Source: Phycisphaerae bacterium (lineage in GTDB: Bacteria; Planctomycetota; Phycisphaerae; Phycisphaerales; UBA5793). Taken from it: a stretch of 64,000 nt of DNA. The stretch spans positions 2,132 through 66,131 of the forward strand of contig JBDIVQ010000005.1 in assembly GCA_039794345.1 (NCBI GenBank). Direction: 5' to 3'. The notes under the pieces are model-generated. The model did no database searches. It saw nothing but the letters and a program-made list of their open reading frames with translations, and was not told the DNA's origin. Of this stretch, positions 1-64,000 are shown in pieces. The position numbers and the translations under genes were made by a program. Numbering within the stretch: the first letter of the stretch is position 1; each line of letters starts with the position of its first letter.

Positions 1-403
1 GAGGAAAGAGCTGCCAATTCGGGCACACGTACCTGTAGTACCCCGTGGCGATGAGTTGCTCGCCGATGTCGTTTTCCGAGCGGCCGGGGGGGACGTTGAA
101 CCAGTACTCATCCATCCGCTCGTGGTAGCGGTAGACGTGCTCGCCGAGGGTGTCGATCGTGTACGCGACGGCCCGCGCATAGAGCACCTCCGCCTGCTCG
201 CGCGTGAAGCCGCGCTCCAGCCAGTGCTCGACCTGGAGGGGTCTGACGACCATCTTTCCCGTGAACTCCCAGCGGCCCGGCTCCTCACGCCACCGCTGCC
301 CCAGCGCCACGGCGGGGCTGTCAACAATCCAGATGCACACGAAAAGTGCGATCAGGGCGAGTGTCTTGGGGGGGGGGGGCACGTTGCGGGTGCGGTCGGT
401 CAT
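1..403 (-). CDS. hypothetical protein with hydrophobic N-terminus (secreted or membrane-anchored), 5' portion only; gene continues past the left edge
   Basis: Absent from the ORF track because it has no stop in the window. My reverse-strand translation starts at the ATG (cat at 401-403), which is preceded by GAGGGAGG. It reads MTDRTRNVPPPPKTLALIALFVCIWIVDSPAVALGQRWREEPGRWEF... and stays open to position 2. Nearly all third codon positions are G/C. Confidence 0.6.
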   Translation of the reverse strand, partial: MTDRTRNVPPPPKTLALIALFVCIWIVDSPAVALGQRWREEPGRWEFTGKMVVRPLQVEHWLERGFTREQAEVLYARAVAYTIDTLGEHVYRYHERMDEYWFNVPPGRSENDIGEQLIATGYYRYVCPNWQLFP

Positions 404-704
404 GGGAGCCTCCCTCTCGGTTGCAGTCAGAATAACCGATTTCGGGGCGGCTGTCAAGGCAAAAAAGCGCAACTCCACGATAATTCTGAAAGAAGTCCTC
501 TGGCATGCGGTTGATGGCCGAGACCGGAAGTCGCAAGTCGCTCTGCCTGAGCGGTTTGCCTCCCGGGCGCCGAGGTGCCGGGGCCTGGGATCAAGGTCTC
601 GATCCGCCCGCCGCTTGCAATCTCGACGATCGGAAGTATGATTGTGGAGGGGTCTGTCCACGATTCCGCGATCACGTCGCCGCCCGACTCGGAGGAGAGT
701 AGCC

Positions 705-2456
705 ATGCGCCTGTGCCTGCTCCTGTTGGCCTGTCTGCTGTCGATCGTTTCACGGGCGGGCGCGACAGGAGGCGGTTCAGCACCGCCGGCTGCTGCGCCT
801 GAGGAACCAGCGCTGGTGCAGTGGATCTTCTTCACTGACAAGGGCATCGCCTCGCCGGCGCAACTCGACGCGGCGCTGGCCCGCGTTGCGGCGGCGGCCG
901 ATCCGCGCACCGTTGCCCGGCGTCAGGCGCGGCGGACGCTGCCGGGGCTTTTCGATGAGCGCGACCTGCCGGTTGTGCCCGGCTATGTCGAGGCGGTGAG
1001 GGCCACGGGCGCACGGGTTCGCGTTGCCTCGATGTGGGTCAATGCCGTGAGCGTGGAAGCGACGGCCGAGCAACTCGCGGCGATTGAGCGATTGCCATTC
1101 GTGAAGACCACTCAACCCGTGGCCCGTTCGCGCCGCATCGAGCCGCGCATCGCGCCGGCGCCCGCCGCCGCGCCGGATCAGCGCCCCGCGGGTTTCTACG
1201 GCCTGGCCGAAGATCAACTCGCGCAGATCAACCTCATCGAACTTCATAGCGCCGGCTACACCGGCCGCGATGTGCGCATCGGCGTCCTCGACACCGGCTT
1301 TCTCCGCACTCACGACGCCTTCAATCATCCGGAGCATCCCCTCAACGTCGTCGCTGAGTGGGACTTCGTCTTCGATGACGGCAACACCGCCAACGAGGGC
1401 AACGACCATCCCGACCAGCACAACCACGGCACGATCATCCTCGGCACGCTGGGGGGCTACCTCCCCGGTGAATACGTCGGCGGCGCCTACGACGCCTCCT
1501 TCATCCTCTGCAAGACGGAGGACATCCGCAGCGAGACGCCCGTCGAGGAGGATTATTACGTCGCGGGCCTCGAGTTCATCGAGGCCAACGGGGGCGACAT
1601 GGCGACGGCGTCGCTCATCTACATCGACTGGTACACCCAGGAGCAACTCGACGGCCGGACCGCGGTCTGCACCATCGGCGTCAACATTGCCACCGCCAAC
1701 GGCGTTCACTGCTGCAACGCGGCAGGCAACATGGGGCACGACCAGAATCCTAATACGTCTCACCTCGGCGCGCCGGCCGACGCCTTCCAGGTCATCACCT
1801 GCGGCGCGGTCGAGCCGACGGGCGAGATCGCCGGCTTTTCCTCCGACGGGCCGACGGCGGACGGGCGCGTCAAGCCCGAGGTGCTGGCGCGGGGCACGCA
1901 GGCGTGGAGCGTGGCGCCGTGGGACAACCACGGCTGGGCGGAGGCAGCGGGCACATCCATGTCCACCCCACAGGTTGCCGCCGTCGTCGCCTGCCTCATC
2001 GACGCCCGGCCGAACTGGACCGTCGATCAACTGCGCGAATCGCTGTTCACCACCGCGGATTATTACGTTCTCAACGGCACGTTCGATCCGCTGCACGTCC
2101 ACGGCTACGGAGTCGTCAACGCGTATGATGCGCTCGGGCTGCTGCGCCTCGCGCCGCCCGATCCCGGGACGGCGGGCGTGAGCAACACCCTCACGGCAAC
2201 GGAGGCGGAGCCGGGCAGTCGCGTGTATTTCATCTACTCAATGAGCGAGGGATCGACGGCGGTGCCGAACTGCCCCGGCGTGGAAGTGGAACTGCGCCGG
2301 CCGGTGACCGCCGGCTCCGCGGTGGCGGATGGAAACGGCGCAGCGCAACTCGTGCGTTTCGTCCCCGGGGGCGCGTCGGGTCGAACGGTTCACATTCAGG
2401 CGGTGGACGCCGCGGCTTGTCGAACGTCCAACCATGTCGTGCATCAGTTCCCCTGA
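705..2456 (+). CDS. secreted subtilisin-like serine peptidase (S8 family)
   Basis: ORF 642..2456. Catalytic contexts are VLDTGF (Asp), HNHGT (His) and GTSMSTPQVAAV (Ser). The internal ATG at 705 gives a signal-like MRLCLLLLACLLSIVSRAGA and follows GGAGGAG. The 21 upstream codons are Arg-rich and are probably not translated. Confidence 0.9.
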   Translation: MRLCLLLLACLLSIVSRAGATGGGSAPPAAAPEEPALVQWIFFTDKGIASPAQLDAALARVAAAADPRTVARRQARRTLPGLFDERDLPVVPGYVEAVRATGARVRVASMWVNAVSVEATAEQLAAIERLPFVKTTQPVARSRRIEPRIAPAPAAAPDQRPAGFYGLAEDQLAQINLIELHSAGYTGRDVRIGVLDTGFLRTHDAFNHPEHPLNVVAEWDFVFDDGNTANEGNDHPDQHNHGTIILGTLGGYLPGEYVGGAYDASFILCKTEDIRSETPVEEDYYVAGLEFIEANGGDMATASLIYIDWYTQEQLDGRTAVCTIGVNIATANGVHCCNAAGNMGHDQNPNTSHLGAPADAFQVITCGAVEPTGEIAGFSSDGPTADGRVKPEVLARGTQAWSVAPWDNHGWAEAAGTSMSTPQVAAVVACLIDARPNWTVDQLRESLFTTADYYVLNGTFDPLHVHGYGVVNAYDALGLLRLAPPDPGTAGVSNTLTATEAEPGSRVYFIYSMSEGSTAVPNCPGVEVELRRPVTAGSAVADGNGAAQLVRFVPGGASGRTVHIQAVDAAACRTSNHVVHQFP

Positions 2457-2516
2457 CGCCCGGTGAGTGCATCGAGATGCAGATCGCCCGGCACGCCGAG
2501 GTATTCGAGGGCGCCG

Positions 2517-2650
2517 GGTGCCGTGGTCCGGAGGGAGGCTTTGCGACCGGAGGGCCACGTCGTTGTGCGGACGGTCGATCACACCGGATCAATCGTCATT
2601 CGCGCGTCCGCGTGGCCCGCGCTCCCAGAGCCTCGCTTGACCACGGCACC
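2517..2650. repeat. 134-nt rod-like nested hairpin element at the ftsI 3' end
   Basis: Four nested helices. Perfect 12-bp terminal inverted repeat: ggtgccgtggtc 2517..2528 / gaccacggcacc 2639..2650. Inner helices: gaggct 2535..2540 / agcctc 2629..2634; gggccacg 2552..2559 / cgtggccc 2611..2618; gcggacg 2567..2573 / cgtccgc 2605..2611. Confidence 0.75.
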
Positions 2651-2669
2651 CTACGTCTCACAGTCGTGC

Positions 2670-4448
2670 TCAGTTCCGCGCCGTCTCATCCAGCGCCAGA
2701 TCGCCCGGCACGCCGAGGTATTCGAGGGCACGGTTCATCATCGTCGCGGCGACGGGTCCGCACACGGCGCCGCCGAAGTGGCCGAGGCTGCGGTCGGGGT
2801 CTTCGATGATGCAGAGGACGACGAGGCGGGGATCGTCCAGCGGCGCGCCGGCGATGAAACTGATGATGTAGCGGTCCTTGTGGTAGCCGCGGCCATCGCG
2901 CCGCGGCATTTCGGCCGTGCCCGACTTGCCGAACATGCGATAGCGCGCGACTTCGTTGGCCTTGCGTCCGCTTCCCAGCGTCATCACCTTTCGCATCGTC
3001 TGGCGGGTGAGATGAGCGGTCGATTCGAGCATGGGCCGCTGTGTAACATAAGGCACAATCGGCACATCCTGTGTGGGGACGATGAGGTTGATCGGGGGCA
3101 TCGAGCCGTCGCGGCAGAAGGCGGCGAAGGCCCGCACCATCTGGAGGGGCGTCACCGCGATCTCATGCCCCATCGAGACGCTCGTCTGCGTGTAGTGCGT
3201 CCACTCCTTCGGTATCGTGACAATGCCGCCGGTTTCGCCGGGCAGGCCGCTGCCGGTGGGCCGGCCGAAGCCGAAGTCCGCCACGCACTGCTGCAACTGC
3301 CGGTCCGTGAGTCGCAGCGCCGCCTGGGCCATGCCGATGTTGCTCGATTTGATCATCACGCCTTCCCAGGTGAGTTCGGGGTAGGGATAGGCGTCGCTGA
3401 TGTGCCGGCCGCGCGGCGTGCGGTAGGAGCCGTTGTGCGTGTTGAAGACTTCATCGATGGGGACGAGGCCGAGTTCCGTCACCCGCGCCCACACAAAGGA
3501 CTTGAACGTCGAGCCGGGTTCATAGGGATCGGTGATGCAGCGAAGGCGCGCCAGGCTGGGGTCGAGGGCGCGCAGCGGATCATCGGTGTAGGGGCCGTAG
3601 CCGGGGCGGTCGCGCAGGAGATCGGTCATGGCGAGGATCTCGCCGCTGTGGGGATCGAAGATCATCGCCCGCCCGCCGCCGGCATTGACCGCCTCGACGC
3701 CGGCGCGAATCTCCTCCTCGACGATGCGCTGCATCTCGACGTCGATGGCGAGGCGCACGTGGCGTCCGTCGGCGCCGGGAACGTGCCCGTCGCGCTCGAC
3801 CCACATCGCGTTGCGGTTGACGTCGCGCAGGTAGCGGAGGCGTCCGGGCCGGCCGGTGAGGACGGAGTTGTAGATGGCTTCGACGCCGCTGCGGCCGATG
3901 TGGTCGGTCCCGACGAGTCCGATGAGCGGGGCCGCGAGGTCGCCGTAGGGCCGGTGGCGCACGAGGACCGGCTCGACGCCGACGCCGCGGAAACTCGCGG
4001 TTCTCACCGCTTCGAGTTCCGCATCGGTGAGCAGGTCGATGAGCACGGCATAGCGCTTGTCGAGCCGCTCCTGCACCTTGCGATCGAGTTCGACGGGGTT
4101 GCGGCCGAGGAGGCTCGCGATGTCGATGGCGATGGTGTAGGGATCATCGACCTCCTGCGGATCGACAAAGAGGCGGTAGCCGACGCGGCTGGTGGCAAGG
4201 ACGCGGCCGCGCCGATCAAGGATGTCGCCGCGGTTGGCCATCTCGGGCCGGGTGGAACTGGTGAGCGGCGTATGGCGCACCAGGTTCTCGCTCGGCGCCG
4301 TCTGGAGTTGCGCCACGCGCGCCAGAACGAGCATCATCGCGCCGATGACCGCCGCCACGAGGAGGTTGAGCGCCAGGCCGAAGCGCCGGGTTTCAGATGC
4401 TGCGGGTCGAGCGGGTTCGAGGTGCATGGGGGCGTGCGGCCCGTTCAT
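2670..4448 (-). CDS. ftsI: peptidoglycan D,D-transpeptidase FtsI / class B penicillin-binding protein
   Basis: Contains the transpeptidase motifs STFK (GSTFKSF), SSN (KSSNIG) and KSGT (GKSGTAE). It has an N-terminal TM helix (LALNLLVAAVIGAMMLVLA). Its start overlaps the stop of the upstream ftsL-like gene by 4 nt. Confidence 0.9.
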   Translation of the reverse strand: MNGPHAPMHLEPARPAASETRRFGLALNLLVAAVIGAMMLVLARVAQLQTAPSENLVRHTPLTSSTRPEMANRGDILDRRGRVLATSRVGYRLFVDPQEVDDPYTIAIDIASLLGRNPVELDRKVQERLDKRYAVLIDLLTDAELEAVRTASFRGVGVEPVLVRHRPYGDLAAPLIGLVGTDHIGRSGVEAIYNSVLTGRPGRLRYLRDVNRNAMWVERDGHVPGADGRHVRLAIDVEMQRIVEEEIRAGVEAVNAGGGRAMIFDPHSGEILAMTDLLRDRPGYGPYTDDPLRALDPSLARLRCITDPYEPGSTFKSFVWARVTELGLVPIDEVFNTHNGSYRTPRGRHISDAYPYPELTWEGVMIKSSNIGMAQAALRLTDRQLQQCVADFGFGRPTGSGLPGETGGIVTIPKEWTHYTQTSVSMGHEIAVTPLQMVRAFAAFCRDGSMPPINLIVPTQDVPIVPYVTQRPMLESTAHLTRQTMRKVMTLGSGRKANEVARYRMFGKSGTAEMPRRDGRGYHKDRYIISFIAGAPLDDPRLVVLCIIEDPDRSLGHFGGAVCGPVAATMMNRALEYLGVPGDLALDETARN

Positions 4449-4804
4449 CGGACCGCCTCCGTCGCGGCTGTCTCCAGCGCGCGATCAGGCAGCACCGCGG
4501 AGGCCGGCAGTTCGACGAGGTAACACTCGCTCAGCAGCAGCGGCACCAGCCGTTCACCGGTTTCCCGCTCGAGGGCGGAGGCGAGGGCGGCGACGCGATC
4601 CTGGCGGAGTCGCTCGTGAATCGCCACGCGCAGGCGCCAGGAGCGCTCCTCGTGCTGGAGGAGCCGCCGATGGGTGACCGACATCTGGTACGCCGCTTCA
4701 ATGCGCTGCTGGCGGATGACCAGCAGGCCGCACGACGTAGCGCCGGCGATGAGGACACAGACCGCGACCTTGGGAACGAGCGCCATATCCCACTTCATCG
4801 ACAC
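4445..4804 (-). CDS. FtsL-like cell-division membrane protein (small bitopic, coiled-coil)
   Basis: 119 aa with a single N-terminal TM (VAVCVLIAGATSCGLLVI) followed by a Arg/Glu-rich helical region. It sits immediately upstream of ftsI with an ATGA overlap. The assignment rests on architecture and position, not on a sequence motif. Confidence 0.55.
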   Translation of the reverse strand: MSMKWDMALVPKVAVCVLIAGATSCGLLVIRQQRIEAAYQMSVTHRRLLQHEERSWRLRVAIHERLRQDRVAALASALERETGERLVPLLLSECYLVELPASAVLPDRALETAATEAVR

Positions 4805-4881
4805 TCGACTTGAGCCGCGATGAATCGCGTCACGGCCCCGCGAGGCGTCAGCGCGTGCCCCCCTTCACGGGAAAGGTCGTC

Positions 4882-5766
4882 CTAGCGCACCGGGATGCGG
4901 ATCGTCTTTCCGATGGGCAGCACATCGGGGTTTCGGATAATGTCGCGGTTGAGCGCCACGATCTCGTGCCAGCGCCCTCCCTTGCCGAGGTGTTTCTTCG
5001 CCAGATCCCAGAGGCGATCGTCTTCACGGATCGTGTAGTCAATCGTCTTGATCGCAGTGCTTCTGGCCGGCGGGGCTTGCGCGGCAGGGGCGGTCGGCGT
5101 GTGGCCCGGGGGCGCGGTTCGTCCGCCCGTCAGCACGTCTTTCTGCGGCAGGATGATCGTCATGCCTGGAAGCAGCCGACTGGTCGGGGGAATGACGTCG
5201 GCATTGTGGCTGAGCAGCGCTTCGTAGAGTGAGCCATCGCCGTAGAACCTGCGGCAGAGGCCGTACAACGTATCGCCGTCGCGGACGACGTACCGCTCGC
5301 CCGACGCACGGCCGGCCGAAGACTCAGGAAGGACCGGCGTGGGGCCGGGGCCCATGATGATCGGCTCCGCCTGGCTCTCCCCGGAGTTCACATGCTGCTC
5401 ATACTCGGAGGCCTGACCGGTTCGCAGATCAAGGTCCGGGCCGGCAGAGCCGCCGGCGGGGGGAGGTGCAGTTCCGGCTCCCCCCTCGACCGTGGGCTGC
5501 ATCGCCCCCTGCGGCGGCTCAAAGAGCGTGATCTCCCGGTTGGCGGGCGCGTCGAAGGAAGTCGCCGCCGCCGACTCGCCGAACTGTCGGCGATACTGGT
5601 CGCCCATGCCCGAGGGCAGTTGGACGAGCGGACTGGGGGACGACGTCTCCTCGAGGCGCGCCAACTCGCCCTGCTGGGCAGGAGAGAGATGGTCGGCGAG
5701 CAGGATGGCCACGACCAGCAGAAGGCTGAATCCGACGATGAGTGCCAGTTTGTTTTCGCGTGTCAT
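4882..5766 (-). CDS. membrane-anchored protein with two C-terminal LysM peptidoglycan-binding domains
   Basis: N-terminal TM (LALIVGFSLLLVVAILLA), then a low-complexity linker. Two LysM-like units follow: YVVRDGDTLYGLCRRFYGDG...GMTIILP and YTIREDDRLWDLAKKHLGKGGRWHEIVALN...GKTIRIP. Confidence 0.8.
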   Translation of the reverse strand: MTRENKLALIVGFSLLLVVAILLADHLSPAQQGELARLEETSSPSPLVQLPSGMGDQYRRQFGESAAATSFDAPANREITLFEPPQGAMQPTVEGGAGTAPPPAGGSAGPDLDLRTGQASEYEQHVNSGESQAEPIIMGPGPTPVLPESSAGRASGERYVVRDGDTLYGLCRRFYGDGSLYEALLSHNADVIPPTSRLLPGMTIILPQKDVLTGGRTAPPGHTPTAPAAQAPPARSTAIKTIDYTIREDDRLWDLAKKHLGKGGRWHEIVALNRDIIRNPDVLPIGKTIRIPVR

Positions 5767-5868
5767 GTGCGCTGAGCCAACTCCATGCCGAGCGTCTTGC
5801 GATTGTCGTGGAATCCTTCCGCGAGGCTGCCCGGACGCTCCAGTCCGGGGCGACGGATCTTCGTCTCG

Positions 5869-6804
5869 TCAGGCGGGCGCCGCGATGCGGATGGCTCTGA
5901 GTTTAGCCGACCGCGCCCGGGGGTTCACCGTGGTCTCGTCTTCGCCTGCCGTAAGGGGCTTGCGGGTGATGCGTTCCGCTGCGCCCCGTTTCACCAGCGC
6001 CGCCATGCGCTGCTTGATGATGCGATCCTCCAGGGAGTGAAAGCCGATGAAGGCCAGCCGCGCTCCCGCGTTGAGCCATCCGGCGCTGCGGCGTGCTTCG
6101 TCGGCCGCGCGTTCCAGTTCATCCCACAACCCTTCGAGCCGGCCAAGTTCGTCGTTCACGGCGATGCGCAGGGCCATGAACGTCTTCGTCGCCGGATGCA
6201 TGCGGGAATGTCGCGCCCGGTTTCCATACGCCTCGCGCACCGCTTGCGCGAGGTGCAGCGTACTCTGTATCGGCTGAGCCGCTCGAATCGCGACAATCTG
6301 CCGGGCGATTTTTCGCGCCAGCGGCTCCTCGCCGCAGCGGAAGATCAGGTCCGCCAGTTCGCGCTCGCTCGATTCGTTGATGATCTGTTCGGCCGTCACC
6401 GCCGCCGTGGGATCGAGGCGCATGTCGAGCGGGCCGTCGGCGCGGAAGGAGAGCCCCCGCCTCGGATCATCCATCTGCGGGGAGGAGAACCCGAGGTCGG
6501 CGAGCACCATGTCGGCCCGGACTCCGTCGCGCCTCAGGATCGCCGGCGCATCGACGAAGTTTGCGTGGTGCGTCAGGACGCGGCAGCCCGTCGCCGCCAC
6601 CCGCGCGAGCGCGAACGCCGCGTTGGCCGGATCGAGGTCGAAGCCGATGACCCGCCCGCCCGGCCCGAGCAGCCGCCCGACCGCTTCGGCGTGCCCGCCG
6701 CGCCCGATGGTCAGGTCCACGAGCGTCTCGCCGACGCGCGGCGCGAGCGCCTGCAGCGCCTGTTCGAGCAGGACCGGCATGTGTCCGACCGCGTCAGGAC
6801 TCAA
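5869..6804 (-). CDS. rsmH: 16S rRNA (cytosine1402-N4)-methyltransferase RsmH (MraW)
   Basis: HMPVLLEQAL...LVDLTIGRGGHAEAV SAM-binding N-terminus. DLGFSSPQMD motif. C-terminal NPRARSAKLRA. The start may be the internal Met 8 codons downstream. Confidence 0.9.
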   Translation of the reverse strand: MSPDAVGHMPVLLEQALQALAPRVGETLVDLTIGRGGHAEAVGRLLGPGGRVIGFDLDPANAAFALARVAATGCRVLTHHANFVDAPAILRRDGVRADMVLADLGFSSPQMDDPRRGLSFRADGPLDMRLDPTAAVTAEQIINESSERELADLIFRCGEEPLARKIARQIVAIRAAQPIQSTLHLAQAVREAYGNRARHSRMHPATKTFMALRIAVNDELGRLEGLWDELERAADEARRSAGWLNAGARLAFIGFHSLEDRIIKQRMAALVKRGAAERITRKPLTAGEDETTVNPRARSAKLRAIRIAAPA

Positions 6805-6975
6805 GATGACCCATCGTAGCGCCCACCGCGCCTGACCCGGTCTCCATTCGATCGTTCAACTCGCCTCGATGAAGGCAAGAGCCGAGGAAACGGCGCACAA
6901 GCCCGGCGCCGGCGAGGCATTTGGGCCTGGCCCGTCCGAAGCGTGTGGCCCACGTTGAGCAAAGAGCTCGACGGC

Positions 6976-8001
6976 CTATTCGCTGACCGTCCACGTCGAG
7001 CCGGAGTTGAGGAGTTTCTCGAGGTCGCCTTCGCCTCGCTGGGCGACGGCCTTCTCGATCTGCTCGGTGAGCAGGTCCTCGTAGCAGGGCTTGTTGACGC
7101 GGAAGAAGACGCCCACCGGCTCGGGCAGGCCCTGAGTGTGGTGCATGCGGCTGAGCAGGAACGCGAGCGCCGGATCCGTCTCGTCGTGGAAGAGAAGATC
7201 ATCCTCCTTCACGTTCTCGAGACTGACGACCTCGAGGCGCGTGCTGTTGAGGCGAATGCCCTTGTCGCGGTTGCTGCCGAAGATGAGCGGCTTGCCGTGT
7301 TCGAGCAGGACGGTCGTCTCGCGCGCGGTGTCCTTTTCGGTGGCGTAGAAGAAGGCCTGGTGGTTGAAGACGTTGCAGTCCTGGTAGATTTCGACGAAGG
7401 CGGAGCCGCGATGTTCGGCGGCGGCCTTGAGCACGTCGGGCAGCACGTTCATCCCGCCTTTGTTCACGTCGGTGCATCGGGCGACGAAGGTCGCCTCGAC
7501 GCCGATGGCGAAACTGATGGGGTGGATGGGATGGTCGATCGATCCCATCGGGGTTGACTTGGTCTTGTGCCCGGTGAGGCTGGTGGGGGAGTACTGCCCC
7601 TTGGTCAGGCCGTAGATGCGGTTGTTGAAGAGCAGCACCTTGATGTTGACGTTGCGGCGGAGCATGTGCACCATGTGATTGCCGCCGATGGACAGGCCGT
7701 CGCCGTCGCCGGTCACCACCCAGACGTCGAGGTTGGGATTGGCGGACTTGACGCCCGTGGCGATCGCCGGGGCGCGCCCGTGAATGCCGTGGATGCCGTA
7801 CGTCCCCATGTAGTAGGGGAAACGGCTCGAACAGCCGATGCCGGAGACGAAGACGTAGTTCTCCTTGCGATGCTGGAGGTCCGGGAGAACCTTGCGCACG
7901 GCGGCGAGGATGGCGTAGTCGCCGCACCCCGGGCACCAGCGCACCTCCTGGTCGGTCGCGAAGTCCTTGGCGGTGTACTTGGGAAGTTCGATCTGCGTCA
8001 T
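6976..8001 (-). CDS. korB: 2-oxoglutarate/2-oxoacid:ferredoxin oxidoreductase, beta (TPP-binding) subunit
   Basis: WCPGCGDYAIL, GIGCSSRFPYY and VVTGDGDGLSIGGNH TPP-binding motifs. Adjacent to the alpha subunit. Confidence 0.9.
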   Translation of the reverse strand: MTQIELPKYTAKDFATDQEVRWCPGCGDYAILAAVRKVLPDLQHRKENYVFVSGIGCSSRFPYYMGTYGIHGIHGRAPAIATGVKSANPNLDVWVVTGDGDGLSIGGNHMVHMLRRNVNIKVLLFNNRIYGLTKGQYSPTSLTGHKTKSTPMGSIDHPIHPISFAIGVEATFVARCTDVNKGGMNVLPDVLKAAAEHRGSAFVEIYQDCNVFNHQAFFYATEKDTARETTVLLEHGKPLIFGSNRDKGIRLNSTRLEVVSLENVKEDDLLFHDETDPALAFLLSRMHHTQGLPEPVGVFFRVNKPCYEDLLTEQIEKAVAQRGEGDLEKLLNSGSTWTVSE

Positions 8002-8070
8002 GGAAGTCTCGATTCGATCGTGGATCGGGCGGCCCGCGGCCGGCCGGATGGGTCGTGTTCTGCGAGCGGG

Positions 8071-9996
8071 TCAGCGCGCGGCGCACTCGACGTGCGGCTG
8101 AGGGAGCAGGCTTTCGATCTGGGCCACCAGTTCTGAAATGAGGAATGGCTTGCCCTGCACCTTGTTGATGCCGCGCGCGTTGACAAGGAAGCGATCGCGA
8201 ATGATGCGGACGAGCTGACCCTTGTTGAGTTCGGGGACGACGATGGTCTTGAATCGCCTGATGATCTCGCCGAGGTCGGGCGGAAGCGGGTTGATGTGGC
8301 GGAGGTGGACCGTTCCGACCTTGTGTCCGCGCTTGAGCAGTCGCTCGGTGGCGGCGTGGAGAGAGCCGTAGGTTCCGCCCCAGCCGATGAGGAGCAGATC
8401 TCCGCTCTTTTCGCCCTGGATTTCGGTGGGGGGAATGTCCTGTGCAACCTTCTCGACCTTGGCCTGGCGCAGATCGACCATGCGCTGGTGGTTCATCGGG
8501 TCGTAACTGACGTTGCCGGTGTTCTGGGCCTTTTCGAGTCCGCCGACGCGGTGTTCGAGTTTCGGCGTTCCGGGGATGGCCCACGGGCGCGCGAGGTTCT
8601 CGTTGCGGAGGTAGGGCCAGTAGACGTTGTTGCCTTCGCCCTCCGCCTCGTCGCTGTGCGCGTTGAACTCGGTGGCGTGGCGAACCTCGATGGGCTTGAG
8701 TTGGTTCATCCTGGGAAGCAGCCAGGGCTCGGCGCCGTTGGCGATGTAGCCGTCGGTGAGGAGCATGACCGGAGTCATGTACTTCGTCGCAAGGCGGATG
8801 GCCTCGACGGCAGCGTCGAAGCAGTCGCCGGGGCTGCGCGCCGCGATCACGATGCAGGGACACTCGCTGTTGCGGCCGTACACCGCCTGAAGGAGGTCGG
8901 CCTGCTCGGTCTTGGTGGGCAGTCCCGTGCTCGGGCCGCCGCGCTGAACGTTGATGACGACGATCGGCAGTTCGGTCATGACCGCCAGGCCGATGCCTTC
9001 GCCCTTGAGCGCAATGCCGGGGCCGGATGAGCCGGTGACGGCGATGTCGCCGACGAAGGAAGCGCCGATGGCGGCGCAGACCGCGGCGATCTCATCCTCC
9101 AACTGCAGCGTCTTGACGTGGTAGTTCTTGTAAGCGCTCAGGAAGTGGAGGATGTCCGAGGCGGGGGTGATGGGGTAGCCGGCGTAGGTGAGCGTCTTCT
9201 TCGCCAGTCGAGCGCCCGCGATGAGGCCCAGCGCCGTCGCCTCGTTGCCCGAGATCTGCCGGTACTTGCCCGGCGCGAGTTTGGCCCTGGGAACGATGTA
9301 GCGACTCTGGAACATCTCCGCCGTCTCGCCCATGTAGTAGCCGGCCTTGAGGGCGCGGATGTTGAGGTCGGCGAGTTCGGGCTGGTTCTTCTTCTTGGCG
9401 AAGAGGTCGGTGAGATGCTTGATGGTGGGCTCGAGGGAGCGGTCAAAGAGCCAGTACACGATGCCGAGCGTGTACATGTTCTTGGCGCGGCCGATGGCCT
9501 TGGCGCCCATGCCGGTCTCGGCGAGGGACTCCTCGCAGAGGCGCGAGATGGGGATCTTGTAGAGTTTGTAGTCCTTGAGCGAGCCGTCCTCGAGGGGGTT
9601 GCGCTCGTAGCCCGCCTTCTTGAGGTTGTTGTTGTTGAACGCGTCCTCGTTGACGATGAGGACGCCGCCCGCTTTGAGGTCGGCAAGGTTGGTCTTGAGT
9701 CCCGCGGGGTTCATTGCCACGAGGACGTCCACCTTGTCGCCCGGGGTGTAGATCTCGGTGCTCGCGAAGTTGACCTGGAATCCGGAGACGCCCGGCAGCG
9801 TGCCCGCCGGGGCGCGGATTTCGGCAGGGAAGTCGGGAAAGGTCGCCACGTCATTGCCGTAGATCGCCGAAGTCGTCGTGAACTCGCCGCCGGTCAATTG
9901 CATGCCGTCGCCCGAGTCGCCGCAGAACCGGATGACGGCGCCTTCGAGGGTTTCCGTGGAGTGCTTCTGGTCAACGGCCGACACTGGCGTGTTCAT
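8071..9996 (-). CDS. korA: 2-oxoglutarate/2-oxoacid:ferredoxin oxidoreductase, alpha subunit (fused gamma-alpha type)
   Basis: ORF 8071..10035. FCGDSGDGMQLTG N-terminal domain, GNEATALGLIAGA and GYPITPASDILHFL alpha-domain motifs. The track start at 10035 is a TTG. I prefer the ATG at 9996 (MNTPVSAV), but the start remains uncertain. Confidence 0.88.
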   Translation of the reverse strand: MNTPVSAVDQKHSTETLEGAVIRFCGDSGDGMQLTGGEFTTTSAIYGNDVATFPDFPAEIRAPAGTLPGVSGFQVNFASTEIYTPGDKVDVLVAMNPAGLKTNLADLKAGGVLIVNEDAFNNNNLKKAGYERNPLEDGSLKDYKLYKIPISRLCEESLAETGMGAKAIGRAKNMYTLGIVYWLFDRSLEPTIKHLTDLFAKKKNQPELADLNIRALKAGYYMGETAEMFQSRYIVPRAKLAPGKYRQISGNEATALGLIAGARLAKKTLTYAGYPITPASDILHFLSAYKNYHVKTLQLEDEIAAVCAAIGASFVGDIAVTGSSGPGIALKGEGIGLAVMTELPIVVINVQRGGPSTGLPTKTEQADLLQAVYGRNSECPCIVIAARSPGDCFDAAVEAIRLATKYMTPVMLLTDGYIANGAEPWLLPRMNQLKPIEVRHATEFNAHSDEAEGEGNNVYWPYLRNENLARPWAIPGTPKLEHRVGGLEKAQNTGNVSYDPMNHQRMVDLRQAKVEKVAQDIPPTEIQGEKSGDLLLIGWGGTYGSLHAATERLLKRGHKVGTVHLRHINPLPPDLGEIIRRFKTIVVPELNKGQLVRIIRDRFLVNARGINKVQGKPFLISELVAQIESLLPQPHVECAAR

Positions 9997-10227
9997 GTGA
10001 GGCAGCGTCCTTTTCCGCGCGAGAGAATGTGGCAATGGCGGGCCATCAATGCACGCGGACGGCGCGCGACTGACTCGCCAGCGGCGGCGCCGTCCCTTTG
10101 CCGGGCCTTCGGCCCGGACAGCTGCAAACTATAGGATGGAGCATCGGCGATATGAAAGCAGGTCAACACCCGAGAGCCGCGATAACCCCCGCGGGGACGG
10201 GGCGGCTCCGGGAGGGCGCCATGTCGC

Positions 10228-11484
10228 TCACCGCACCGCGGCACCGGGCTGGGCCTCCTCCCACGCCCGCCGCATCTCCTCGGCCGACAAGGGCGCCCGC
10301 GACTGCATCATGAGGACGAAGCAGTCGAAGAGATACGCCGCGTCGTGCGGGCCGGGAGAGGCCTCGGGATGGTACTGCACGGCGAAGATCGGCTTGCTCC
10401 GGTGTCGGAAGCCCGCCAAGGTCCCGTCGTTGAGGTTCACGTGCGTCGGCTCGCAGTCGGCACCCTCCATCGACGCCGTCTCCACGGCAAACCCGTGGTT
10501 CTGACTGGTGATCTCGACGTGCCCGGTGAGGAGGTTCCTGACGGGCTGGTTGGCGCCGCGGTGGCCGAACTTGAGTTTGTACGTCTTCGCTCCCAGCGCC
10601 AGGCAGAGGAGTTGATGGCCGAGGCAGATGCCAAACGTCGGCACCTCGCCGGCGATCTCGCGCAGCGTGGCGATCGTCGCGTCCACCGCGGCCGGGTCTC
10701 CCGGGCCGTTGCTCACGAACAGGCCGTCGGGCTTGAGTCGGCGGATGGCGTCGGCGGAGGCGTCGTGCGGGAGGACCATCACCTCGCAACCTCGCTCGGC
10801 GAGATGCCTGAGGATGTTGAGTTTCGCGCCGCAGTCGAGGGCCGCGACGCGGAACCGCTTCGCCGGTTCGTCGCGGCCCGAGGCTTCGTCCGTGAGTTCC
10901 GCCCAGACGCCGAGATCCTCGCTCCAGCCGTAGGGTCGCGCGACGCTGACGCCCGTGACAAGGTTGGCGCCGGCCATGCGGGGGCCGGATCGGGCCAGCG
11001 CGACGAGTTGTTCGTCGGTGAGCGATCCGTCCGCGCTCAGCACGCCGCGCATCGCGCCCTCGATCCGCAGGCGGCGCGTCAGGGCGCGGGTGTCAATCCC
11101 CTCGATGCCGGGAACGCCGGCGCGGGCCAGCCAGGTCGAGAGGTCGATCGTCGCCCGGTGGTTGCTCATCACGCGGCTGAGTTCGCGCACGACGAACCCG
11201 GCGACCTGAACGGACTTCGACTCCATGTCCTCCTCATTGACGCCGTAGTTGCCGATGAGCGGAGCGGTCATCGTCAGAATCTGCCCGGCGTAGGAGGGAT
11301 CGGTCAGGGCTTCCTGGTAGCCGGTCATGGCCGTATTGAAGACGACCTCCCCCGCAGCGGTCAGCGGCCGGCCCTTCGCCTCCGCGAGCGCGCCGAAGGC
11401 ACGCCCGTGGAACACGCTGCCATCCTCGAGGGCGAGGCGGGCGGCGGGGCGATCCGTCGAAGTTGAGTCGATCGGGGAACTCAT
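10228..11484 (-). CDS. carA: carbamoyl-phosphate synthase small (glutamine amidotransferase) subunit
   Basis: VFNTAMTGYQE N-domain. GATase triad contexts FGICLGHQLL and VQYHPE. The start is placed at the internal ATG (MSSPIDST), because the 38 upstream codons are Arg/Gly-rich. Confidence 0.9.
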   Translation of the reverse strand: MSSPIDSTSTDRPAARLALEDGSVFHGRAFGALAEAKGRPLTAAGEVVFNTAMTGYQEALTDPSYAGQILTMTAPLIGNYGVNEEDMESKSVQVAGFVVRELSRVMSNHRATIDLSTWLARAGVPGIEGIDTRALTRRLRIEGAMRGVLSADGSLTDEQLVALARSGPRMAGANLVTGVSVARPYGWSEDLGVWAELTDEASGRDEPAKRFRVAALDCGAKLNILRHLAERGCEVMVLPHDASADAIRRLKPDGLFVSNGPGDPAAVDATIATLREIAGEVPTFGICLGHQLLCLALGAKTYKLKFGHRGANQPVRNLLTGHVEITSQNHGFAVETASMEGADCEPTHVNLNDGTLAGFRHRSKPIFAVQYHPEASPGPHDAAYLFDCFVLMMQSRAPLSAEEMRRAWEEAQPGAAVR

Positions 11485-11537
11485 GGGGTCTCCGGGTGAT
11501 TGAAGGCGGGCGATCCCCCGCGGGCCAATTCGAGGTG

Positions 11538-12476
11538 CTACATCTCCAGGCGCCCGATGAGTTCGGCGACGTCGGCGCATCCCTGCCCCTCGACCCACCG
11601 CGCCAGTCCACTGACGACCCGGAGCGGCAGGCGCGGGTCAACGAACAGCGCGGTGCCCATGCCGACGGCCGTCGCGCCGGCGAGGATGAACTCCGCCGCA
11701 TCCTCCCAGCGCATCACGCCGCCGAGGCCGATGATCGGCACTCCGGCGTCGCGCGCCACGCGGCGATACACCTCGTGGACCAGGCGCACGGCGATGGGAT
11801 GGATGCCCGGCCCGCTGTAGCCCGCCGTGCCGTTGGCGATGCGAGGCCGTCGCGTGTGTACGTCGATCGCCAGCGCCGTGAACGTGTTGATGAGCGTGAG
11901 CGCATCGGCGCCGGCCTCGACCGCTGCGGCCGCGAGTTTGACGATCGCCGACGCGTTGGGGCTGAGTTTGACGATCAGTTTCGAGCGTGTGACGGCCGGT
12001 CGCACTTCCGCCAGCAGCGCGCGAAGAGATGCGGGATCGTCGCCGAAGATCAGGCCGTCTGCCGTGTTCGGGCAACTCACGTTCAGTTCAATTGCGGGCA
12101 GGTGAGGCGAGGCGTCGAAGGCCGCCGCGATCTTCACATAGTCGGCGATGCTGTTGCCGGCGACGGAGCCGATGACGACGGCGGGGCAGGCCGCCGCGCG
12201 CGGCAGCGCCTCGCGCACAAAGGCGTCCAGGCCCATGTTCGCCAGGCCGATGGCGTTGAGCAGGCCCGCGGGCGCATCGAGGATCCGCCAGGGGCGATTG
12301 CCCTCGCGCGCCTCGACCGTAATGGACTTGGTGACGACCGCGCCGATCCGCGAGAGGTCGAGCACATCGGCCATTTCATCGACGTAGCCGCACGTCCCCG
12401 CCGCGAGAATGACGGGATTGCGCAGCGGCACGCCGCACAGGTTCGTCGCCAGGGATGGGTGGGTCGCATCGGCCAT
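11538..12476 (-). CDS. pyrD: dihydroorotate dehydrogenase (class 1-like catalytic subunit)
   Basis: C-terminal 312 aa of ORF 11538..13112. Motifs: LRNPVILAAGT, IELNVSCPN, GYSGPGIHPIA and IIGLGGV (TIM-barrel DHODase). The upstream 212 codons overlap the next gene and are Arg/Ser/Ala-rich (out-of-frame shadow), so the start is set at MADATHPS. Confidence 0.85.
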   Translation of the reverse strand: MADATHPSLATNLCGVPLRNPVILAAGTCGYVDEMADVLDLSRIGAVVTKSITVEAREGNRPWRILDAPAGLLNAIGLANMGLDAFVREALPRAAACPAVVIGSVAGNSIADYVKIAAAFDASPHLPAIELNVSCPNTADGLIFGDDPASLRALLAEVRPAVTRSKLIVKLSPNASAIVKLAAAAVEAGADALTLINTFTALAIDVHTRRPRIANGTAGYSGPGIHPIAVRLVHEVYRRVARDAGVPIIGLGGVMRWEDAAEFILAGATAVGMGTALFVDPRLPLRVVSGLARWVEGQGCADVAELIGRLEM

Positions 12477-12540
12477 GCGTCGGCGGTCGGCACCATGGTA
12501 GTGCCGACCGGAGCCCGCCGCCCGCCGGTTTGCCGCCGGT

Positions 12541-13776
12541 TCACACCGACACGCCGGCGACGTAGCCGCTCGACCACGCCCACTGGAAGTTGTAGCCGCC
12601 GATGCGCCCGTCCACGTCGCAGATCTCCCCGCACAGAAACAGCCCGGGGCAGCAGCGCGACTCCATCGTGGCGAGGTTGAGTTCGCGCAGGGGCACTCCG
12701 CCTGCGGTGACTTCCGCGACGTTGAATCCGCGATCGCCGGTAACGGGCAGTGGCATCTCGGCAATGACGCGCGCCAGCCGGCGTCGCGCCTCGCGCGGCA
12801 GGCGGCTGATCGGCGTAGCCGCCTCGACGCCCGCCTCGCCGCACAGCGCCCGGGCGAGGCGCTCCGCCAGCCGCTCGCGGAGGACGGCGAGAACGCTCCG
12901 ATCATCGCGAGCCTGAAGCCACCGGTCCAGGGACTCGAAGGTCTCGCCGGGTAGCCAGTTGATGACGAGGGTCGTCCCCGCGTCATCGGCGCGCGCGTCG
13001 AGAAAGTAGCGGCTGATGTCCAGCACGCAGGGGCCCGAAAGGCCGAAGTGCGTGCAGAGCATCGAGCCGGTGAAGGAGACGATGCGTCGGCCCGCAGCCG
13101 AGCGGACTTCAAGCGCCGCGTTGAGCGTCACGCCGCTGAGCGCTCGAACGAAGTGATCCGGCGGGAGGGCGAGTGGAACGAGGGCCGGGAGGATGCGCGG
13201 CGTGAGCGAATGGCCCATGCTCCGCGCGAGTTCGTACCCGCGCCCGTCGGAACCGGACTTGGGCAGGCTCCGACCGCCGGTGGCGAGCACGATGCGCGCC
13301 GCCCGCACATCCCCTCTTGCGGTGTCGAGAATGAATTCGGCGCCGTCGCGTCTCAGACGTTCGACTCGGCACGATTCGATGACCTCGACGCCCACGCCCT
13401 GTACTTCCCGGCGGAGCGCTTCGAGGACCGTCGCGGCGTCATCGCTGACGGGAAAGAGCTTTCCCGTCTCTTCCCGTTTGAGAACGACGCCGATTTGCGA
13501 AAAAAATGTGACCGTCTCCTCGGCGGTGAACCGTTGCAGAACCTTGCGAATTGCGTTCGGAGTTGATCCGGCGAACTCCCGTTCGGAGACGAAGTCGTGC
13601 GTGACGTTGCAGCGGCCGCCGCCGGAGACGAGGATCTTGGCGCCGAGCCTTGCGGCGCCGTCGAGAATGAGTATGCGTCGCGCTCTCGAGTCGCGCGAGT
13701 TTACCCGGCCTGCCCAGATTGCCGACATCAAGCCTGCCGCACCTCCTCCCACGATCACGACATCCGCGCGGATCAT
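12541..13776 (-). CDS. NAD(P)/FAD-dependent oxidoreductase, HI0933/YhiN (BaiN-like) family
   Basis: DVVIVGGGAAGLMSA dinucleotide fold, GGGRCNVTH, and C-terminal LFLCGEICDVDGRIGGYNFQWAWSSG. The start is chosen at MIRADVV; the track ORF starts 13 codons earlier. Confidence 0.85.
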   Translation of the reverse strand: MIRADVVIVGGGAAGLMSAIWAGRVNSRDSRARRILILDGAARLGAKILVSGGGRCNVTHDFVSEREFAGSTPNAIRKVLQRFTAEETVTFFSQIGVVLKREETGKLFPVSDDAATVLEALRREVQGVGVEVIESCRVERLRRDGAEFILDTARGDVRAARIVLATGGRSLPKSGSDGRGYELARSMGHSLTPRILPALVPLALPPDHFVRALSGVTLNAALEVRSAAGRRIVSFTGSMLCTHFGLSGPCVLDISRYFLDARADDAGTTLVINWLPGETFESLDRWLQARDDRSVLAVLRERLAERLARALCGEAGVEAATPISRLPREARRRLARVIAEMPLPVTGDRGFNVAEVTAGGVPLRELNLATMESRCCPGLFLCGEICDVDGRIGGYNFQWAWSSGYVAGVSV

Positions 13777-14148
13777 GCGCAGAGCATAGTCCCGCCAGCG
13801 AGTACCTCGTCGCACGCGTCCACTTCGCGCCGCGGCGCGCAGACTGCCGGCGCGCGCCTTGCCTGTGACCGTTGAGCAGGAACAATCACCCGCCTTCGAT
13901 CCGGGGGTTTACCCGATGCGACTCCTTCGCATCGGGCCGGAAGCGCCGGTAGCGCCTGTCGGGCGCTCTTCCAGGTGAAGACCGTTGCCGTTCGCGGCGC
14001 CGCCGGCGCCGCGCGGCTCTGACAAAACGCATTGTCCGCACACACGGGTCCGATGCAAACGGACTCGCGCAGGCAACGCGAAGCGCCTCGCCCATGCAGC
14101 GAGGACACAACTTGAAGCGCCAGCGCGCTTCAAAACAGGGGGAACCGG

Positions 14149-15780
14149 ATGACGATCCATTTTTCGTGGACCGCCGTGATCGCTGCAGCAATCATCGGAG
14201 GCGGTGGTGCCATCTCACCGGGACAAGTCACTGATGGATACGCCCAGTGGCGCGGCGCCTCACTCACTGCTGTTGAGAGCGGCAAGGAAGGCCATCCCGC
14301 CAACTGCGTCTGGCTTCGCCGTTTCGATCCTCCCAGGCGCGAACTTCTCATCTCCCTGCTCCCGGTGGGCGAACTCTGGTCCATCTGGACGCCGGGTCTG
14401 GGCGTGCTTCGCCTTCCCGTCGATCTGCCCCTCTACCTCACGACCGAGTGCAGCGTGCAGACGAAGGTGACGGTCCAGCCCTACGGCTTTTCCATCAACT
14501 ACACGGTCAGCAACCGCACCGGCGTGGAGCAGCCCCTGCCCACGCTCCAGGTGCCCGGCCACGCGCTCGGCAGCGCCATCGAGCATCTCGATCATCGCGT
14601 CGGGAGTGTCTGGGAGGCGTTTGACGCCGGCAACGGCGAGCAGTTCTCCTCCCGCAAGGCGCCCTACCCCGAGTCGCTCTACTCACCGGTCATCATCATT
14701 CGCGACGGGCGCTTCGCGCTGGGGGCCTCGCTCGAGTACGACGTCTTGCGCTATCGGCACCAGGTGCGCACGCACGTCTACCGCGGTTCGCTGAGCAGCC
14801 CGTACGGCACGCACTGGACGACGCGGTTCTACCTCGACGGGACGCTGCCCCACGGCGCCTCCCGCACCTACGTCATCAACGTCTGGTACAACGAGCCGCA
14901 GGACTGGATTCATACCATGCGGCCCTATCGCAAGTTCCTCGAGTCGGAGTACGGCCAGGTCCGCTACCAGCAGGACATGCGCCCGGTCTACCTCGTGCAA
15001 CTTGGAGACACCCGCCGCCTCGCCGGCGACAATCGCCGCGGATTCAATGGTCAGCGCGCCGACATGTTCGGCTTCCGCAACGACGTCACCAACATCATCA
15101 ACACGTGCCTCGACGGCGGATACCGCCGCGCCATGGTGCGAACCTGCGCCGGGGTCTACTACGTCAACCGGCAGAACAACTTCCCCCCGCAGATCATGAC
15201 CGAATGGACGCCGCCAATGCTCCTCACCGGGCACGAGTGGAAGCGCCTCGGCGCCGCCGGCATCGACCTCCTCTTCTGGTGGGGACGAAGCGGCCAGATC
15301 GCCGAACGCTGGGACGACGACGTTCTCGACCACTTCGATCCCACGAATCCCGAGCATGCGGCGCGCATGCTTCGCGAATGGACCGGCGCGATCAATGTCG
15401 GGGCGTCCGGGCTGGGGCTTGACAAGTTCACCCAACTCATGCCGTGGGAGGCCTTCCCCTGGCTGGAGACGCTGTTTGCCCTCAAGCCCGACGCCCGCTT
15501 CGTCGCCGAGCCCGCCGCCTACGACATCCTCAACATCAACCTCCCTACTTTCCTCTACTCCGAGGACGTGCGCGATCAACCGCACCTGCTCGCGGACTTT
15601 CTCGTGCCCGGCCGGGAGATGTGGGTCGAACTCGGCGGCGAGGATGTTGACCTGACGCGCGCGATTGAACTGATCTTCAACGGCTACACAATCGTCGCCA
15701 ACACGGAGCTGTTCGATGCCGAGGACCTGATGGAGGCCGTTCGCCGCGCCCAGGGCTGCGGCAACGCCCCCGGACCGTAG
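14149..15780 (+). CDS. hypothetical secreted protein; the C-terminal half looks like a glycoside-hydrolase-type TIM barrel (weak inference)
   Basis: 543 aa with a signal-like N-terminus (WTAVIAAAIIGGGGA). No motif I can name with certainty. FDPTNPEHAARM and GASGLGLDKF resemble GH13/31/36-style strands. Codon third positions are G/C-rich, so it is a real CDS. Confidence 0.6.
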   Translation: MTIHFSWTAVIAAAIIGGGGAISPGQVTDGYAQWRGASLTAVESGKEGHPANCVWLRRFDPPRRELLISLLPVGELWSIWTPGLGVLRLPVDLPLYLTTECSVQTKVTVQPYGFSINYTVSNRTGVEQPLPTLQVPGHALGSAIEHLDHRVGSVWEAFDAGNGEQFSSRKAPYPESLYSPVIIIRDGRFALGASLEYDVLRYRHQVRTHVYRGSLSSPYGTHWTTRFYLDGTLPHGASRTYVINVWYNEPQDWIHTMRPYRKFLESEYGQVRYQQDMRPVYLVQLGDTRRLAGDNRRGFNGQRADMFGFRNDVTNIINTCLDGGYRRAMVRTCAGVYYVNRQNNFPPQIMTEWTPPMLLTGHEWKRLGAAGIDLLFWWGRSGQIAERWDDDVLDHFDPTNPEHAARMLREWTGAINVGASGLGLDKFTQLMPWEAFPWLETLFALKPDARFVAEPAAYDILNINLPTFLYSEDVRDQPHLLADFLVPGREMWVELGGEDVDLTRAIELIFNGYTIVANTELFDAEDLMEAVRRAQGCGNAPGP

Positions 15781-15804
15781 CCGCACCGGTTGATCTCCTG
15801 CGAG

Positions 15805-16497
15805 TTACGGCTCGGTCCACGCCCTGGGGATCGGCGCTTCAATCACGACGCCGTCGAGGGCAAGGCGCCACGCGTGCAGCCCGAAGCGGCCCGGCCATGC
15901 CTGGCCTTCGTAGAGCGGATCGCCGCGCAGGGGATGGCCGAGATGCGCCAGCCCGGCACGAATCTGGTGTCGCCGGCCGGGACCGATGATCTCGACCTCC
16001 AGCAGCGTATGACCATCCAGACTTCGCAGCGCGCGCCACCGGCACCGGCCGCGCTGCGCCTCGTCGCCGCGCGGCGATACGAGGATCTTCTTTGAGCGCC
16101 GGTGACGCGACCGGAAGAACAAGTCGAACGACCCATCGCCGATCTCCCCCTGCGCCTGCGCGAGGTAGACCTTTGACAACCCCCGTCGCCTGCCCTGCAC
16201 CATGGCGCGCAGGCGTTCGAGCGCCTCGACCGAGCGCGCCGCCAGCACGCAGCCGGACGTGAGTTGGTCGAGGCGGTGCGCCAGGCCGCCTTCCGGCAGT
16301 TCGCGCTGATCAGGCCGCTGTCGGACGAGCCACTCCTCGAGGACCGGCGCGGCCTCGGCCGCCCTCTCGTCCTCGCAACCTCCCTCAATCGCTCGCCCTC
16401 CCGCGCGCACGCAATGCCACCCGCCGGGCTTGTTGACAACGAGCCACTCGCTGGTTTCGTGAAGGACGACGGGTTGGTCGGAGGGGGAGTCCGGCAT
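15805..16497 (-). CDS. RluA-family pseudouridine synthase
   Basis: HRLDQLTSGCVLAA catalytic Asp motif and GRRHQIRAGLAHLGHPLRGDPLY. Confidence 0.85.
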   Translation of the reverse strand: MPDSPSDQPVVLHETSEWLVVNKPGGWHCVRAGGRAIEGGCEDERAAEAAPVLEEWLVRQRPDQRELPEGGLAHRLDQLTSGCVLAARSVEALERLRAMVQGRRRGLSKVYLAQAQGEIGDGSFDLFFRSRHRRSKKILVSPRGDEAQRGRCRWRALRSLDGHTLLEVEIIGPGRRHQIRAGLAHLGHPLRGDPLYEGQAWPGRFGLHAWRLALDGVVIEAPIPRAWTEP

Positions 16498-16586
16498 GGT
16501 CGCGGCCTGCCCGATTATCGCGGGCCGCGCTCGTCCTGCCCGGTCGTGCGGATGAACGGGCGCCGGGGCGGCGGTATGCTCATGGC

Positions 16587-17468
16587 ATGAGCCGGCGGCT
16601 ATTGAGCCTGGGTGAGGCGATCGAGTGCATCGAGGATCGCTGGATCGGTCTTCGCCGGCCCCACCCGCAGCGCCTCTTCCGCGGCGGCGCTCACCCCTCG
16701 AACTCGCTCGCTGCGCCCTTCCGCGTCGATCAGCCAGCGACCGACTACTGCCCGCGCTGCGGTTCCTCGGTGGGCGGAGGTGAGTTCATCGAGGGCGCCG
16801 GGTGCGGCTCCTGCCGGCGACGGCGGCACCCATGGGAGCGCCTCGTCCGTCTCGGCCGCTTCGAGGGCGACCTGCGCGAGTGGATTCACGAGATCAAGTT
16901 CAACGCCTGGGACGCGATGGGCGTCGAACTCGGCCGCATCCTCGGCGGTCGCCTTCACGAGGCCGGCGTCGAGGCCGATGCGATCGTGCCCGTGCCCGTT
17001 TCACCGTGGCGGCGGTGGCGGCGCGGCATCGACCACACGCGCACAATTGCCGGCGGCGTTGCATCGGTCCTTCGCCTGCCCGTGGTCGGCGCCATGAAGC
17101 GCCGGGGCCGTCCGCCGCAGCGAGCCGTCCCCGCCTCGCAGCGGCGCGACAACGTGCGCGGCGCCTTCTCGATGCGCCGCTGGCACGGGCTGGACGGTTG
17201 CCGGATCATCCTCATCGACGACGTGACGACAACGCGCGCGACGCTCACCGAAGCCTGCAACACTCTCCGCGCCGCCGGCGTCGATTCGATCATCGCCGCC
17301 GTTCTGGCCGTCACGGAGGCCTCGCGTGCGCGGCCCGCCTCGGCTGCGGCGGACGCCTGCGGTGAACCCCTCATTGAAGTGAAGGGCGATGGCGTGCCCG
17401 CGGCGCCTCCGATACCATCGCCGTCAACGGCGGCGCCGCCCTCGCCCCGTTCGGGAGTTTCGCCATGA
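16587..17468 (+). CDS. comF: ComF-family phosphoribosyltransferase-like protein
   Basis: N-terminal Cys pairs (CPRCGS...CGSC). PRTase loop ILIDDVTTTRATL. It carries a Pro/Ala-rich C-terminal extension, and its stop overlaps the next start (ATGA). Confidence 0.8.
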   Translation: MSRRLLSLGEAIECIEDRWIGLRRPHPQRLFRGGAHPSNSLAAPFRVDQPATDYCPRCGSSVGGGEFIEGAGCGSCRRRRHPWERLVRLGRFEGDLREWIHEIKFNAWDAMGVELGRILGGRLHEAGVEADAIVPVPVSPWRRWRRGIDHTRTIAGGVASVLRLPVVGAMKRRGRPPQRAVPASQRRDNVRGAFSMRRWHGLDGCRIILIDDVTTTRATLTEACNTLRAAGVDSIIAAVLAVTEASRARPASAAADACGEPLIEVKGDGVPAAPPIPSPSTAAPPSPRSGVSP

Positions 17469-18610
17469 CATCAGAACGCCTCCCGCCCGAGCCGCTGATC
17501 GAACCGGAAGTGGCCGAGCCGATCGAGCGCGAGGATCGCGCTGCCGCCCGACTCCACGAGCAGGCCACGCGCCGTCAGAGCCAAGCCGCGGAGAAGCCGG
17601 TGAGTTTCGGCCGGCAGATGCTCCAACTCGTCCTCATCCCCGCGCTGATCGTCGGCGGGATCTTCGCCGTCTGGCTCATCGTCATCTCCCTTGGCGGGCA
17701 GGCGCAAAGCCTCGAGCACATCCTTAACCGCCTGAGCACCACCGGCGGCGCGCTCCCCGCCGATCAGGAACGCGCCCGCGCCGCCCTGAGCCTGCTCAGC
17801 GCCATCGAAGACGCGACGGGGCAGTACGGCACGCCGCTCACCCCGGAGGACCGCGCCAAACTCGTCGAGCAACTCCCCGCGATCGCGCGCCTGCACCGCG
17901 GCGGACACGAAGAACTCTGCCGGGCCATCATGGGCACGCTCGGCCTGCTCGCCGAGCCGGCGACGGTTCCCGTCTTTGCCGAGTTCCTCGAGTCCTCCAG
18001 CGAGACGGACTGGTTCGCGGCCGTCTCAGGCCTGCACGGCTGGCGCGGCGACATGACCGTGCTGCGCCCGCTCACGGCCGATCTGCTTAACGTCCTGCGC
18101 CGCGCGCCGCGGCCGCCGGCCAATCCGCGCGAGGACAGGCCGATTCACTCACTGGCCTCGATCACGATGTCGGTGCTCGCTGTCGTCGCCGACCCGGCCG
18201 ACGCGGACGTGCGCGACGCCTTGAGTCGGGAGATGCAGGATTCAACCGGCGCCAACCGCGACCTCGCGTGGAACGCCGGCTGCGCGCTGGCGGTGCTGGG
18301 CGACGATCGCGGCCTGCCGGTGGTCCTCTCGCTGCTCGATCGCGCCTGGCTGGCCGAGCAGTGGTACGACCCGCGAAGCCCGGAGCGCGGCCGCCTCGAC
18401 CGCGCCTCGCAGCGCAAGATCATCGCCAGCACGATCAACGTCATCGTCGGCTTCGACCCGAGACTCGAAGGCTTCGCCGTGCGCATCGAGGATGAACGGG
18501 TGTGGGCGATGATCGGGCAGATCGCTGACACCGACCCCGACGCGGAAATCCGAACCCTCGCGAAAGCAGCGCTGACGGCCCGCGAGGCGCAGGGCGGGGC
18601 GGATCGGTGA
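17465..18610 (+). CDS. hypothetical single-pass membrane protein with HEAT/ARM-like helical repeats
   Basis: 381 aa with a TM helix (LVLIPALIVGGIFAVWLIVISL), then repeated helical hairpins. The last ends in DPDAEIRTLAKAAL, typical of HEAT-like repeats. Translationally coupled to comF. Confidence 0.65.
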   Translation: MTSERLPPEPLIEPEVAEPIEREDRAAARLHEQATRRQSQAAEKPVSFGRQMLQLVLIPALIVGGIFAVWLIVISLGGQAQSLEHILNRLSTTGGALPADQERARAALSLLSAIEDATGQYGTPLTPEDRAKLVEQLPAIARLHRGGHEELCRAIMGTLGLLAEPATVPVFAEFLESSSETDWFAAVSGLHGWRGDMTVLRPLTADLLNVLRRAPRPPANPREDRPIHSLASITMSVLAVVADPADADVRDALSREMQDSTGANRDLAWNAGCALAVLGDDRGLPVVLSLLDRAWLAEQWYDPRSPERGRLDRASQRKIIASTINVIVGFDPRLEGFAVRIEDERVWAMIGQIADTDPDAEIRTLAKAALTAREAQGGADR

Positions 18611-19529
18611 TCGCGGCGGACTGACTCACGCGGCTCTCTCCGGGGGAGCGGATCAAGCCGCCGACTGAGTTACAGTCCAGTGTTCTGCTCCGATTCTCGC
18701 GCGACTCCTGCGCCTCTTCGCGGCCGTTGATCTTTCACGCGCGAGACGCCCATGCTCCGTGGCAATGCCTGAGGGAGTCCACGGCCGCAGCACTGGCCTG
18801 CCAGACGATCGCTGCGCTATCTCTCCAAAGCCAGGTCCGCGGCGAGCGAGCCCGTTCCCCGACGGGCGAGAACCGTCTCGATGACACCTGCGCAGGGGCC
18901 TTCGGCCTGCTCGAGGCGGCGCTGCTCGCGGAAGGCGCCCATGACGTCATCGAGGCGCGCGCCGGGCGGCCGGATGGTCCGCGGCGCCGGTGTCGGCTCT
19001 CCGGCCTCGCGAGCGCCGTTTCTGCTGGGCCTCTCATTCGTCTCACGTTCAGTGTCGTCGGTTTGCGCCGGCGTGCAGGGCACCTCGACGGGGCGCGCTG
19101 CGGCGCTCAGATGCGTCTCGTGCGATTGAGTGGACAATGGACCATCTCCCTTTCTCCGGTTCGTCGAGTTCAGCGCGGATTCCCGCGAAGCGATGCCGGC
19201 CCGTCCTCCCCTCACGGCGGACAGGCCTGAACCCGCGGCGCACAACGCGAGACGATCTCGGTCGTCGCCGTCGTGACAACGGGAACCCGGCGCTGAACTC
19301 AGGTTTTCTCCGATCCTCCAGCCGAACATGGCTTCCCCGACGGGGAGCATGGCCGACGCCGCAGCGGGGCGGCAAGTCCGTTTATCGACCGGAGCCGCTG
19401 CGGAGCATCATGCGAAATCCTCATGAAGCGCGGCAATGGGCCTCGCTTGGGGGTTTACCCTCGACACGGCATTCGGCGCAGCGCGAACGCGGTGGATCGC
19501 GTGTGGATGAACTGCGGCTAGGATGGTGC

Positions 19530-20054
19530 ATGAACGCCGACGCTCTCGTCGCCTCGCTGATTCGATTCCCGGCCATTCTGCGAGCGCTGATTGCGCCGCT
19601 CGACGATGCGACGCTGCGGCGGCGCGGCGGCGCGGAGGGGACTTCATGGTCCATCCTGGAGATTCTCTGTCACCTCGCCGACGAAGAGGTTGAGGACTTT
19701 CGTCCGCGACTCGAACTCACCCTGCGCGATCCGGCCGCGGACTGGCCGAAGATCGATCCCGAGGGCGCCGCTCGAACGAGGCGCTACCAGGAGCAGGATC
19801 CGCGCCACGCGCTGGAGCGATTCACCGCAGCCCGCGCGGCGAACGTGGAGTGGCTGACGTCGCTGACCGCGGTGAACTGGTTGCAGGCCGTCGAGCACCC
19901 GCGTCTCGGCTCGCTGCGCGCCGGGGATCTGCTCGCTTCCTGGGCGGCTCACGATCTGCTCCATCTGCGCCAGATCACCAAGCGCCTCTACGAGTCGGCG
20001 GGCGCCGCGGCGGGAGAGTTCGACACGGGCTATGCCGGGGCCTGGACGGCCTGA
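19530..20054 (+). CDS. DinB-family (DinB_2-like) metal-dependent protein
   Basis: C-terminal 174 aa of ORF 18990..20054. SILEILCHLADEE and AAHDLLHLRQI histidine motifs of the four-helix DinB fold. The upstream part of the ORF is Arg/Ser-rich with poor third-position G/C. Confidence 0.75.
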   Translation: MNADALVASLIRFPAILRALIAPLDDATLRRRGGAEGTSWSILEILCHLADEEVEDFRPRLELTLRDPAADWPKIDPEGAARTRRYQEQDPRHALERFTAARAANVEWLTSLTAVNWLQAVEHPRLGSLRAGDLLASWAAHDLLHLRQITKRLYESAGAAAGEFDTGYAGAWTA

Positions 20055-20203
20055 TGCCCCGAGGGGCCGATGCAACCGGATCGGGGAAGCACCCTAAAAG
20101 AGATGCGCCGGTCTGTTTATGGTGAGTTGCACGCTGTTTTTGGTGTCAAAATGGGAGGTTGGAGTGGAGAGGCCCTCCTCGATGTGCTATGAATACGGGT
20201 GTG

Positions 20204-20222
20204 ATTGAGAACCAATCTCAAT
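20204..20222. promoter_or_regulatory. candidate metalloregulator (Fur-like) operator upstream of feoAB
   Basis: Perfect 7-5-7 palindrome attgaga-accaa-tctcaat in an unusually AT-rich patch, about 27 nt upstream of the feoA start and just before its GAAGGAG ribosome-binding site. Confidence 0.4.
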
Positions 20223-20248
20223 TGCCGAATGAAGGAGCAGTCCCTCCC

Positions 20249-20536
20249 ATGATCGTTCCGGTCCCCCCAGCCGCACCCGCCGCCGACCCGGCCGCGCCCC
20301 CGGCCTGCATCAGCCTGACGCAACTCGGGCGCGGTCAGTGCGCCACCTTTTACAAGGCGGACCTGCGCTGCGAGGACTGCGACATGCTCAACGCGATGGG
20401 CATGACGGATCGCTGTCAACTCAAGATCTGCAAGATCGGCGACCCGTGGATTGTGCAGGTGAAGTCCACGCGCATCGGTCTTTCCAAGCGCCTGGCGCAG
20501 CGCATCTTCGTGCTGCCGCCGTCGATCCGTCCGTAG
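20249..20536 (+). CDS. feoA: ferrous iron transport protein A
   Basis: FeoA SH3-like domain (MLNAMGMTDRCQLKICKIGDPWIVQVKSTRIGL). The ATG at 20249 follows GAAGGAG. Directly upstream of feoB. Confidence 0.8.
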   Translation: MIVPVPPAAPAADPAAPPACISLTQLGRGQCATFYKADLRCEDCDMLNAMGMTDRCQLKICKIGDPWIVQVKSTRIGLSKRLAQRIFVLPPSIRP

Positions 20537-20537
20537 C

Positions 20538-22616
20538 ATGACGCGCCTCAGCCCGGACAGCGCGAGGGCCGCCGTCCCAGCCGCGCCTGGCGCGGGCCGG
20601 CGAAGCGCGGCCGAGGCGCCCAGGCGCATCGCACTCTTCGGCAACCCCAACACGGGCAAGACGACGCTCTTCAACCGCCTGTGCGGCCTGCGGGCCAAGA
20701 CGGCCAACTTCCCCGGCATCACCGCCGAGGCGCGCGTCGGGCACTGCGCCGCCGAAGCGCGCGGCGGAGCGTCCTTCGAGATCATCGACCTGCCCGGAGT
20801 CTACCGCCTGGCGCTCGACGTGCCGGAATCGCGCGTCGGGCGCGACCTCATGGAGGGCAGCGCGCTCTACCAGCGGCCCCATGCCGTGCTCATCGTCGTG
20901 GACGCCACCAACCTCGCGCGCAATCTCTTCCTCGTGGGCGAACTGCTGGCGCACGGGCTGCCGACCGTCGTCGCCCTCAACATGACCGACCTCGCCCAGC
21001 GCAAGGGATTGACGATCGACGCCGCGCAACTCGCGCGGCACATCGGCTGCCCCGTCGTCGCGACCGTGGCGCGCAAGGGGACGGGCATTTCCGAGATCAA
21101 GCAGGCGCTCAACCGCGAGATCGATCACTTCGAGGCGGCGGCGGCCGGTGTCGCTCCGTCTGTGGCGCAGAGCATGAAGGCGATCGCTGCTGATCCGGCG
21201 CGCCTCGAAGCGTGGGCCGATCACGCCGTCGCGTCGAGCGTGGGCGGGGATGCGGCCGTCGGCGCCGCCAGCGACACGTTCACGGAGCGCCTCGACAAGG
21301 CCTTTACTCATCCGATTCTCGGGCTGCTCATCTTCGCCGCGGTGATGGCGGGTCTCTTCACGGTCATCTTCCAGATGGCCACGATTCCGATGGACATCAT
21401 CGAGCGCGTCTTCGGGGCGCTGTCGGAGTGGACGGCCGCGGCCCTGCCCGCCGGGGCGATCAACGATCTTCTCGCGCAGGGGATCATCGGCGGCGTGGGC
21501 GCGACGGTGGTCTTCCTCCCCCAGATCTGCCTGCTCTTTTTTCTCATCAGTCTGCTCGAGGACACAGGCTATCTCGCGCGTGCGGCGTTCGTGATGGACC
21601 GGATCATGTGCCGCTTCGGTCTGCCGGGGCAGGCGTTTGTGCCCCTGCTTTCCAGCCACGCCTGCGCCCTGCCCGGCATCATGTCCACGAAACTGATTCC
21701 GGATCGACACGACCGGCTGGCGACGATCCTCGTGGCGCCGTTCATGAGTTGCTCGGCCCGCGTGCCGGTGTACGTTCTCCTGACGAGCATGCTGTTTCGA
21801 GACCGGCCGTGGCTGGCGGGTCTGGCGTTCTTCGGATGCTACCTGCTCGGCGCGGGCGCGGGGCTGGTGAGCGCGCTGATCGCGCGTCGCACGATTCTGC
21901 GCGGCCGCTCGCGGCCGATGGTCCTGGAACTGCCCTCCTACAAGTTGCCGGCGCTGCGCACGGCGTTGTGGGCGACGATTGACCGCGGTGTTGTCTTTCT
22001 GAAGAACGCGGGCACGATCATTCTTGCCATCTGCATCGTGCTCTGGTGGCTGAGCGCCTATCCGGTGGCGGATCCCCCGCCGGAGGCGGTGGCGCTGCGG
22101 CAGGAGGCAGCGCAGGTCGCGCCGCTCGACGAGGCGCGCGCCGGCGAGTTGAGGGCGCAGGCGGAGGCGCTGGAATCGAGCCACGCCACGCGGCAGAGTT
22201 ACGCCGGCCGCCTCGGCCGCCTCGCGCAGCCGGTCTTCGCGCCGCTGGGCTATGACTGGCAACTGACCATCGGAGTGATGACGAGTTTCGCGGCGCGCGA
22301 GGTCTTCGTTTCGACGATGGCCGTGCTCCTCACCGGAGATCCGGAGGCCGACGTGGCCGAAGACCCCGGACTCATCGACCGTATCCGCGCCGCGAGGCGC
22401 GACGACGGAGCGACGCCCGTCTTCACCCCCGCGACGAGCGCCAGCCTGCTCGTTTTCTTCGTGCTCGCGATGCAGTGCCTTCCGACGCTGGCGGTGACGC
22501 GGCGCGAGACGGGCAGTTGGAAGTGGGCGGGGCTGCAACTGGCGTACATGTCGGGCGTGGCGTGGATCGCGGCCCTGCTGACCTTTCAGAGTCTGCGCGC
22601 CCTGGGGGTGTCGTGA
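20538..22616 (+). CDS. feoB: ferrous iron transporter FeoB
   Basis: G-domain P-loop ALFGNPNTGKTTLFN and DLPG, followed by a polytopic membrane domain with gate motifs. Confidence 0.92.
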   Translation: MTRLSPDSARAAVPAAPGAGRRSAAEAPRRIALFGNPNTGKTTLFNRLCGLRAKTANFPGITAEARVGHCAAEARGGASFEIIDLPGVYRLALDVPESRVGRDLMEGSALYQRPHAVLIVVDATNLARNLFLVGELLAHGLPTVVALNMTDLAQRKGLTIDAAQLARHIGCPVVATVARKGTGISEIKQALNREIDHFEAAAAGVAPSVAQSMKAIAADPARLEAWADHAVASSVGGDAAVGAASDTFTERLDKAFTHPILGLLIFAAVMAGLFTVIFQMATIPMDIIERVFGALSEWTAAALPAGAINDLLAQGIIGGVGATVVFLPQICLLFFLISLLEDTGYLARAAFVMDRIMCRFGLPGQAFVPLLSSHACALPGIMSTKLIPDRHDRLATILVAPFMSCSARVPVYVLLTSMLFRDRPWLAGLAFFGCYLLGAGAGLVSALIARRTILRGRSRPMVLELPSYKLPALRTALWATIDRGVVFLKNAGTIILAICIVLWWLSAYPVADPPPEAVALRQEAAQVAPLDEARAGELRAQAEALESSHATRQSYAGRLGRLAQPVFAPLGYDWQLTIGVMTSFAAREVFVSTMAVLLTGDPEADVAEDPGLIDRIRAARRDDGATPVFTPATSASLLVFFVLAMQCLPTLAVTRRETGSWKWAGLQLAYMSGVAWIAALLTFQSLRALGVS

Positions 22617-22804
22617 TGCCCGGTCTGCCGCTGGATGACTGGCAGTTCTACGTCGTGAGTGCGGCGTTCCTCACGGCGGTGTGGCTCATCGCGCGCCCGC
22701 TGCTGCCGCGCCGCAACGCCTCGGGAGGATGTCCGAACTGTGCTTCCTCAGCGCCCAAGCGGCCGCGCAAGACCGGCCTGACCGTCGAGGGCAAGCACCT
22801 CTGA
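22616..22804 (+). CDS. FeoB-associated Cys-rich small membrane protein
   Basis: 62 aa. The start ATG overlaps the feoB stop. One TM helix (FYVVSAAFLTAVWLIA) is followed by GGCPNC. Size, position and Cys motif fit the FeoB-associated family. Confidence 0.6.
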   Translation: MPGLPLDDWQFYVVSAAFLTAVWLIARPLLPRRNASGGCPNCASSAPKRPRKTGLTVEGKHL

Positions 22805-22829
22805 AGCGGGCGGTCCAGTGCTCGTGCCG

Positions 22830-24092
22830 TCAGGTTGATCGACGCTGATCCCGGCGGATGCGATCGACAATGCCGGGCAGATCGCGGCGAATGTGGCCGA
22901 AGAACCGCTTCAGCCCGGTGCAGAGGTAGTTCAGCCCCGCCTCGCCGCTGGGGGTGCGAATGAAGCGATTCTTCGGGCACTCACCCCAGCACAGTTGAAG
23001 GTGAGGGCACCCGCGGCAGTAGGCGGGCAGCGTGTCGCGCTTCGCGTAGCCGAATCGCTGCTGGCACTCGCTGTAGGCCATCTCGCCCCAGTGCGTGGCG
23101 TGGATGCTGCCGAGGCGGAAGGCGTCGTAGACGAAGTGATCGCAGCAATAGACGTCGCCGTTGTGCTCGATGGCGAGCGCCTTGCCGCAGAACTCCGCCG
23201 TGATGCACTTCTGCGCCGGCAGTCCGAGCGATTGGGCGATCGCGGTCTCGAAGAGATCGATGTGGACCGCGCCGTAGTCGCGCTTGAGCCACGCGTCCCA
23301 GATCTCGCAGAGGAAACTGCCCCAGTCGGCCGGATCGACGGACCAGTCGGTGACGATCGAATCGGGTGCGCCCGGCCGGGCGCGCGGCGTGTTCACGATG
23401 GGCAGGTCTTCGGGGCGCCAGTTCGCGGGGGCCGACTCCCGGAAGTCCGCCGGCTCGACGCAGGCGATGAACTGGATGATCGCCGGGCGGACGCTGTCGG
23501 CCAGGAAGCGATACACCTCCCGCGGCCGCTGAACGCTTTCGCGGTTGACGACGCACATCGCGTTGAAGGGCACGCCGCGCGTCCGGAGCCGCTGCACGGC
23601 GGCCATCACCTTCGCATGCGTCGGCTGCCCGCCGCGCGTGATGCGGTGGCGGTCGTGCAGGTGCGCCGGGCCGTCAACGCTCAGGCCGACGAGGAAACGG
23701 CGCTCCTTGAGGAAGTCAACCCACTCGTCGTCGAGGAGTGTGCCGTTCGTCTGGAGATCGTTCTCGATGCGCTGAAAGGGGCGGCGCCAGCGGTCCTGAA
23801 GTTCGACGACTCGGCGAAAGAAGTCCAGTCCGAGGAGCGTCGGCTCGCCTCCCTGCCAGGAGAAGATCACCTCCTCGCCGTTCTGCGCCTCGATGTACTG
23901 GCGGATGTGCTCCTCGAGGGTCTCGTCGCTCATGCGCGGCAGGCGCGGCTGGTGGAGGAGATCGGCCTTGTGGAGGTAGTAGCAGTACGTGCAGTCGAGA
24001 TTGCACGCCGCACCGACGGGCTTGACCATCGCATGAAAGCAGTGGGTCGAGCCGCGGTCCTGGGGAAGGCTGAAGGCGGGCCGCTGCGACAT
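22830..24092 (-). CDS. anaerobic sulfatase-maturating enzyme-like radical SAM/SPASM protein
   Basis: CNLDCTYCYY radical-SAM cluster motif. C-terminal SPASM cysteines (CCDHF...CQQ...CRGCPHLQLCWGECPK). Confidence 0.85.
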   Translation of the reverse strand: MSQRPAFSLPQDRGSTHCFHAMVKPVGAACNLDCTYCYYLHKADLLHQPRLPRMSDETLEEHIRQYIEAQNGEEVIFSWQGGEPTLLGLDFFRRVVELQDRWRRPFQRIENDLQTNGTLLDDEWVDFLKERRFLVGLSVDGPAHLHDRHRITRGGQPTHAKVMAAVQRLRTRGVPFNAMCVVNRESVQRPREVYRFLADSVRPAIIQFIACVEPADFRESAPANWRPEDLPIVNTPRARPGAPDSIVTDWSVDPADWGSFLCEIWDAWLKRDYGAVHIDLFETAIAQSLGLPAQKCITAEFCGKALAIEHNGDVYCCDHFVYDAFRLGSIHATHWGEMAYSECQQRFGYAKRDTLPAYCRGCPHLQLCWGECPKNRFIRTPSGEAGLNYLCTGLKRFFGHIRRDLPGIVDRIRRDQRRST

Positions 24093-24493
24093 GACTCAAG
24101 CCTCCGGTCGAGTTCCCCCGGACGTCCACGGGGATCGTAGGCCGCCGCAGCGCCCCGTCGGGAGGCGACCGATGCGCTCGCCCTGTTGCGGCGGCGCAGC
24201 GCTGGAGTCCGCGAGGTTATCCGAACGGGCAGTTTCTGCATGAAGTGTGCTTCCCGGGGTGCCGATACAAAATGGCGGTCCCGCCGCCCGCCGCTCCTCT
24301 CCATCCCGCCTGGCTCGTCGCCCAGGGCAGGCGCGGCGCCGGGGGACTGGGAGCGGCCCTGCCTTTCGACCACTTCGCTGAACCCGCGCGAGCCTTGCCA
24401 GATCGACCATGATCGTCGAGATTGGGAGCCGGCCGTGGAGATGCATGGACACATCACAATCCTGTGGCGCCTCACGGCCGTGGAGCGCCGCCC

Positions 24494-25672
24494 ATGAGGG
24501 TCCGGAGAGTGAACATTCTCCTGGTTGAAGACGATCCGGCGTACGAAGGCCTCTTTCGCTGCATGCTCAGCAAGGCCGGGGTGGATTTCCGCCTCTGGCA
24601 CGCAACCTCCGCCGCCGCCGCTGTGGAAGCGCTCGACGGGCGGGCGTGCGACGTCGTCATCCTCGATCTCACCCTTCCGGACAGTTCCGGCCTGGACACG
24701 GTGCGGACGGTGGCCCGGGCCGCACGCGACATCCCCATCGTCGTGCTCACCGGCGCGGAAGATGAGCGGCTGGCCCTTGAGGCCATGCGCTGCGGCGCGC
24801 AGGACTACCTGAACAAGCGCGAAGTCAACGGCACGCTGCTGGCGCGCTGCATCCGCTACGCCGTCGAGCGCCGCAAGGCGCAACTCGCCACGCGCGAGCG
24901 GCGTCACCTGCAGGAAGTCGTGCACGCCATGGAACGGGTGCTCGCGGTCGTCGGCCACGAGTTGCGCACGCCGCTCGCCGCGCTCCGCGTCACCACCGAG
25001 TTCCTCCTGACGCCTGAAGCGAAGGAAACGGCGGAATGGGACATTTTTCTCAAGTCGATCCACAGCGAAGTGACGCGCATGGCCGAACTCGTCAACAACC
25101 TCCTCGAAGCGGCCCGGCTCAACAGCGGGCGCTCCTCCTGGCACTGGTCCACCGTTCACCTCAACAACGTCTGCGACGAGGCGTTCAACGTCATCCGCCC
25201 GCTCATCGCCCACGCGCAGGTTGGCCTGCGACTCGAGATGGACGATGCGCCGCTGCTGATGCGAGGCGATGCGGACGCCATCCGCCGGCTGATTCTCAAT
25301 CTCGTGACCAACTCCGCCAAGTTCACCCACGAAGGCTACATCTGTCTGCGCGCCCGGGCGCTCGTCGAGGAGGGTCTGAACTGGATCGAGATTGAAGTGG
25401 AGGACACCGGCCACGGCATCTCCGACTCGATGCTCGGCAAACTCGGCAACGCGTTCGTGCTCAGTTCCGGCGCCCTCGGCTCGGACTATGTCAAGGGCAC
25501 GGGGCTTGGCCTGACGATCTGCAAGGCGATCGTGGCGGCCCACGGCGGGCACCTGAGCGTCGCCTCCCAGCCCGGAGTCGGTTCGGTGTTCACGGCGCGG
25601 CTGCGGGCCGATCTGGAAGCGCCGGCGCCGCTGGCGGAGGACTCGCTGATCAGACTGGAGAGAGCGGCATGA
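24494..25672 (+). CDS. hybrid sensor histidine kinase with N-terminal receiver domain
   Basis: REC (ILLVEDD...VVILDLTLPDSSG). HisKA H-box HELRTPLAAL. HATPase N/G boxes (NLVTNSAKFT, DTGHGI, GTGLGLTICK). No TM segment. The ATG at 24494 follows GGAG. Confidence 0.88.
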   Translation: MRVRRVNILLVEDDPAYEGLFRCMLSKAGVDFRLWHATSAAAAVEALDGRACDVVILDLTLPDSSGLDTVRTVARAARDIPIVVLTGAEDERLALEAMRCGAQDYLNKREVNGTLLARCIRYAVERRKAQLATRERRHLQEVVHAMERVLAVVGHELRTPLAALRVTTEFLLTPEAKETAEWDIFLKSIHSEVTRMAELVNNLLEAARLNSGRSSWHWSTVHLNNVCDEAFNVIRPLIAHAQVGLRLEMDDAPLLMRGDADAIRRLILNLVTNSAKFTHEGYICLRARALVEEGLNWIEIEVEDTGHGISDSMLGKLGNAFVLSSGALGSDYVKGTGLGLTICKAIVAAHGGHLSVASQPGVGSVFTARLRADLEAPAPLAEDSLIRLERAA

Positions 25673-27510
25673 AGACGATTCTTGTCATCGACGACATGGA
25701 CCTGTTTCGCGAGCCCATCGCCGCCGCCCTGCGTGCGCGCGGCTTCGAGACGCTGACGGCCGGAGACGGGCACAGCGGCCTGCGCATCGCCCGCAACCAC
25801 CGCCCCGACCTCGTCCTGCTCGACATGGCCATGCCGCAGATGGACGGTCTGGCGGTCCTCGCCGCCATGCGCGTCGATGCTCGACTCAAGAACCTCCCCG
25901 TCATCCTCCTCACCGCCGTCGCGGAACGCGACTACGTCGTGCGCGCGGCGAAGTTCGGCGTGAAGCACTACCTCCTCAAGACCCAGTTCTCCCTCGATCA
26001 ACTCGTTGACCGGGTCCGGCAGGTTCTTGAGGAGTACGGCCGCGGCGAGTCCTCCGCCGACGAACAGTCGCCGATGGCCGCTCCGGCCGGCGCGGCGAGC
26101 GCTCCCGGCTCCCCGGCGGGCGCCACGGCGTCCGTTGCCACTTTCACCGCGGCCGCCTCGGGCGAACCGGCGCTTGAAGCGCCCGACTCCGCGGGCCCAT
26201 CCGGCGATCCTCTGCAGCGCCTCAAGACGCTCAAGTCTCTGCTCACCCGGTCCGAGATGCTCGAGCGCCTCGACAGCGCCGGCGAGTTGCAGGGCCTCTC
26301 GCCCACCGTCTCGCACGTGCTCCGCCTCACCGAGAGTGCCGACAGCACGATGGAGGAGATCGCCCGCGTCATCAAGCAGGACTACGCCGTCGCGATCAAG
26401 ATCCTCCGCCTCGCCAACTCCGTCGCCTATGGCCGCGGCCAGGCGATCGACACCGTGGACAAGGCCGTCGGGCGCCTCGGCCTCTCGCAGATCCGCCAGG
26501 CCATGCTCAACCTCAACGTGATGCACCGATTCACCTCCAGCGGGCAGTACGGGCGGATCAACGGCGGGCAGTTCTGGGAGCACTCGATCGGCGTGGGGAT
26601 CATTGCGGCGCAGATCGCCCGCTGCCGATCCACGGAGGAGGCGGACCTCGCTTTCACCATGGGACTCGTCCACGACCTCGGCCGCCTCATGTTCGCCCAG
26701 GAACTCGGCGACGTCTATGAACAGGTTCTGGCCACGGCCGATGACCTCGGCCTGCCCCTCGAACTGGTCGAGTCGAAACTGCTCATCCTCAATCACGCCG
26801 AGGCGATGGACCGCCTTCTTCACGCGTGGAAGTTCCCCAAGGACTTCATCGACCCGATCGTCTTTCACCACCTCTCGGTGGAGAACATCCGGCACGTCGC
26901 GCCCAAGCGCCTCGTCGAAGTGGCGACGCTGGCGCTGGCGGACCGGCTGTGTCACGCGCTCGTCATCGGGCACAGCGGCAATCACGTGCTCTCTCCCTTT
27001 GACGAGTACTGCCAGGCGCTGCGCCTCGAGCCGCAGGTCATCGCGAACATCGAGGAGGTGGCGCTTCGCGAGACGCGCGACCTCAAACTCGCCCTCATGG
27101 CCGAGTCGAAGGACGGCGCCTGGACGGATGCGCGCGAGGAGTTGCATGAGGCGCTGGGCGGCCCGGTCCGGCCGCTGGTCGTCTGCGATCATCCCCGCAC
27201 GGACGCGGTGCGCCTCTTCTGCGACCAGATCCGAGCCGCGGGCGAAGAGGCGCCGGACGTGGCCGTCGTGCACCTCACCAGCGAGGGCGCGTGGACGCGG
27301 CTGAGCCAGCGACTGCCGGAGATGGAAGCGCAGGAGGGAGTGCGGAACCTGCCGCTGATCATCATCGCCCCGCCGCAGGAGTCGGGACGGCGGATCGAAG
27401 CACCGCCGGGACGCCCGACGCAATTCCTTCATTCGCCCGTCGTGGTGGCGCGCCTCGTCGAGGCGCTGCGCCGGGCCGTGCGGCGGGAGCGGAGAGCCGC
27501 GGCGGCCTGA
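25669..27510 (+). CDS. response-regulator receiver + HDOD domain protein with C-terminal receiver-like region
   Basis: REC (ILVIDDMDL...LVLLDMAMPQMDG). Ala/Pro-rich linker. HDOD-like block (LSPTVSHVLRLTESADSTMEEIARVIKQDYAVAIKILRLANS...HSIGV...GLVHDLG). The start overlaps the kinase stop (ATGA). Confidence 0.8.
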   Translation: MKTILVIDDMDLFREPIAAALRARGFETLTAGDGHSGLRIARNHRPDLVLLDMAMPQMDGLAVLAAMRVDARLKNLPVILLTAVAERDYVVRAAKFGVKHYLLKTQFSLDQLVDRVRQVLEEYGRGESSADEQSPMAAPAGAASAPGSPAGATASVATFTAAASGEPALEAPDSAGPSGDPLQRLKTLKSLLTRSEMLERLDSAGELQGLSPTVSHVLRLTESADSTMEEIARVIKQDYAVAIKILRLANSVAYGRGQAIDTVDKAVGRLGLSQIRQAMLNLNVMHRFTSSGQYGRINGGQFWEHSIGVGIIAAQIARCRSTEEADLAFTMGLVHDLGRLMFAQELGDVYEQVLATADDLGLPLELVESKLLILNHAEAMDRLLHAWKFPKDFIDPIVFHHLSVENIRHVAPKRLVEVATLALADRLCHALVIGHSGNHVLSPFDEYCQALRLEPQVIANIEEVALRETRDLKLALMAESKDGAWTDAREELHEALGGPVRPLVVCDHPRTDAVRLFCDQIRAAGEEAPDVAVVHLTSEGAWTRLSQRLPEMEAQEGVRNLPLIIIAPPQESGRRIEAPPGRPTQFLHSPVVVARLVEALRRAVRRERRAAAA

Positions 27511-27526
27511 CGACGGGCGCCCGCAC

Positions 27527-28024
27527 TCATCCGCCGGCCGCGGCGCGCAGTCGATCCAGCACGCGCTGCGCATGGCCGCGGGCGCGCACGTTGTCAAACC
27601 GATCGATGACGCGGCCCTTCGGATCGATGACATAGGTCGTCCGCACCAGCCCTGTGTAGCGCCGGCCGTAGAGCGTCTTTTCGCGCCAGACGCCATAGCG
27701 GTCGCAGACCTTGGGCACTCCGTCGCGCCCCGGCACATCGGCGAGCAGGACCAGATTCAGGTTGTGCTTGTCCGCGAATCGGCAGTGGGAGGCGGCGTCG
27801 TCGGGCGAAACTCCCAGGATCGCCGCTCCAAGATCGGAAAACGCCCTCTTGAGCGCGGTGAACTCGATCGCCTCGAGCGTGCACGCGCTCGTGTCGTCCT
27901 GGGGGTAGAAGTAGAGAACGACGCTGCGGCCGCGAAACTCGCTCAGGCGGCGCCGCGTGCCGCGCTGGTCGGGCAGGACAAAGGCGGGCGCCTTCGCGCC
28001 TGGCTCGATGGGCTGTCGCGGCAT
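27527..28024 (-). CDS. bcp: thioredoxin-dependent peroxiredoxin Bcp
   Basis: C-terminal 165 aa of ORF 27527..28216. The peroxidatic Cys context is YFYPQDDTSACT, within an AhpC/TSA fold. The start is set at MPRQPIEPG. Confidence 0.88.
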   Translation of the reverse strand: MPRQPIEPGAKAPAFVLPDQRGTRRRLSEFRGRSVVLYFYPQDDTSACTLEAIEFTALKRAFSDLGAAILGVSPDDAASHCRFADKHNLNLVLLADVPGRDGVPKVCDRYGVWREKTLYGRRYTGLVRTTYVIDPKGRVIDRFDNVRARGHAQRVLDRLRAAAGG

Positions 28025-28239
28025 GAAAGATCCTCTCGGCTGTGCGTCTGGGGGACCGCCATTGTACGTGTGGCGTGCAGGGCTGGCCGCTCCGGTATCC
28101 GGAACGCCGCGCGAACCGGAGGGCGCAGCGGCAATAACGGGCCCCGGCGGGGCGTTGTGCTTCTGACGCACGTGTCCGGGCGGCCTCGCGGAGTGCCGCC
28201 CTCTCCGGTGATTCAACAGCAGCCGAAAGGAGAAGGCCT

Positions 28240-29001
28240 ATGTGGAAGATGTTGACCCTGTTGCTGGCGGCGCTGATGGCGCTGTCGGCCGCGCCGCAGG
28301 CGGCGCACGCCCAGCACGTCCGCTTCGCCGGCGTGGTGGAGGAAGTTCGCGACCATTCGATGGTCTTTCACACCGATCGCGGCTCCGTCGAGGTGCTCGT
28401 CACGCCCGACACCCGGCTGATCCGCAACGGCCAGCCGGCGCGACTCGCCGACTTCCAGCGCGGCGACCGGGCACACGTCGCGGCCGAGCGCACCCCCCGC
28501 GGTCTGGTCGGCCTGATGATTGAGGCGACCGATGCGATCCTGCTCCACGGCGTGATCAGCGAGGTCGGAGATCGCGGCATCGTGCTCCACACTGATCGCG
28601 GCGACGTCCACATCGCCGTCAACGAGCACACCCTCATCATCCGTGACGGGCAGCGCGTCCGCCTTGCCGACCTGCGGCGCGGAGACCGGGCGCGCGTCGA
28701 GGCGATCCCGGACGGCCACGGCGGCCTGCTGGCACGGTCGATCCACGCCCGCAGCGGGATGGACGCCATACTCATCGGCGGGACGATTGTCGAGGTCGGC
28801 CATGACTGGATCGTTCTGCGAACCGATCGCGGCGACGTGCGCATCGCCGTGACGGAGCGGACGGAGATCACGCGCAACGGTGCGCCGGCGCGCCTTGAGG
28901 ATCTGCAGGTGCGCGACCAGGCGCGGGTGCAGGCGCGGTGGGAAGGCATGGGCCATGACCGCCGCCTCGTCGCGCTGCGCATCGCCGCCCGCGGCCAGTA
29001 G
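28240..29001 (+). CDS. secreted protein built from three tandem ~72-aa repeats (DUF5666-like, from memory)
   Basis: Signal peptide (MLTLLLAALMALSAAPQAAHA). Three colinear repeats carry the pattern G-V-I-x-E-V-x(4)-I-V-L-H-T-D-R-G-D-V-x-I-A-V-x(3)-T-x-I-x-R-x-G-x(3)-R-L-A-D-L-x-x-G-D-R-A-x-V. Confidence 0.75.
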   Translation: MWKMLTLLLAALMALSAAPQAAHAQHVRFAGVVEEVRDHSMVFHTDRGSVEVLVTPDTRLIRNGQPARLADFQRGDRAHVAAERTPRGLVGLMIEATDAILLHGVISEVGDRGIVLHTDRGDVHIAVNEHTLIIRDGQRVRLADLRRGDRARVEAIPDGHGGLLARSIHARSGMDAILIGGTIVEVGHDWIVLRTDRGDVRIAVTERTEITRNGAPARLEDLQVRDQARVQARWEGMGHDRRLVALRIAARGQ

Positions 29002-29178
29002 CGCCGTTCCGGTTCAGGCGTGGCGGGTGGCACTGCACGCTCTCGGCTTTGAGCGAGAGTGCCGTGCCGAGGGGCAATGGTGATCGACCACACCTGCACC
29101 CTCGCCATCGAGATCCGCCCGGAGCGGAGGCGTTCGATTCCGCCCCGCCGCGACTCGCCTGATGCGGCGTCGATCCGG

Positions 29179-29218
29179 TGAAAAGCCAAGGCCCCGCTCC
29201 GGGCGTCGGAGCGGGGCC
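29179..29218 (-). terminator. candidate intrinsic terminator of the DUF1559 gene
   Basis: Perfect 12-bp stem: ggccccgctccg 29190..29201 / cggagcggggcc 29207..29218. On the minus strand it is followed by ttggcttttcac. It lies 37 nt downstream of the stop at 29255. Confidence 0.6.
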
Positions 29219-29254
29219 TGCTCGTTGAGGCCGGACCGGTCGGCGGCGAATCGC

Positions 29255-30205
29255 TCAGCGCCACCAGGAGTTGTTGTACGTCTTGTCATCCCAACTGTCG
29301 AGGTCGCGCAACGTGTCGCGCTGGCGAATCTCAACATGGCTGTCGGCAAAGAGGGCGTTGGAGCCGGAATTGAAGTGGCGGCGGCTCCAGATGCGGGCGA
29401 TGTTTCCACCCCAGTTGTTCGAGTCCCGTTCCGGGCCGTTGATGTGGACCTCGAGAAACACATCGTACCAGTGATCCAGGTAGGGGTAGCCCCGCATCTG
29501 CCCGGAGATCGAGTTGTCCGGATCGTCGGTGAACTCCGACATGTACATGGCATGGTCCGGCTGCATGAACTCGCTGAGCGGCGCCGTCGGGTGCCGGCCG
29601 TCGCGGTACAGGCCCCCCGCGCGCTGCATCATGATGCCGTTGTTGATGTAGTGGACGACATGCAGCGGATTGGGATACGACGGGCACTGATACTGCTTCA
29701 TCCCATCGAACAGGTCGTGATCAAGCCACACCGTGCTGTCGAGGTTGTGCATGCGCGAATCGGTAAGCGGTCGCACGTACTTGTACAGGGCGCGCGGCCA
29801 GGGGTAGTAGTACGCGTATCCGCCGTTGCGGTACAGGTGAGGCTGGCCTTCGCGCGGCACGAAGTCCTTGTAGTCGGTCGCGTAGATGTGCAGCGCGTAC
29901 CCGATCTGCCGCAGATTGGAGGCGCAGACGCTTGCCCGGCCGTGCTCGCGCGCCCTTCCCAATGCCGGAAGCAGAAGACTGATGAGCAGCGCGATGATCG
30001 AGATCACCACGAGCAGTTCGATGAGCGTGAAGCCGCGAGGCCGAGGCGCCGCGGGGAGGGGCGGAAGAAGCGAAGACTTTCGCACGATAGAGCCGCCTTT
30101 CGTGTCGCGCCCGAACGGGCGGGGGAATCCGCGGTGGCCGGCGGGAGCGACACTCGCCGCCTTCGGCCGACTCGAAAGCATGGTCGATAGTGTGGGCGAT
30201 GTCAA
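29255..30205 (-). CDS. DUF1559-type prepilin-like protein (type II/IV pilin N-terminal cleavage-methylation motif)
   Basis: [26 protein letters not shown] followed by the [20 protein letters not shown] body typical of planctomycetal DUF1559 proteins. The true start is probably internal, for example the GTG of VRKSSLL near 30085. Confidence 0.85.
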
Positions 30206-30256
30206 GGGTAATCCCCGATTCTCGCGCCAGATTCCGCGTTCTCCCCGCCGCTATCC

Positions 30257-31075
30257 TTGCCCATGCGACTCATCCGATTCAGCACAGCGGCCGCGCCGGA
30301 CCGGCCGATGACGGGGGTGGATTGCGGCGACGGGCATGCTCTGCCCCTGGCGGGGAGCATCCTCGGCCCCCTCGAGCCCGTGGGCGAGCCGGTCCCCTTC
30401 GGTCGGCTCCACGCACCGCTGCACCCGCCGGTCATTATGGGCATCGGCCTGAACTACCGCGTTCACGCCGCCGAGCAGGGCAAGGAGCCTCCGCAGCGAC
30501 CCATGATGTTCATGAAGAACCCGGCGGCGGTCTGCGGGCCGGTCGATGACATCATCGTGCCCCGCGTCTGCCAGGAGCACGAGCAGGTGGACTTCGAGTG
30601 CGAACTGGGGGTGGTGATAGGCCGATCCTGCCGCGATGTGCCTGCGGAGCGGGCGCTGGACTATGTCCTCGGCTGCACCGCGGCCAACGACGTGAGCGCG
30701 CGGTGGTGGCAGAAGCACGCCGGCGGGGGGCAGTTCTGCCGCGGCAAGTCCTTCGATACCTTCTGCCCCATCGGGCCCTGCGTCGTCACCCTCGACGAAC
30801 TCGGCGACCTCGGCGAACTGCGCGTCCGCACGCGCGTGAACGGCGCAACGATGCAGGACTCGAACACTTCGGACCTCATCTTCAGCGTGGCGCACCTGAT
30901 CGCGTTTCTGAGCGAGGGCACGACGCTCCTGCCGGGCACGCTCATCCTCACCGGCACGCCGGGAGGCGTGGGATTCGCGCGAACGCCGCCGGTCTGGCTG
31001 CGTGACGGCGACGCCGTGGAAGTCGAGGTCGAGAAGATCGGCGTGCTGCGCAATCGCGTGGTGTATGAGCGGTGA
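30257..31075 (+). CDS. fumarylacetoacetate hydrolase (FAH) family protein
   Basis: GIGLNYRVHAAE, DFECELGVVIG and GTLILTGTPGGVG motifs of the FAH/HpcE-type fold. Confidence 0.85.
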   Translation: MPMRLIRFSTAAAPDRPMTGVDCGDGHALPLAGSILGPLEPVGEPVPFGRLHAPLHPPVIMGIGLNYRVHAAEQGKEPPQRPMMFMKNPAAVCGPVDDIIVPRVCQEHEQVDFECELGVVIGRSCRDVPAERALDYVLGCTAANDVSARWWQKHAGGGQFCRGKSFDTFCPIGPCVVTLDELGDLGELRVRTRVNGATMQDSNTSDLIFSVAHLIAFLSEGTTLLPGTLILTGTPGGVGFARTPPVWLRDGDAVEVEVEKIGVLRNRVVYER

Positions 31076-31128
31076 ATCGCGCGCACACGCCGAAGCCCAT
31101 GTTCATTGAACATGGGCGTCGGCATGCA

Positions 31129-31833
31129 TCACGCGCTTTCGTTCAACCGCTTCATCACCGCCTGGAGGTCCGACCACACCTTGCCGCGCGCTTCGGGGGT
31201 GTAGTTGCGCAGGAGGTAGGCGGGGTGGAAGGTGGGCATGACGGGGATTTCGAGATCGCCGAGGCGGCAGGAGTGCCATGAGCCGCGCAGGGCCGAGATG
31301 CCCTCGGTCGTGTCGAGCAGGAACTTGGTGGCCGGGGCGCCGAGCGCGACGATGACCCTCGGCGCGATGATCCGGAGTTGCTCGGCGAGGTAGGGGGCGC
31401 ACTTCATGACCTCGGCCGGCGTGGGAGTGGCGTTGTTGGGCGGACGGCTCTTGAGGACGTTGGCGATGTAGACCTCTTCGCGCTGCAGCCCCATCGCGGT
31501 GATCATCTTGCTGAGCAGTTCGCCGGCGCGGCCGACGAAGGGCCGGCCGGTGCGGTCCTCTTCCGCCCCCGGGGCTTCGCCGACGAAGACGAGCCGGGCG
31601 TCGGGATCCCCCTCGCCGAAGACGGTCCGGGTGTGCGCCGTGGCGGTGGTGCAGTGGGGGCACTCGCGATCGTGGCGGGCGCGGAGATCGTCGAGAAGGG
31701 CCTGCTTGCCGGAGGCGGCGGCGTCCGCGGGGCGCCGCGCCGGCAGCGGCACGAAGCCGACGCCGAACAACTGGTCCGTCCGGACCATCTGCCGCGCCGC
31801 GCGGAGGGCCGGGTCTGCACCCGCGCGGCTCAT
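31129..31833 (-). CDS. udg: uracil-DNA glycosylase, family 4 (Fe-S type)
   Basis: C-terminal 234 aa of ORF 31129..32424. CPHC Cys pair, FGEGDPDARLVFVGEAPGAEED motif A, and HPAYLLRN motif B. Confidence 0.88.
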   Translation of the reverse strand: MSRAGADPALRAARQMVRTDQLFGVGFVPLPARRPADAAASGKQALLDDLRARHDRECPHCTTATAHTRTVFGEGDPDARLVFVGEAPGAEEDRTGRPFVGRAGELLSKMITAMGLQREEVYIANVLKSRPPNNATPTPAEVMKCAPYLAEQLRIIAPRVIVALGAPATKFLLDTTEGISALRGSWHSCRLGDLEIPVMPTFHPAYLLRNYTPEARGKVWSDLQAVMKRLNESA

Positions 31834-32612
31834 GGCAGCACCCCCGCGCAGAGGCGCCGCAGCGCTTCGAGGCTCTTGCGGCTCGATTCGAGCGACGTGC
31901 CGCAGAAGTCCGAGTCCTGCTCGACGATGAACCACTCGACGCCGCCCGCCGCCGCCGTCTTGAGGATCGGCTCGAAGCGGATGATCCCCGAGCCGATCTC
32001 GGCGAACCTGCGGCTCCGGGCATCGCGCATGTCCTTGAGGTGAAGCAGCGGTGTGCGCTTCACGTGCCGGGTGAGGAACTTGAGCGGGTCCGCTCCGCCA
32101 TGCCGGCACCAGTAGACATCGATCTCGAGGCGGATCCGGTCCGGCGGCGCCTCGGCGATGATGTCGATGCCGCGCCGCGCCGAATCCGGACCGAGGGTGT
32201 GAAACTCGAAGTTGTGGTGGTGGTAGGCGAGGCGCAGCCCCCGGCTGGCGAGCACCTCGGCGATGCCGAGCATCTCGCGCACCGCCTGGCGGTAGCCCGG
32301 TTCGCTGCGGTACTCCTCGGTCAGGTAGGGAATCACCACGAGATCGGTGCCGAGGGTGCGGACTTCGTCGATGCACTCCTCGATGTCCGCGCTGAGGCGC
32401 AGGAGGCTGATGTGCGAGCCGCACGCCCGCAGCCCGACGCGGTCGAGCGTCCGGCGGACCGAGGCCGGGGGATGGTCGAACAGCCCGGCGAACTCCACGC
32501 CGGCAAAGCCCATCTCCGCGGTTTGCTCGAGCGCAGCATGGAGATCCTGCTCCGCAACGTCGCGGATGGTGAAGAGTTGAAGCGCGATCGGAGGCGTGGC
32601 GGCCGGGCCCAT
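31830..32612 (-). CDS. sugar phosphate isomerase/epimerase (xylose isomerase-like TIM barrel)
   Basis: C-terminal 260 aa of ORF 31830..33710 (IALQLFTIRD...GFAGVEFAG...YHHHNFEF...EIDVYW...IVEQD). Its stop overlaps the udg start (ATGA). Confidence 0.8.
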   Translation of the reverse strand: MGPAATPPIALQLFTIRDVAEQDLHAALEQTAEMGFAGVEFAGLFDHPPASVRRTLDRVGLRACGSHISLLRLSADIEECIDEVRTLGTDLVVIPYLTEEYRSEPGYRQAVREMLGIAEVLASRGLRLAYHHHNFEFHTLGPDSARRGIDIIAEAPPDRIRLEIDVYWCRHGGADPLKFLTRHVKRTPLLHLKDMRDARSRRFAEIGSGIIRFEPILKTAAAGGVEWFIVEQDSDFCGTSLESSRKSLEALRRLCAGVLP

Positions 32613-32804
32613 GCCCTTCTCCCAGGTGGCGCGGAAGCGGCGCAGTATATGCGTTCCGGCGGTCGGCGCGCGGCCATTCACGTTGTGGCGTCTCTGCGGC
32701 GGCGCACCTATCGTGCTGCCCCGCAGGGCGGGTGGAGGCGGAAGCGCTGTTCGGTCGCAGCGCGGGGCCGTCGCCACATCAGTTGCCGGAATGGCGCGCC
32801 GACC

Positions 32805-33767
32805 ATGGTCGAGATGAGCATCATCTATGCCGCTTGCGTCGCCGGGGCGATCGGGCTGCTCTTTCTCCTGCCGCGGGGCGACCGGCGGTGGGCGCCGATC
32901 GGCGCGGTGCTCGGGGGCGGGGCGCTGGGGGCGGGGTTGCTCGCGCTGTCGCGAGGCCAGGCGGCGGGCGGCGGCGTTGATGTCTTCTTCTACGTCCTCG
33001 CCTTCCTCGCCGTCGGCGCCGCGGTCAGGATGATCACCCATCCCCGGCCCGTCTACGCGGCTCTCTACTTCATCCTCGTCGTCCTTGCCGTCGCGGGGCT
33101 CTTCGTGCAACTCGCGGCCGAGTTCATGGCCTTCGCCCTCATCATCGTCTACGCCGGCGCCATCCTCATCACCTACCTCTTCGTCATCATGCTTGCGCAG
33201 GAAGCGCCCGACGACCGGCATCCCGATGCGCTCACCGACTATGACGCCACGGCCCGCGAACCCGTCGCGGCGACGATCGTCGGCTTCGTCCTTCTCGCGG
33301 CGCTGCTCGGAATGATGTACCGCGGCACAAGCCAGATGCCGGCGCATGCTGCGACGCACCGTCCGGCCGATGCGGAACTGGCGATGCTCACCGGCAAGGT
33401 CGAGGCCGCCTTGCGCAAAGCGGACCTGATCCGGCCGGAAGAGACGATCCGGGAGGTCGATGCGGAGACCCGCACGGCTCTCGTCGCATCTCCTTCGGGC
33501 GACGGAGTCCGAACGGTGACGCTGCCCGTCGATCTTCGCGTGAGCAACGTCGATGCCGTCGGCGTTTCGCTCCTGAGCGAGTTTCCCGTGAGCCTCGAAG
33601 TGGCGGGGGTGATTCTGATGCTCGCCATGCTCGGCGCGGTCGTGCTGGCGCGGAAGGAGCGTCTTGATGCGCCCCGCGAATCGCAGAGCCTCATCGGAAA
33701 GGCGCCCCACGATTCGCAGACCCTCATCGTGGGCGTGGGGGCCAGCGCGGAGGGGGGCGCATCATGA
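32805..33767 (+). CDS. nuoJ: NADH-quinone oxidoreductase subunit J (unusually long, 320 aa)
   Basis: Part of ORF 32040..33767, starting at MVEMSIIYAACVAGAIGLLF. NuoJ helices are present (YFILVVLAVAGLFVQLAAEFMAFALIIVYAGAILITYLFVIML and the terminal EVAGVILMLAMLGAVVLA). It has an expanded TM4-TM5 loop and a repeat-derived C-terminal tail. Confidence 0.85.
   Translation: MVEMSIIYAACVAGAIGLLFLLPRGDRRWAPIGAVLGGGALGAGLLALSRGQAAGGGVDVFFYVLAFLAVGAAVRMITHPRPVYAALYFILVVLAVAGLFVQLAAEFMAFALIIVYAGAILITYLFVIMLAQEAPDDRHPDALTDYDATAREPVAATIVGFVLLAALLGMMYRGTSQMPAHAATHRPADAELAMLTGKVEAALRKADLIRPEETIREVDAETRTALVASPSGDGVRTVTLPVDLRVSNVDAVGVSLLSEFPVSLEVAGVILMLAMLGAVVLARKERLDAPRESQSLIGKAPHDSQTLIVGVGASAEGGAS
33672..33735 (+). 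repeat. tandem 33-nt repeat module forming the NuoJ C-terminal tail
   Basis: ccccgcgaatcgcagagcctcatcgg (33672..33697) and ccccacgattcgcagaccctcatcgtgggcg (33705..33735). They are translated APRESQSLIGK / APHDSQTLIVG. The second unit is 30/31 identical to the reverse complement of 58420..58450. Confidence 0.8.
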
Positions 33768-34084
33768 CCGACGCCCTCTCCGTCCTCGCGCTCAATCACT
33801 ACCTGCTGCTCAGCGCCGTGCTCTTTGTCATCGGCTTCATCGGCTTCCTCACGCGGCGCAACCTCATCATCATGTTCCTGTGCACGGAACTGATGTTCCA
33901 GGCGGCGGCGATCGCGATGATCGCCTTCGGCGCCCACCACGGCAACGTGCAGGGGCAGGTGTTTCTCATTTTCATTCTCACCATTGCGGCGGCGGAGGCG
34001 GCGCTGGCGCTGGCGCTGGTCGTCATGCTCTATCGCCGGCGGCCGACGCTCGATGCGGAGAAATGGTCGGAGTTGAAAGGCTGA
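33764..34084 (+). CDS. nuoK: NADH-quinone oxidoreductase subunit K
   Basis: 106 aa and three TM helices (LLLSAVLFVIGFIGFLTRRNLIIMFLCTELMFQAAA...AAAEAALALALV). The start overlaps the nuoJ stop. Confidence 0.92.
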   Translation: MTDALSVLALNHYLLLSAVLFVIGFIGFLTRRNLIIMFLCTELMFQAAAIAMIAFGAHHGNVQGQVFLIFILTIAAAEAALALALVVMLYRRRPTLDAEKWSELKG

Positions 34085-34088
34085 TGCC

Positions 34089-36131
34089 GTGATGACCAGC
34101 GCCCTGAGCGCCCATCTCGCTCTGCACGCTTCGCCGACGCTCGCGTCGGCGGCGGAAGCGGTGCGCCTCGGCGTGCCGGTCGAGTGGATTCCCTTCGCGC
34201 CGCTCCTGGCCGCGGTGCTGTGCGGCATTCTGGCCCTGCGCCCCGGCGACGCCCGCGCCCGCTATGCCGGCGCGATCTGCGTCGCCGGACTGGGCCTGGC
34301 CTTTCTGACTTCCGTCGCGGTCGCCGTCAGCATCGGCCACGGCACGGCCCAGGAGACGATCTTCGAGTGGATCCGCTTCGACCGCCTTCGCGCCGACTTC
34401 GCCTTCTTCCTCGATCCGCTCACAAGCATCATGCTTCTCGTCGTGACGGGCATCGGCACGCTCGTGGCGGTGTACGCCTCGGAGTACATGCGCGGCGACC
34501 GCGGCTATGCGCGATTCTTCGCCTTTGTCAGTCTCTTCATCACAGCGATGACGACGCTGGTGCTCGCCGACAACCTCATCCTCATGTACCTCGGATGGGA
34601 GGGGGTGGGGCTGTGCTCGTATCTGCTCATCGGGTTCTACTACGAGAAGCCCGCCGCCGTCGCCGCCGCCAAGAAGGCGTTCATCGTCAACCGCGTCGGC
34701 GACCTCGGCTTTGCGCTGGGCATCTGCCTGGCGTACGTGCAATTCGGCAGCGTCGAGTTCGCGGTGATCTTTGAGCAGGTCGAAGCGCTGCGGGCGTCGG
34801 GCGCTGAGATCTCGACGGCGATCCAGGCGATCCCCTTCCTGCTCATGCTCGGCGCGTTCGGCAAGAGCGCGCAACTGCCGCTGTACGTCTGGCTGCCGGA
34901 TGCGATGGAAGGCCCGACGCCGGTTTCGGCCCTTATCCACGCCGCGACGATGGTGACGGCGGGCGTCTATCTCATCGCCCGCACGCTGCCCCTGTTTCTG
35001 CTCAGCGAGTACGCCCTGCCGACGGTCGCGTGGGTGGGCTGCCTGACGGCGGTCTTCTCCGCGACCATCGGCATGGCGCAGTACGACATCAAGCGCATCT
35101 TCGCCTACTCGACCGTTTCGCAACTGGGCTACATGTTCATGGGGCTGGGGGTGCTCAGCAGCGTCGGCGCGACCTTTCACCTCTTTACCCACGCCTTTTT
35201 CAAGGCGGCGCTCTTCCTCGGCTGCGGCGCGGTGATGCACGGCTTTGCGGGGCAACTCGATCTGCGCCGCCTTTCGGGCCTTGGCCGCGTGCCGGGCTGG
35301 CAGATCGTGACGGGTTCGATGCTCGTGGCCTGCCTCGCGCTGGCCGGGTTTCCGCTCACCTCCGGGTTTTTCAGCAAGGACATGATTCTGGCCGAAGCGT
35401 TCGTCACGCCCGGGCCGGGATATCGCGCGATCGGCTGGATCGGGCTGCTGACGGCGGGGATGACGGCGTACTACACCTTCCGGGTCTTCTTCCGCGTCTT
35501 CCTCGGCCCGGTGCAGTATCACCCCGGCGAAGAGCATCACGGACACGACGATGCCCATCATTTTCACCCGCACGCGCCGGGGCCGGCGATCAACTTCGTG
35601 CTCATCGTGCTGGGCATCGGCGCGATCTTCGCCGGCTGGGTCGGCGTCGGCGGCGCGCATCATGGGTGGTTCGGCTCGATGATCCATCACTCGACGGCGG
35701 CGTACGAAGCGCCGGCCGGCGCAGCGCACGGCGGCTTTTTCAGCAACCCGCACCAGTGGATGATGCTCGCGTCGTCGATCGTCGGACTCGTGGGCATCGG
35801 TGTTGCCGCATATCTGCACCTGCTCAACAGGCCGATGGCCGAGCGCCTGCGCCGAGCGATCCTGCCGGTCGCGGTTCTTGCGGAGCACAAGTGGTGCGTG
35901 GATGAGGGCTATGACCTGCTCATCCGCCGTCCGCTGCGGTTCATCGGGCACGTCTGCTACGCGCTTGGCGACACGCTCATCATCAACGGGCTGGTCGCGC
36001 TGGGCGGGGCGGTCCCGCGACTCATTGGCGCCGCGGTGCGGCCGATGCAGAACGGCCGACTTCAGGGCTACGGCCTCGGAATGGCCGGCGGGCTGGCCAC
36101 CATCATCATCATCGTCTGGGTCATGCTGTGA
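34089..36131 (+). CDS. nuoL: NADH-quinone oxidoreductase subunit L
   Basis: 680 aa antiporter-like subunit (YLGWEGVGLCSYLLIGFYYEK, KSAQLPLYVWLPDAMEGPTPVSALIHAATMVTAG). Confidence 0.93.
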   Translation: MMTSALSAHLALHASPTLASAAEAVRLGVPVEWIPFAPLLAAVLCGILALRPGDARARYAGAICVAGLGLAFLTSVAVAVSIGHGTAQETIFEWIRFDRLRADFAFFLDPLTSIMLLVVTGIGTLVAVYASEYMRGDRGYARFFAFVSLFITAMTTLVLADNLILMYLGWEGVGLCSYLLIGFYYEKPAAVAAAKKAFIVNRVGDLGFALGICLAYVQFGSVEFAVIFEQVEALRASGAEISTAIQAIPFLLMLGAFGKSAQLPLYVWLPDAMEGPTPVSALIHAATMVTAGVYLIARTLPLFLLSEYALPTVAWVGCLTAVFSATIGMAQYDIKRIFAYSTVSQLGYMFMGLGVLSSVGATFHLFTHAFFKAALFLGCGAVMHGFAGQLDLRRLSGLGRVPGWQIVTGSMLVACLALAGFPLTSGFFSKDMILAEAFVTPGPGYRAIGWIGLLTAGMTAYYTFRVFFRVFLGPVQYHPGEEHHGHDDAHHFHPHAPGPAINFVLIVLGIGAIFAGWVGVGGAHHGWFGSMIHHSTAAYEAPAGAAHGGFFSNPHQWMMLASSIVGLVGIGVAAYLHLLNRPMAERLRRAILPVAVLAEHKWCVDEGYDLLIRRPLRFIGHVCYALGDTLIINGLVALGGAVPRLIGAAVRPMQNGRLQGYGLGMAGGLATIIIIVWVML

Positions 36132-36138
36132 GCTCATC

Positions 36139-36324
36139 AGAACCAACCACAGAGATTAAGAACCAACCACAGAGAACACAGAGGACACAGAGGATGAACA
36201 GAGTTGGATTGAGAGTCGAAGTCGAAGTCGAGGACATGATGTGAAGTCGAGTGAGGTTTCTGAGATTGAAATGAACTGCATTCCCCTCTGTGCGCCCTCA
36301 GTGTCCTCAGTGTTCTCTGTGGTT
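36139..36324. repeat. low-GC inverted-repeat (MITE-like or structured-RNA) element in the nuoL-nuoM spacer
   Basis: Arms: aaccacagagaacacagaggacacagagg (36165..36193) and cccctctgtgcgccctcagtgtcctcagtgttctctgtggtt (36283..36324). They are complementary at about 34 of 39 positions. There is also a perfect 17-nt tandem duplication agaaccaaccacagaga (36139..36155, 36159..36175) and agtcga micro-repeats in the centre. Confidence 0.75.
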
Positions 36325-36350
36325 GCATCTGTTTCGACGTTTGTAGAGCC

Positions 36351-37943
36351 ATGCTGCTGACGCTGCTGCTCATCCCGATCCTCACCGCCTTCGTGCTGAT
36401 GCTGCGCCCCGCGCGGCAGGCGGCGCTGATTGCGCTGATCGGCTCGCTGGCTGCGTTCGCCTGGTCCCTGCTCGTCTGGCGCTCGTTTGACTTTGACGCG
36501 AGCGCGACGATGCAGTTGACGGCGGCGTGGACGTGGATCGAGCCGCTGGGACTGCGCCTCTCGTTGGGCGTCGATTCCATCGCGCTCATGCTCGTGATGC
36601 TCACCGCGGCCCTGACGCCGCTGGCTATCCTCGGCTCGTGGACGGCGATCACGCAGCGCATCCGCGAGTTCTACCTCTGGCTGCTCATCCTCGAAGCGGC
36701 GATGCTCGGCGTCTTTGTCGCCCGCGACCTGCTCGTCTTCTACATCGCCTTCGAGTTCACCCTCGTTCCGATGTATTTCCTCATCGCGGTCTACGGCTCG
36801 ACGAACCGCGCCCGCGCCTCGATCGTCTTCTTCCTCTACACCTTCACCGGCTCGATCATCACCCTCGTCGGCCTGGTCTATGTCGCCTGGGCGCACTGGG
36901 ACACGAACGGGCACTGGACGCTCGACATTTCGGCGCTGACGGCGACGGCGTCGGCCATGAGCACGTCGCAGCAGGCGTGGGTCCTGCTGGCGCTGTGCTG
37001 CGGCTTTGCCGTGAAGGTGCCGCTCTTCCCGGTGCACACCTGGCTGCCGCTGGCGCACACGGAAGCGCCGACGGCGGGGAGCGTCATTCTCGCGGCCGTG
37101 CTGCTCAAACTCGGAACGTACGGCTTGTATCGCTTCGCCATGCCGATGTGTCCGGCGGCGTTTCACGAGTATGCGCCGGTCATCGCCGTGCTGTGCATCA
37201 TCGGCATCATCTACGGCGCGCTCATCTGCTGGGTGCAGCGCGACATGAAGCGCCTCATCGCCTATTCCTCGGTCAGCCACCTCGGATTCTGCGTGCTCGG
37301 GCTGGCGGCCGTCAACGAGGCTGGAGTCGGCGGATCGGTCATGTACATGATCAATCACGGCCTCTCGACCGGGGCGCTGTTCTTCTGCATCGGCATGGTC
37401 TACGAGCGCTTCCACACGCGCTCGATGGATGAACTCGGCGGGCTGGCGCGGCGCATGCCGGTGTGGACCTTCTTCACGATCTTCTTTGTCCTCAGCAGCG
37501 TCGGCCTGCCGGGGCTCAACGGCTTCGTCGGCGAGTTTCTCACCTTCTTCGGCGCCTTCACCTCGGGGCAGCCGGTGCAGGGGTTGCCGACGGCCGGGCC
37601 GCTCGGACCATGGTACGGCGCCATTGCCGCGTCGGGGATGATTCTCGCGGCGATTTACCTCCTCTACTTCGCGGGTCATCTCGTGTTCGGCACGTATCAC
37701 CTGCCCGACACGTCGCACGATGGCCACGACGATCATGCCCACACGCGCCTGCCGCGCGACCTGTCGATCCGCGAGATCGCCGTGCTGGCGCCGCTGGCGT
37801 TCCTGTGCTTCTGGCTTGGGGTGCAGCCGGGCGTGATCCTCTCGCGCATCGAGCAGCCGGTGAGTGAGATCGTCACGCACGTCAACATGGCGGCGGAGCG
37901 CTCGATGCTGATCACGGCCCTGGATTCACCGGAGGGCCGCTGA
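36351..37943 (+). CDS. nuoM: NADH-quinone oxidoreductase subunit M
   Basis: 530 aa (FYIAFEFTLVPMYFLI, VKVPLFPVHTWLPLAHTEAPTAGSVILAAVLLKLG). Confidence 0.93.
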   Translation: MLLTLLLIPILTAFVLMLRPARQAALIALIGSLAAFAWSLLVWRSFDFDASATMQLTAAWTWIEPLGLRLSLGVDSIALMLVMLTAALTPLAILGSWTAITQRIREFYLWLLILEAAMLGVFVARDLLVFYIAFEFTLVPMYFLIAVYGSTNRARASIVFFLYTFTGSIITLVGLVYVAWAHWDTNGHWTLDISALTATASAMSTSQQAWVLLALCCGFAVKVPLFPVHTWLPLAHTEAPTAGSVILAAVLLKLGTYGLYRFAMPMCPAAFHEYAPVIAVLCIIGIIYGALICWVQRDMKRLIAYSSVSHLGFCVLGLAAVNEAGVGGSVMYMINHGLSTGALFFCIGMVYERFHTRSMDELGGLARRMPVWTFFTIFFVLSSVGLPGLNGFVGEFLTFFGAFTSGQPVQGLPTAGPLGPWYGAIAASGMILAAIYLLYFAGHLVFGTYHLPDTSHDGHDDHAHTRLPRDLSIREIAVLAPLAFLCFWLGVQPGVILSRIEQPVSEIVTHVNMAAERSMLITALDSPEGR

Positions 37944-37945
37944 TC

Positions 37946-39529
37946 ATGCTTGATCGCGTCGCGACACTCTGGCCCGAGATCATTCTCTTCGTCACCGTGA
38001 TGGTTCTGATGCTCACGGGCACGAGTGGAGACAAGGACATCCGCCGCGCCGGCTTGTGGATCGCCGGCGTCGGGCTGCTCCTGGCGTTCATCTTCGCGGT
38101 GCGCATGCCTGAGCCGGAGACGCTCATGCCGGGGCTGGCGGGCTTCATGCGGCCCGCAGCGTGCGTGGTGGGGTTCCTGCTTCTGATGGGTCTGGGCAAC
38201 ATTGACTCGCGGCTCGAATCGGAGGTGGACGGCGGGCGTCGCTTCGACCCCCTCGACACGACGCAGGGCGAGCAACTCTGCTTCTTTCTCCTCTCGCTCA
38301 TCGGCCTGATGCTCTGCACGACCGCGAGCGATCTCATCTGGCTCTTCCTCGCGCTGGAGATGACGAGCCTGCCGACGTACATCATGGTCGCGCGAAGCCG
38401 CTCGAAGAAGGCGTCGCAGGAAGCGGCGGTGAAGTATTTCTTCCTCGGGGCGGCGGCGGCGGCGATCTTTCTCTACGGCTTCGCCATGCTCTACGGCGCC
38501 ACCGGCTCGCTGCACCTGCTCGACATCCGCGCAGCGCTCGAAGCGCAGGCGGCGGCGGGGGGCATCGGTTCGCTGGCCATCCTCGGCCTGACGCTGGCGA
38601 TCATCGGCGTCTCCTTCAAGATCGCGGCGGTTCCCATGCACTTCTACACAGCCGATGTCTACGAAGGGGCGGCGGCGCCGGTCACGGCCTTTCTGGCCTT
38701 CGTGCCCAAGGCGGCGGGCTTCGTCGTCCTCATGCTCCTGCTCGGCACGGCCCTGCACCTCGGCGAGGGTGGGCAGGCGTGGCCCGAGGCGATTCGCGTC
38801 CTTCTCTGGGTGCTCGCGGCGCTCACCATGACCATCGGCAACGCCCTGGCGATGTGGCAGAACCGCATCAAGCGCATCCTCGCCTACTCCTCGATCGCGC
38901 ACAGCGGTTATATGCTCGTCGGCCTTGTCGCCGCGATGGAAACGGCCGGCTCGGCGAGCGCTTCTCCGGCGACCAACGGCTTCGCGGCGGTGCTCTTCTA
39001 CATCGTCGTCTACGGCATCACCAATCTCGGCGCGTTTCTCGTCCTTGCCTGCCTTGAGCGTCGCGGCGAGGAGATCGAGACCGTTGATGACCTCGAAGGA
39101 CTCTGGAGCCGCCACGCCGGGCATGCGACGATCCTCGCGCTGTGTACGCTCTCGCTCATGGGTCTGCCGCCGCTGGTCGGGTTTTTCGCGAAGTTGTTTC
39201 TCTTCACCTCGGCGATTCGCGCGGGTGAGTACGTGCTGGTGATCATCGCCGGGCTCAACAGCGCCGCCGCGGCGTGGTACTACCTGCGACTCGCGGGCGT
39301 GGGCTGGGTGCGCCGGCCGGGTTCGAGCGCCGGCGAGATCGAGCGCACGCCGGTCGTTGCGCGGCGCTTCGCGGCCGGGGTGTCCGCCGCGACGACGATC
39401 CTCCTGCTGGCGCTCACGGCGCGGCTCATCACCGCCGGCGATCAGGCGGTGCAGTTGCGCCCCTCCGACGCGCCGCCGCACCACGCCGCGCTGTCGACTC
39501 CCGCCGCGGATGATCGGCCGCAGCGCTAG
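37946..39529 (+). CDS. nuoN: NADH-quinone oxidoreductase subunit N
   Basis: 527 aa (LALEMTSLPTYIMV, FKIAAVPMHFYTADVYEGAAAPVTAFL, AYSSIAHSGYML). Confidence 0.92.
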   Translation: MLDRVATLWPEIILFVTVMVLMLTGTSGDKDIRRAGLWIAGVGLLLAFIFAVRMPEPETLMPGLAGFMRPAACVVGFLLLMGLGNIDSRLESEVDGGRRFDPLDTTQGEQLCFFLLSLIGLMLCTTASDLIWLFLALEMTSLPTYIMVARSRSKKASQEAAVKYFFLGAAAAAIFLYGFAMLYGATGSLHLLDIRAALEAQAAAGGIGSLAILGLTLAIIGVSFKIAAVPMHFYTADVYEGAAAPVTAFLAFVPKAAGFVVLMLLLGTALHLGEGGQAWPEAIRVLLWVLAALTMTIGNALAMWQNRIKRILAYSSIAHSGYMLVGLVAAMETAGSASASPATNGFAAVLFYIVVYGITNLGAFLVLACLERRGEEIETVDDLEGLWSRHAGHATILALCTLSLMGLPPLVGFFAKLFLFTSAIRAGEYVLVIIAGLNSAAAAWYYLRLAGVGWVRRPGSSAGEIERTPVVARRFAAGVSAATTILLLALTARLITAGDQAVQLRPSDAPPHHAALSTPAADDRPQR

Positions 39530-39694
39530 CGCGTGGGGTGGCATGGCGTCGCGCTTCGCGTCGCTATGCCCGGGCGTTCCCGCACGATCGATCGTCCCTG
39601 CGCGATCTGCATAGCCAGGCGAAGCACCAGGCCATGCCACCCATCACGCGCCCGCGATCGGCTCCGATCGAATCGCCGACCATACGATCTTCAC

Positions 39695-40660
39695 ATGACT
39701 GACGCGTTGGCGCGCCCCGTGATTCTCATCGTCGGCCCCACGGCGGGGGGCAAGAGCGCCCTGGCGCTGGCGCTGGCGCAGCAACTGCCCGAGCACGGCG
39801 AGATCATCAGCGCCGACTCGATGCAGGTGTATCGCGGCATGGACATCGGCACCGCCAAGCCCACCCTCGCCGAGCGGCAACTCGTTCCGCACCACCTCAT
39901 CGACATCGTGGAACCCGATGAGCCTTACTCCGTGGATGACTGGCTCAGCGCGGCTTTGCGGCTCGTCGAGGAGATTCGCGGGCGAGGTCGCCGACCGATC
40001 ATCGTCGGCGGGACCAACCTCTATGTGAAGGCGTTTCTGGAGGGGCTCTTCGACGGTTCGCCGCCCGATCAAGCGCTGCGGGCGCAACTCGCCGAGTGGA
40101 ACACCGAGCAACTGCACGCCGAAGTGTCGCGCATCGACCCAGTCATCGCGGAGCGCATTCACCGCAATGACCGCAAGCGCCTCACGCGCGCCATCGAGGT
40201 GTATCGCGCGACCGGAACGCCGCTGAGCGCCTGGCAGTCGCAGTGGGGCAGCGCGGCGTCGCGCCGTGATGTGCTGCTCATCGGGCTGGGGTGGCCGGTT
40301 GAGACGATCAACCGCCGCATCAACGCGCGCGTGCGAACTATGATCGAGGCGGGGCTGGTGGAGGAGGTCCGCCGGCTGCATGGGGCGGGTCGGCTGGGGA
40401 GGCAGGCGCGGGAGGCTCTGGGGTACAAGCAGTTGATCGCCGCGATCGAAGGCCGGGCCGCTCTCGATGACGCCATCGAGCGGATCAAGATCGAAACGAG
40501 GAGATTTGCCCGCAAGCAGCGGACGTGGCTCAAATCCTTCCGCCACCACCCAGGATCGCTCTGGATCGATTGTTCAGATGATCCAGCGCAAGACATTGCA
40601 GGACAAGTACTTGCGTTCGTGGCTGGCGGCTCTGACGCTCTGGAGCCGCCCACCTCCTGA
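39695..40660 (+). CDS. miaA: tRNA dimethylallyltransferase
   Basis: Part of ORF 39533..40660, starting at MTDALARPVILIVGPTAGGKSALAL (P-loop). Also DSMQVYRGMDIGTAKP and VPHHLID. Confidence 0.9.
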   Translation: MTDALARPVILIVGPTAGGKSALALALAQQLPEHGEIISADSMQVYRGMDIGTAKPTLAERQLVPHHLIDIVEPDEPYSVDDWLSAALRLVEEIRGRGRRPIIVGGTNLYVKAFLEGLFDGSPPDQALRAQLAEWNTEQLHAEVSRIDPVIAERIHRNDRKRLTRAIEVYRATGTPLSAWQSQWGSAASRRDVLLIGLGWPVETINRRINARVRTMIEAGLVEEVRRLHGAGRLGRQAREALGYKQLIAAIEGRAALDDAIERIKIETRRFARKQRTWLKSFRHHPGSLWIDCSDDPAQDIAGQVLAFVAGGSDALEPPTS

Positions 40661-40877
40661 GATTCATCGGGCGAAGACCTCGAACCGCCCGTAGGGTCTT
40701 CGACGTTAAAGGACTGCCACTTGACCAGCCGACAGCCTAGGGGTACGAAATGCCCCCCGGCGGCGGGCGGCACGCGACGGGAAGTGGCCCGGCACCCCGC
40801 CCGCCGGTGCCCGAACACAGGGAAGACGCCACCGCGCCGCTCCAACCTCGCTCCACAGACAGGCAAGCACTCCTCGC

Positions 40878-43481
40878 ATGGCCAAGAAGACCAAGTCCAA
40901 ACCCCCCGCCCGGCGCAGCGCCGGGGCCGCCGTTGACGCCACCGGCAAGCACCTCGTGATCGTCGAGTCGCCGAGCAAGGCGCGCAACATCAACCAGTAC
41001 CTCGGGCCGGACTACGTCGTCAGGGCCTCGGTCGGGCATGTGCGCGATCTGCCCAACAAGTCGCCCAAGGGGGTGAAGCAGCCTGTGCCCGGCGTGGACA
41101 TCGAGCATCGCTTCAAGCCGACGTACGAGGTGCTCGCCGGCAAGAAGTCCACTCTCACCGAACTGAAGAAACTCGCGCGGCAGGCGGCCGACGTCTGGTT
41201 CGCCACCGACCTCGATCGCGAGGGCGAGGCGATCGCCTGGCACCTCGCTCAGGAACTGGGCATTTCGTCGCGCGAGGCCAAGCGCGTCGTCTTCAACGCC
41301 GTGACGCGCAGCGAAGTGCAGCGGGCCTTTGCGCATCCGCATCCGATCGACGAGGACCGCGTGAACGCGCAGCAGGCGCGGCGGATTCTCGACCGGATCG
41401 TCGGCTACCAGGTCTCGCCCCTCCTGTGGAAGAAGGTCGCGCGCGGCCTGAGCGCCGGGCGCGTCCAGTCCGTCGCCGTGCGACTCATCGTCGAGCGCGA
41501 GCGCGAGATCAGGGCGTTCATTCCGGAGGAGTACTGGAACCTGAGCGTGCGCCTGACGACGCGGCGCGAGCAGTTGGGCCGGATCGCCGCCGAGTGGACC
41601 GCCTTCATCGCGAAGGTGGACGAGAAGGGGAGCGGGCCGACGGTCAAGGCCCAGAACGCCTGGCTGGCGCGGCACAGCGCGTTCCGCGCTGAACTCGCCG
41701 AGGTGGACGGGACGAAGCCCGAGATCGCCGACGCCGACGCTGCCCTGAACCTCGCGAAGCGAACCGGCTTTGTTCTGACGGAGCGCCTCGAGGCGCGCGA
41801 TGCGAAGGGCAAGGGGCCCGCCGCGAATCTCGTCGAACTCGTGGGCACGACACGCCCCGACGACTTCATCATCACCTCGATCGAAACGAAGCGCACGACG
41901 TCGCGGCCCTCGGCGCCCTTCATCACCTCGACGCTCCAGCAGGCGGCCTCGACGCGCCTGGGATTCGGCGCCCAGCGCACCATGCGGGCGGCCCAGCAAC
42001 TCTACGAAGGCGTGGACCTGCCCGGCCGCGGCCTGCTCGGCCTCATCACCTACATGCGCACCGACTCGACTCACCTCTCGCGCGAGGCGCTGAGCATGGC
42101 CCGCGATTTCATCGGCGCGACGTTCGGCGAAAAGTACCTGCCCGACGCCCCCATCGCCTATTCGAGTTCGAACAAGGCCGCCCAGGAGGCGCACGAGGCG
42201 ATCCGACCCACGGACGTGAGCATTCACCCCGACTCCGTCGCCGGCGCGCTGACGCCCGACCAGGCGAAACTCTACCGCATCATCTGGGAGCGGTTCGTTT
42301 CGTGCCAGATGACGCCCGCTCAGTGGGACGCCACGACGATTCTCAGCAGCCCCGTCAGAGACAAGGGACTGGTTTTCAGGACGACCGGCCGCGTGCTCGT
42401 CTTTGACGGGTTCTTGCGCGTTGCCGGCCTGCCGGCGTCGGAGGAGCAGACGCTTCCGGACGTGAAGGAAGAGATGCTCCTCGGCCCGTTCGACCTGGCG
42501 CCGCAGCAGAAGTTCACCAGCCCGCCGCCCCGCTACACCGAGGCGTCGCTCGTCAAGACGCTCGAGGAGGAGGGCATCGGCCGGCCCTCGACGTACGCGG
42601 CCATCATCCAGACGATCCAGGACCGCAAGTACGTCGAGCAGCGCGAGCGGCGCTTCTACGCCACCGATCTCGGCGAGGTGGTTACCGACAAACTTATCGA
42701 AGCGTTCCCCGACATCCTCAACCTCGGCTTTACGCGCGAGATGGAGGAGGAACTCGACCGCATCGAATCGCGCGAGATCGACTGGGTCGCGGTGCTCGAC
42801 GAGTTCTATGTACCATTCAAGGTGAGACTGGAGGAGGCGCACGCAACGCTTGGGCATGCCAAGGCGGAGACGGAGCCGGCGCCTGACGACATCCGCTGCG
42901 AGAAGTGCGGCGCGACGACGATGTACCGCTTCGGCAAGAACGGGCGATTCCTGAGTTGCTCGCGCTATCCCGATTGCGACTACGCCTCGCCGATCGATAC
43001 GGAAGGACGGCCGCGCAAGGTCGAGCCGGTCAATGTGGCGTGCCCCAAGTGCCGGGCGCCGATGAACAAGCGCACGGGACGCTTCGGCGCTTTTCTCGGC
43101 TGTACGCGCTATCCGGAGTGCGATGGGATCGTGAAACTCGACAAGAAGGGCCGGCCCGTGGCCCCCCAGCCGCCGCCCTACGTCACCGACCAGCCCTGCC
43201 CGAAGTGCGGCGAGCCGCTCAACCTGCGCAGCGGCAAGCGCGGACCGTGGCTGAGTTGCTCGGCCTTTCCCAAGTGCCGCGGGCGCGGCGCGTGGTCCAA
43301 ACTGGACGCCAAGGTGCGCGAGCGCCTCGAGAAGGCCCTGGCCGCGCACGAGCGTGAGCATCCCGTGCCCGTCCTCCACGACCTCCAGGGCCGAGCCTTG
43401 ACCGACGAACGCGGCCAGCCCCTGGAAAGACCCGGCGAGCGCGACGGCGAGATGGGCGCCGTCTCGCACGACGCCGCGTAA
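40878..43481 (+). CDS. topA: DNA topoisomerase I
   Basis: TOPRIM LVIVESPSKA...ATDLDREGEAIAWH. Active-site region YMRTDST. Three or four C-terminal Cys4 zinc ribbons (CEKCG...CSRYPDC; CPKCR...CTRYPEC; CPKCG...CSAFPKC). Confidence 0.95.
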   Translation: MAKKTKSKPPARRSAGAAVDATGKHLVIVESPSKARNINQYLGPDYVVRASVGHVRDLPNKSPKGVKQPVPGVDIEHRFKPTYEVLAGKKSTLTELKKLARQAADVWFATDLDREGEAIAWHLAQELGISSREAKRVVFNAVTRSEVQRAFAHPHPIDEDRVNAQQARRILDRIVGYQVSPLLWKKVARGLSAGRVQSVAVRLIVEREREIRAFIPEEYWNLSVRLTTRREQLGRIAAEWTAFIAKVDEKGSGPTVKAQNAWLARHSAFRAELAEVDGTKPEIADADAALNLAKRTGFVLTERLEARDAKGKGPAANLVELVGTTRPDDFIITSIETKRTTSRPSAPFITSTLQQAASTRLGFGAQRTMRAAQQLYEGVDLPGRGLLGLITYMRTDSTHLSREALSMARDFIGATFGEKYLPDAPIAYSSSNKAAQEAHEAIRPTDVSIHPDSVAGALTPDQAKLYRIIWERFVSCQMTPAQWDATTILSSPVRDKGLVFRTTGRVLVFDGFLRVAGLPASEEQTLPDVKEEMLLGPFDLAPQQKFTSPPPRYTEASLVKTLEEEGIGRPSTYAAIIQTIQDRKYVEQRERRFYATDLGEVVTDKLIEAFPDILNLGFTREMEEELDRIESREIDWVAVLDEFYVPFKVRLEEAHATLGHAKAETEPAPDDIRCEKCGATTMYRFGKNGRFLSCSRYPDCDYASPIDTEGRPRKVEPVNVACPKCRAPMNKRTGRFGAFLGCTRYPECDGIVKLDKKGRPVAPQPPPYVTDQPCPKCGEPLNLRSGKRGPWLSCSAFPKCRGRGAWSKLDAKVRERLEKALAAHEREHPVPVLHDLQGRALTDERGQPLERPGERDGEMGAVSHDAA

Positions 43482-43831
43482 GGCGCGGCGGACCGGCACT
43501 TCGGCCTGTCCCCGGGCCCCGCGGGCCCAATGTTGCCCGCCCGCAACATCTCACTTCAGTCGCATCGCGTTCGGGCCGATTCTCTCCGAGTGATGTTGCG
43601 GGCACGCGACAGAATCGCCACGCCGAGCGGGAGCATTCGCCTCTCCCGGGTGACCGAGATGTCGGTCGAGCGGTCGGGCCTGCCGTCCGCGGCGCCGGGT
43701 CCGCCGCCGCTGGGGCACCTGGCGGCGCTGCTTCGGGAGATGCGCAGTGCGGGTCGGCCGATCGTGCATCTCGCGCCGCTTCCAGAGCAGGCCGCCCTGC
43801 GCCGCGCCGCCTGAGAGGATGATCCGTCGCC

Positions 43832-45289
43832 ATGAGTTCTGTTGACTCCACGCCGCCGCGGGTTCTCATCGTGGACGCCGACCCCATCGCCGGCGAGTCG
43901 TTGAGCGAGGTGCTGCGCGGGCGCGGCTATGAGACCGCGACGGCGCGCAGCGCCGACGAAGCGCTGGCGGCCCTGGCCGACGCGCAGCAGTCCCACCCCG
44001 ACCGACCGGCGCGGCCTTTCGGGCTGGTCCTGACGGACCTCAATCTCCCCGGCGCCGCAGGTGTCGAACTCCTGCGCCGCATCCGGCGCGACCAGCCTGA
44101 CGTCGTGGTCATTGTGCTCACCGCCTACGGAACGATCGAGACCGCGGTCAACGCGATCAAACTCGGCGCCTTCGACTACCTCACCCATCCGATCGTTGAA
44201 GAGGAGCTCATCGCGCTGCTCGATCGTGCGGTGCGGCACGGCGCGCTGGTGGCGCAGAATCACCATCTCCGACGCCAGCTCGATGATCGCTTCGGGCTGG
44301 ACAACATCATCGGCCGCGACCCGCGCATGCTTCGCGTTTACGATCTCGTTGAGGCGGTGGCCCCGACGAAGACAAGCGTCCTGATGACGGGCGAATCGGG
44401 AACGGGCAAGAGCCTCGTCGCCCGCGCGATTCACCAGCGCTCGCCCCTGCGCGACCAGCCGTTCATCGAGATTTCCTGCGGCTCGATCCCCGACACGCTG
44501 CTCGAATCGGAACTGTTCGGCCATGTGAAGGGGGCGTTCACCGGTGCGCACGCGGACAAGATCGGCCGTTTCCTCGCGGCGGACGGGGGCACGATCTTCC
44601 TCGACGAAATCAACTCGGCCTCGCCGGGAATGCAACTCAAACTCCTTCGCGTTCTCCAGGAGAAGCGCTTCGAGCCGGTCGGCTCGACGAAGACGGTGGA
44701 AGTCAACGTGCGCGTGGTGCTCGCGAGCAACGAGCCGCTCGAGCAACTCGTCGCCTCGGGCCAGTTCCGCCAGGATCTGTACTACCGCATCAATGTCGTG
44801 AAGATCGAGTTGCCGCCGCTGCGCGAGCGTCCGGCGGATGTGCCGATCCTCGCCGCGCACTTCCTCGAGCGGCAGAGCCGCGCCGCGGGCCGGGAGCGGC
44901 TCGGATTCACGCCCGAGGCGCTGGCGGCGCTGCAGCGCTACTCCTGGCCGGGCAACGTGCGTGAACTCGAAAACGTCGTGGAGCGCGCCGTGGTGCTTTC
45001 GCGCGGCGCGAGAATCGCGCTCCAGGACCTCCCCGCGACCGTCGTGGACAATCGTCCCGGTCAGATGGTGCTTCACCGCTCGCCGCGCGAGCGGGACGAT
45101 GCGATTCCCTGGGAGGGCGAGACGCTCGCCCAAGCCCTCGAAGCGCAGGAGCGCCGCGTCATCCTCGCCGCCCTCAACGCCAACAACTGGAACCGCAACC
45201 AGACGGCGGCCCAACTCGGCATCAACCGCACCACGCTCTACAAGAAAATCCGCTCGTTCCGGCTTGATCAGTATCCCCAGGCCGGCTGA
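43832..45289 (+). CDS. sigma-54-dependent response regulator (NtrC family)
   Basis: REC (VLIVDADP...LVLTDLNLPG). AAA+ Walker A GESGTGKS. GAFTGA sigma-54 contact loop. C-terminal HTH (NQTAAQLGINRTTLYKKI). Confidence 0.92.
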   Translation: MSSVDSTPPRVLIVDADPIAGESLSEVLRGRGYETATARSADEALAALADAQQSHPDRPARPFGLVLTDLNLPGAAGVELLRRIRRDQPDVVVIVLTAYGTIETAVNAIKLGAFDYLTHPIVEEELIALLDRAVRHGALVAQNHHLRRQLDDRFGLDNIIGRDPRMLRVYDLVEAVAPTKTSVLMTGESGTGKSLVARAIHQRSPLRDQPFIEISCGSIPDTLLESELFGHVKGAFTGAHADKIGRFLAADGGTIFLDEINSASPGMQLKLLRVLQEKRFEPVGSTKTVEVNVRVVLASNEPLEQLVASGQFRQDLYYRINVVKIELPPLRERPADVPILAAHFLERQSRAAGRERLGFTPEALAALQRYSWPGNVRELENVVERAVVLSRGARIALQDLPATVVDNRPGQMVLHRSPRERDDAIPWEGETLAQALEAQERRVILAALNANNWNRNQTAAQLGINRTTLYKKIRSFRLDQYPQAG

Positions 45290-45294
45290 CTTGG

Positions 45295-45690
45295 TCAGGG
45301 ACCTTCGGCCGCTTCCACCTCGCGCACCACGACGTGCGGGGCAATCAGGTCGATCGTGCGCTCGCCGATCCCCGGCACGCGCCGCAGATCGTCGAGCGAG
45401 AGGAACGGTCCGTTCGCTTCCCGATCGGCGACGATGCGGCTCGCGAGGGCGGGTCCGAGGCGCGGCAGCGCTTCAAGCGAGGCCGCGTCCGTGCGGTTGA
45501 GATCGAGGCGCATGTCCGGCCTGGTTCGCTGCGGCTCGTCTCCCGGAAGAAAGGCGACGTACACCGGCCGCGACGCGGCCAGCCACGCCAGCAGCGCGCT
45601 GAGGGCGATGAGCACGCCGCCGGCGACGGCCCACTCCGCGTCCGGCCGCCGGGGTCCGTCGCTATTCCGCTTGTCCTGCGCTCCGGTCAT
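45295..45690 (-). CDS. comEA: ComEA-like helix-hairpin-helix DNA-binding protein
   Basis: N-terminal TM, then LNRTDAASLEALPRLGPALASRIVADREANGPFLSLDDLRRVPGIGERT (tandem HhH). Confidence 0.8.
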   Translation of the reverse strand: MTGAQDKRNSDGPRRPDAEWAVAGGVLIALSALLAWLAASRPVYVAFLPGDEPQRTRPDMRLDLNRTDAASLEALPRLGPALASRIVADREANGPFLSLDDLRRVPGIGERTIDLIAPHVVVREVEAAEGP

Positions 45691-47299
45691 GGTTGATCAG
45701 CCACTCGCGCTCGTCGGGGTTGGTGCAGCGAAGCGTCCGGCGGCGCAGGTCGCGGTGCAGGTCGGCAACGGCGGTCAGCGCCGGCTTGGGTCGGCCCATT
45801 GAGGAGATCAGCCCGCCCCCGGGCAACTCCGATGAGGGGTGATCGAAAAGTTCGTGGCACACCGCGGACTCGACGAAGGGCTTGCTCAGTGCGATCGAAA
45901 GCGCCTTGCGGAGCCACTCCGCCTGCCGCACGGGCGTCCACGGTTCGCGGTAGTATCCCGCCGCGTCGGGCGCTTCCTTCGAGGGCGCCGCGTCGCCCGA
46001 ACTGGGCGCCTCCCCGGTCCCCCCCTGAGGTTTCGCGTCATCTCCCCCTTGCGCCTTCGCCTCGGCGCGCCCAGGCCGGTGGCTCGGCGCGCCGATCCCC
46101 GTCACGATCACCGGAAACTCGAGGTACAGCAGGGAGTCGAGGATCGAACTGATCTGCATGAAATCGCGCGTCGCCTGACCGCGGTTGTGATGCCCGACCT
46201 GGATGTTCATGCCGACCAGGTCGAGCTTGAAACCGGACTGCGCGATCATCTCGGCGTAGACGATGGGCGGCACGGAGCGCGGATGGCCTGAGAAGTACTC
46301 GCCGAACGGCTCGGTCACCTCCACGAGCGTGCGCCCCGCGGGGTGGAGCGACTTGACCAGCGCCGTGGCCATGCGCGTCAGGTCCATCAACTGGTCGTAC
46401 GCGAGCGTGAAACTCTCGTTGATGTGCAAGGACGAGGCGATGTTCCAGATCGAAACCGAGGAGCGGTAGCGCTTGACGATCGCCTCGATGTGCTCGTGCA
46501 GGAGGTCGTAGAGCGTGTCGTAATCGTGTTCCCAGATGTAGAGCCACTCGGGCACGCTGAGCGGCCGAAAGTCGACGATCGGGCCGAGCATCAGGGGGAC
46601 TTTCGCCTTGCCCGCCCATTCGATCCACCGGTCGAACTTCTTCCAGTCGTACTCGCCTTCTTCCGGCTCGACCTCGCGCCAGCGCATGGGAACGGAGATG
46701 AAGTCAAAGTCGCGGCTGACGATCTCGGCAAGCGGCTCTGCGAACTGGCTCTGATGGATGCGGCAGCCGAGCGTCGGCGGAGGGTCGCCGTTGCCGAATC
46801 GCTTGCCCAGAAGCGAGTCGGCGTGCATGAAGGTCAGTTTTTCCCCCGCCCCGATCGCCTCGAGCAGTGACCGGCGGGCGAACTCCTGCGCCCGGGCCGG
46901 CTCGGTGCGCTCCAGCCCCAGCGCCTGCGTGAACAGGTCGCGCGCGTTGGCCCACTGCCGCATGATCGGGTGATCTTCGGGCAACTCGAAGAGGGCCCAG
47001 TCCTCGAGTTTGACGAGGAAGAACTTGATGCGGTGCCGCGCCAGTTCGAGGTAGAGGAGGTAAGGCTCCTCGCGGTCGGGCAGCAGGCACGTCGGCAGCA
47101 TGAGCCGGCCGTGCTCGCCCGCGTCCATGAGGAGCACGAGCGAGGCGGATTCGGCGGAGCGCTTCTCGCAGATGATCATCCCCTCGCGGAAGGTGATGTC
47201 GCCCTGCACGCCGATGTCGTTGGCGCCGATGAGGTGCGCCTGCTGCAACGGAAAGGTCTCGGCGGGTTGGTCTCCGTCGTAGACGGCGTACACAAGCAT
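45662..47299 (-). CDS. hypothetical cytoplasmic protein with glycoside-hydrolase-like (GH10/clan-A-like) TIM-barrel region; function uncertain
   Basis: Part of ORF 45662..47434, starting at MLVYAVYDG. The block FISVPMRWREVEPEEGEYDWKKFDRWIEWAGKAKVP resembles the first strands of GH10-type barrels. I could not find canonical catalytic Glu contexts (WDVVNE, ITELD). No signal peptide. The last 29 nt overlap comEA. Confidence 0.55.
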   Translation of the reverse strand: MLVYAVYDGDQPAETFPLQQAHLIGANDIGVQGDITFREGMIICEKRSAESASLVLLMDAGEHGRLMLPTCLLPDREEPYLLYLELARHRIKFFLVKLEDWALFELPEDHPIMRQWANARDLFTQALGLERTEPARAQEFARRSLLEAIGAGEKLTFMHADSLLGKRFGNGDPPPTLGCRIHQSQFAEPLAEIVSRDFDFISVPMRWREVEPEEGEYDWKKFDRWIEWAGKAKVPLMLGPIVDFRPLSVPEWLYIWEHDYDTLYDLLHEHIEAIVKRYRSSVSIWNIASSLHINESFTLAYDQLMDLTRMATALVKSLHPAGRTLVEVTEPFGEYFSGHPRSVPPIVYAEMIAQSGFKLDLVGMNIQVGHHNRGQATRDFMQISSILDSLLYLEFPVIVTGIGAPSHRPGRAEAKAQGGDDAKPQGGTGEAPSSGDAAPSKEAPDAAGYYREPWTPVRQAEWLRKALSIALSKPFVESAVCHELFDHPSSELPGGGLISSMGRPKPALTAVADLHRDLRRRTLRCTNPDEREWLINHDRSAGQAE

Positions 47300-47488
47300 C
47301 CGGGGAGCGCTCCGGCCGTGGGAGGGTCGCGTCAGGCCGACCCGGGCCCGCGCGGGCCCCGACAATCGGCGGGGAGAGGCGATTGTAGCCGGGGAGCGGC
47401 GGCGCCTCGCGCGAGTGAAGCGCCACGACCGCACCGGCGGGCCGCGGACCGCCCGGCGCGGTGATCGGCGGCGGTCCTACCATCTCCT

Positions 47489-48442
47489 ATGCCTGACCGC
47501 GATCGAAGACTGAGCCCGCCCGCCACCGTGGCGGATCGAATCCTCTGGGTTTATGTCATTCCGATCGTGCTGATTCACCTGCTCGCCCTCGCCGCCCTCG
47601 TGCCGTGGCTCTTCAGTTGGACGGGCGTCGTCGTGATGATTCTCGGCGTGCATGTCTTCGGTCAGGGGATCAACATCGGCTACCACCGCCTGCTGACGCA
47701 CCGCAGTTTCGACGCGCCGCGCTGGGTTGAGCGCGGCCTGGTGCTGCTGGCGCTGTGCTGCGTGCAGGATACCCCGGCCCGCTGGGTCGCCAACCACCGC
47801 CACCACCACAAGCACTCCGATACGCGGCCCGATCCCCACAGCCCGCTCGTCAACTTTTTCTGGTCGCACGTCGGCTGGCTCACCCTGCACAACACGGGCA
47901 TTCACACCCTCTCCTCCTACCAGGCGTCGGTGCCCGACATCATCCGCGACCCGTTCTTCCGGCGGCTGGAGAAGCGCCCGCTTCTTGTTTTCTGGGTTTA
48001 TGCGGCGCACGCGCTGCTCTACGTCATCATCGGGGCCGCGGCGGGCGCCGCGCTCGCCGGGCCGGGCGTCGATCGCGGCATGGCCGCGCTGCAGTTCGGC
48101 CTGAGCCTGCTTGTGTGGGGCGTCTTCGTGCGCACCGTCGTCGTCTGGCACATCACCTGGTCGGTGAACTCGCTCTCGCACATGTTCGGCTACCGCAACT
48201 ACGAGACGGGCGAAGAGAGCCGCAACAACTGGCTCGTCGCGCTGCTGACCGTCGGGGAAGGCTGGCACAACAACCATCACCACGATCCGGCCAGCGCCTC
48301 CAACCAGCACCGGTGGTGGGAACTGGACATCTCCTATTACGAGATCAAACTGCTCGAGTGCTTCGGTCTGGCCAAGCGCGTTCTGCCTCCGCGCCACGTG
48401 CGGCAGCGCACCGCCTCCGCCGAGGTGTCCCAGGCGGCTTGA
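47489..48442 (+). CDS. acyl-CoA/acyl-lipid delta-9-type fatty acid desaturase
   Basis: Three His boxes (HRLLTHRSF, HRHHHKHSD, WHNNHHH) and N-terminal TM helices. Confidence 0.9.
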   Translation: MPDRDRRLSPPATVADRILWVYVIPIVLIHLLALAALVPWLFSWTGVVVMILGVHVFGQGINIGYHRLLTHRSFDAPRWVERGLVLLALCCVQDTPARWVANHRHHHKHSDTRPDPHSPLVNFFWSHVGWLTLHNTGIHTLSSYQASVPDIIRDPFFRRLEKRPLLVFWVYAAHALLYVIIGAAAGAALAGPGVDRGMAALQFGLSLLVWGVFVRTVVVWHITWSVNSLSHMFGYRNYETGEESRNNWLVALLTVGEGWHNNHHHDPASASNQHRWWELDISYYEIKLLECFGLAKRVLPPRHVRQRTASAEVSQAA

Positions 48443-48495
48443 GCGGCGGCGCGGCGTGAGCCTGCACATCGCTCCGCCGCGGCCTACATTTACGC

Positions 48496-49431
48496 ATGAC
48501 TGACGCCCTCTACCGAACCGATCTCCCTCTGCCCGGGCGCCGCCAGGGCAAGGTCCGCGACCTCTACGAACTCCCCGCCGATTCGGCCGGCCGGTCGCGC
48601 CTGCTCATCATCGCCACCGACCGCCTCAGCGCCTACGACGTCGTGATGCCCACGCCCTTTCCCGGCAAGGGAGCGCTCCTCACGGCGATCAGCATGCAGT
48701 GGTTCCGGTGGATCGAGAAGCAGGCCGCGCTGGGGATCAGGCATCATGTCCTGAGCACGAGCCCGTCCGATGTGCCTGTCCCGCCCCAGCAGCAGGCGAC
48801 GCTCAAGGGCCGCATCATGATCGGCCGGCGCACGAAGGTCGTCCCGATCGAGTGCGTCGCCCGCGGCTACATCACCGGTTCGGGATGGAAAGAGTACCAG
48901 AAGACCGGCATGGTCTGCGGCATCCCCCTGCCCAGGGGCCTGCGCCAATGCGACAAGCTGCCCGCGCCGATCTTCACTCCGGCCACCAAGGCCGAAGTCG
49001 GCCACGATGAGAACATCACTTTCGAGCAGGCGTGCGGGATCGTCGGCGAGCGGCTCATGTCGCGGCTCAAGAAGTGGACGCTCGAACTCTACGCCGCAGC
49101 CCACGATTACGCGCATCAGCGCGGCATCATCATCGCCGACACCAAGTTCGAGTTCGGCCACGTGCTCGACAGCGCCGGCAAGCCGACGGATGAAATCCTG
49201 CTCATCGATGAAGCCCTCACGCCGGACAGTTCCCGCTTCTGGCCCCTCGACAGATACGAGCCTGGCCGCGACCAGGAGAGTTTCGACAAGCAGTACGTGC
49301 GCAATCACCTCGAAACGCTCGTGAGCGCCGGCACGTGGGACAAGACCCCGCCCGGCCCGGAGATTCCCGCCGACATCGTGAGGAACACGATCGCGAAGTA
49401 CCAGGAAGCGCACGACCGGTTGTTCGGTTGA
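48496..49431 (+). CDS. purC: phosphoribosylaminoimidazole-succinocarboxamide (SAICAR) synthase
   Basis: GKVRDLYE, IIATDRLSAYD and IIIADTKFEFG motifs (long-form PurC). Confidence 0.92.
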   Translation: MTDALYRTDLPLPGRRQGKVRDLYELPADSAGRSRLLIIATDRLSAYDVVMPTPFPGKGALLTAISMQWFRWIEKQAALGIRHHVLSTSPSDVPVPPQQQATLKGRIMIGRRTKVVPIECVARGYITGSGWKEYQKTGMVCGIPLPRGLRQCDKLPAPIFTPATKAEVGHDENITFEQACGIVGERLMSRLKKWTLELYAAAHDYAHQRGIIIADTKFEFGHVLDSAGKPTDEILLIDEALTPDSSRFWPLDRYEPGRDQESFDKQYVRNHLETLVSAGTWDKTPPGPEIPADIVRNTIAKYQEAHDRLFG

Positions 49432-49433
49432 AT

Positions 49434-49604
49434 GTTGCCGCGAAATACGTTGCCGCGAAGAAGATTGCCGCAAAGAGGCACAGAAGGCGCAAAAGGGGAA
49501 GAGCGGGAGTGGGGGAGATGGCTGCCGTCCGGAGGACTCCTGGAGTTCGACTTGTTGAGCCTCATCGGCGATTTGCTTTTGCGCAATTTGAGCCTTTTTG
49601 CGGC
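49434..49604. repeat. low-GC tandem + inverted-repeat element in the purC-xseA spacer
   Basis: Three 15-nt-period tandem units (gttgccgcgaa 49434, gttgccgcgaa 49449, attgccgcaaa 49464). Imperfect inverted arms: gccgcaaagaggcacagaaggcgcaaaag (49467..49495) / cttttgcgcaatttgagcctttttgcggc (49576..49604). Confidence 0.7.
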
Positions 49605-49612
49605 CATTCAGA

Positions 49613-51118
49613 ATGACCCGACTTCCCTTCGATCCTGATCGCGTGCGCGGCGGCGAAGCGCCGGCGCCCAGGGCGGTCAAGGATGCGCCGCTCACCGTCT
49701 CGCAGGTCGCGGAGATGATCAACCAGGCGCTGCTCGACGCTTTGCCGCGCAAGGTGCGCGTCGTCGGCGAGATCAGCAACCTCTCGCGCCGCGGGCACTG
49801 GTACTTCTCCCTCAAGGACGAGGGCGCGGTGCTCAAGTGCGTCGCGTGGGCGAGCAAAGCGGGCAAGTTCGGCTTTGAAGCCCGCGACGGCCTCTCCGTC
49901 GTCGCCGCGGGATCGATCCAGCACTACGGCCCGCAGGGGCAGACGCAGTTGTACGTCGATTCCCTCGCCCCCGTCGGTGCGGGTGCGCTGGAACTGCGCT
50001 TCCGCGCCTTGTGCGAAGAACTGCGGGCGCTGGGGTACTTCGACGTCGAGCGCAAGAAGCCGGTGCCGCACTTCCCGCGCCGCGTGGCGATCATCACCTC
50101 GGCCAGGGGCGCGGCGCTTCAGGATGTCCTCGACACCATGGCGCGGCGGTGCAAAGCCGTCGAGATCCTCATCGTCGATGTGCGCGTGCAGGGCGAGGCC
50201 GCGGCGGGGGAGATTGCCGCCGCATTGCGACATCTCGCCCGGCATCACGCGCGCCTGCGCCTTGACGCCGTGCTCCTGACGCGCGGCGGCGGATCGATCG
50301 AGGACCTCTGGGCCTTCAACGAGCGCGTCGTCGCCGATGCCCTTTTCAAGTTTCCGATCCCGACGGTTGCGGCGATCGGGCACGAGACGGACACCACCAT
50401 CGCCGAACTCGTCGCCGACCTGCGCTGCGCCACGCCGACGCAGGCGGCGATGCGCCTCGCGCCCGACGGCCGCGAACTGCTCGTGCAGATCGACCAGGGC
50501 GGCCGGCGGCTGGCGACGCACCTGCGCCACCGCCTCCGCTACGCCCGGCAGCAGTGCGCTACGCTGGCGGGCCGGTTGCCGCGCCCGCGCGAGATCCTCG
50601 CTGCCGCGCGGCAGGATGTCGCGGGCTTGCGGCGGGGCCTTGAGCAGGCCGCGACGGTTTCCCTGCACCGGCACACGAACCGCCTGCACCGCCTCGCCCT
50701 GCGACTCGGCCCCCTGCGCCCCGACCGGATCCTCTTCGAGCGAGGACGAAGTCTGAGCGTGGCGGAGATCCGACTCCACGCCGCCGCCCGCGAGCACCTT
50801 GCAGGCGCAACGGCGCAAGTCGATCGCGCTCATGCCACGCTGCGAAGCCTCGATCCGCGCCGGGTGCTCCATCGCGGCTACTCGATCACGCGCCGCGCCG
50901 ACGGGCGGGTGGTTCGCTCTGTGTCCGAGGCTCTTCCCGGCGCGCGCCTGCTCACCAGCGTCTCCGACGGATCGATCGCCAGCGAAGTGACGGGGTCCGA
51001 CCTCGCTCCGGCCGCCTCCAGTTCCCGCGCTCCAGGTCTGCGGCCGCTTCGTTCCGGGCCGCGCCGCCGCCGCGATCCCCAGCCGAACCAGATGGAACTC
51101 TTCGAGTCCGACCGGTAG
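49613..51118 (+). CDS. xseA: exodeoxyribonuclease VII large subunit
   Basis: The OB-fold N-terminus (VRVVGEISNLSRRGHWYFSLKDEGAVLKCV) and the catalytic region (RVAIITSARGAALQDV, GRGGGSIEDLWAFN, AIGHETDTTI). The track start at 49598 is a TTG inside the upstream repeat, so the ATG at 49613 is preferred. Confidence 0.9.
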   Translation: MTRLPFDPDRVRGGEAPAPRAVKDAPLTVSQVAEMINQALLDALPRKVRVVGEISNLSRRGHWYFSLKDEGAVLKCVAWASKAGKFGFEARDGLSVVAAGSIQHYGPQGQTQLYVDSLAPVGAGALELRFRALCEELRALGYFDVERKKPVPHFPRRVAIITSARGAALQDVLDTMARRCKAVEILIVDVRVQGEAAAGEIAAALRHLARHHARLRLDAVLLTRGGGSIEDLWAFNERVVADALFKFPIPTVAAIGHETDTTIAELVADLRCATPTQAAMRLAPDGRELLVQIDQGGRRLATHLRHRLRYARQQCATLAGRLPRPREILAAARQDVAGLRRGLEQAATVSLHRHTNRLHRLALRLGPLRPDRILFERGRSLSVAEIRLHAAAREHLAGATAQVDRAHATLRSLDPRRVLHRGYSITRRADGRVVRSVSEALPGARLLTSVSDGSIASEVTGSDLAPAASSSRAPGLRPLRSGPRRRRDPQPNQMELFESDR

Positions 51119-51128
51119 AGTCCGAGCC

Positions 51129-51446
51129 ATGTCGAAGCGCAAGTCCACCCCGAACCAGCCGCCCGCGCCCGAGTCGCTCACGTATGAGCAGGCGGTTGCG
51201 GAACTGGAGTCGATCATCGACCGCATGGAGTCGGGCGAGACGGCGCTGGAGGAGGCGCTCGCGGACTACGAGCGCGGCGTGGGTCTGCTCCGCCGCTGCC
51301 GTGAGATCATCACGGCCGCCGAACAGAAGATCGAGTACCTCAAGGCGACAGCCGGCCCCGGGGAATCGCCGGCGCCGGCAGGGGACGCCGGTGAGGTCGG
51401 CGAGGTTCAGGACAGCGACGAAGAAGAGGACGATGCGACTCGATGA
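51129..51446 (+). CDS. xseB: exodeoxyribonuclease VII small subunit
   Basis: LTYEQAVAELESIIDRMESGETALEEALADYERGVGLLRRC, the typical XseB helical hairpin, plus an acidic tail. Confidence 0.88.
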   Translation: MSKRKSTPNQPPAPESLTYEQAVAELESIIDRMESGETALEEALADYERGVGLLRRCREIITAAEQKIEYLKATAGPGESPAPAGDAGEVGEVQDSDEEEDDATR

Positions 51447-52702
51447 GCGGCATCGATCTCTATCTCCGTCCCTTCTGGATCTACCAACTCATCTACATCC
51501 CGTTTGTCTTCGCGCTCGGGTCGATCGTCGGCAGTTTTCTCAATGTGGTGATCCTGCGGCTGCCGGAGCGGCGCAACATCATCTCGCCTCCCTCGCACTG
51601 TCCCGTGTGCAAGTCGCGGCTGAAGTGGTACGAGAACCTGCCGCTCATCGGCTGGATCAGGCTGCGCGGGCGCTGTGGTCACTGCGGCGCGCCGATCAGC
51701 GTTCAGTACCCGCTCATCGAAGCGGCGTGCGGGGTGTTCTTCACGCTCGTATTCGTGCTGGCGTACATGGTGCTGCCGACGGCGCCGTACATCGGTGGCC
51801 TGCTGCCGGAATACCTCGGTCGCGGGGCGGGCGTGGTCGCCACGTGGCCGATTCCCGCCCTCTACTGCCTGCTCTTTTCCGCCCTGCTGGCGATGACGGT
51901 GATCGACCTGCGCACCTACACGATCCCGATAGAACTGACCGTGGCGGTGACGCTGCCCGCGCTGCTGGTGCATGCGGTCATGCCGATCTGGCCGGGAGGG
52001 GGGCTGGGGCCGCCGCTGACGGAACTTCCCGCAGGCGTCGAGGGAATCGACCTGGGCCGGTGGACGCTTCCGCTCGTCGGTCCGGCAGGGCTGGGGATGG
52101 GAGTGGGAGGGATGCTCGGCGTGGCCGTCTCGACCCTGCTCATTCGGTCGAACCTCCTGCGCCACTCCTTCCTCGACTTCGACCTCTATGTGAAACAGGA
52201 GGACGAGATCATCGACTACCCCCACCCCCGGAGTGAATTGGAGTGGGAACTGGACTACCTCGGCCCCATTCTCCTGGTCGCGCTTCTCGGCTGGAGGATC
52301 GGCTCGATGTGGGGGGGGATCGACCTGCCGCTCTGGGCGGCTTCGCTGGGCGGCTCGCTTGTCGGCTACCTCGTCGGGGCGGGGCTCATCTGGCTCTTCC
52401 GTCTCGCCGGAACGCTCGCCTTCGGCAAGGAGGCGATGGGTCTGGGCGATGCGCATCTCCTTGCCTGCGTCGGCGCGGCGCTGGGGTGGGTGGATGCGGT
52501 GCTGGTCTTCTTCCTCGCCCCCTTCCTCGCCATCGCCGGGATGCTGCTGGGGACGGTGCTCAGCCGCGTGCTTGCCGGCTTCTCCCGCTACATCCCCTAC
52601 GGGCCGTGGCTGGCGCTGGCGGGGATGGTCATTGTGTTCGGGGACCGGTGGACGGAGATTCTGCTCGAAGCGATCCTCAAGATTCCCATCAATCTCCCCT
52701 GA
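51443..52702 (+). CDS. prepilin peptidase (A24 family), unusually long
   Basis: N-terminal Cys4 region (CPVCKSRL...CGHCGAPI). Catalytic Asp contexts MTVIDLRTYTIP and GLGDAHLLACVGAALGW. At 419 aa it is much longer than the ~250-290 aa I recall as typical, with an insertion between the two Asp boxes. The start overlaps the xseB stop. Confidence 0.85.
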   Translation: MSGIDLYLRPFWIYQLIYIPFVFALGSIVGSFLNVVILRLPERRNIISPPSHCPVCKSRLKWYENLPLIGWIRLRGRCGHCGAPISVQYPLIEAACGVFFTLVFVLAYMVLPTAPYIGGLLPEYLGRGAGVVATWPIPALYCLLFSALLAMTVIDLRTYTIPIELTVAVTLPALLVHAVMPIWPGGGLGPPLTELPAGVEGIDLGRWTLPLVGPAGLGMGVGGMLGVAVSTLLIRSNLLRHSFLDFDLYVKQEDEIIDYPHPRSELEWELDYLGPILLVALLGWRIGSMWGGIDLPLWAASLGGSLVGYLVGAGLIWLFRLAGTLAFGKEAMGLGDAHLLACVGAALGWVDAVLVFFLAPFLAIAGMLLGTVLSRVLAGFSRYIPYGPWLALAGMVIVFGDRWTEILLEAILKIPINLP

Positions 52703-52854
52703 TTCGCGCGTGGCGGCAGCGAGCGCACTGGACTGCCGCTCCGGCTACGCTATGAATCCGCAGCGAGTATTGGCCGCAGACGTTGATGGTCGATACAGAC
52801 ATCGCGAATCGAGGGTCGCGCGATCAGGTACATGATGACGAAAGGAACGGGTCC

Positions 52855-53505
52855 ATGCGCAACGTTTCAAGGGTGATGGGACTCATGGCGCTGCTGATGC
52901 TCGCCCTGGGTGCGACGGGGTGCAACAACAAGATCAAGGATGAAAACGGCCGCCTCCTCAGCGAGAACGCGGCCTTGCGCGACCAGCTCGCCGAGATGGA
53001 GGATGCGCTCCAGTCCGCCGAACGCCAGCGTGCGGAACTGGCGGCGGAAGCGAGCCGCTACCGCCAGGAGAACCAGGCGCTCCAGTCCCGCGCCAGCCAG
53101 CCCCAGCAGAACACGGGCTTTGAGGGCATCAGCGGCGTGAAGGGCGAGTTCCGGCCCGGCGAAGTCGCGGCGGTCGTCGAGGGCGACGTCCTCTTTGACT
53201 CCGGCAAGGTGACGCTCAAGCCCGCCGCCAAGGCTTCGCTCGACAAACTTGCGGGGGTGCTCAACTCGCAGTACGGCGGCAAGACCATTCGCATCGAAGG
53301 GCACACCGACACCGACCCCATCAAGAAGAGCGAGTGGAAGACCAACGACCGCCTCGCCTGCGAACGGGCCATGGCCGTCAAGGAGTACCTGGCGAGCAAG
53401 GGGGTTGACGGGTCGCGCATGTATGTGGCGGGGTGGGGGCCCAACAAGCCCAAGAGCACCAAGGCCCAGTCACGGCGCGTGGAGATCGTCGTGATGCTTC
53501 AGTGA
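52855..53505 (+). CDS. OmpA/MotB-domain lipoprotein with coiled-coil linker
   Basis: Part of ORF 52783..53505, starting at MRNVSRVMGLMALLMLALGATGC (lipobox). Coiled-coil region (LSENAALRDQLAEMEDALQSAERQRAEL). OmpA-like domain (IRIEGHTDTDP...NDRLACERAMAVKEYL...SRRVEIVV). Confidence 0.85.
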   Translation: MRNVSRVMGLMALLMLALGATGCNNKIKDENGRLLSENAALRDQLAEMEDALQSAERQRAELAAEASRYRQENQALQSRASQPQQNTGFEGISGVKGEFRPGEVAAVVEGDVLFDSGKVTLKPAAKASLDKLAGVLNSQYGGKTIRIEGHTDTDPIKKSEWKTNDRLACERAMAVKEYLASKGVDGSRMYVAGWGPNKPKSTKAQSRRVEIVVMLQ

Positions 53506-53543
53506 GCCGGGCGGCTCGCATCCGTGAACGGGAAAACGAAAAA

Positions 53544-53581
53544 GGCGGAGGCCCCCACGAGTGGCGCCTCCGCCTCTTTTT
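53544..53581. terminator. candidate bidirectional intrinsic terminator
   Basis: A 9-bp GC stem (ggcggaggc 53544..53552 / gcctccgcc 53566..53574) with an A-run on the left and tcttttt on the right. It lies between the convergent OmpA-like (+) and YhaM-like (-) genes. Confidence 0.7.
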
Positions 53582-53712
53582 GGCGACAGGCACAAGTCGC
53601 CGCGAAAGTGTGAACTCCAATATACCAGAACTTTCGCTGACGCGGGCCGGGAATCCACGATTTTGCGCGAAGTTGGAAAGAGAGTGAAGGTGCTACCCCG
53701 GCTCGGGGTGAG

Positions 53713-54723
53713 TTATTGGACCTTGATCCCGCCACCCTCCGCCAGGGGGTCCGGGCGGTAGAGCCGCGTGTCGAGTCCCCAGATCTTGTCCGTGAACTCC
53801 GACACCCCATCGACGAGGTTTCCTGCGTCCGGCCGGGCGTTGTCGATGCCCATCTGCGTCTTGGCGTCGAGTTCATCGAGGCGGGAGATGAAGATGGCCT
53901 CCGGGGTCGAGGGCACCTTGGCGGCGCCGAACTCCGGCACGCCGTGGTGCGAGAGAATGATGTGATGCAGGACGAGCAGCGCCTCGCGCGGCAACTCAGG
54001 CCCGCCCTTCGCCCGCGCCGCATCGGCCTTGCGCTGCAGCCAGAGCGATCCCAGCACGATGTGTCCGATCAACTGCCCTTCCGTCGTGTAGGCGAAACCG
54101 TAGTCGTAGGACATCTCCCGGCACTTGGCGATGTCGTGGAGGAAGAGGCCGGCAAGGACGAGATCGCGGTTGAGTTTGGGATACAGCGGCAGCATGCGGT
54201 CGGCGAGGGTGAGCAGTTGCAGCGTGTGTTCGAGCAGCCCGCCGAGGTAGGCGTGGTGCATCGAGACGGCGGCGGGCGAAGCGCGCAGCGCATCCATCAG
54301 CGCCTTGTCGCCGAGGTACTCGTCGATGAGGGCCTTGAGGCCCCCGTGGCCGATCGTCGCGAGCAGCGCGCGCAGCTGACGCTCCATCTCCTCGACATCC
54401 TTGCTCGTGGACGGGAGGAGGTTGGGCAAATCTTCCTCGGCGACGTCCACGGCCCGGATGTCCTGCACGATGAGTTGCCGCTCGCCCTGGTAGGGCTGAG
54501 TCTGTCCTTCGAGCCAGACGAAGCCGTTGGTCGGCAGGCTGCGGAACTGCTGCTCGGTGATGTTCCACATGCGGGCGGTGATCTGCCCGCTCCTGTCGCG
54601 GATCAGGGCCTTGAGATAAGGCTTGCCGGCCCGCGTCTGCCCGAGTTGCGCGTTGTAGATGCAGTAGACCCCTTCAAGGTACTGCGAGTTCTCGAACTCG
54701 GAGATGAAGATGTGCTTGGACAT
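53713..54723 (-). CDS. YhaM-like 3'-5' exoribonuclease (OB-fold + HD domain)
   Basis: Part of ORF 53713..54837, starting at MSKHIFISEF. N-terminal OB-fold (GKPYLKALIRDRSGQITARMW). HD domain (HHAYLGGLLEHTL...LFLHDIAK...HHIILSHHG). Confidence 0.8.
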   Translation of the reverse strand: MSKHIFISEFENSQYLEGVYCIYNAQLGQTRAGKPYLKALIRDRSGQITARMWNITEQQFRSLPTNGFVWLEGQTQPYQGERQLIVQDIRAVDVAEEDLPNLLPSTSKDVEEMERQLRALLATIGHGGLKALIDEYLGDKALMDALRASPAAVSMHHAYLGGLLEHTLQLLTLADRMLPLYPKLNRDLVLAGLFLHDIAKCREMSYDYGFAYTTEGQLIGHIVLGSLWLQRKADAARAKGGPELPREALLVLHHIILSHHGVPEFGAAKVPSTPEAIFISRLDELDAKTQMGIDNARPDAGNLVDGVSEFTDKIWGLDTRLYRPDPLAEGGGIKVQ

Positions 54724-54926
54724 GCGGGCCGCGGCCTTCTGCTGGTGGATAGTCAAGGGGGCATCGTAGCCGGAAGGTGGCCCCGCAGCAGGAGTGGTGT
54801 GGCGGCACATGTTGGGGCGTCTCGCACGTGAGGTCAATAGTTGACCGCTTGGCTCAATGCGGAATGAAGAGCCGCGATGGCGCGTCTTGAGCGCTGTAGA
54901 GTAGATGTTCCTTGAGGAGATGAGCT

Positions 54927-55553
54927 ATGCCGCAGCGTGTTACACCGATCTTCGGGCTTGTGATGGTGTCTGTGCTTGCTATCGTGGGAAACGGCTGCGC
55001 TTCCTACTACGGCGGGACATCAAACGAAAGCCCCATCTTGGTCGCTGAGCATGGTTCAGTCGTCCCGCTCTACCGCTTGTCGATCTGGCAGGAGCCGTCT
55101 TTCCCGGATCCTTTCGGCCGGCCCGTGCTGAGTGCGCTGGTCCATGAGCCGAAGACTGATCTCTCTTCCGCAGAACTCAAACAGCTGCTCTCGTCGATTC
55201 CAGATGAGTATGTCCTTGAGCGCTCTGACGGCGAATTGACCACCGCCAGAACGCTCAGAAATCCTGTTGCCAAGGCGACGTCAAACGAAGTGGCGTGGGA
55301 CATGCGCTGGGTGCTCAGTATCGAGCCGCTCGTCATTGCGATCTCGGCGTACTCTCCCGATGCCTGGTATGAGCGTGACCCCACCTGGGCACGATTCTCC
55401 AATCCACCGATGCGTTTCGTGGAAGAGCGACTCAAGTCGGTGCAAGTCACGCGGTACATCGTCGTGCGGGATCGCGAACCAGTGACAACGGTGCTGAACC
55501 AAGAGCGTTCCCTTGGAGCGCTACTTGAATCGCAGCCGTGGAACGGCGAGTAG
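54927..55553 (+). CDS. hypothetical lipoprotein (orphan, lower G+C)
   Basis: Lipobox VLAIVGNGC, preceded by GAGGAG. No recognisable domain. Many A/T third positions (GTT ACA ... CTT GCT ... TCT), unlike the neighbouring genes. Confidence 0.6.
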   Translation: MPQRVTPIFGLVMVSVLAIVGNGCASYYGGTSNESPILVAEHGSVVPLYRLSIWQEPSFPDPFGRPVLSALVHEPKTDLSSAELKQLLSSIPDEYVLERSDGELTTARTLRNPVAKATSNEVAWDMRWVLSIEPLVIAISAYSPDAWYERDPTWARFSNPPMRFVEERLKSVQVTRYIVVRDREPVTTVLNQERSLGALLESQPWNGE

Positions 55554-55639
55554 AGTCCTCAGAGGGGCAGCATGTCGCCCCGATCGCGGTGCGCACTGAC
55601 TCGACTCTAACTGCACGTTCGCACATCGCATCGGTGCAA

Positions 55640-57121
55640 TCATGAGTCGAGACGTTCCCGCACCAGTTGGATGAAGCGCTGCCCGCGCTGCTCGAAGTTG
55701 GTGAACTGGTCCCAACTGGCGCAGCCGGGGCTGAGCAGGAGAATGTCGCCGGCCTCCATTCGCGCCATGGCGCTGCGGACCGCAACGTCCAGCGTGCGGC
55801 AGTGCAGGCACGTCCCCGTCGGCGCAAGGTCGTGGATCCGCTCGCCCACCGCGCCGATGGCGTAGAGTCGCGCGACGCGCTCGCCCAGCGCCGCCAGCGG
55901 CGCGAGATCCGCCTTCTTGTCGTACCCGCCGACGATGAGGTGCAGCCGCGCGGGATCATCGAAGGACTCGACCGCGAGCGCGGCAGCGGCGGGGGTGGTG
56001 CACTTGGAGTCGTTGTAGAAGCGCCGGCCGTCCTTCGTCTGCGCCACGAGTTCGAGTCGGTGGGGAAGGCCGCGGAAGTCCGCCAGCGCGGCGATTGATT
56101 CGTCAAATGGCACGCCAGCCGCACGGCATGCCTCAGCGGCCATGAGCGCATTGAGGCGATTGTGCCCGCCGGGGATGAGCAGGCTGATCCCCGCGAATCG
56201 CAGGTCGTCCGCGGCGATGTCAGTGCGCTCGACGCCTTCGCTGGTCGGCCAGTCGCGCAGGCCGGGGCCGAGGATCGCGTGATCACCGGGGTGCTGGTGC
56301 GCCAGCAGGTGCTGCTTGGAGGCGCGGTAGTGATCGAGCGAGCCATGCCAGTCGGCGTGGTTGTCGCTGAAGTTCGTGATGACGGCGACGTGGGGGGACC
56401 ATTTGTGGGTTTTGGTTAGCCGCGACGCGGAGGCTTTGCGCAGCGGAGCGCGGGCGTGCGACGTTGAAAAGTCACCCCCACCCCCGCCCTCCCCCGCAGA
56501 GCCGGGGGAGGGAGTGCCTTCGGTTAGCCGCGACGCGAAGGCTTTGCGCAGCGGAGCGCGGTCGTCCGCAGTCCCCGCGCCCCCCAGCCACCACAGCATC
56601 GCGCTGGACAACTCGAGCACGACCCACTCCTCCGCGCCGATCTCGACGCCGAGCAGCGAGCCGCCGATGTTGCCGCCGAGGTGCGCGGCGCCGCAGTGCG
56701 CCCGCAGGATGTGATGAATCATCGCGCTCGTTGTGGACTTGCCCGCCGTACCTGTCACGCCGATGATGCGATCGCGATCGGGCAGTGAATCGATGAGCAG
56801 TTCGATCTCCGTGGTGATCTCTGCGCCCGCCTCGCGTGCCGCGTTGAGGAACCGGTTCTCCCACGGCCGCGGCACCGCCGGATTCGCCACGACCAGGTCC
56901 GTCTCGCGGAAGTCGCGCTCCTCGTGCCCGCCGAGAACCAGCGTCACCTGTCCGGCATCAACCAAATCGCGCACGGATTCGAGCGAATCGGCGAGTTGAT
57001 CGGCAGAGGCGAGATCGGTCAGCAGCACGCGGCAGCCGCAGCGCTGCACGAGCCAGCGCGTTACTCCGACGCCGCCGCCGAAGTGCCCGAGGCCCATCAC
57101 GGTGACCCGCTGTTGCGTCAT
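55640..57121 (-). CDS. murD: UDP-N-acetylmuramoylalanine--D-glutamate ligase, carrying an in-frame repeat insertion
   Basis: VTVMGLGHFGGGVG Rossmann N-domain. GVTGTAGKSTT P-loop. VLELSS strand. ITNFSDNHADWHG. C-terminal YNDSKCTTP and LLLSPGCASWDQF. About 57 extra codons lie between VLELSS and AVITNF. Confidence 0.9.
   Translation of the reverse strand: MTQQRVTVMGLGHFGGGVGVTRWLVQRCGCRVLLTDLASADQLADSLESVRDLVDAGQVTLVLGGHEERDFRETDLVVANPAVPRPWENRFLNAAREAGAEITTEIELLIDSLPDRDRIIGVTGTAGKSTTSAMIHHILRAHCGAAHLGGNIGGSLLGVEIGAEEWVVLELSSAMLWWLGGAGTADDRAPLRKAFASRLTEGTPSPGSAGEGGGGGDFSTSHARAPLRKASASRLTKTHKWSPHVAVITNFSDNHADWHGSLDHYRASKQHLLAHQHPGDHAILGPGLRDWPTSEGVERTDIAADDLRFAGISLLIPGGHNRLNALMAAEACRAAGVPFDESIAALADFRGLPHRLELVAQTKDGRRFYNDSKCTTPAAAALAVESFDDPARLHLIVGGYDKKADLAPLAALGERVARLYAIGAVGERIHDLAPTGTCLHCRTLDVAVRSAMARMEAGDILLLSPGCASWDQFTNFEQRGQRFIQLVRERLDS
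56414..56561. repeat. direct-repeat pair with central hairpin embedded in frame in murD
   Basis: 40-nt units ggttagccgcgacgcg[g/a]aggctttgcgcagcggagcgcgg at 56414..56453 and 56522..56561 (39/40 identical, 108-nt period). A perfect 10-bp stem lies between them: ccctcccccg 56487..56496 / cgggggaggg 56503..56512. Confidence 0.85.
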
Positions 57122-58530
57122 GGCTGGCCGTAGCGGTGGCGGTATTTGCGGTCGAGCGCCTTCTGCTTGTTGTCGAGATCGACTTCCGCCCCGTCGATGT
57201 ATGCGGCGAGGACGTGGGTGGTGATTTCGAGCGGATCGCCGTCGGTGATGATGAGCGTGGCGTTCTTGCCGGTTTCGAGCGAGCCGAGCACCTTGCCCGC
57301 TCCGATGATTTCGGCGGCGCTGAGTGTGACGGCGCGCAGAGCGATCTCAGCGGGCAGGCCGTACGCCGCCGACTTCGCCGCGTGATAGGGCAGGCTGCGC
57401 TCGTGGGCCGGCTCTTCGCCGCTGGCGATGCAGAAGCGAATGCCCGCCTCGTGAAGCGCCAGCGGCAGCGTGAAAGGCTGGTCGTGCGCAAGGTCGCGGC
57501 GCGTCGGCATGCGGTGCGTGCCGACGACGATAACGGGAACGTCGTGAGCCTTGAGCAGGTCGAGGCACTGGTCCGCGTCGGCACCGCCGACGATCACCGC
57601 GCGCAGGTTCATGCGGTTGGCCCACGCGACGGCCGAACGGATCTGCGCCGCATCGCCCGCGTGAATGAAGACCGGCACGAGGCGGTCGATCGCCGGCAGC
57701 ATCGACTCGAGGCGCAGGTCAACGGGGAAGGTGGGATCGGCGCTGCGGGCGCGCTGATAGGCCCTGGCCTCCTCGAAGGCGCGGTCGATGCGGTCGAGAT
57801 TCTCTTTGCTGCGGCGGAGTTGCTCCTCTTCGCTCTCCTCGATCCACCACGCCGTGCGCGGCCGGACGTTGGGCCAGCGCACCACCAGCCCGGCGCGGTC
57901 GGCGATGGTGAGTTCTTCCGTCGTCCAGCCGTCGAGGCGGATCGTCGAGCAATAACCCGAGATTGTCCCTCCCTGCGGCACGACGAGGGCGGTGAGGATG
58001 CCGTTGGCGCGTGTGACGGGGATGAGCGCGCTGTCGGGGTTGACGGCGATGACGGCGCGGACCTCGGGCGTGATCGCGCCGGTTTCGCTCACGTCGATCG
58101 TGGCGCGGACGGCGCCGATCTCGCTCAGCCCCAGCGTCGTGTCGGCGCTGATCAGGCCGGGATAGACGTGCTTCCCCGCGGCGTCGATCACTTCCGTCTC
58201 GCCCGCGGCGGCGTAGGCGCCGGCGCCCACGTCGGTGATGATCCCGTCGCGGAAGACGATGTAGCCGCGCTCGATCGACTCGCTCGACACCGGGTGGATC
58301 GTCGCGTTGACGATGGCGATGGTCTTCTCCTGCGGCTGCCCGGGGATCTGGATCGACTGGGCGTGCGCCGATGCCACGAGGCACAGCGCCGCCGACACAG
58401 CGAGAAGCACTGAGGCGGACGCCCACGATGAGGCTCTGCGAATCGTGGGGTGCTCTCCGCGAATCGCAGCGAGCCTTCGCTCCCCTGCGCAGAGCCTTCG
58501 GGTCGCGGCTAAACAGGTCATCAGGTTCAT
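57118..58530 (-). CDS. amidohydrolase-family protein (secreted), metal-binding HxH motif apparently absent
   Basis: Part of ORF 57118..58824, starting at MNLMTCL (ATG after GGAGGAA). Signal-like ASASVLLAVSAALCLVASAHA. Amidohydrolase N-terminal pattern (IVNATIHPVS...GKHVYPGLISADTTLG), where ISAD replaces the usual xDxHxH. The stop overlaps the murD start (ATGA). Confidence 0.75.
   Translation of the reverse strand: MNLMTCLAATRRLCAGERRLAAIRGEHPTIRRASSWASASVLLAVSAALCLVASAHAQSIQIPGQPQEKTIAIVNATIHPVSSESIERGYIVFRDGIITDVGAGAYAAAGETEVIDAAGKHVYPGLISADTTLGLSEIGAVRATIDVSETGAITPEVRAVIAVNPDSALIPVTRANGILTALVVPQGGTISGYCSTIRLDGWTTEELTIADRAGLVVRWPNVRPRTAWWIEESEEEQLRRSKENLDRIDRAFEEARAYQRARSADPTFPVDLRLESMLPAIDRLVPVFIHAGDAAQIRSAVAWANRMNLRAVIVGGADADQCLDLLKAHDVPVIVVGTHRMPTRRDLAHDQPFTLPLALHEAGIRFCIASGEEPAHERSLPYHAAKSAAYGLPAEIALRAVTLSAAEIIGAGKVLGSLETGKNATLIITDGDPLEITTHVLAAYIDGAEVDLDNKQKALDRKYRHRYGQP
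58420..58514. repeat. composite of the murD-type and nuoJ-type repeat units inside the amidohydrolase 5' coding region
   Basis: The reverse complement of 58478..58514 matches the murD unit at 33/37. The reverse complement of 58420..58450 matches nuoJ 33705..33735 at 30/31. A partial extra unit (gcgaatcgcagcgagcc) lies between them. Confidence 0.8.
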
Positions 58531-61500
58531 TGGTGGTATTCCTCCATTCCGCAGCCGCACTCGCCCGGGCGCGAGGAGTGGGGGTCGTAGCCCATCTCGT
58601 AGCGGCGGCGCATCAGTTCCGCGAGAGCGCGGCGCTCGGGGGGGATGTCGCCCTCCTCGGCCGGCTCGGCAGGCTTCTCCTCCTCCGCCTTCTTCCGGTC
58701 CTTTTCCGGGTCCTTGAGGTTCTTTCTGAGGACCTTCTGAATGAGGCGCTGGCGCTCCGCCTTTGCCGCCTGCTGCATCGCGAGGTCGCTCTCGATGCTG
58801 AACATCTGCCGCCCCTCGATCCACGTCTGTTCGCAGCGGGCGAGCGTGCTCAGCGGCGAGGCGGACCAGATGACGAAGTCCGCGTCCTTGCCGACCTCGA
58901 TCGAGCCGACGCGGTCGTCGATCGCCAGTTGCCTCGCGGGATTGATGGTGACGAACTTGAGGGCCTCGGCGGGATCGACGCCGCCGTAGCGCACCGCCTT
59001 GGCCGCCTCGGTGTTCATGCGGCGGGCGAGTTCATCGGAGTCGGAATTGAAACTGACGACGACTCCCGCGTTGTGCATGATCGCGCCGGCGTAGGGGATG
59101 GCGTCGTAGACCTCAAACTTGTAGGCCCACCAGTCGCTGAAGGCCGACCCGCCCACGCCGTGTGCGGCCATCTCGCTGGCGACCTTGTAGCCCTCGAGAA
59201 TGTGCTGGAACGTGCCCAGCGTGAAGCCGAACTCGTCCGCGACGCGAATGAGCATGAGAATCTCATCCTGCCGGTAGGAGTGGCAGTGGACGAGGCGCTC
59301 GCCGGCGAGGATTTCGGCGAGTGTTTCGAGTTCGAGGTCGCGGCGCGGGGGATACTGGCGCTTCGTCGTCGCCTCGCCCGTGTTGTAGCGCTGCCAGGCT
59401 TCGGCGTAGTCCCGCGCCGCGAGAAAGGCACTGCGGATGAGCGTCTCGACGCCCATGCGCGACTGCGGGTAGCGCGTCGTGAAGTTGTCGCCCCAGTTGG
59501 CCTGCTTGACGTTCTCGCCTAGCGCGAACTTGATGCCGCCCTTGGCGCCCTCGAAGCGGAATTGCTCCGGCCCGAGTCCCCAGCGGATCTTCACGACGGA
59601 GTTCTGCCCGCCGATCGGGTTCGCCGAGCCGTGCAATTGGTTTGCGGCGGTGAGGCCCCCCGCGAGCTGGCGGTACCAGTTGATGTCATCGGGGTCGATG
59701 GCGTCGTTGATGCGCACTTCGGCCGTGATCGCCTGCGTGCCCTCGTTGATGCTGCCGCGGTCAATGCCGGTGTGCGAGTGACAGTCGATCAGGCCCGGCG
59801 TGAGGTGCTTGCCCGTCGCGTCAATGATGAGCGCGCCGGAGGGGGCGGCGAGGCTGCGGCCGATCTGCGCAATCTTCCCGCTCTGCACCAGCACATCGGT
59901 CTGTTCGAGGATGCCCGCCTCGGCGCTCGTCCAGACGGTGGCGTTGCGGACGAGCACGGCCTCGGGCTGGTCGCGCGGCTCGATGAGGCCGAACGCGCCC
60001 AGAGGCGTGGGATACTGCGCCGGTGCCGGCTCGTAAGGCTCCTCATCCGGCTTCTTCGCGTCTTTCGGCTCGTCATCCTGTGCTCCCGGCGCGTCAGCGG
60101 CTTGCTTCGCTTCGTCGGCATCCTCCTCGGCGCCGTCGTCGGCCTCCTCGGCCTCGATTTCTTGTGCGTCCTCCGCCCCATCGTCGTCGTCGTCGCTTTC
60201 AGCGGCGGCGTCGGGTTCTTCCGGCTTGCGCACGGCCGACCAGTCGAGTTCCTGCCCGTCGGCGGTTCGGATGATGCCGCGCATCGCATCGCCTTCGACG
60301 ACGCTGGTGTACTGCTCCCACGCGCCGCGGCCGTGCAGGTGGCCCGGGAGGACGAAACTGAGTCGCTCGACGCGCCACGAGACGGCCTTGGCCTTGGTCT
60401 TCGTCTCGCCGATCGCCGCCTCGACCTCCGGCGATTCGGGCTTGCCGGTGATGATGAGGTCGAAGGTCGCGCCTCCTTCGCCGCCGAGCGTCGCCGCCCA
60501 GGTTCCCTGTGGTTTGACGGGGGGGACGGGCTTGAGTTCAATGCGTTCGCCGTTCACCCACAATGCGGTGACGGTGCGGTCTTCGCCGAAGATCTCACCA
60601 GTTCCCTCGATGACGGCGAGGTGGGCGATCATGCCCTGCTCGAGGCTCCCCACCACCTTGTCGAGTGCGAGGATCTTCGCGGGTGTGGTGGTGAGGGCCG
60701 CGAGCGCCTGCTCTTCCGTCAGCCCCTCCTTGATCGCCATTCGCAGATTGTCGAGGAACTTGTCGCGCTGGCGCAGAGAGGCGGTGGTGAGGGCGACCGT
60801 CGCCCCGCCCTCGATGAGGCGGCGGGGGTTGGTCGGCGCCTGCTCCCAGTGCATGAGGGTGAGGAGATCGACGCTGTCGGCGTCCTCGATCGCCTCGATC
60901 TTCGGCGGGCCGGGGAAATTGATCGGCAGGATGACGGGAAGGTTGGTTTCGAGGACTTCGCCGAGGCGTTGATACTCCTGCCCGCTGCCGAGCGCGTAGA
61001 GGTTGAGGTTGAACTCATCGCGCAGCCTCGCCGCGCGGAGCAGGTCGAGTTCATCGCTGGTGTTGAAGAGGACGGGATGCGGCGGGGTGCGCACGACGCC
61101 GCGAAGCGCCGCCAGCGAGTCGTTGGGCACGGGCGGCTCGAGGTGCATGGGGTTGAGGCGGTAGATGTCCATGCAGTGGGCGTACCAGTCGGCGTCGATG
61201 AACGTCTGCCGCACCAGCGCAACGGCGCCGATGAGCGAGCCGGGATACCCCTCGCTGCGCCAACCGCCCGTTTCAAACTGGACGACCTGCGCGCCGCGCG
61301 GCTGGTGGACGATCATCTCCGCCCCGTCGGCGACGAGGGCGATGGTCGCCGCCTGCCCGCGGAAGATGCCCGAGTCGGGGACGATCTGTGCGGCCGTGAA
61401 GCCGATCTTGTGCAGCGACTCGATCACGCTGCGCTCGATCGGGGCCGCATTGAGGGCGCTGAACTCGGCGCGGACCTTGCTGTTCCAGTGCAGTCCGGGC

Positions 61501-61835
61501 GAACTCGGCAAAGACGCCGGCGCGCGCACCGGCACCGCCAGGTCGATGAAGCCGGCATGGACGGTGTGGCCGGTCAGGTCCCAGACGCGCGCGTCGGGGG
61601 GGATGTTCGGCTCAGCGCCGACGTACTCGATCACGCCGTCGCGCAGGACGATCGTGCCCTGCTCGATGACTTTGCCCGGTGCGACGATGATGCGGGCGTT
61701 GGCGAGGGCGTGGATGCGCGGGACGTTGGGCGGCGGGCCGTTGGCCGGCTCGCTCGGCGGCTGGGCCGGTGCGGCGGCGTGCAGCATCCAGGAGAGGGAC
61801 AAGAGGGCGAGGCCGAAACGCGAGTGGCGAGCCAT
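58527..61835 (-). CDS. large two-module amidohydrolase-family protein (secreted)
   Basis: Part of ORF 58527..61928, starting at MARHSRFGLALLSLSWMLHAAAPA (signal). The N-module has GHTVHAGFIDLAVPV (no HxH). An acidic Asp/Glu/Ala linker follows. The C-module has GKHLTPGLIDCHSHTGID (intact HxH) and a later VSFNSDSDE. The stop overlaps the next start (ATGA). Confidence 0.8.
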   Translation of the reverse strand: MARHSRFGLALLSLSWMLHAAAPAQPPSEPANGPPPNVPRIHALANARIIVAPGKVIEQGTIVLRDGVIEYVGAEPNIPPDARVWDLTGHTVHAGFIDLAVPVRAPASLPSSPGLHWNSKVRAEFSALNAAPIERSVIESLHKIGFTAAQIVPDSGIFRGQAATIALVADGAEMIVHQPRGAQVVQFETGGWRSEGYPGSLIGAVALVRQTFIDADWYAHCMDIYRLNPMHLEPPVPNDSLAALRGVVRTPPHPVLFNTSDELDLLRAARLRDEFNLNLYALGSGQEYQRLGEVLETNLPVILPINFPGPPKIEAIEDADSVDLLTLMHWEQAPTNPRRLIEGGATVALTTASLRQRDKFLDNLRMAIKEGLTEEQALAALTTTPAKILALDKVVGSLEQGMIAHLAVIEGTGEIFGEDRTVTALWVNGERIELKPVPPVKPQGTWAATLGGEGGATFDLIITGKPESPEVEAAIGETKTKAKAVSWRVERLSFVLPGHLHGRGAWEQYTSVVEGDAMRGIIRTADGQELDWSAVRKPEEPDAAAESDDDDDGAEDAQEIEAEEADDGAEEDADEAKQAADAPGAQDDEPKDAKKPDEEPYEPAPAQYPTPLGAFGLIEPRDQPEAVLVRNATVWTSAEAGILEQTDVLVQSGKIAQIGRSLAAPSGALIIDATGKHLTPGLIDCHSHTGIDRGSINEGTQAITAEVRINDAIDPDDINWYRQLAGGLTAANQLHGSANPIGGQNSVVKIRWGLGPEQFRFEGAKGGIKFALGENVKQANWGDNFTTRYPQSRMGVETLIRSAFLAARDYAEAWQRYNTGEATTKRQYPPRRDLELETLAEILAGERLVHCHSYRQDEILMLIRVADEFGFTLGTFQHILEGYKVASEMAAHGVGGSAFSDWWAYKFEVYDAIPYAGAIMHNAGVVVSFNSDSDELARRMNTEAAKAVRYGGVDPAEALKFVTINPARQLAIDDRVGSIEVGKDADFVIWSASPLSTLARCEQTWIEGRQMFSIESDLAMQQAAKAERQRLIQKVLRKNLKDPEKDRKKAEEEKPAEPAEEGDIPPERRALAELMRRRYEMGYDPHSSRPGECGCGMEEYHQ

Positions 61836-61931
61836 GGGCGATCCCCGACGCGGTGAAAGCGAGAGTGTAGCCCGCACCGTCGCCGGCGAGAATCCGCCCC
61901 TTGCTCCGCCGGCCGCGCGCCGATGCAACGA

Positions 61932-61959
61932 GGCCGCGCATCAGGCGTGATGCGCGGCC
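61932..61959 (-). terminator. strong hairpin downstream of flgM (possible terminator, weak U-tract)
   Basis: Perfect 12-bp stem ggccgcgcatca 61932..61943 / tgatgcgcggcc 61948..61959 with a 4-nt loop. On the minus strand it is followed by tcgttgc only. Confidence 0.4.
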
Positions 61960-62005
61960 CCGGATGGCTGACCCTTGCGTCTCGGCAGCGCCTTGCTGGC
62001 GCAGA

Positions 62006-62311
62006 TCATGGGCCGTACAGATCCTCCCACAACTCCTCGATCACGCGGTCGATCTTCTCGCTCGATTCGTAGCGGCCCGAGGCGATCTCGGCCCGGACCC
62101 GGCTGATGAGGTTCTCGCGGGCGGGCAGGTCATGCATGACCCGGTCGAGCAGCGCCAGTCGGCGTGCGGTGGGGGAAAGCTGGACCGTGTCCTCATCTCG
62201 GTCGACGCCGGAATCGAGCCGGCGTGGTGCATCGACCGAGCCGTTCGATCTATACTGGTTCAGGTCCAGAGGTGGGATGAACCCGCCGCCGAGTGGAGCG
62301 ATTCCGCTCAT
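62006..62311 (-). CDS. flgM: anti-sigma-28 factor FlgM-like protein
   Basis: Part of ORF 62006..62437, starting at MSGIAPLGG. The C-terminal pattern VQLSPTARRL...ISRVRAEIASGRYESSEKIDRVIEEL matches the FlgM signature (V-x-L-S ... I-x-x-G-x-Y-x-x-x-x-x-K-I). Confidence 0.6.
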   Translation of the reverse strand: MSGIAPLGGGFIPPLDLNQYRSNGSVDAPRRLDSGVDRDEDTVQLSPTARRLALLDRVMHDLPARENLISRVRAEIASGRYESSEKIDRVIEELWEDLYGP

Positions 62312-62512
62312 GTATTGAGGACTCCTCAGAAGTGCTCGACCGCGGCAGCGGAACGACCCCGTCGCGGGCCGCGCATCGATAGGTTTGGCCTCCACTCCAG
62401 CAGATGGTATCGACGCGCGGGCGAAAAAGACTTGCAAGATCGGCCGGCGGGCTCAAGAACCACCAAGTCATTGCGTTGCAAGGTGTTGCGCCACAATAAC
62501 GGGAGGTCGGAC

Positions 62513-63484
62513 GTGAGATTCGCACATCACATTTCTTCGAGACGCATTGCCGCCGGCGCGCGGGCTGATCTTATCGGCCGCCGCAAGTGGTGGGGCGCGG
62601 TGCTGGTCGTCCTCTCGCTGCCGTTCGCCGTCGGGTGCGAGAAGTCGCAATCGACCTCTCCTCGCGGTGACCTCTCGTCAAGCGAGGCGGAGCCGGGGAC
62701 GCGGGAGGGGGCGCCGGCCGCCGAGCCGAGAATCGTCCCCTGGTCGGCAGACGCGGGGCGAGGCGGCGATGCGCCCGCACCGGCCGCTTCACCGGCAGCG
62801 CCGGGCCGTTCCGGCTGGTCCATCGTCCTCGCCACCATCACCGAGCCGCAGCACGATCAGATCGCCGCCCGGTGGGCGGAGGCGTTCAGCCGCCTCACCG
62901 GTCTGCGCGGGACGTGGATCGAGACCGACGAGCGAGGTTCGATCGTGCGCTACGGCTCATACGAGTCGGTGGAGTCGCCCAAGGCGCAGGAGGATCTGCG
63001 GCGAATCAAGGAGACGCGGATCGACGGACAGTCGCCCTTCCTCGCCTCCTACCTCGCGCGCTACGGCACGACTTCGGCGCCGGGCACGCTGAGCGAACTG
63101 AACCTCCTGAACGCACGCCGGCTCTATCCCGGGGTGGAGACGCTCTACAGCCTTCAGATCGGCGTCTACGAAGCGGAGCGCGACACCACGCCCGAGCAGG
63201 CTCGCCGTCTCGCCGAGCAGGCCGCGCTCCAGCTCCGCGCGCAAAACGAACTGGCGTTCTTCTACCACGGGCCGAACCGGAGCATGGTGTGCATCGGCGT
63301 TTTCCTCGAGGATGCGGTTGATCCCGGCACGGGGATTTACAGCGCCGAGGTCCGCCGCGTGCAGGAGCGGCACCCCTACAACTCCTACAACGGCCGAACG
63401 CTTGAGGAGACGATCACCGGTTTCGACGGCAAGGTGCGTCAGGTTCGCCAGCGCAGTTTCCTCGTCGCCGTGCCGAAGGAGTGA
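62513..63484 (+). CDS. hypothetical lipoprotein with two SPOR-like repeats (inference)
   Basis: Within ORF 61901..63484. A GTG at 62513 lies 6 nt after GGGAGG and gives VRFAHH...WWGAVLVVLSLPFAVGC (lipobox). Two alpha/beta units follow (WSIVLATITEP...IVRYGSYES and LYSLQIGVYEAE...MVCIGVF) that resemble SPOR domains. The upstream part of the ORF is antisense to flgM. Confidence 0.55.
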   Translation: MRFAHHISSRRIAAGARADLIGRRKWWGAVLVVLSLPFAVGCEKSQSTSPRGDLSSSEAEPGTREGAPAAEPRIVPWSADAGRGGDAPAPAASPAAPGRSGWSIVLATITEPQHDQIAARWAEAFSRLTGLRGTWIETDERGSIVRYGSYESVESPKAQEDLRRIKETRIDGQSPFLASYLARYGTTSAPGTLSELNLLNARRLYPGVETLYSLQIGVYEAERDTTPEQARRLAEQAALQLRAQNELAFFYHGPNRSMVCIGVFLEDAVDPGTGIYSAEVRRVQERHPYNSYNGRTLEETITGFDGKVRQVRQRSFLVAVPKE

Positions 63485-63500
63485 GAGAAGCGGCCGGCGT

Positions 63501-63998
63501 CTACCGGTCGGGCGCTTCGCACTCGCGCCGGACCGCGTCGTAGAGCGTTCCCAGGCCCTGCAGGTCACCGAAGTGGGCCTGCCAGCGATCCAGCAGGGCC
63601 AGGCTCTCTTCGCCGTCGATGCGCCGGCAGGTACGCAGGACGCGGACGGCATTGAGCGCCAGCACCGCATGGTCGTGGTCCAGACGCGTCAGCGCCGCCT
63701 CGAAGAGGTGGCGGAATCGCTGCTCGCTGGCGGCGATAATCGCTTCGACGGAAGAGGCGTCGCGCTCGCGCCAGTCGCAGATCCAGTTGGCGACGCCGCA
63801 GTGGTCGAGCGGGCCCGCCGCGTCATCGTTGAGGATCGTGAGCATCTGCGGCCCCACGGTCTCGGGGGGATACATCATGAGGACGACCATGGTGCTGTCG
63901 CTCTCGCCGAGTTCGCCGAGACGCCGGGCGACCGCCGTCGCGACCGGGACATAGCGCGGATCCTGCGTCCGCTCGGCGAGGGCGGCGAGAATGAACAT
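63501..63998 (-). CDS. hypothetical protein (may extend beyond the right edge)
   Basis: 165-aa ORF with G/C-rich third positions. No motif recognised. Its first Met sits 2 nt from the window end, so the true start may be outside the window. Confidence 0.5.
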   Translation of the reverse strand: MFILAALAERTQDPRYVPVATAVARRLGELGESDSTMVVLMMYPPETVGPQMLTILNDDAAGPLDHCGVANWICDWRERDASSVEAIIAASEQRFRHLFEAALTRLDHDHAVLALNAVRVLRTCRRIDGEESLALLDRWQAHFGDLQGLGTLYDAVRRECEAPDR

Positions 63999-64000
63999 GA

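Follow-up and report, generated by a model that had tools for sequence, protein, structure and literature searches.

Co-nested hairpin-repeat families in a Phycisphaerales genome segment, one of them a REP-type unit linked to RayT-type transposase genes

The window is the whole stretch of DNA that was analysed (64,000 nt). Its host belongs to the Phycisphaerales (Planctomycetota), and the data on the host genome consist of this 64-kb window. The features of interest lie at the ftsI 3′ end, in the NuoJ tail, at the end of nuoN, between purC and xseA, in murD and at the start of an amidohydrolase-2 gene. M1, M2, M3, M5 and M6 designate repeat families; cores 1 to 4 designate short sequences named in a first-pass annotation. 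The features are sorted by position.

2470..2729, minus strand: the two copies of a 43-nt direct repeat (2470-2512 and 2687-2729; repeat D18; BLAST 33/33) and all that lies between them.
2513..2686, minus strand: sequence between the 43-nt repeat copies at the ftsI 3′ end, comprising M6, a repeat element of about 140 nt, and the last 17 nt of a new type-A ftsI terminus (2670-2686).
33669..33737, plus strand: two tandem M2 hairpins, one degenerate (33669-33702) and one intact (33702-33737), in the non-conserved C-terminal tail of NuoJ.
39529..39649, no strand: inverted doublet of M5, a second REP-like hairpin (tag CATAGC, A·A mismatch in the stem, AAG triloop; inverted repeat I4), at the junction of nuoN and the next gene.
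49432..49597, no strand: purC-xseA spacer, with no match beyond itself; its links through cores 3 and 4 do not exceed chance.
56408..56578, minus strand: whole MurD nest, in frame (residues about 182-238), flanked by the LELSSAML and SPHVAVITN strands.
56415..56451, plus strand: M1 REP copy a, long-loop form TTAGCCGCGACGCGGAGGCTTTGCGCAGCGGAGCGC, antisense to murD, read as RAPLRKASASRLT (unit-profile nhmmer, E 7e-13).
56471..56518, minus strand: M3 G-rich hairpin module, CCCTCCCCCGG-CTCTG-CGGGGGAGGG plus a G-run, read as GTPSPGSAGEGGGGG; folded.
56523..56559, plus strand: M1 REP copy b (left copy), antisense to murD, read as RAPLRKAFASRLT (unit-profile nhmmer); specific to the window lineage.
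58419..58453, minus strand: M2 hairpin, CCCACGAT-12 nt-ATCGTGGG, read as HPTIRRASSWA.
58478..58513, minus strand: M1 REP copy c (stem variant CCC/GGG), sense in the amidohydrolase-2 N-terminus, read as LAATRRLCAGER (nhmmer unit profile).

The first-pass annotation had reported three long matches between these loci. They are real and far beyond chance: the murD direct repeat (56414-56457 and 56522-56565; identity 42/44, BLAST E 3e-13), an inverted core 1 copy at 58478-58512 (identity 32/35 and 31/35 to the murD units) and core 2 at 33705-33735, inverted at 58420-58450 (30/31; any match in 0/100 shuffles). The three intragenic placements (MurD, NuoJ, amidohydrolase) are, as described there, all in frame and without stops, and the modules belong to multi-copy, lineage-wide repeat families, copies of which were found in other genomes. 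The same annotation attributed six loci to a single family with shared short cores. The evidence shows instead that at least five distinct families co-nest in the window, co-located in the manner of BIMEs: M1 (REP), M2, M3 (G-rich hairpin), M5 (second REP-like hairpin, absent from the earlier list of loci) and M6 (ftsI-end element of about 140 nt).

The short-core links fared less well than the long matches. Core 4 has no match at 49496-49517 with three mismatches or fewer, the purC-xseA 11-mer at 49575-49585 is indistinguishable from chance, and the purC-xseA spacer could not be linked to any of the repeat families. The core 3 12-mer is borderline (4 matches against 1.03 expected; equalled in 3/100 shuffles). 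At the ftsI end, ggaggctttgcgaccggag, previously assigned to core 1, has more than three mismatches to it. The GGCTTTGCG string arises there from a gap of 24 nt when compared with a relative's homologous element, so its resemblance to core 1 is a coincidence. The "ftsI-end hairpin" lies within M6, which is 73% alignable to L121:19715-19915 in a different genomic context; this alignment led to the rejection of M6 as a core 1 relative. No Rfam model matched the surroundings of the ftsI-end element with E ≤ 1, and an Rfam 15 scan of the whole window gave nothing at the gathering threshold. One copy of the 43-nt repeat and the intervening sequence form a 217-nt block (type-A FtsI C-terminus and M6) that is missing from the closest relative; in L204 (FtsI 91% identical), the block is absent and the downstream flank is shared. 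Bounded by its 43-nt direct repeat, the block does not fit a RAYT-type event. Differences between the two arms of the M5 doublet read as compensatory; other M5 copies are found in the murD nest of L115, inside mfd in L119 and in L041.

Orthologous sites lacking the insert were found for MurD, the amidohydrolase and the ftsI end, in line with the insertion proposed at first. The MurD site is empty in P0009-P0012, P0018 and P0040 (protein alignment A1). DNA comparison shows that its content varies: the window has M1+M3+M1, L115 has M5+M3+another hairpin+M1, L117 and L121 have M3 alone, and L116 has M1 alone. In an AlphaFold2 model of MurD (pTM 0.81), otherwise confident, only residues 182-238 are below pLDDT 50, and the nest occupies this disordered loop. 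In the amidohydrolase, M1 copy c follows the ATGA-coupled start codon (58531) and precedes the signal peptide, and a degenerate M2-like stretch (58454-58477) separates it from M2. The window has M1+M2 at this site, L115 has M1 alone at the same site, and L117, L119 and L121 are empty. In NuoJ, the intact core 2 is accompanied by a weaker tandem M2 copy at 33669-33696, and the 3′ limit of the pair is the ATGA overlap with nuoK. The tail that follows the last TM helix, where the M2 copies sit, is naturally variable in NuoJ homologues (10-60 aa). No matches to the M2 pattern were found in viral contigs.

Core 1 lies within a REP-type hairpin of 36 nt, M1. The unit consists of an unpaired 5′ tag, (G)TTAGC, and an imperfect stem, CGC-GA-NNN / N'N'N'-GA-GCG; the stem contains tandem G·A, and its apical pairs covary. 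The loop is a GNA triloop in some copies and 14 nt long in others, the window having the 14-nt form. The tag is conserved and resembles the REP tetranucleotide GT[AG]G without being identical to it; Gemmataceae and Zavarzinella formosa have the variant GTGAAGC (GTGAAG versus the TTAG of the window). Compensatory changes in the stem, which the first-pass annotation had suggested looking for, are present: two positions covary perfectly (73 G..C, 36 C..G, 0 others). When RayT-selected loci were scanned with the 10-nt 5′ anchor alone, the three apical pairs were CGC/GCG (50), GCC/GGC (42), CCC/GGG (41), GGC/GCC (9), ACC/GGT (3) and TGC/GCA (2), mostly with GNA triloops. In the structure-pair count, 97.6% of cells are paired and both sides are changed in 27 cells; the observed score or percentage was reached in 0/500 shuffles. 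Four of the six reading frames of M1 are open. An identity of the 36-nt unit as a CRISPR repeat was ruled out: the copies are single or in inverted pairs, never in regularly spaced arrays.

Among the matches listed from genome contigs, 109 of the 136 exact core 1 matches extend to the complete 36-nt unit, the 5′ edge of which is sharp. These full units are from Planctomycetaceae, Gemmataceae, Zavarzinella, Limnoglobus, Pirellulales and other Planctomycetota MAGs; the remaining matches listed (Bradyrhizobium, Martelella, others) are without flanks and represent background. M1 is multi-copy in Planctomycetota MAGs of many families; in one complete MAG chromosome, 64 kb of sampled loci contain 18 anchor matches. 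Inverted doublets are frequent (about 45 loci with "+ then -" pairs spaced by 30-120 nt). The window has two direct copies and one singleton, and no inverted doublet. Widely spaced M1 pairs in L105 and L104 were considered as full-length elements and rejected: they bracket moaA and unrelated ORFs, without a transposase. The roughly 280 units examined in other genomes include none deep within a genuine gene; intragenic M1 is therefore an exception and may need a lineage-specific explanation. The candidate "deep intragenic" copies in L061 and L041 were discarded, the unit being upstream of the true start in both.

The Y1 transposase motif was found in only one of the first 114 loci, L093. This locus contains a Y1_Tnp / REP_Tyr_transpos ORF with M1 units on its flanks. 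The ORF has 4135 homologues, with the JGI name "REP element-mobilizing transposase RayT"; the family size of more than 4,000 homologues refers to a cut-off E of 1e-5 or less. The protein (about 200 aa, Y1/HUH) has conserved HUH (PDHVHLV) and Tyr (YVENNP) motifs. It scores 25.3 bits against Pfam Y1_Tnp (cut-off 23) and 42 bits against NCBIfam REP_Tyr_transpos (E 7e-11), below the 80-bit cut-off. A profile search gave weak, distant matches to solved IS200/IS605 and E. coli TnpAREP structures (E 6e-4 and 0.03 (4ER8)), and a single-sequence PDB search gave nothing significant. In 80 metagenomic RayT loci selected by the protein alone, 68 have an M1 copy and 51 have copies on both sides. The zone less than 200 nt from the RayT ORF makes up 9.3% of the bases of these loci and holds 215 of their 235 M1 anchor matches. 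M1 likewise flanks RayT in the genomes of cultured Humisphaera borealis and Zavarzinella formosa (L202, L203). No association with RayT genes was found for M2, M3, M5 or M6, and no RayT/Y1 transposase motif was found in the 64-kb window.

The reading preferred here, with a probability of roughly three in four, is that the window holds several independent short hairpin-repeat families forming a BIME-like set, M1 being the cognate REP of Planctomycetota-wide RayT-type Y1/HUH tyrosine transposases. RayT would be the mobilising enzyme, the host genome presumably encodes a RayT, and M2, M3, M5 and M6 probably spread in a comparable way. Membership in repeat families, stem covariation, the close link of M1 to RayT, empty or otherwise filled orthologous sites and the position in a disordered loop are established. 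Against the reading weigh the lack of a RayT gene in the window, the non-canonical tag, the distant similarity of the RayT family to solved structures, its NCBIfam score below the cut-off, the lack of an inverted M1 doublet in the window, the exceptional status of intragenic M1, the missing RayT link of the other families and the repeat-bounded ftsI-end block.

Alternatively, the hairpins could be functional sites of the host (terminators, mRNA-stabilising or protein-binding structures) that selection maintains at gene junctions and that are not mobile, the intragenic copies being incidental local duplications. Such secondary roles are known for REPs of other bacteria (PMC3733652, PMC6006769), and several window copies are exactly at gene ends (NuoJ/NuoK, nuoN/next gene). 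The folds of M3 in the MurD nest and of the NuoJ-tail M2 pair (z = -3.6) are more stable than shuffles, but the amidohydrolase segment folds no better than shuffles (z = -0.68). This alternative is improbable, given that M1 is found inside coding sequence in both orientations and at non-orthologous sites in many families, that it clusters around a transposase gene, and that presence or absence differs between close relatives at one codon-level site (MurD).

Still less credible is a DDE-type MITE with the 36-nt unit as its terminal inverted repeat and with singletons as solo ends. Many M1 inverted doublets elsewhere do have units at their outer ends and a variable centre, and in several loci a "+ ... 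-" pair brackets the RayT ORF, like an IS with TIRs. However, 63 doublets show no target-site duplication: no flanking direct repeat beyond chance was found, the flanks themselves being inverted (CCGG|...|CCGG). Moreover, the M1 unit is itself a covarying hairpin, singletons are about as frequent as doublets, and the only consistently bracketed gene encodes a Y1/HUH protein, not a DDE transposase.

Local duplication or assembly chimerism without any wider family, for which speak the two or three copies per module in the window and the confinement of its M1 copies to 2.1 kb, is refuted by more than 100 full M1 units (at least 109) and by M2, M3, M5 and M6 copies in other genomes, and can be set aside. 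An assembly artefact is unlikely because an independent Logan assembly agrees (L001 versus window 30008-35088: 99.98% identity, NuoJ-tail copies included, and identity over the nuoJ locus) and because relatives from other samples carry the REP copies of murD and the amidohydrolase at the corresponding sites.

On the preferred reading, a BIME-like set with M1 as a RayT-linked REP, the closest known systems are REP/REPIN sequences with RAYT (TnpAREP) tyrosine transposases and BIME clusters (Nunvar 2010, PMC2817692; Bertels and Rainey 2011, PMC3116915; Di Nocera 2013, PMC3733652; Quentin 2018, PMC6006769). Like REP/REPIN, M1 is a short imperfect palindrome with a conserved unpaired 5′ tag, multi-copy, frequently in inverted doublets (in other genomes, not in the window) and without target duplication; as in REP-RAYT systems, its copies bracket a Y1/HUH gene of about 200 aa. 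Mosaic clustering with other motifs and occasional in-frame intragenic copies, DNA-repair genes included, are shared with REP/BIME; at the MurD, amidohydrolase and mfd sites, REPs and other motifs form variable mosaics at one locus. M1 differs from REP/REPIN by its tag (TTAG(C) or GTGAAG versus GT[AG]G), by a stem with tandem G·A mismatches and a GNA triloop or 14-nt loop insert, and by the conservation of one unit sequence across the phylum rather than the genus. The M1-linked protein, with weak Pfam Y1_Tnp matches only, is not obviously a published subclass: the "class 3" described for Planctomycetes is marked by a YV..EQ motif and by a CnGA foot, the M1-linked RayT by the motif YVENNP.

The likeness to Rickettsia palindromic elements (RPEs), noted at first for in-frame copies within real genes in two orientations or frames, holds, as it does for other intragenic REPs. 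RPEs are reported to include CGTC-type REPs (RPE-4, RPE-6; Di Nocera 2013, PMC3733652). In both cases, palindromic repeats are in frame in functional genes with insert-free orthologues (here MurD and the amidohydrolase) and encode an extra surface peptide. The likeness is one of behaviour, without any claim of membership or expectation of sequence kinship, the window lineage being Phycisphaerales. No dedicated transposase is known for RPEs, while M1 is tightly linked to a RayT family; several unrelated families stacked at one site also distinguish the window. Opitutus terrae, of the same PVC superphylum, has intragenic GTAG REPs, including double insertions in uvrA (PMC3733652). There too, single or dimeric REPs are in frame in housekeeping or repair genes, and the relative PLA1 has a uvrA mosaic. 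The present case differs by its repeat sequence, host phylum and new host genes (MurD, Mfd, RsmA), and by nests that mix at least four repeat families. That the family was undescribed, as first supposed, seems to hold for its sequence: a literature search with the M1 unit found no description of this Planctomycetota REP, the sole match being a chance one in an Enterobacter paper. The phenomenon, in contrast, is known in kind: REP/RAYT systems and in-frame intragenic REPs, including those in uvrA of O. terrae, are already published (PMC3733652, PMC6006769). The hairpin repeats of the window are a new lineage example of it, not a new element class.

By analogy with IS200/IS605 transposases and RAYTs, RayT would recognise the folded single-stranded hairpin and its tag, then cut and rejoin single-stranded DNA, so that units and inverted doublets would spread without target-site duplication. 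Differences in presence or absence among relatives at the MurD and amidohydrolase sites point indirectly to such mobility. Nests would build up because fresh copies would preferentially land beside or inside existing hairpin repeats. An intragenic nest would survive only if its length is a multiple of three, its frame stop-free and its site a tolerant surface loop, tail or signal-peptide n-region; such a filter would explain why MurD, the N-terminus of the amidohydrolase and the tail of NuoJ contain in-frame copies. At least four unrelated hairpin families may have struck the MurD-loop site repeatedly in sister lineages, and likewise mfd and uvrA in relatives; that insertion was targeted, rather than random and then filtered, is a tentative and rather doubtful proposal. 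If true, the first hairpin in a tolerant loop would be a landing pad for later hairpin repeats of any family (hairpin-into-hairpin homing), and self-growing "intragenic BIMEs" would provide fast-evolving surface loops in conserved Phycisphaerales housekeeping proteins.

M1, with its unusual tandem G·A stem, would be the REP hairpin cognate to a Planctomycetota RayT family that is very large and has hardly been characterised; it offers a deep-branching, high-GC test case for REP/RAYT biology. For annotators, it flags spurious ORFs and gene starts that were mis-called. In MurD, Mfd, UvrA and RsmA, the polymorphic in-frame nests serve as natural insertion-tolerance maps of essential enzymes and as a means of testing mutual homing of hairpin repeats. 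In relatives, M2, M3 or M5 is in frame inside rsmA, uvrA and mfd, the mfd site containing M3+M5. M3 is also found at other positions in L080, L081, L094, L101, L117, L119 and L121.

The following loci of the window, whose G+C content is 64-71% (mostly 66-69%), are considered. By its MurD and FtsI homologues the window belongs to Phycisphaerales, Planctomycetota.

Loci of the window. Coordinates are those of the genes.
ftsI (2670-4448, minus strand): 3′ end
nuoJ: C-terminal tail; the gene ends in an ATGA overlap with nuoK
purC-xseA: intergenic spacer
murD (55640-57121, minus strand): middle domain
Second of two amidohydrolase genes (57118-58531, minus strand): 5′ end

MurD orthologues were aligned and the loop between LELSSAML and SPH(I/V)AV(I/V)TN was compared.

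Content of the MurD loop in the orthologue alignment. M1, 36-nt REP-type hairpin; M3, G-rich hairpin; M5, another repeat family. P, homologous protein; L, fetched DNA locus.
Empty: P0009-P0012, P0018, P0040
M3 only: four relatives (P0005-P0008)
One M1 only: two relatives (P0003, P0004)
M5, M3, a further hairpin and M1: L115
M1, M3 and M1: window (net +54 codons relative to the empty site)

The AlphaFold2 model of the window MurD is confident (pTM 0.81), and its pLDDT falls below 50 only at residues 182-238, which correspond to the insert. The central idea of the first-pass annotation, a mobile-looking repeat system with copies in frame and relatives with empty sites, is right.

M1 is the unit to which core 1 of the first-pass annotation belongs. 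It was searched by exact matching of the core, GGCTYTGCGCAGSGGAGCG, against 185,579 species genomes, which gave at least 136 exact matches. Among the matches listed, 109 of 136 hold a 36-nt unit, (G)TTAGCCGCGAC[G/C]CG[G/A]AGGCT[T/C]TGCGCAG[C/G]GGAGCGC, whose 5′ edge is sharp. All 109 listed units are found in Planctomycetota-labelled MAGs of many families and in a few contigs that are probably mis-binned. The flanks are missing from the listed matches in Bradyrhizobium, Martelella and others, and these were rejected as background. Two positions of the listed units covary perfectly (G..C in 73, C..G in 36, mixed in none), which implies a predicted stem CGCGAC(G)C / G(C)GGAGCG with tandem G·A mismatches. 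Pair counting over the stem gives 97.6% of cells paired, with 27 cells changed on both sides; none of 500 shuffles scores as high. Units may be single, and very often two of them form an inverted doublet, 30-120 nt apart. No target-site duplication was found at the 63 doublets inspected, whose flanks are themselves inverted (CCGG...CCGG around the doublet). No paper containing the M1 unit sequence was found in the literature.

A motif search of the fetched loci gave a single HUH...Y ORF, located directly between M1 units in L093, a Zavarzinella MAG contig. This ORF matches Pfam Y1_Tnp and NCBIfam REP_Tyr_transpos. Its homologues number 4135, at about 200 aa, and many of them are named 'REP element-mobilizing transposase RayT' by JGI; two cultured species, Zavarzinella formosa and Humisphaera borealis, are represented. 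The motifs PDHVHLV and YVENNP are conserved across the homologues. The RayT gene of L093 (4487-5100) is broken by a frameshift and is either a pseudogene or the product of an assembly error.

An independent set of 80 metagenome loci was picked by the RayT protein alone, and the repeat was searched afterwards. The unit profile detects 92 M1 units in 42 of these loci, nearly all adjoining the RayT ORF. The 10-nt 5′ anchor TTAGCCGCGA has 235 matches, 215 of which lie at most 200 nt from the RayT ORF ends, a zone that makes up 9.3% of bases; an anchor copy is present in 68 of the 80 loci, and on both sides of the gene in 51. In these loci the three apical stem pairs take six complementary forms (CGC/GCG, GCC/GGC, CCC/GGG, GGC/GCC, ACC/GGT, TGC/GCA), and the loops are mostly GNA triloops. 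In the genomes of H. borealis and Z. formosa, REP pairs flank the RayT gene on both sides; the H. borealis gene (CP063458) lies at L202:3001-3591. The RayT-adjacent copies and the complementary stem forms, both in loci selected by protein, point to M1 as the probable cognate REP of a Planctomycetota RayT family. The window copies are of a long-loop form. RayT genes flanked by this form are found in L132 (WBZO01031554.1) and L170 (WBZN01025460.1), two contigs of the metagenome project that also gave L115, the nearest relative with the murD nest; they are not linkable to the L115 organism.

Within the window, three long matches are genuine and significant: the direct repeat within murD (42/44 identical, E 3e-13), an inverted copy of that repeat at 58478-58512 (32/35 and 31/35 to the murD units), and core 2, which joins 33705-33735 to the inverted 58420-58450 (30/31; matched by no shuffle). 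Short cores had also been proposed to unite at least six loci into one family, and this part of the proposal is incorrect. Core 1 does not occur in the ftsI hairpin at ≤3 mismatches, nor does core 4 match 49496-49517 at ≤3 mismatches; the 12-mer link of core 3 is borderline (4 matches, 1.03 expected). The reading of the loci as an assembly artefact is unlikely, since 30008-35088 is 99.98% identical in an independent Logan assembly and in relatives known from other samples the same units occupy the corresponding sites.

Other copies are also in frame. At the start of the amidohydrolase gene, the ATGA overlap of L117 and L119 leads directly into the signal peptide, without insert; L121 likewise has no insert, and its start codon follows a short spacer; L115 holds a lone M1; in the window, M1 and M2 come 3′ of the start codon. 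The M2 copies of NuoJ lie in a C-terminal tail that is naturally variable among homologues (10-60 residues past the last helix). The mfd 5′ region of three relatives carries in-frame M3, twice in L121 (19326-19436) and L117 (20052-20149) and with M5 in L119 (19150-19260). The PLA1 MAG, labelled Vicinamibacteraceae yet Planctomycetota-like, has M2 in frame within rsmA/ksgA (L080:1179-1212) and an in-frame uvrA mosaic of an M3-like and another hairpin repeat (L080, about 4540-4580), which echoes published REP insertions in uvrA. Across other Planctomycetota, no M1 unit out of about 280 is situated deep within a genuine gene, so intragenic nesting seems to be a trait of the window's Phycisphaerales group.

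REP/REPIN-RAYT systems, BIME mosaics (mosaic REP clusters) and in-frame intragenic REPs are already published, the last including Opitutus terrae uvrA and the Rickettsia palindromic elements RPE-4 and RPE-6 (PMC3733652, PMC6006769, PMC3116915). Unlike the published REP/RAYT systems, M1 has a TTAG tag, a stem with tandem G·A and a single unit conserved across the phylum, and its RayT family is weakly recognised by Pfam and PDB profiles. Unlike the published intragenic REPs, several families are stacked here at single codon-level sites.

The ftsI-end 'hairpin' is part of M6, a separate element of about 140 nt that aligns at 73% to a copy located differently in L121, upstream of mfd. The core-1-like string in M6 is the product of a 24-nt gap in this alignment. 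The block that holds M6 measures 217 nt and has a 43-nt direct repeat of the ftsI 3′ end at its borders. In L204, the closest relative (FtsI 91% identical), this block is missing and the flank downstream of it is retained. The block is an indel, different in kind from a REP event, and arose either by deletion across the 43-nt repeat or by one-sided homologous capture. The final 70 nt or so of ftsI are duplicated (2441-2729): the functional copy ends in ..GDLALDETARN*, the remnant downstream of M6 in ..GDLHLDALTGRQGN*. The remnant-type C-terminus is the real one in the two closest relatives tested, P0392 (91%) and P0394 (89%); the GDLALDETARN type is used by P0393 (87%) and more distant relatives.

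The purC-xseA spacer has no match elsewhere among the fetched loci. It contains three direct repeats about 15 nt apart (GTTGCCGCGAA, GTTGCCGCGAA, ATTGCCGCAAA; 49434-49475), copies of which were found in no fetched locus. M5 forms a REP-like inverted doublet at 39529-39649 and is multi-copy in relatives. The nuoL-nuoM spacer (36164-36325) holds a large hairpin (RNA fold z = -5.9) with 45-nt arms built of CACAGAG heptads, and this inverted repeat too is multi-copy in relatives. Such arms, with a different centre, are found in two Zavarzinella MAG loci (L057:3223-3328, L066:7625-7737), and the hairpin would seem to be another inverted-repeat element spread across the phylum. At two gene ends (31089-31123, 61932-61959) lie short near-perfect palindromes that resemble terminators and are not related to the repeat families.

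Follow-up and report, generated by a model that had tools for sequence, protein, structure and literature searches.

Correia elements of Neisseria and the ERIC (IRU) sequences of enterobacteria are palindromic repeats of the MITE type. They are non-coding imperfect palindromes of 100-150 nt with conserved termini, and a genome holds many of them; their sites are intergenic and near gene ends, they can form one long hairpin in the transcript, and they differ in presence or absence between relatives. Integron attC sites carry R''/R' core sites (RYYYAAC...GTTRRRY) and occur in cassette arrays adjoining an integrase. REP sequences and BIMEs are palindromes of 20-40 nt with a GTAG or CGTC head (PMC3733652). 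Long direct repeats of variable length at an insertion have a precedent in IS1549 and IS1634 (IS1634 family) (PMC2266710). As far as we found, long variable target duplications are documented for these two insertion sequences only, and their mechanism is unexplained (PMC2266710).

Here we describe a palindromic element, referred to below as the rod, between the convergent genes ftsI and peptidase S8 in a Phycisphaerales contig. The window, that is, the whole 64-kb stretch of DNA that was analysed, holds the following features at this junction:

642..2456, plus strand: peptidase S8 (subtilase) gene, convergent with ftsI (Pfam Peptidase_S8; this neighbour is kept in relatives)
2424..2512, no strand assigned: left copy of the duplicated target (local alignment to 2653-2729; collinear with live ftsI ends in relatives that have the empty site)
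2480..2512, no strand assigned: 33-nt identical block, ghost copy (perfect match)
2513..2515, no strand assigned: three-base filler GCC at the boundary of left target copy and rod (sequence and alignment coordinates)
2516..2651, no strand assigned: rod element, a non-coding palindromic repeat copy of 136 nt, including G...C, base pair 13 of the terminal helix
2516..2528, plus strand: left terminal inverted repeat (TIR) GGGTGCCGTGGTC, 100% complementary to 2639-2651
2553..2559, plus strand: left arm of the inner helix, GGCCACG, (nearly) invariant in alignment A2
2611..2617, plus strand: right arm of the inner helix, CGTGGCC, (nearly) invariant in alignment A2
2639..2651, plus strand: right TIR GACCACGGCACCC, pairing with 2516-2528 and conserved among copies
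2652, no strand assigned: single filler base on the other side of the rod (sequence and alignment coordinates)
2653..2729, no strand assigned: right copy of the duplicated target (local alignment to 2424-2512)
2670..4448, minus strand: ftsI, class B PBP of FtsI type, 592 aa (Pfam PBP_dimer and Transpeptidase; homologues)
2697..2729, no strand assigned: 33-nt identical block, live copy, inside ftsI (perfect match)
2230-2592 (minus), 2238-2582 (minus), 2417-2809 (plus) and 2463-4523 (plus): ORFs overlapping or spanning the rod, assumed to be spurious

The 33-mer CAGATCGCCCGGCACGCCGAGGTATTCGAGGGC occurs exactly at both 2480-2512 and 2697-2729, as a preliminary description of this DNA had reported, and its second copy does lie inside ftsI and encode the C-terminus of a protein ending in ALEYLGVPGDLALDETARN. 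The frame that follows the first copy reads HLDALTGRQGN, with a stop at 2444-2446, which bears out the earlier claim of a diverged ghost ftsI tail entering the S8 gene; the ghost stop falls 13 nt within the S8 coding end (S8 stop, 2454-2456). The duplication itself is longer than the 33 nt first assigned to it. Flank homology runs over 2424-2512 and 2653-2729, about 77-89 nt being duplicated, and the part beyond the 33-mer is significant by itself (p about 0.001-0.002). In the left copy lie the true S8 3' end, which reaches 2456, and the ghost end of ftsI (2444-2512, minus strand, ALEYLGVPGDLHLDALTGRQGN*); in the right copy lie the live ftsI end (2670-2729, minus strand) and, at 2653-2669, a decayed version of the final ~7 codons of S8. 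Because some 80 bases of the insertion site are duplicated, ftsI and S8 are both intact. The 184 nt separating the two 33-mers contain no ORF. A recent in-place duplication was rejected because the copies outside the 33-mer differ at ~12 gapped positions and by many substitutions.

The rod (2516-2651) is predicted to fold into a single unbranched rod. As RNA, its folding energy is -92 kcal/mol on the plus strand (z = -7.8 against shuffles) and -84.2 kcal/mol on the minus strand (z = -6.2); as DNA, the values are -45.5 and -44.3 kcal/mol. No shuffle matched the folding energy of the rod, whether as RNA or as DNA. The preliminary description had seen this structure and its perfect TIR correctly and had undersized both, at 134 nt and 12 bp in place of 136 nt and 13 bp. 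No ORF of at least 60 aa is contained in 2516-2651. The family profile (see below) scored the rod at 88 bits on the plus strand and 50 bits on the minus strand and found no second rod in the window, where the copy number is thus 1. The core that the rod was said to share with the murD repeats exists as the 12-mer GGAGGCTTTGCG at 56429-56440; kinship is not supported, since the family profile misses the murD repeats, which form a separate repeat family with only this 12-mer in common. Neither PLSDB plasmids nor INPHARED phages gave a BLAST match to the rod, and a pattern scan of IMG/VR found no rod. In the literature, the terminal 12-mers matched only unrelated primers, and we found nothing specific on MITEs of Planctomycetes.

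We found that the rod belongs to a dispersed family. Scanning with the pattern GGTGCCGTGGTC-N95-125-GACCACGGCACC recovered 54 stretches (55 matches), 52 of which are true family members, mostly in Phycisphaerales MAGs; the preliminary description's suggestion to look for further copies was thus borne out in related genomes. About 20 copies are in the MAG OFTM8 and 8 each in KLAP200 and CSSed162cmB_545, and the exact-TIR copies of OFTM8 and KLAP200 lie in unrelated contexts. Copies occur in both orientations relative to neighbouring genes. The perfect 13-bp TIR is invariant in 20 aligned copies (alignment A2), and sequence outside the TIR is unconserved. Within the family the arms are conserved and asymmetric, and the inner helix GGCCACG/CGTGGCC is invariant around a variable centre, and 46 of 53 copies have both inner arms without change. 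Convergent gene pairs are over-represented at rods: 14 of 22 intergenic regions with a rod are convergent, versus 31 of 182 without (p = 8.9e-6). No recurrent protein family was found beside rods in the 8-kb neighbourhoods of 54 loci, and neither those neighbourhoods nor the window contained an autonomous IS with the same terminal repeats. Where paired ends lie 0.3-4 kb apart, they enclose ordinary genes (mcsA/mcsB-like, multihaem cytochrome) and no transposase.

The rod resembles Correia and ERIC sequences in size, as a non-coding palindrome with conserved termini, in being multicopy, intergenic and close to gene ends, in its single long hairpin, and in its presence or absence among relatives. 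It differs from them in its unrelated sequence, its host (Phycisphaerales, in the Planctomycetota), its hypervariable centre between two invariant helices, and its lack of a short fixed target duplication such as TA, in place of which a subset of copies has flanking duplications of 19-130 nt. By the measure of MITEs, it is small and non-coding, has a conserved TIR, occurs in multiple dispersed copies and shows filled and empty orthologous sites, whereas a short target-site duplication of fixed length is missing. We know of no partner transposase for the family. The long variable direct repeats, present at 8 of 51 copies and verified in two cases against empty sites, recall IS1634 and IS1549. 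Those elements, by contrast, are autonomous, measure 1.5-2 kb, encode a DDE transposase and have C as the first base of their ends, whereas the rod is 136 nt long, non-coding and ends in GGGTGCC. The IS1634 end consensus C-----YT does not describe the rod ends (GGGTGCCGTGGTC), in which position -2 is unconserved, and no DDE transposase of IS1634 type (lacking the full YREK motif) was associated with rod copies in the neighbourhoods examined. Two other assignments were discarded. A REP/BIME identity is ruled out by the length of 136 nt and the ends GGGTGCC...GGCACCC, and an integron attC identity by termini that misfit the core consensus and by copies scattered between convergent housekeeping genes, without arrays. 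The family appears to be undescribed and new to the record of the Phycisphaerales.

The ftsI/S8 junction is empty in two related lineages, represented by three assembled contigs and one metagenome contig: P0002 (L001 and L066; 91% FtsI identity) and P0004 (L003 and L004; 89% FtsI identity). All four sequences are collinear with the ghost copy of the window and lack exactly a 217-nt block. Their ftsI runs directly into a ghost-type tail, without a rod, and overlaps S8 by 13 nt. This comparison of relatives, which the preliminary description had called for, together with the other copies of the rod, supports its view that the 3' end of ftsI received an inserted element with duplication of the target, at the greater length given above. 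A second filled/empty pair is provided by L022, which has the arrangement X-rod-X, and by L068 and L069, which have one copy of the spacer X. In L022, X begins at the stop codon that the upstream gene had ancestrally and ends at the start codon of the following gene; this TGA is still in use in L068, and the L022 stop lies two codons earlier. The asd/metallophosphatase junction of L021 was set aside as a third pair: in its relatives the 3' half of this rod is present, and the site is therefore old, not empty.

Of 51 rods, 8 have long flanking direct repeats (score at least 16); among 688 random sites taken from the same DNA, the number is 6 (Fisher p = 6.5e-7), a 21-fold enrichment at rods. 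Where present they vary in length from 19 to 130 nt, and one locus (L059) reads X-rod-X-rod-X. No common short repeat abutting the rod ends was found across copies. Only about 16% of copies have long flanking repeats, and the young-looking OFTM8 subfamily is mostly without them; duplication may therefore not be an obligatory product of insertion.

These observations bear on whether the junction could be the footprint of a site-specific integrative element, with the 33-mer as att core, a replacement ftsI end of the kind that phages and genomic islands bring with them, and later reduction to 184 nt. The window does share with attL and attR of elements that target gene 3' ends an identical core set between a replacement gene end and the original end that it displaced, and a perfectly identical block giving way abruptly to a divergent homologous gene end is the classic form of that pattern. 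However, the insert of 184 nt between the repeats encodes no integrase, recombinase or other product; it also holds the S8-end ghost and is therefore a copy of the local junction, not element cargo. The duplicated segment is moreover the local target and differs by locus, and a single att specificity cannot account for the other local duplications that rods have elsewhere. We consider this origin highly improbable.

In-place evolution of an immobile structured RNA or terminator, next to an unrelated local duplication, would fit the very stable hairpin on both strands and its location between convergent genes. Across the family, the oriented strand is slightly more stable (by 3.2 kcal/mol; 188 versus 131 G-U pairs). 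This strand signal is weak, with 34 copies more stable on the oriented strand versus 18, and rods in the sense of the upstream gene at 5 versus 3. The known ncRNA family that the preliminary description had weighed against its own reading did not appear: a permissive Rfam search over 2000-3200 gave the rod no match at E <= 10, and a gathering-score search of 10 other loci gave their rods none. A terminator scan of 2200-3000 on both strands found no terminator-like site. The rod has no U-tract, its flanks being CTACGTC (plus strand) and GGCGCCC (minus strand), and assignment as an intrinsic (Rho-independent) terminator, which calls for a G+C-rich stem-loop and a U-run, was rejected. A terminator of that kind is seen in L008, where a bidirectional intrinsic terminator lies, like the rod, between the ftsI and S8 stop codons as a G+C-rich hairpin on both strands; it is a short stem flanked by A- and T-runs, whereas the rod has 136 nt and no T-run on either side. 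Dozens of copies in unrelated contexts and in both orientations, presence/absence differences at two loci and the enrichment of flanking repeats all argue against evolution in place, which we find barely credible. From its position, the rod might act as a bidirectional terminator.

The two copies of the target at ftsI/S8 have different affinities, which the preliminary description had not noticed. The live ftsI tail is identical to the short tail of L002 at 22 of 27 nt, and to its own ghost at only 18 of 27 nt, in an alignment that requires a 9-nt indel. The ghost tail shares a CAT codon with L001, and a CTC insertion and the QGN ending with both L001 and L003. Judged by these comparisons, the live tail is best read as the ancestral short type, and the ghost as a derived type common to the empty-site relatives. 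Identity between the two target copies is limited to the 33-mer. Along ftsI, quartet-informative sites of the four sampled lineages switch near codon 408 (permutation p = 0.0045): sites grouping the window with L001 amount to 31 of 68 before that codon and 5 of 43 after it. The gene is a mosaic among these four lineages. The different histories of the copies and the breakpoint in ftsI suggest import of the filled allele through homologous recombination, the crossover falling in the 33-mer. No donor lineage with a rod at ftsI/S8 was found among FtsI homologues or in metagenome scans; no rod was found behind an ftsI end in the metagenomes scanned, and a scan for the junction of ftsI end and tail returned one further empty site, two chance matches and nothing else.

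The same data could be explained by an old insertion, in which rod and duplication already existed in the ancestor shared by the lineages of the window, L001 and L003. Drift would then have turned the ghost into the long tail, and L001 and L003 would later have lost the rod as one 33-nt repeat recombined with the other, so that the ghost tail became live; gene conversion would have held the 33-mers of the window identical. Recombination of 33-mer with 33-mer would indeed yield exactly the empty sequence that is seen. The S8 ghost at 2653-2669 is heavily decayed (three single-base gaps and two mismatches in about 20 nt), the long tails vary among lineages as expected of formerly neutral sequence, and rods can persist at a locus across 89% protein identity, as the orthologous half-rods of L072 and L073 do. 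Against this, two independent precise deletions would be required, or else an unresolved sister grouping of L001 and L003, and the 33-nt tract would have to be homogenised for long, although orthologous 33-mers differ by 3-5 nt among lineages. Frame, length and stop of the ghost tail are kept in all three lineages, and the breakpoint in ftsI is not predicted. We therefore regard an old insertion as unlikely.

The window is a MAG contig, and a strain-chimeric path through the 33-mer could mimic a mosaic. As an account of the whole junction, an assembly artefact would have the contig join a filled strain to a co-existing one that is empty or filled differently, with a path switch at the 33-mer, such that the odd pairing of tail types is present in no single cell. 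The length of the identical block, exactly 33 nt, is a k-mer size often used for de Bruijn graphs. The sole source on record for the FtsI protein of the window is a 69-kb NCBI contig, which is consistent with a MAG, its relatives are mostly MAG or metagenome contigs, and scans of homologues and metagenomes found the arrangement in no second genome. Nevertheless, the junction of rod, GCC and 33-mer must occur in real reads, and the duplication itself is therefore real. A chimera leaves the S8 ghost unexplained, and mismatched long flanking repeats surround rods in many independent assemblies. An artefact of this kind seems to us very unlikely.

Together, these results favour, with a probability of roughly 70%, a dispersed non-autonomous repeat that came with a target duplication of ~80-89 nt and whose filled allele was moved by homologous recombination. 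The rod would be one copy of a MITE-like or ERIC-like palindromic family populating Phycisphaerales genomes. In the ancestor of the subclade, ftsI and the S8 peptidase gene would have been convergent with a 13-nt overlap. The arrival of the rod between them would have been accompanied by direct duplication of about 80-89 nt of target, probably created by the insertion itself, leaving the true S8 end on the left (2424-2456), a true ftsI end on the right (2670-2729) and the unused halves as ghosts. Flanking duplications of long and variable length are a recurrent property of the family, and insertion into tightly packed or overlapping gene ends thereby does no harm. Most likely, homologous recombination, with one crossover within the 33-mer, then transferred or reshuffled the filled allele among related lineages, which would be why the duplicate copies are of unlike type and identical only in that block.

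More tentatively, and with rather low expectation, rods may represent an undescribed class of mobile hairpin that settles through a pair of strand breaks at wide and variable spacing, duplicating tens to more than 100 nt of target without a linked transposase. The long duplications would allow such an element to settle in overlapping gene ends without damage. They would also serve as homology arms for excision, amplification (as in X-rod-X-rod-X) and transfer to related genomes by homologous recombination, and the four conserved GRCCACG heptamers would be putative sites bound by an enzyme.

The ftsI/S8 and L022 loci provide two clean before/after comparisons. They indicate that gene ends which overlap or closely adjoin can accommodate a 136-nt hairpin element through the duplication of a long target segment. 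Being small and abundant, an element with long variable duplications would also be a convenient system for solving their mechanism. For annotators, the family accounts for ghost gene ends and falsely extended ORFs beside convergent genes in these MAGs, and rods flag places where short-read assemblies may switch strains. Finally, the hairpin may help to separate the two converging transcription units; if it insulates converging transcription, a selfish repeat would be substituting for a missing terminator.

The junction between the convergent ftsI and Peptidase_S8 genes of the window contains a 136-nt hairpin-forming repeat, here called the rod, which lies between two exact copies of a 33-mer:

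642-2456, + strand, Peptidase_S8 (S8) gene
2480-2512 and 2697-2729, exact copies of the 33-mer
2516-2651, rod, 136 nt, between the 33-mer copies
2670-4448, - strand, ftsI, 592 aa, PBP_dimer and Transpeptidase, FtsI type, C-terminus ALEYLGVPGDLALDETARN followed by the stop codon

The outer 13 bp of the rod (GGGTGCCGTGGTC and GACCACGGCACCC) are perfectly complementary, and the whole folds into a single unbranched rod. As RNA, the + strand folds at -92 kcal/mol (z = -7.8) and the - strand at -84.2 kcal/mol (z = -6.2); the DNA folding energies are -45.5 and -44.3 kcal/mol. No shuffled rod sequence folded as stably, either as RNA or as DNA. After the first 33-mer, the - strand reads an unused "ghost" ftsI tail, HLDALTGRQGN, whose stop codon (2444-2446) falls 13 nt within the S8 coding end. 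The preliminary description was right about the two exact 33-mers, the gene identities, the rod and the ghost tail running into S8; it erred only in the length of the terminal inverted repeat, which is perfect as claimed but was put at 12 bp.

That description had also proposed a 33-nt target duplication. The duplication is real but longer: a repeat finder reached 43 nt (91% identity), and local alignment of the flanks paired 2424-2512 with 2653-2729, i.e. about 77-89 nt. Past the 33-mer, this alignment pairs both ftsI tails, and the last ~7 S8 codons (ACGTCCAACCATGTCGTGCATCAGTTCC) pair with a decayed copy, ACGTCTCA-CA-GTCGTGC-TCAGTTCC, at 2653-2678, adjoining the rod. Even without the 33-mer, the extension outscored both shuffles and random window segments in 99.8% of cases. 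Therefore, the rod sits between two target copies, 3 nt from the left one, which serves S8, and 1 nt from the right one, which serves ftsI.

Insertion of an element at the ftsI 3' end, the main reading proposed earlier, is supported by relatives with an empty site and by the existence of other copies. The window belongs to a bacterium of the Phycisphaerales (Planctomycetota). FtsI homologues at 91% (lineage P0002) and 89% (P0004) identity have C-termini of the ghost type (HLDGLAAVQGN and ALDSLAGAQGN, respectively). In the corresponding contigs (L001, L003 and L004), ftsI overlaps the convergent S8 by 13 nt, and the junction aligns collinearly with the window's ghost copy, with exactly 217 nt absent; a metagenome contig (L066) provides an additional empty site of the P0002 type. 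Remoter relatives (77-80% identity) have short FtsI tails (ALDEPARD, ALDQPARN and others). Among these, L008 has a bidirectional terminator of textbook form ahead of S8, in a 78-nt spacer, and L005 has an extra gene between ftsI and S8. The long tail of the subclade arose via spacer loss, after which ftsI read on into the S8 end in antisense: the ftsI tail ...CAG GGG AAC TGA complements CAG TTC CCC TGA of S8. In L002 (P0003; 4356-4745, - strand), a short-tailed ftsI is followed, as judged by eye, by an apparent C-terminus of an IS66-type transposase, not S8.

The two target copies differ in history. Had the duplication been recent and made in place, they should be identical; this was rejected, since the 44-56 nt outside the 33-mer show numerous substitutions and ~12 gapped positions. 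The live tail (GCG CTG GAT GAG ACG GCG CGG AAC TGA) matches the orthologous short tails of L002 and L005 at 22/27 and 21/27 positions, about the gene-wide identity, versus just 18/27 for its own ghost, in an alignment requiring 9 extra bases. Derived states link the ghost to the empty-site relatives: it has a CAT codon in common with L001, and a CTC insertion and the QGN ending in common with both L001 and L003. Four ftsI lineages (window, L001, L002 and L003) are about equidistant, at 82-85% nucleotide identity. Over codons 20-440, informative sites favour pairing the window with L001 (31 vs 21 vs 21); over codons 440-584 this grouping is gone (4 vs 15 vs 11), and the best breakpoint lies at about codon 408 (permutation p = 0.0045). 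This switch shows ftsI (2670-4448) to be a mosaic among the four closest lineages and indicates homologous exchange in the clade, independently of the rod.

The simplest reading of the filled site is an imported tract. A tract with the ftsI 3' third, short tail, S8 ghost and rod would have come from a related lineage whose ftsI/S8 site was already filled, with one crossover within the 33-mer, which alone forms a long identical block; the 33-mers would then be identical by construction. Alternatively, the insertion could be old, the 33-mer having been homogenised by gene conversion and the insertion lost independently in relatives. Rods can indeed be old at a locus: the asd/metallophosphatase junction holds a full rod in L021 and, at the same place in relatives with 89% protein identity, its 3' half (GCGTGGCCTGCGCTCGCAGAGCCTCGCTTAGACCACGGCACC; L072 ~3569-3640, L073 ~3548-3625), and these half rods are orthologous, old, partly deleted copies. 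A strain-chimeric assembly path through the 33-mer is a further alternative to the imported tract.

To define the family, we scanned one genome per species with the pattern GGTGCCGTGGTC-N95-125-GACCACGGCACC, which returned 54 loci and 52 true family copies; matches in an Actinomycetota MAG, Tsukamurella and 'Bpl_9' were judged chance. Across the 52 copies, the arms are conserved yet asymmetric, the inner helix GGCCACG...CGTGGCC is invariant (both of its arms exact in 46 of 53 copies, window included), and the centre varies among subfamilies. The core CCACG/CGTGG is thus present four times, in alternating orientation. Carriers are mostly Phycisphaerales or Planctomycetota MAGs, and a few records bear the deposited labels Vicinamibacteraceae or Isosphaeraceae. 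A family profile scored the window rod at 88 vs 50 bits on the two strands, a good strand separation, and also picked up imperfect and half copies within loci; over the window it found no second rod. The window rod is a lone and probably inactive copy. There was no rod match in plasmids, phages or viral contigs, and Rfam matched neither this rod nor those at other loci, so an Rfam RNA was rejected. No recurrent protein family lies beside the copies, and rod-end pairs 0.3-4 kb apart enclose ordinary genes; therefore, rods are non-autonomous.

Several loci have more elaborate arrangements. In one subfamily (L031 3613-3748, L041, L043, L061, L038 and L042) of OFTM8, a MAG carrying ~20 rods, the rod sits inside a longer palindrome of ~220 nt with its own outer ends, CTAGAGC...GCTCTAG, and near-identical copies. 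L044 has a full rod directly followed by a half rod, twice (3782-3976 and 4564-4767; ~780 nt apart, 91% identity), which is a segmental duplication of the rod-plus-half-rod unit, and an RNase P RNA lies nearby (2643-3091). In L034 (1625-1864), three tandem rod 3' halves (~70-nt period) lie within or just ahead of the start of a multihaem cytochrome gene.

The rod core had been linked to repeats near murD, but these are distinct families with a 12-mer alone in common:

56411-56460 and 56519-56568, direct, murD repeat, ~50-nt dispersed repeat GGTTAGCCGCGACGCGGAGGCTTTGCGCAGCGGAGCGCGG
58478-58515, inverted, murD repeat

Related genomes carry the murD repeat as well (L023 7201-7251, L015 4498-4530, L013 4273-4303). 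Between the two direct copies lies a C-run/G-run hairpin (CCCCCACCCCCGCCCTCCCCCGCAGAGCCGGGGGAGGGAGTGCC, ~56475-56516) that recurs in L030 (3033-3074), in L021 (3960-3999) and 3' of asd in L072, and looks like a third small repeat family.

Using approximate intergenic classes from our own simple GC3-based gene caller, we found convergent genes flanking 14 of 22 rod-bearing intergenic regions versus 31 of 182 rod-free regions of the same DNA (odds ratio 8.5, p = 8.9e-6). A rod typically begins some tens of nt past a stop codon. Candidate explanations that fit this bias are selection against insertion elsewhere, target preference, and a benefit from having a strong hairpin where transcripts converge. 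A terminator function is one we infer from position; an intrinsic terminator was rejected, as no T-run flanks the rod and terminator and promoter scans of 2200-3000 were empty.

In kind, the rod belongs with the MITE- or ERIC-like palindromic repeats of bacteria. It resembles MITEs in its small size, conserved terminal inverted repeats, dispersed multiple copies and filled/empty sites, but differs in lacking a short fixed target duplication, and has no known partner transposase. The closest known behaviour is that of IS1549 and IS1634, for which long direct repeats that vary in length (8-514 bp) are documented, with no mechanistic model (PMC2266710); however, rod ends depart from the end consensus of that family, and no such transposase was seen. 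A REP, an attC site and an integrative-element footprint were rejected. The searchable literature held nothing comparable, and the rod family with its long, variable target duplications appears undescribed.

Such duplications are a trait of the family. We compared 200 nt on each side and set a score cut-off of >=16. A flanking direct repeat passed it in 8 of 51 family members, whereas among 688 random positions of those sequences only 6 did so (odds ratio 21, p = 6.5e-7).

Length of the flanking direct repeats
Window, 77-89 nt
L012, about 130 nt
L013, 81-130 nt
L030, 69-78 nt
L059, 53 nt
L043, 34-42 nt (a ~34-nt repeat abuts the outer ends of the long form)
L022, 33-40 nt
L032, 19 nt

Most rods have no flanking repeat, including 5 of 6 copies of the young-looking 220-nt OFTM8 long form; either the repeats decay or only some events make them. 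L059 is arranged X-rod-X-rod-X, as would be expected from unequal recombination between flanking repeats. At the spot where L022 has its rod, L070 (2913-3000) has a different palindrome (CCCCCAAGGCTCCAAGACCCCAAG...CTTGGGGTCTTGGGGG), and it seems that hairpin repeats land repeatedly in such short spacers. In L022, the rod lies between two copies of a ~33-nt spacer. This spacer begins at the stop codon that the upstream gene had ancestrally (TGA, still in use in L068; L022 now stops two codons before it) and reaches the next gene's start codon. The relatives L068 and L069 (89% and 81% protein identity) carry the spacer once and lack the rod. For the window and L022, the two verified cases, the duplicated segment holds the boundaries of both neighbouring genes, so that neither gene is damaged.

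Follow-up and report, generated by a model that had tools for sequence, protein, structure and literature searches.

A REP-type hairpin family in the open reading frame of the nuoJ tail of a Phycisphaerales bacterium

The nuoJ tail and its junction with nuoK

The DNA analyzed here is a stretch of 64,000 nucleotides (hereafter, the window) from a Phycisphaerales (Planctomycetota) contig with 67% G+C. It carries nuoJ and nuoK as overlapping genes, two repeat units in the 3′ part of nuoJ and, farther downstream, a cluster of related repeats:

32805–33767, plus strand: nuoJ coding sequence including the REP-derived tail (320 aa; open reading frame, with Pfam Oxidored_q3 at aa 73–281)
33665–33675, plus strand: 5′ arm, TGATGCGCCCC, of an 11-bp perfect inverted repeat whose 3′ arm (33754–33764) lies over the spacer between the nuoK Shine-Dalgarno sequence and the ATG
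33669–33701, plus strand: unit 1, a decayed REP copy that has kept a variant 5′ arm (CCCGCGAA) and the loop (TCGCAGAGCCTC) and encodes APRESQSLIGK
33702–33737, plus strand: unit 2, a complete 36-nt REP hairpin with the stem CCCACGAT/ATCGTGGG, a 12-nt loop and a GCGC/CGTG extension, encoding APHDSQTLIVGV
33738–33763, plus strand: non-repeat Gly/Ala end of the NuoJ tail, containing the nuoK Shine-Dalgarno sequence GGAGG (33749–33753) and alignable to L062, a relative with one unit
33764–33767, plus strand: ATGA overlap (nuoK ATG at 33764–33766, nuoJ TGA at 33765–33767)
33764–34084, plus strand: nuoK coding sequence (106 aa; Pfam Oxidored_q2)
58418–58453, minus strand: third REP copy, a complete hairpin nearest to the family consensus, between two amidohydrolase genes
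58478–58512, minus strand: copy of repeat family B, adjoining the distal REP and forming a mosaic cluster with it

Past the last helix of NuoJ (...LMLAMLGAVVLARKE), the reading frame continues for 35 codons with the predicted sequence RLD-APRESQSLIGK-APHDSQTLIVG-VGASAEGGAS, and the Pfam Oxidored_q3 match stops at aa 281. The 33-nt blocks of units 1 (33669–33701) and 2 (33702–33734) each begin at a codon boundary and are identical at 25 of 33 positions. Tandem Repeats Finder (minimum score 30) did not list the pair, as the score of two copies with 76% identity does not reach its threshold; the tandem nature of the units therefore rests on direct comparison and on matches to the core motif. The predicted tail peptide spanning unit 2 is APHDSQTLIVGVGASAEGGAS.

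The initial annotation had described two tandem 33-nt units, an extension of about 35 codons and an ATGA overlap with nuoK, all of which are borne out by the sequence. Its proposal that the module had been absorbed into the upstream reading frame also holds: no in-frame stop precedes the ATGA, and the deposited NCBI protein (P0001) is the identical 320-aa sequence, tail included. The module was further said to carry the nuoK start, and this does not stand. The repeat ends at 33737 and the start lies in unique sequence 27 nt downstream; as both the Shine-Dalgarno sequence and the ATG fall in non-repeat sequence common to the one-unit relative L062, they are not part of the module.

The two units differ in their capacity to fold. 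Unit 2 agrees with the REP family consensus and is predicted to form a hairpin of −24.6 kcal/mol as RNA (z −2.4) and −9.0 kcal/mol as DNA (z −3.1). Unit 1 has only one mismatch to the 20-nt core, its 3′ arm having been swapped for a GAAAG linker; neither RNA nor DNA folding yielded a stable hairpin for this unit alone, because only the 5′ arm and loop are left. The minimum-free-energy fold of the whole segment 33661–33767 (−56.7 kcal/mol, z −2.9) contains the 11-bp inverted repeat, which is probably incidental since it is unconserved in relatives. Scans of 33300–34200 for Rfam families, promoters and terminators returned nothing relevant and no terminator-like site.

As the initial annotation had pointed out, unit 2 recurs in inverted orientation about 25 kb away. 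The distal copy (58421–58453, minus strand) is identical to it at 31 of 33 positions, and at 33 of 35 when the match is extended (33702–33736 against 58419–58453). The 20-nt core CGATTCGCAGAGCCTCATCG occurs three times in the window when up to 3 mismatches are allowed, against a mean of 0.02 in shuffled sequence (0 of 100 shuffles reached 3). Repeat family B is also represented in the window by an in-frame insert of about 60 aa in MurD. No RAYT gene was found within the 64-kb window, which holds three copies of the REP family.

A dispersed hairpin family and a linked transposase gene

The repeat belongs to a family of dispersed 36-nt hairpins of the form GCAC-CCCACGAT-TCGCAGAGCCTC-ATCGTGGG-CGTG. 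Scanning 185,579 species-representative genomes with the pattern CCNCGANTCGCAGANCCTCATCG gave 73 matches at 58 loci, which agrees with the mobility that the initial annotation had ascribed to the module. Thirty-seven matches are located in the Phycisphaerales metagenome-assembled genome (MAG) JAPKGW01, 28 in WYBR01 and two in each of two further Planctomycetota MAGs; four matches, all stemless, come from unrelated genomes and correspond approximately to chance expectation. WYBR01 is labelled Vicinamibacteraceae, a label inconsistent with its content, and its nuo operon is 87% identical to that of the window.

From 77 copies with at most 2 mismatches to a 28-nt core, the consensus (R)(R)A-N-GCAY-CCCACGAT-TCGCAGAGCCTC-ATCGTGGG-CGTG was derived. 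Conservation spans about 36–40 nt and drops to background level outside. The element consists of an 8-bp stem with a 3-bp extension containing one bulge and a 12-nt loop (18 nt in a minor variant); as DNA, the consensus folds at −9.1 kcal/mol (z −2.7). The 3′ tag reads CGTG in 58 of the 77 copies and CGTC in 8, and GTAG is absent from all of them. A test for stem covariation across copies was uninformative because the copies are nearly identical. Five of the six reading frames through the element are free of stop codons.

Copies are arranged as singlets, direct arrays and inverted doublets, with array periods of 38, 39 or 58–60 nt in intergenic regions and of 33 or 39 nt in open reading frames. 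By local frame scoring, which makes the intergenic and in-frame shares approximate, the majority of copies have no coding frame through them. Where copies lie between co-directional genes, sense orientation prevails at about 3:1.

Inverted doublets are present in L018, L012, L030 and L031. Each consists of an 18-nt-loop copy on the plus strand, an 18-nt spacer and a 12-nt-loop copy on the minus strand, and is predicted to fold into one long hairpin (−41.3 kcal/mol, z −11.3). In L018, copies of the same doublet (4793–4872 and 5495–5574) flank a gene for a 186-aa protein (4928–5488) on both sides, and a doublet-flanked transposase gene is also found in L012 and L031, that is, in two other genomes. 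These genes were identified by phmmer using two query sequences, to which no evidential weight is given, and were then confirmed with Pfam and NCBIfam; a strict regular expression for the HUH motif detected no transposase. Scores against Pfam Y1_Tnp (IS200-like) are 29.7, 22.3 and 37.9 bits for the L018, L012 and L031 proteins, respectively, with a cut-off of 23. Among NCBIfam models, ‘REP-associated tyrosine transposase’ (REP_Tyr_transpos) fits best, at 36–48 bits compared with a curated cut-off of 80 bits, which places the transposase far from curated RAYTs. The copies in nuoJ are direct tandem units, not an inverted doublet. In L015 and L044, inverted copies of family B lie on either side of a second RAYT-like gene, and the mosaic order of B followed by A recurs in the window (58418–58512) and in L001, L008, L021 and L057.

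Several other genes of relatives carry the element in frame. A second NuoJ paralogue has it in an internal loop ahead of the last helix, with one unit in L003 and two in L055; in CstA it forms the last 11 codons; in PheT, two to three units with a 39-nt period directly precede the B3_4 domain; and the tail of a 395-aa protein contains three units with a 33-nt period. A glycosyltransferase-like protein has one or two units in a different frame (TPRFAEPHRGR). Pfam domains are intact around these inserts. The same frame is used at five of six independent sites within open reading frames and the orientation is sense at all six, a pattern that could hint at more than neutral tolerance.

Copy number and history of the nuoJ tails

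A protein search and the DNA of twelve related junctions, together with the window, provided a series of 13 tails, which were compared downstream of the invariant ...GAVVLARK:

Four units (L016): ERLD-(APHDSQSLIGN)x3-APHDSQSLIVG-VGGERS
Three units (L059): flanks as in L016, 99.5–99.8% identical
Two units (window, L045, L065): first unit of L045 and L065 27 nt long
One unit (L060, L062, L063, L064): single unit
No consensus unit (L061, L066, L067, L068): KPA...GKAGSP

The copy number that the initial annotation proposed to compare among relatives thus ranges from none recognizable to four, and many further copies are found elsewhere in the genomes. One of the tails without a consensus unit, that of L061, comes from a genome (CAUJHZ01) that has the REP family at another position (L031). 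Every difference in copy number among relatives is in frame, and the series has the properties of a coding VNTR: a 33-nt period, divisible by 3, and a copy number that differs between close relatives. Other small in-frame duplications are seen in the tail of L063, namely a 15-nt GATSA repeat and a 12-nt VDAG repeat.

In arrays, the inner units have a 5-nt linker (GGAAC or GAAAG) in place of the 3′ arm, which explains the 33-nt period, and only the last unit is a full hairpin. Both stem arms are kept by the terminal unit in every unit-bearing tail; in L062, the stem has undergone a paired change from A:T to G:C (CCCGCGAA...ATCGCGGG). With or without an element, all 13 junctions show the 4-nt stop/start overlap (ATGA in 12, GTGA in one), in keeping with the preserved translational coupling noted in the initial annotation.

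The history of the tails does not follow that of their surroundings. According to a neighbor-joining (NJ) tree of the NuoJ core and to flank identities, L060 is nearest to L067. These two junctions share 89% identity in the final 600 nt of nuoJ and 93% in nuoK, whereas their tails, with one perfect unit in L060 and no consensus unit in L067, cannot be aligned. The KERLD...GASS flanks of L060 are common to clade I. Because tail alleles are incongruent with the flanking sequence, recombination has contributed, beyond one local insertion: whole-tail alleles have been exchanged or replaced, through allele replacement or recombination or through re-insertion. Their conservation makes the TM5 and nuoK sequences obvious arms for recombination. 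The alternative of one ancestral insertion that would define a clade was rejected, as the one-unit tails of L060 and L063 fall among tails without a consensus unit, both in the NJ tree and by flank identity. Some of the latter tails may themselves hold decayed units; the resemblance of L066 (CACGGATTCGC...GAGCCTCACGGGAAAG) to unit 1 of the window (CGCGAATCGCAGAGCCTCATCGGAAAG) is suggestive only. A comparison of orthologous sites between JAPKGW01 and WYBR01 recovered no clean empty site and no target-site duplication, its two candidates being diverged intergenic regions.

Origin of the tail and relation to known repeat systems

The explanation we favor, with a probability of roughly 0.8, is that a REP-type element of a RAYT-linked family occupies the unconstrained nuoJ tail, is read as part of the protein and expands and contracts in 33-nt in-frame steps while leaving the coupled junction untouched. 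The 33-nt module would be one of the short imperfect palindromes that Y1 (RAYT) transposases spread by acting on single-stranded DNA. A copy would have reached the 3′ end of nuoJ, presumably by transposition, in the interval after the last transmembrane helix and before the conserved ribosome binding site and ATGA junction. There it would have been read through, each unit adding 11 residues (APHDSQSLIVG), because five of the six frames are free of stops and no constraint acts on the tail beyond helix 5. Copy number would then have risen or fallen in frame in 33-nt steps, probably by slippage or unequal recombination, with inner units losing the 3′ stem arm. Such a process would have produced the one- to four-unit tails of the relatives and the two units of the window, the older of which would already have decayed, and the stop/start overlap by which nuoK is coupled to nuoJ would have stayed intact throughout. 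That the tail is translated is predicted from the open reading frame only, and its selective neutrality is likewise our inference.

If the hairpin had instead acquired, by exaptation, an RNA-level role in the nuo operon, it would, from its position 12–30 nt upstream of the nuoK start, either stabilize the upstream mRNA or occlude the nuoK ribosome binding site; coupling would then be enforced, since only ribosomes that complete nuoJ would go on to translate nuoK. Such a role would suit the retention of both stem arms by the terminal unit of unit-bearing tails, the paired stem change in L062 and the mainly sense orientation of REPs with respect to transcription, as would the 11-bp inverted repeat of the window, through which the spacer from the Shine-Dalgarno sequence to the ATG pairs with the beginning of unit 1 (z −2.9 for 33661–33767). 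That inverted repeat is unconserved, however, and the family is too uniform to furnish covariation evidence for the stem. Moreover, since more than 60 unrelated sites carry the same sequence, the REP is no nuo-specific signal; close relatives lacking a consensus unit keep the same junction, and neither an Rfam match nor a terminator-like site is found in 33300–34200. Exaptation as an RNA element is accordingly judged unlikely. A related and similarly doubtful idea is that the REP units were co-opted, either as an RNA hairpin near the nuoK ribosome binding site whose copy number tunes the coupling or stoichiometry of complex I membrane subunits, or as a preferred peptide cassette (APHDSQSLIVG) that the lineage would repeatedly install in membrane and housekeeping proteins, at loops and tails. 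The cassette form is prompted by the frame shared by five of the six sites in open reading frames, by the sense orientation of all six and by the presence of the element in two NuoJ paralogues.

Local slippage in an ordinary low-complexity tandem repeat at the protein level, with the distant copies being coincidental or derived from a coding motif, could account for a period that is a multiple of 3, for variable copy number and for the GATSA (15-nt) and VDAG (12-nt) in-frame duplications in L063. Although it explains the copy number, it leaves the source of the unit unaccounted for: family members are mostly intergenic, occur on both strands and form hairpins, copies in open reading frames use at least two frames, and doublets flank a transposase gene. 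We regard this explanation as very improbable. An artefact of assembly or binning, in which repeats induced chimeric joins at the nuoJ–nuoK junction of the MAG, is scarcely credible. All sequences do stem from MAGs or metagenome contigs, and the label of one related MAG, Vicinamibacteraceae, is at odds with its content; nevertheless, ten independent assemblies (NCBI, ENA, JGI and Logan) agree on the codon position of the unit, with nuoJ and nuoK intact on either side, and the arrays, at no more than 132 nt, are below typical read length.

If the REP origin of the tail is correct, the locus offers a clean, datable example of a selfish palindromic repeat becoming protein: at a single orthologous codon position of a core respiratory gene, close relatives have anything from no unit, or its decayed relic, through one, two and three up to four units, with the overlap intact. 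It would extend REP/RAYT-type systems and their invasion of reading frames to the Phycisphaerales, without the canonical GTAG tag. In practical terms, such units inflate and diversify the predicted proteins of MAGs, here NuoJ and, via related repeats, PheT, CstA and MurD, and they can lead domain annotation, strain typing and start-site calls astray.

RAYT cleavage in E. coli requires the GTAG tag, and its absence from our family counts against the favored explanation, as do the sub-cut-off NCBIfam scores of the RAYT-like proteins and the lack of a RAYT gene in the window. The REPtron/REPIN architecture of REP/REPIN sequences with RAYT (Y1, IS200-like) transposases is documented in Pseudomonas and E. 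coli (PMC3116915, PMC3337134). Our family resembles these systems in being a short imperfect palindrome (about 36 nt) with tens of near-identical, dispersed and mostly intergenic copies, in occurring as singlets, tandem clusters and inverted doublets with a long hairpin, and in the flanking of a single Y1_Tnp gene by doublets in relatives. It differs from them in its CGTG tag and lack of GTAG, in its loop of 12 nt (18 nt in a sub-variant), in its host, a member of the Phycisphaerales (Planctomycetota), in the distance of its transposase from curated RAYTs and in the sizeable minority of copies inside open reading frames. The element thus behaves in a REP-like manner yet stands outside the described GTAG and CGTC super-families: GTAG is missing, CGTG forms the conserved end, and the loops of CGTC families are much shorter.

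REPs of the GTAG and CGTC types were reported inside known genes by Di Nocera, De Gregorio and Rocco in 2013, as singles, dimers and clusters encoding 20–82 aa (PMC3733652). Intragenic REPs at COOH termini are among those documented there, and terminal insertions may leave function unaffected; CGTC REPs have loops of 4–5 nt and no linked transposase (PMC3733652). The family described here fits none of those 24 GTAG or 4 CGTC families, and it differs from these REPs in presenting a clear series from none to four units at one orthologous position.

Among the Rickettsia palindromic elements (RPEs), we know of no tandem in-frame arrays at operon junctions; the classic RPE-1 is about 100–150 bp long and AT-rich, and its host is an obligate intracellular alphaproteobacterium. 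Ogata et al., in 2000, are said to have described RPEs as ‘selfish DNA in protein-coding genes’. RPEs, which are also discussed in PMC3733652, share with our family the in-frame presence of a palindromic repeat in many unrelated genes, including essential ones, and its translation as an extra peptide that leaves the gene intact, translation of the tail being in our case predicted from the open reading frame. Our family is distinguished from RPEs by its 36-nt GC-rich element, its different phylum and its unrelated sequence; the Rfam scan of the region was empty.

Bacterial interspersed mosaic elements (BIMEs) of enterobacteria bind IHF and gyrase. The side-by-side mosaics of families B and A recall BIMEs, from which they differ in sequence and host. 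With regard to MITEs, the element is one hairpin and not cargo bounded by terminal inverted repeats, and the comparison of sites yielded no empty site from which a target-site duplication could be read. A CRISPR array was considered and rejected, as the units abut directly, with a linker of at most 5 nt and no unique spacers. The nuoJ tail is a clear example of selfish DNA absorbed into a gene that is not unprecedented and introduces no new principle: in-frame REPs are already known, and what is added here is a further REP family, new at the level of the phylum and linked to a distant RAYT of its own, with an unusually clear series of copy numbers at a junction in a complex I operon.

NuoJ and its tail

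Compared with the solved NuoJ/Nqo10 chains, the NuoJ body (window 32805-33660) carries an N-terminal extension of about 60 residues and, between conserved helices 3 and 4, an insert of about 55 residues, placed by alignment of query residues 176-231 with chain residues 112-114. Both the extension and the insert are common to the whole clade. In the nuoJ tail, the two tandem 33-nt units of family A, a 36-nt REP-type hairpin element, are bracketed by a perfect inverted repeat, the 3' arm of which spans the nuoK spacer that separates the Shine-Dalgarno sequence from the ATG. Conservation of this inverted repeat is absent in relatives.

33665-33675 / 33754-33764: 11-bp perfect inverted repeat, TGATGCGCCCC / GGGGCGCATCA

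Consensus units are missing from the NuoJ tails of three related loci (L066, L067 and L068), although such tails may contain a decayed unit; the possible remnant in L066 reads CACGGATTCGC...GAGCCTCACGGGAAAG. In general, the NuoJ tail is a hot spot where small in-frame duplications arise, as in another related locus, L063.

L063 1461-1549: GATSA 15-nt repeat and VDAG 12-nt repeat, in-frame within the NuoJ tail

A shorter, second NuoJ paralogue in related genomes likewise carries the family A REP, in a frame identical to that of the nuoJ-tail copy and at an internal position, in the loop preceding the last helix. One unit is present in L003, where the protein counts 189 aa from the first Met, and two are present in L055. 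The neighbouring cstA gene has another REP copy at its end.

L003 5802-6455; L055 6835-7524: second NuoJ paralogue

Other spacers of the nuo operon

The spacer between nuoL and nuoM (window 36132-36350) is AT-richer and contains, besides a long inverted repeat, a direct repeat, GAACCAACCACAGAGA. Since the alignment with the WYBR01 orthologue breaks exactly across this gap, it looks like another lineage-specific insert. A further inverted repeat, which starts at the stop codon of nuoN, may act as a terminator or represent one more repeat element.

36159-36203 / 36286-36330: 45-nt inverted repeat made from CACAGAGGA 9-mers
37946-39529: nuoN ORF
39529-39649: 41-nt inverted repeat, 80% complementary, arms 39 nt apart

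The title of the MAG WYBR01 (L045 and further loci) assigns it to the Vicinamibacteraceae, within the Acidobacteriota. With the window, which is from Phycisphaerales, it shares 87% identity over the nuo operon, and it has the REP family in common with JAPKGW01, a MAG of the Phycisphaerales; its taxonomic title is probably mistaken.

Family B, the distal cluster and a second transposase-like gene

The distal REP, the third family A copy in the window, belongs to a cluster bounded on one side by the stop of an amidohydrolase gene, at 58527, and on the other by the signal-peptide core of a second amidohydrolase gene that follows. An in-frame ATG at about 58530, in ATGA overlap with that stop, is a candidate start; if it is used, the entire B/A cluster would be translated as an N-terminal extension (...HPTIRRASSWASASVLLAVSA...).

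58398-58536, minus strand: family B, partial family A and full family A

Family B, the second dispersed repeat family, is also found in MurD. Relative to E. coli MurD, about 60 residues are inserted between LELSSAML and PHVAVITNF (window 56405-56580), made up of two in-frame family B copies with a 108-nt period (TTAGCCGCGACGCGAAGGCTTTGCGCAGCGGAGCG at 56416 and 56524) and a hairpin.

55640-57121, minus strand: murD
56487-56512: hairpin CCCTCCCCCG/CGGGGGAGGG with a 10-bp stem, within the MurD insert

Family B is dispersed in the relatives too, where an inverted pair of its elements flanks a second gene resembling a RAYT (REP-associated Y1 tyrosine transposase); thus, each repeat family of the window has its own transposase-like gene in relatives. 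The gene encodes HVH and YVQENP motifs and scores 23.0 bits against Pfam Y1_Tnp and 48 bits against NCBIfam REP_Tyr_transpos.

L015 60-772; L044 395-1106: second RAYT-like gene

Follow-up and report, generated by a model that had tools for sequence, protein, structure and literature searches.

Why does a core respiratory operon with tightly packed genes have a 219-nt gap between nuoL and nuoM? In the DNA that we analyzed (a stretch of 64 kb, hereafter the window), the other junctions between nuo genes are short: according to the ORF coordinates, nuoK and nuoL are 4 nt apart, nuoM and nuoN are 2 nt apart, and nuoJ and nuoK overlap by 4 nt. NCBIfam identifies the flanking ORFs as NuoK, NuoL, NuoM, and NuoN, and the N-terminus of NuoM (MLLTLLLIP) is kept in relatives. 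In 100-nt windows, the GC content of the spacer is 0.47-0.49, versus 0.60-0.79 for the flanking genes and a background of about 67%, and the lowest-GC 200-nt bin in all 64 kb (0.52) is this spacer. A preliminary description of the locus had pointed to both the long gap amid tight junctions and its A/T-richness, and it was right about both.

We argue that the spacer is likely to be one copy of a dispersed, noncoding palindromic repeat of the REP/MITE kind, which was inserted into a junction that was originally tight. The features of the region are:

nuoL, the upstream cistron: 34089..36131, + strand; NADH-quinone oxidoreductase subunit L (NCBIfam NF005141, E = 6.9e-193)
nuoL-nuoM spacer: 36132..36350, + strand; 219 nt, about 48% GC, nearly all of it the inserted element
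17-nt direct duplication: 36139..36175, no strand; perfect copies of AGAACCAACCACAGAGA at 36139-36155 and 36159-36175
Left arm: 36159..36203, no strand; purine-rich, with AACCACAGAGAACACAGAGG and three 9-nt CACAGAGGA units (36168-36194)
Centre: 36204..36285, no strand; purine-rich and not self-complementary, with three AGTCGA (36214-36231) and one more GAAGTCGAG
Right arm: 36286..36330, no strand; pyrimidine-rich, with 2.9 units of CCTCAGTGT at 36296-36321
Tail, from the element to the nuoM ATG: 36331..36350, + strand; partly alignable with the tail in the relative L127
nuoM, the downstream cistron: 36351..37943, + strand; TIGR01972 (NDH_I_M), E = 5.4e-161
nuoN: 37946-39529, + strand; named by NCBIfam

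The element is about 190 nt long and noncoding, and it sits past the nuoL stop and ahead of the nuoM start. Its inverted arms are 45 nt each (36159-36203 and 36286-36330) and 84% complementary, which is slightly wider than the imperfect arms of about 39 nt that had been described, and they are the longest of the 15 inverted repeats in the window. With these limits, the right arm ends 20 nt before the nuoM ATG. (The distance had been given as 27 nt; with the earlier arm limits it is 26 nt.) An exact 15-mer and an exact 17-mer are present on both arms, and the right arm is the reverse complement of a 20-mer in the left arm, with T at the variable position. Each arm is built from 9-nt units of the form CAC-N-GAG-R-A, beginning AACCACAGAG, while the centre has unrelated 6-nt words. 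Comparable words (GAAGTT) come after the arm in a Nitrospirae locus (L027). Of the 12 CACAGAG or CACTGAG words in the window (on either strand), 8 are inside the spacer. The perfect 17-nt duplication at the left end and the central AGTCGA repeats are both present as first reported. The two 17-nt copies are separated by TTA, so that they are spaced 20 nt apart; the duplication repeats the outer end of the left arm, and in a repeat search, the first copy could also pair with 36314-36331.

The nuoL-nuoM junction among relatives

Comparing this spacer across relatives had been proposed as a check on its origin. The closest relatives of this NuoM are from MAGs of Phycisphaerales and Phycisphaerae, which places the source among the planctomycetes of that group, and we compared the orthologous junction in the window and in eight of these genomes:

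L155: NuoM 63% identical to the window's; spacer of 3 nt
L154: 66% identical; spacer of 3 nt
L153: 70% identical; spacer of 19 nt
L129: 77% identical; spacer of 9 nt
L152: 79% identical; spacer of 9 nt
L125: 79% identical; spacer of 134 nt
L127: 81% identical; spacer of 197 nt
L121: 90% identical; spacer of 202 nt
Window: the reference NuoM; spacer of 219 nt

Among the six closest lineages, the junction is occupied in four and empty (9 nt) in two, and in the more distant ones it is 3-19 nt. These short junctions imply that the ancestral junction was tight, so the spacer in the window is a secondary insertion.

Occupancy is patchy, and two types of element are found at the same site. In a neighbor-joining tree of NuoM and NuoN, each of the empty genomes is sister to an occupied one (L129 and L125 are 88% identical; L152 and L127 are 90% identical). 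Type A elements, with CACNGAG words, are found in the window and in L127, and these align over their whole length (z = 9.3). Type B elements, with CRCAAAG words, are found in L121 and L125, which also align (z = 6.3). The window's sister is L121, which carries type B, not type A. In other words, both the presence of the element and its type are incongruent with the host tree. This pattern would need one of three histories: several insertions at one hot spot, an ancestral tandem pair from which different lineages lost different members, or recombination. It is not the behavior of a conserved regulatory element. One and the same junction is occupied in all four carrier lineages, which counts against a simple mobile-repeat reading. 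The right-arm pattern of type A that is common to the window and L127 had 0 matches elsewhere in metagenomes.

We also noticed a second long imperfect hairpin in the window (39529-39649), directly past the nuoN stop and, in relatives, before an IPPT/miaA-type gene. Its GC-rich arms are 41 nt long and 80% complementary (fold z of -4.2), and its sequence is unrelated to that of the nuoL-nuoM element. It may be the operon's terminator or may belong to another class of repeats.

The arm sequence in other genomes

If the spacer is a repeat, then its arms should be found elsewhere, and a genome-wide search had been suggested. We scanned one genome per species (596 Gb, both strands) for exact matches to the arm 20-mer AACCACAGAGAACACNGAGG, which is on both arms. 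It is present in at least 120 genome blocks from about 20 phyla, as judged from record titles (most are MAGs, and some of the assignments may be wrong). By our arithmetic, about 4 matches would be expected by chance, given its 19 specified bases. Among the matches listed, the carriers include Planctomycetota, Chloroflexota, Nitrospirota, Verrucomicrobiota, Cyanobacteriota, Gemmatimonadota, Acidobacteriota, Myxococcota, Desulfobacterota, Bacteroidota, Spirochaetota, Cloacimonadota, Calditrichota, Armatimonadota, Omnitrophota, WOR-3, Binatia, Bacillota (Peptococcaceae), and α-, β-, and γ-Proteobacteria. The motif is also in one archaeal MAG (Ca. Argoarchaeum), on a contig whose genes (DUF2149, DUF7343, and CARDB) look archaeal. 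Isolates with the motif include Microcoleus anatoxicus, Chlorogloeopsis, two species of Iodobacter, and Thioalkalivibrio ALE14, and it is on replicons of Gemmatirosa kalamazoonensis KBS708 and Oscillatoria nigro-viridis PCC 7112. Among IMG/VR viral contigs, 20 contain the 20-mer, versus 0 with the reversed 20-mer (a control), and 7 contain the sister form with CGCAGAG words; a blastn search of a phage collection gave no match. A variant of the outer arm is in 46 metagenome contigs, with GC contents from 0.35 to 0.71.

The family is multi-copy in at least one cultured genome: the two megaplasmids of Gemmatirosa (about 1 Mb each) contain at least 38 and at least 39 copies of the CGCAGAG form (at least 77 together). 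There is no second copy of our element within the 64-kb window. When we scanned the window with a covariance model (R1) that was built from 18 elements of other phyla only, the nuoL-nuoM element was the sole match below E = 1 (E = 0.0017 and 0.004 on the two strands; these values are rough, and the element's large loop depresses its score).

What do family members look like? The flank consensus of the matches is wTTnAACCACAGAG AACACNGAGG RCACAGAG. A complementary arm lies 45-500 nt downstream in 50 of 124 matches and upstream in just 8, so the purine-rich arm comes first, and the median length of the element is 124 nt. The window's element is arranged in this way: both of its arms carry AACCACAGAG AACACNGAGG, with the purine-rich arm first. 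The interiors are unrelated between genomes, and often contain other short tandem words or a second, nested hairpin. The palindrome often extends outward into A/T-rich layers that are lineage-specific, as seen in flank logos of 66 elements.

Elements can also be layered within a genome. In Gemmatirosa, composites with outer CGCAGAG arms around a full inner CACAGAG hairpin recur at four loci with identical linkers, which implies that they are copied as whole units. The extreme tip varies in sequence and length among the Gemmatirosa copies. On the megaplasmids of G. kalamazoonensis, we observed "onion" palindromes (L151 19952-20137 and 6588-6719; L202 25271-25406, 28153-28280, and 38028-38146) in which a complete inner AACCACAGAGG hairpin lies between outer TGAACCGCAGAGG arms; the inner stem GAAACCA..TGGTTTC is kept, and the tip is 8-14 nt of varying sequence and length. 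Elsewhere, one Desulfococcaceae MAG has at least 8 copies of another MITE, about 150 nt long (L033, L036, L047, L049, L050, L090, and L096), with 22-nt terminal inverted repeats (TATAATACCAATTCKCCATTGA) and CACAGAG words in its interior, which suggests that the words travel as a module within other repeats. In a Calditrichia MAG (L014 3526-4193), a 284-bp tandem unit consists of a hairpin with CGCAAAG words and then an arm with CACAGAG words.

The matches are mostly intergenic: at loci at or below 56% GC, 101 of 116 (87%) are outside of called ORFs. The gaps that they occupy are convergent (19), divergent (14), or co-directional (47) roughly as for background gaps (55, 72, and 195), without a terminator-like or clear gene-3'-end bias. 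The neighbors are unrelated housekeeping genes. For example, in Iodobacter, hairpins occupy gaps between genes for an M81 peptidase, an Fe-ADH, and an aldehyde dehydrogenase; in a Phycisphaerae MAG, hairpins separate the Maf, SPASM, and NeuB genes. Where a pair of arms encloses genes, the content is also housekeeping (murB..ftsZ in a Nitrospirae MAG; sugar-modification genes). In some places the order of the arms is reversed, with CTCTGTGGTT, a short gap, and then AACCACAGAG, at the boundaries of gene clusters (L019 393-446, 2360-2405, and 6979-7021; L027 444 and 5798), which implies that whole operons are bracketed by a left and a right arm. In two Chloroflexota genomes (Phototrophicaceae and Anaerolineae MAGs; L039 near 6205 and L055 near 4446), the element is upstream of the same syntenic gene pair, at different distances from it (about 230 vs. 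25 nt). The two genomes may share an old insertion here, or the site may be another hot spot.

We looked for hallmarks of transposition as well. Flank logos of 66 elements gave no target-site duplication, and revealed instead the extension of the palindrome (wTTnAA/CC...GG/TTnAAw); a candidate duplication of TNA failed on inspection. The 17-nt duplication in the window is one-sided and does not flank both ends. In tblastn searches of the window and about 200 loci (about 1.4 Mb), probes for RayT and IS200 TnpA had no match; these probes were approximate sequences, and we give the result low weight, as the search would miss a single-copy gene located elsewhere in these genomes. Beside 120 matches, a search for a recurrent neighboring protein or a transposase turned up only generic families (ABC transporters, response regulators, and similar), and a parent autonomous IS with matching ends was not found among the neighbors of the matches or between gene-enclosing arm pairs. 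The MITE-like reading in the preliminary description largely stands. The secondary insertion, the patchy occupancy, the two types at one site, and the dispersed family favor it; as for classical hallmarks of a MITE, we found no target-site duplication, no cognate transposase, and no second copy in 64 kb.

Function or passenger

Could the spacer have been selected as RNA? Folding of the junction, another of the suggested checks, predicts a stable hairpin. The RNA of this region folds at -94.3 kcal/mol, with z = -4.8 on the + strand (-5.0 in a second run) and -4.3 on the - strand, and 0 of 200 shuffles folded as well. The base of the predicted hairpin runs from 7 nt past the nuoL stop to about 20 nt short of the nuoM AUG. 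In the minimum free energy structure, the tail (36331..36350) pairs with the last codons of nuoL, and in both the window and L121, a predicted outer helix joins the last nuoL codons to the region of the nuoM AUG. The end of nuoL (GTCATGCTGTGA, 36120-36131) and the start of nuoM (CCATGCTGCTGAC, 36345-36361) both contain ATGCTG, and the predicted structures of the window and of L121 pair them at the hairpin's base.

The preliminary description had offered, besides a MITE, an mRNA stem-loop. Such a cis-acting hairpin would set the stability or processing of nuoA-L apart from that of nuoM-N, or would gate the ribosome-binding site of nuoM. The very stable predicted fold, its start just past the nuoL stop, the outer helix in two genomes, and the retention of some hairpin at this junction in four related lineages all fit with this idea. 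As a selected function, though, it fares poorly. The fold was lost in two of the four occupied orthologues: the predicted z is -5.0 for the window and -5.1 for L121, but -0.6 for L125 and -1.3 for L127, and folds this weak would be expected of copies that have decayed from a consensus. A junction of 3-19 nt suffices in two close relatives and in every distant one; the same arms adjoin unrelated genes in about 20 phyla; and a search of Rfam gave no relevant match for the window, even at E = 10, and none over the hairpins in 17 other loci.

The family also lacks compensatory changes. We aligned 18 short elements from other phyla and scored each on its obvious hairpin. Paired cells amounted to 84.9%, versus 86.0% in shuffles of the 3' letters (493 of 500 shuffles were as high), so there was no covariation above that of shuffles across these 18 elements. 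The variable columns (positions between words, and the N within a word) are unpaired in 7-11 of the 18 elements, while the words in the arms are invariant across phyla. Each arm conserves its word sequence rather than base pairing: the complementarity of the arms follows from the words that they share and not from any upkeep of pairing. We consider a selected stem-loop at this junction rather improbable, and it is unlikely that the spacer is a dedicated regulatory RNA of the nuo operon.

Letter-for-letter conservation of 20-35 nt of arm across phyla is atypical of REPs or MITEs, and it could point to a host function. At the level of DNA, for example, a nucleoid-associated or regulatory protein might bind an array of CACNGAG words, which would act as an insulator or would regulate genes downstream. 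Constraint on the words of each arm and not on pairing, their invariance across phyla, and the fixed polarity of the arms (a partner downstream in 50 cases and upstream in 8) are what such an array would lead us to expect. Yet the family occupies all types of intergenic regions, without association with any genes, and its presence varies between genomes at about 90% identity. A lineage-specific regulator is also hard to reconcile with the motif's occurrence in viral contigs and in an archaeal MAG, and we know of no candidate protein for these words. We think that a binding-site array used by the host is quite unlikely.

Another idea is that the A/T-richer spacer is an internal promoter that gives nuoM-N an independent transcript. 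This would suit the lowest-GC segment of the window, and translational coupling would be lost across 219 nt. A scan for sigma-70-like promoters, which covers planctomycete promoters poorly, had no match; the 3-9 nt junctions of relatives leave no room for a promoter; and the repeat family accounts for the sequence of the spacer. This makes a promoter very unlikely as the explanation. Finally, a solitary attC-like site of an integron, or a remnant of a cassette array, is largely refuted and has hardly any probability left: the palindrome is imperfect with a variable centre, its ends (wTTnAACC...GGTTnAAw) loosely resemble RYYYAAC...GTTRRRY, and the phyla with chromosomal integrons overlap those of the family, but copies sit beside genes of ordinary operons (nuo, dcw, M81 peptidase/ADH/ALDH, and neuB) with no cassette arrays and no integrase nearby, and the core sites misfit the window's copy, whose right end is GTTGCAT.

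Several simpler identities were also set aside. An intrinsic terminator, in which a short GC-rich hairpin runs directly into a U tract, does not fit, as there is no terminator-like site in 35600-36900 and the arm is followed by GCATCTGTTTCG. No tRNA or tmRNA was found in the window. A DnaA box (TTnAACCACA vs. TTATCCACA) mismatches at the key T, and an archaeal copy of the element exists. Pairing of a Shine-Dalgarno-like GGAGG across the arms leaves the CAC part of each word unexplained. For a Type III restriction site (CAGAG), the variable position is not conserved, and the resemblance to a tRNA T-arm (GGTTCAAATC) comes without the closing stem.

This brings us back to an inserted repeat, and the element in the nuo operon is probably a selfish one that is tolerated between cistrons as a passenger. 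We suggest that such elements are copied at the DNA level by some trans-acting enzyme that recognizes the words in each arm, and that copies, once fixed, decay. Local decay is rapid, yet the consensus is intact in about 20 phyla, which suggests that intact copies are young and are continually renewed. A copy within an operon might be tolerated because its transcript would collapse into a compact hairpin, in which the stop of nuoL and the start of nuoM are predicted to be no more than about 30 nt apart. As the last nuoL codons are predicted to pair with the nuoM start, ribosomes that finish nuoL could unmask nuoM. (This is a speculative route by which translational coupling might survive.) Going by the predicted fold, side effects on mRNA stability or on the initiation of nuoM are possible: the hairpin might act as a barrier to 3' exonucleases, might be a double-stranded target for RNase III, or might mask the start of nuoM. 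Effects of REPs on mRNA decay are established for E. coli, and by analogy, a similar effect of this element is possible.

Comparison with known repeats

The anomaly in a core respiratory operon is thus explained by an insertion and not by a regulatory invention, and the interest of this locus rests more with the wider family than with the nuo copy. Palindromic repeats of small size are usually restricted to one lineage. In this family, a single arm sequence is found unchanged in Planctomycetota, Chloroflexota, Nitrospirota, Cyanobacteriota, Gemmatimonadota, Pseudomonadota, and others, even though single copies decay fast, within a clade of genus level, which implies ongoing renewal of intact copies in many lineages. 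We searched the full text of the literature for the arm strings and for related ideas and met no account of the family, which appears to be undescribed, although absence from these searches is not proof of novelty. More tentatively, and with more doubt than confidence, we propose that the element belongs to an undescribed family of "word-built" palindromes that spans phyla and possibly domains. If so, then a copying route with a broad host range, or else a widely conserved factor that recognizes CACNGAG words, would be required; to our knowledge, there is no described example of either. The agent that copies or recognizes the words (a transposase, a nuclease or repair pathway that acts at the centres of palindromes, or a phage-borne function) could reveal a new and very widespread system for mobility or for recognizing DNA or RNA. 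There are culturable carriers (Gemmatirosa kalamazoonensis, Iodobacter, and Microcoleus), so the question is testable. On the practical side, the family gives rise to spurious ORFs, and to breaks in the assemblies, of environmental genomes.

Among known kinds of repeats, the element works like a REP/REPIN or a MITE, yet it lacks defining features of each. It has the form of a MITE, with terminal inverted repeats, a small size (about 190 nt), and no ORF. Bacterial MITEs such as Correia/NEMIS, ERIC, RUP, Nezha, and Chunjie are likewise ORF-less, 50-400 bp long, bounded by terminal inverted repeats, and dispersed between genes. They can be co-transcribed with operons, and whole composite units are copied, as in Gemmatirosa here. 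In contrast to MITEs, neither a target-site duplication nor a parent IS with shared ends was found for our family; the interior or loop is not constant in sequence or length, even among the copies of a single genome; and the palindrome often runs on into lineage-specific outer layers.

The small dispersed repeats (SDRs) of Nostocaceae, reportedly described by Elhai et al. in 2008, are said to be very small and apparently mobile, to lack a known transposase, and to nest inside other repeats and hairpins. Being very small and apparently mobile, they resemble our family, which we set beside them by description only. In the account given in PMC5861425, SDRs are reported only in Nostocaceae. The repetitive hairpin elements of organelles (the RHE of sponge mitochondria, PMC2800124, and the double-hairpin elements of fungi) are also selfish, intergenic, and repeatedly invading, and their mechanism of spread is unexplained; they differ in being from another domain of life and in having unrelated sequences.

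The REP/BIME elements and REPINs of Proteobacteria (for example, the malE-malF REP of E. coli and the REPINs of Pseudomonas) are short, noncoding, extragenic, multi-copy palindromes that are often clustered or nested. Like our element, they are sited between the cistrons of operons, form RNA hairpins, have arms that are more conserved than their loops, and are patchy among relatives. In contrast to our family, in which the arm is identical in about 20 phyla, REP families are lineage-specific, and our family lacks a clear bias towards the 3' ends of genes. The arm here is a purine-rich direct run of 9-nt words and is not itself a small palindrome. REPs and REPINs are defined by a GTAG or CGTC tag that ends a palindromic unit of 20-40 nt (PMC3733652); our family has no such tag, and its arms begin with AACC. 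REPs and REPINs are also associated with a RAYT gene (a Y1 HUH transposase), for which our weak probes had no match in the window and about 200 loci. Di Nocera et al. noted that "untagged" families of palindromic repeats exist and that many more are likely (PMC3733652). The family described here would be one of these untagged families, unusual in its breadth across phyla and in its layered architecture, built from words.
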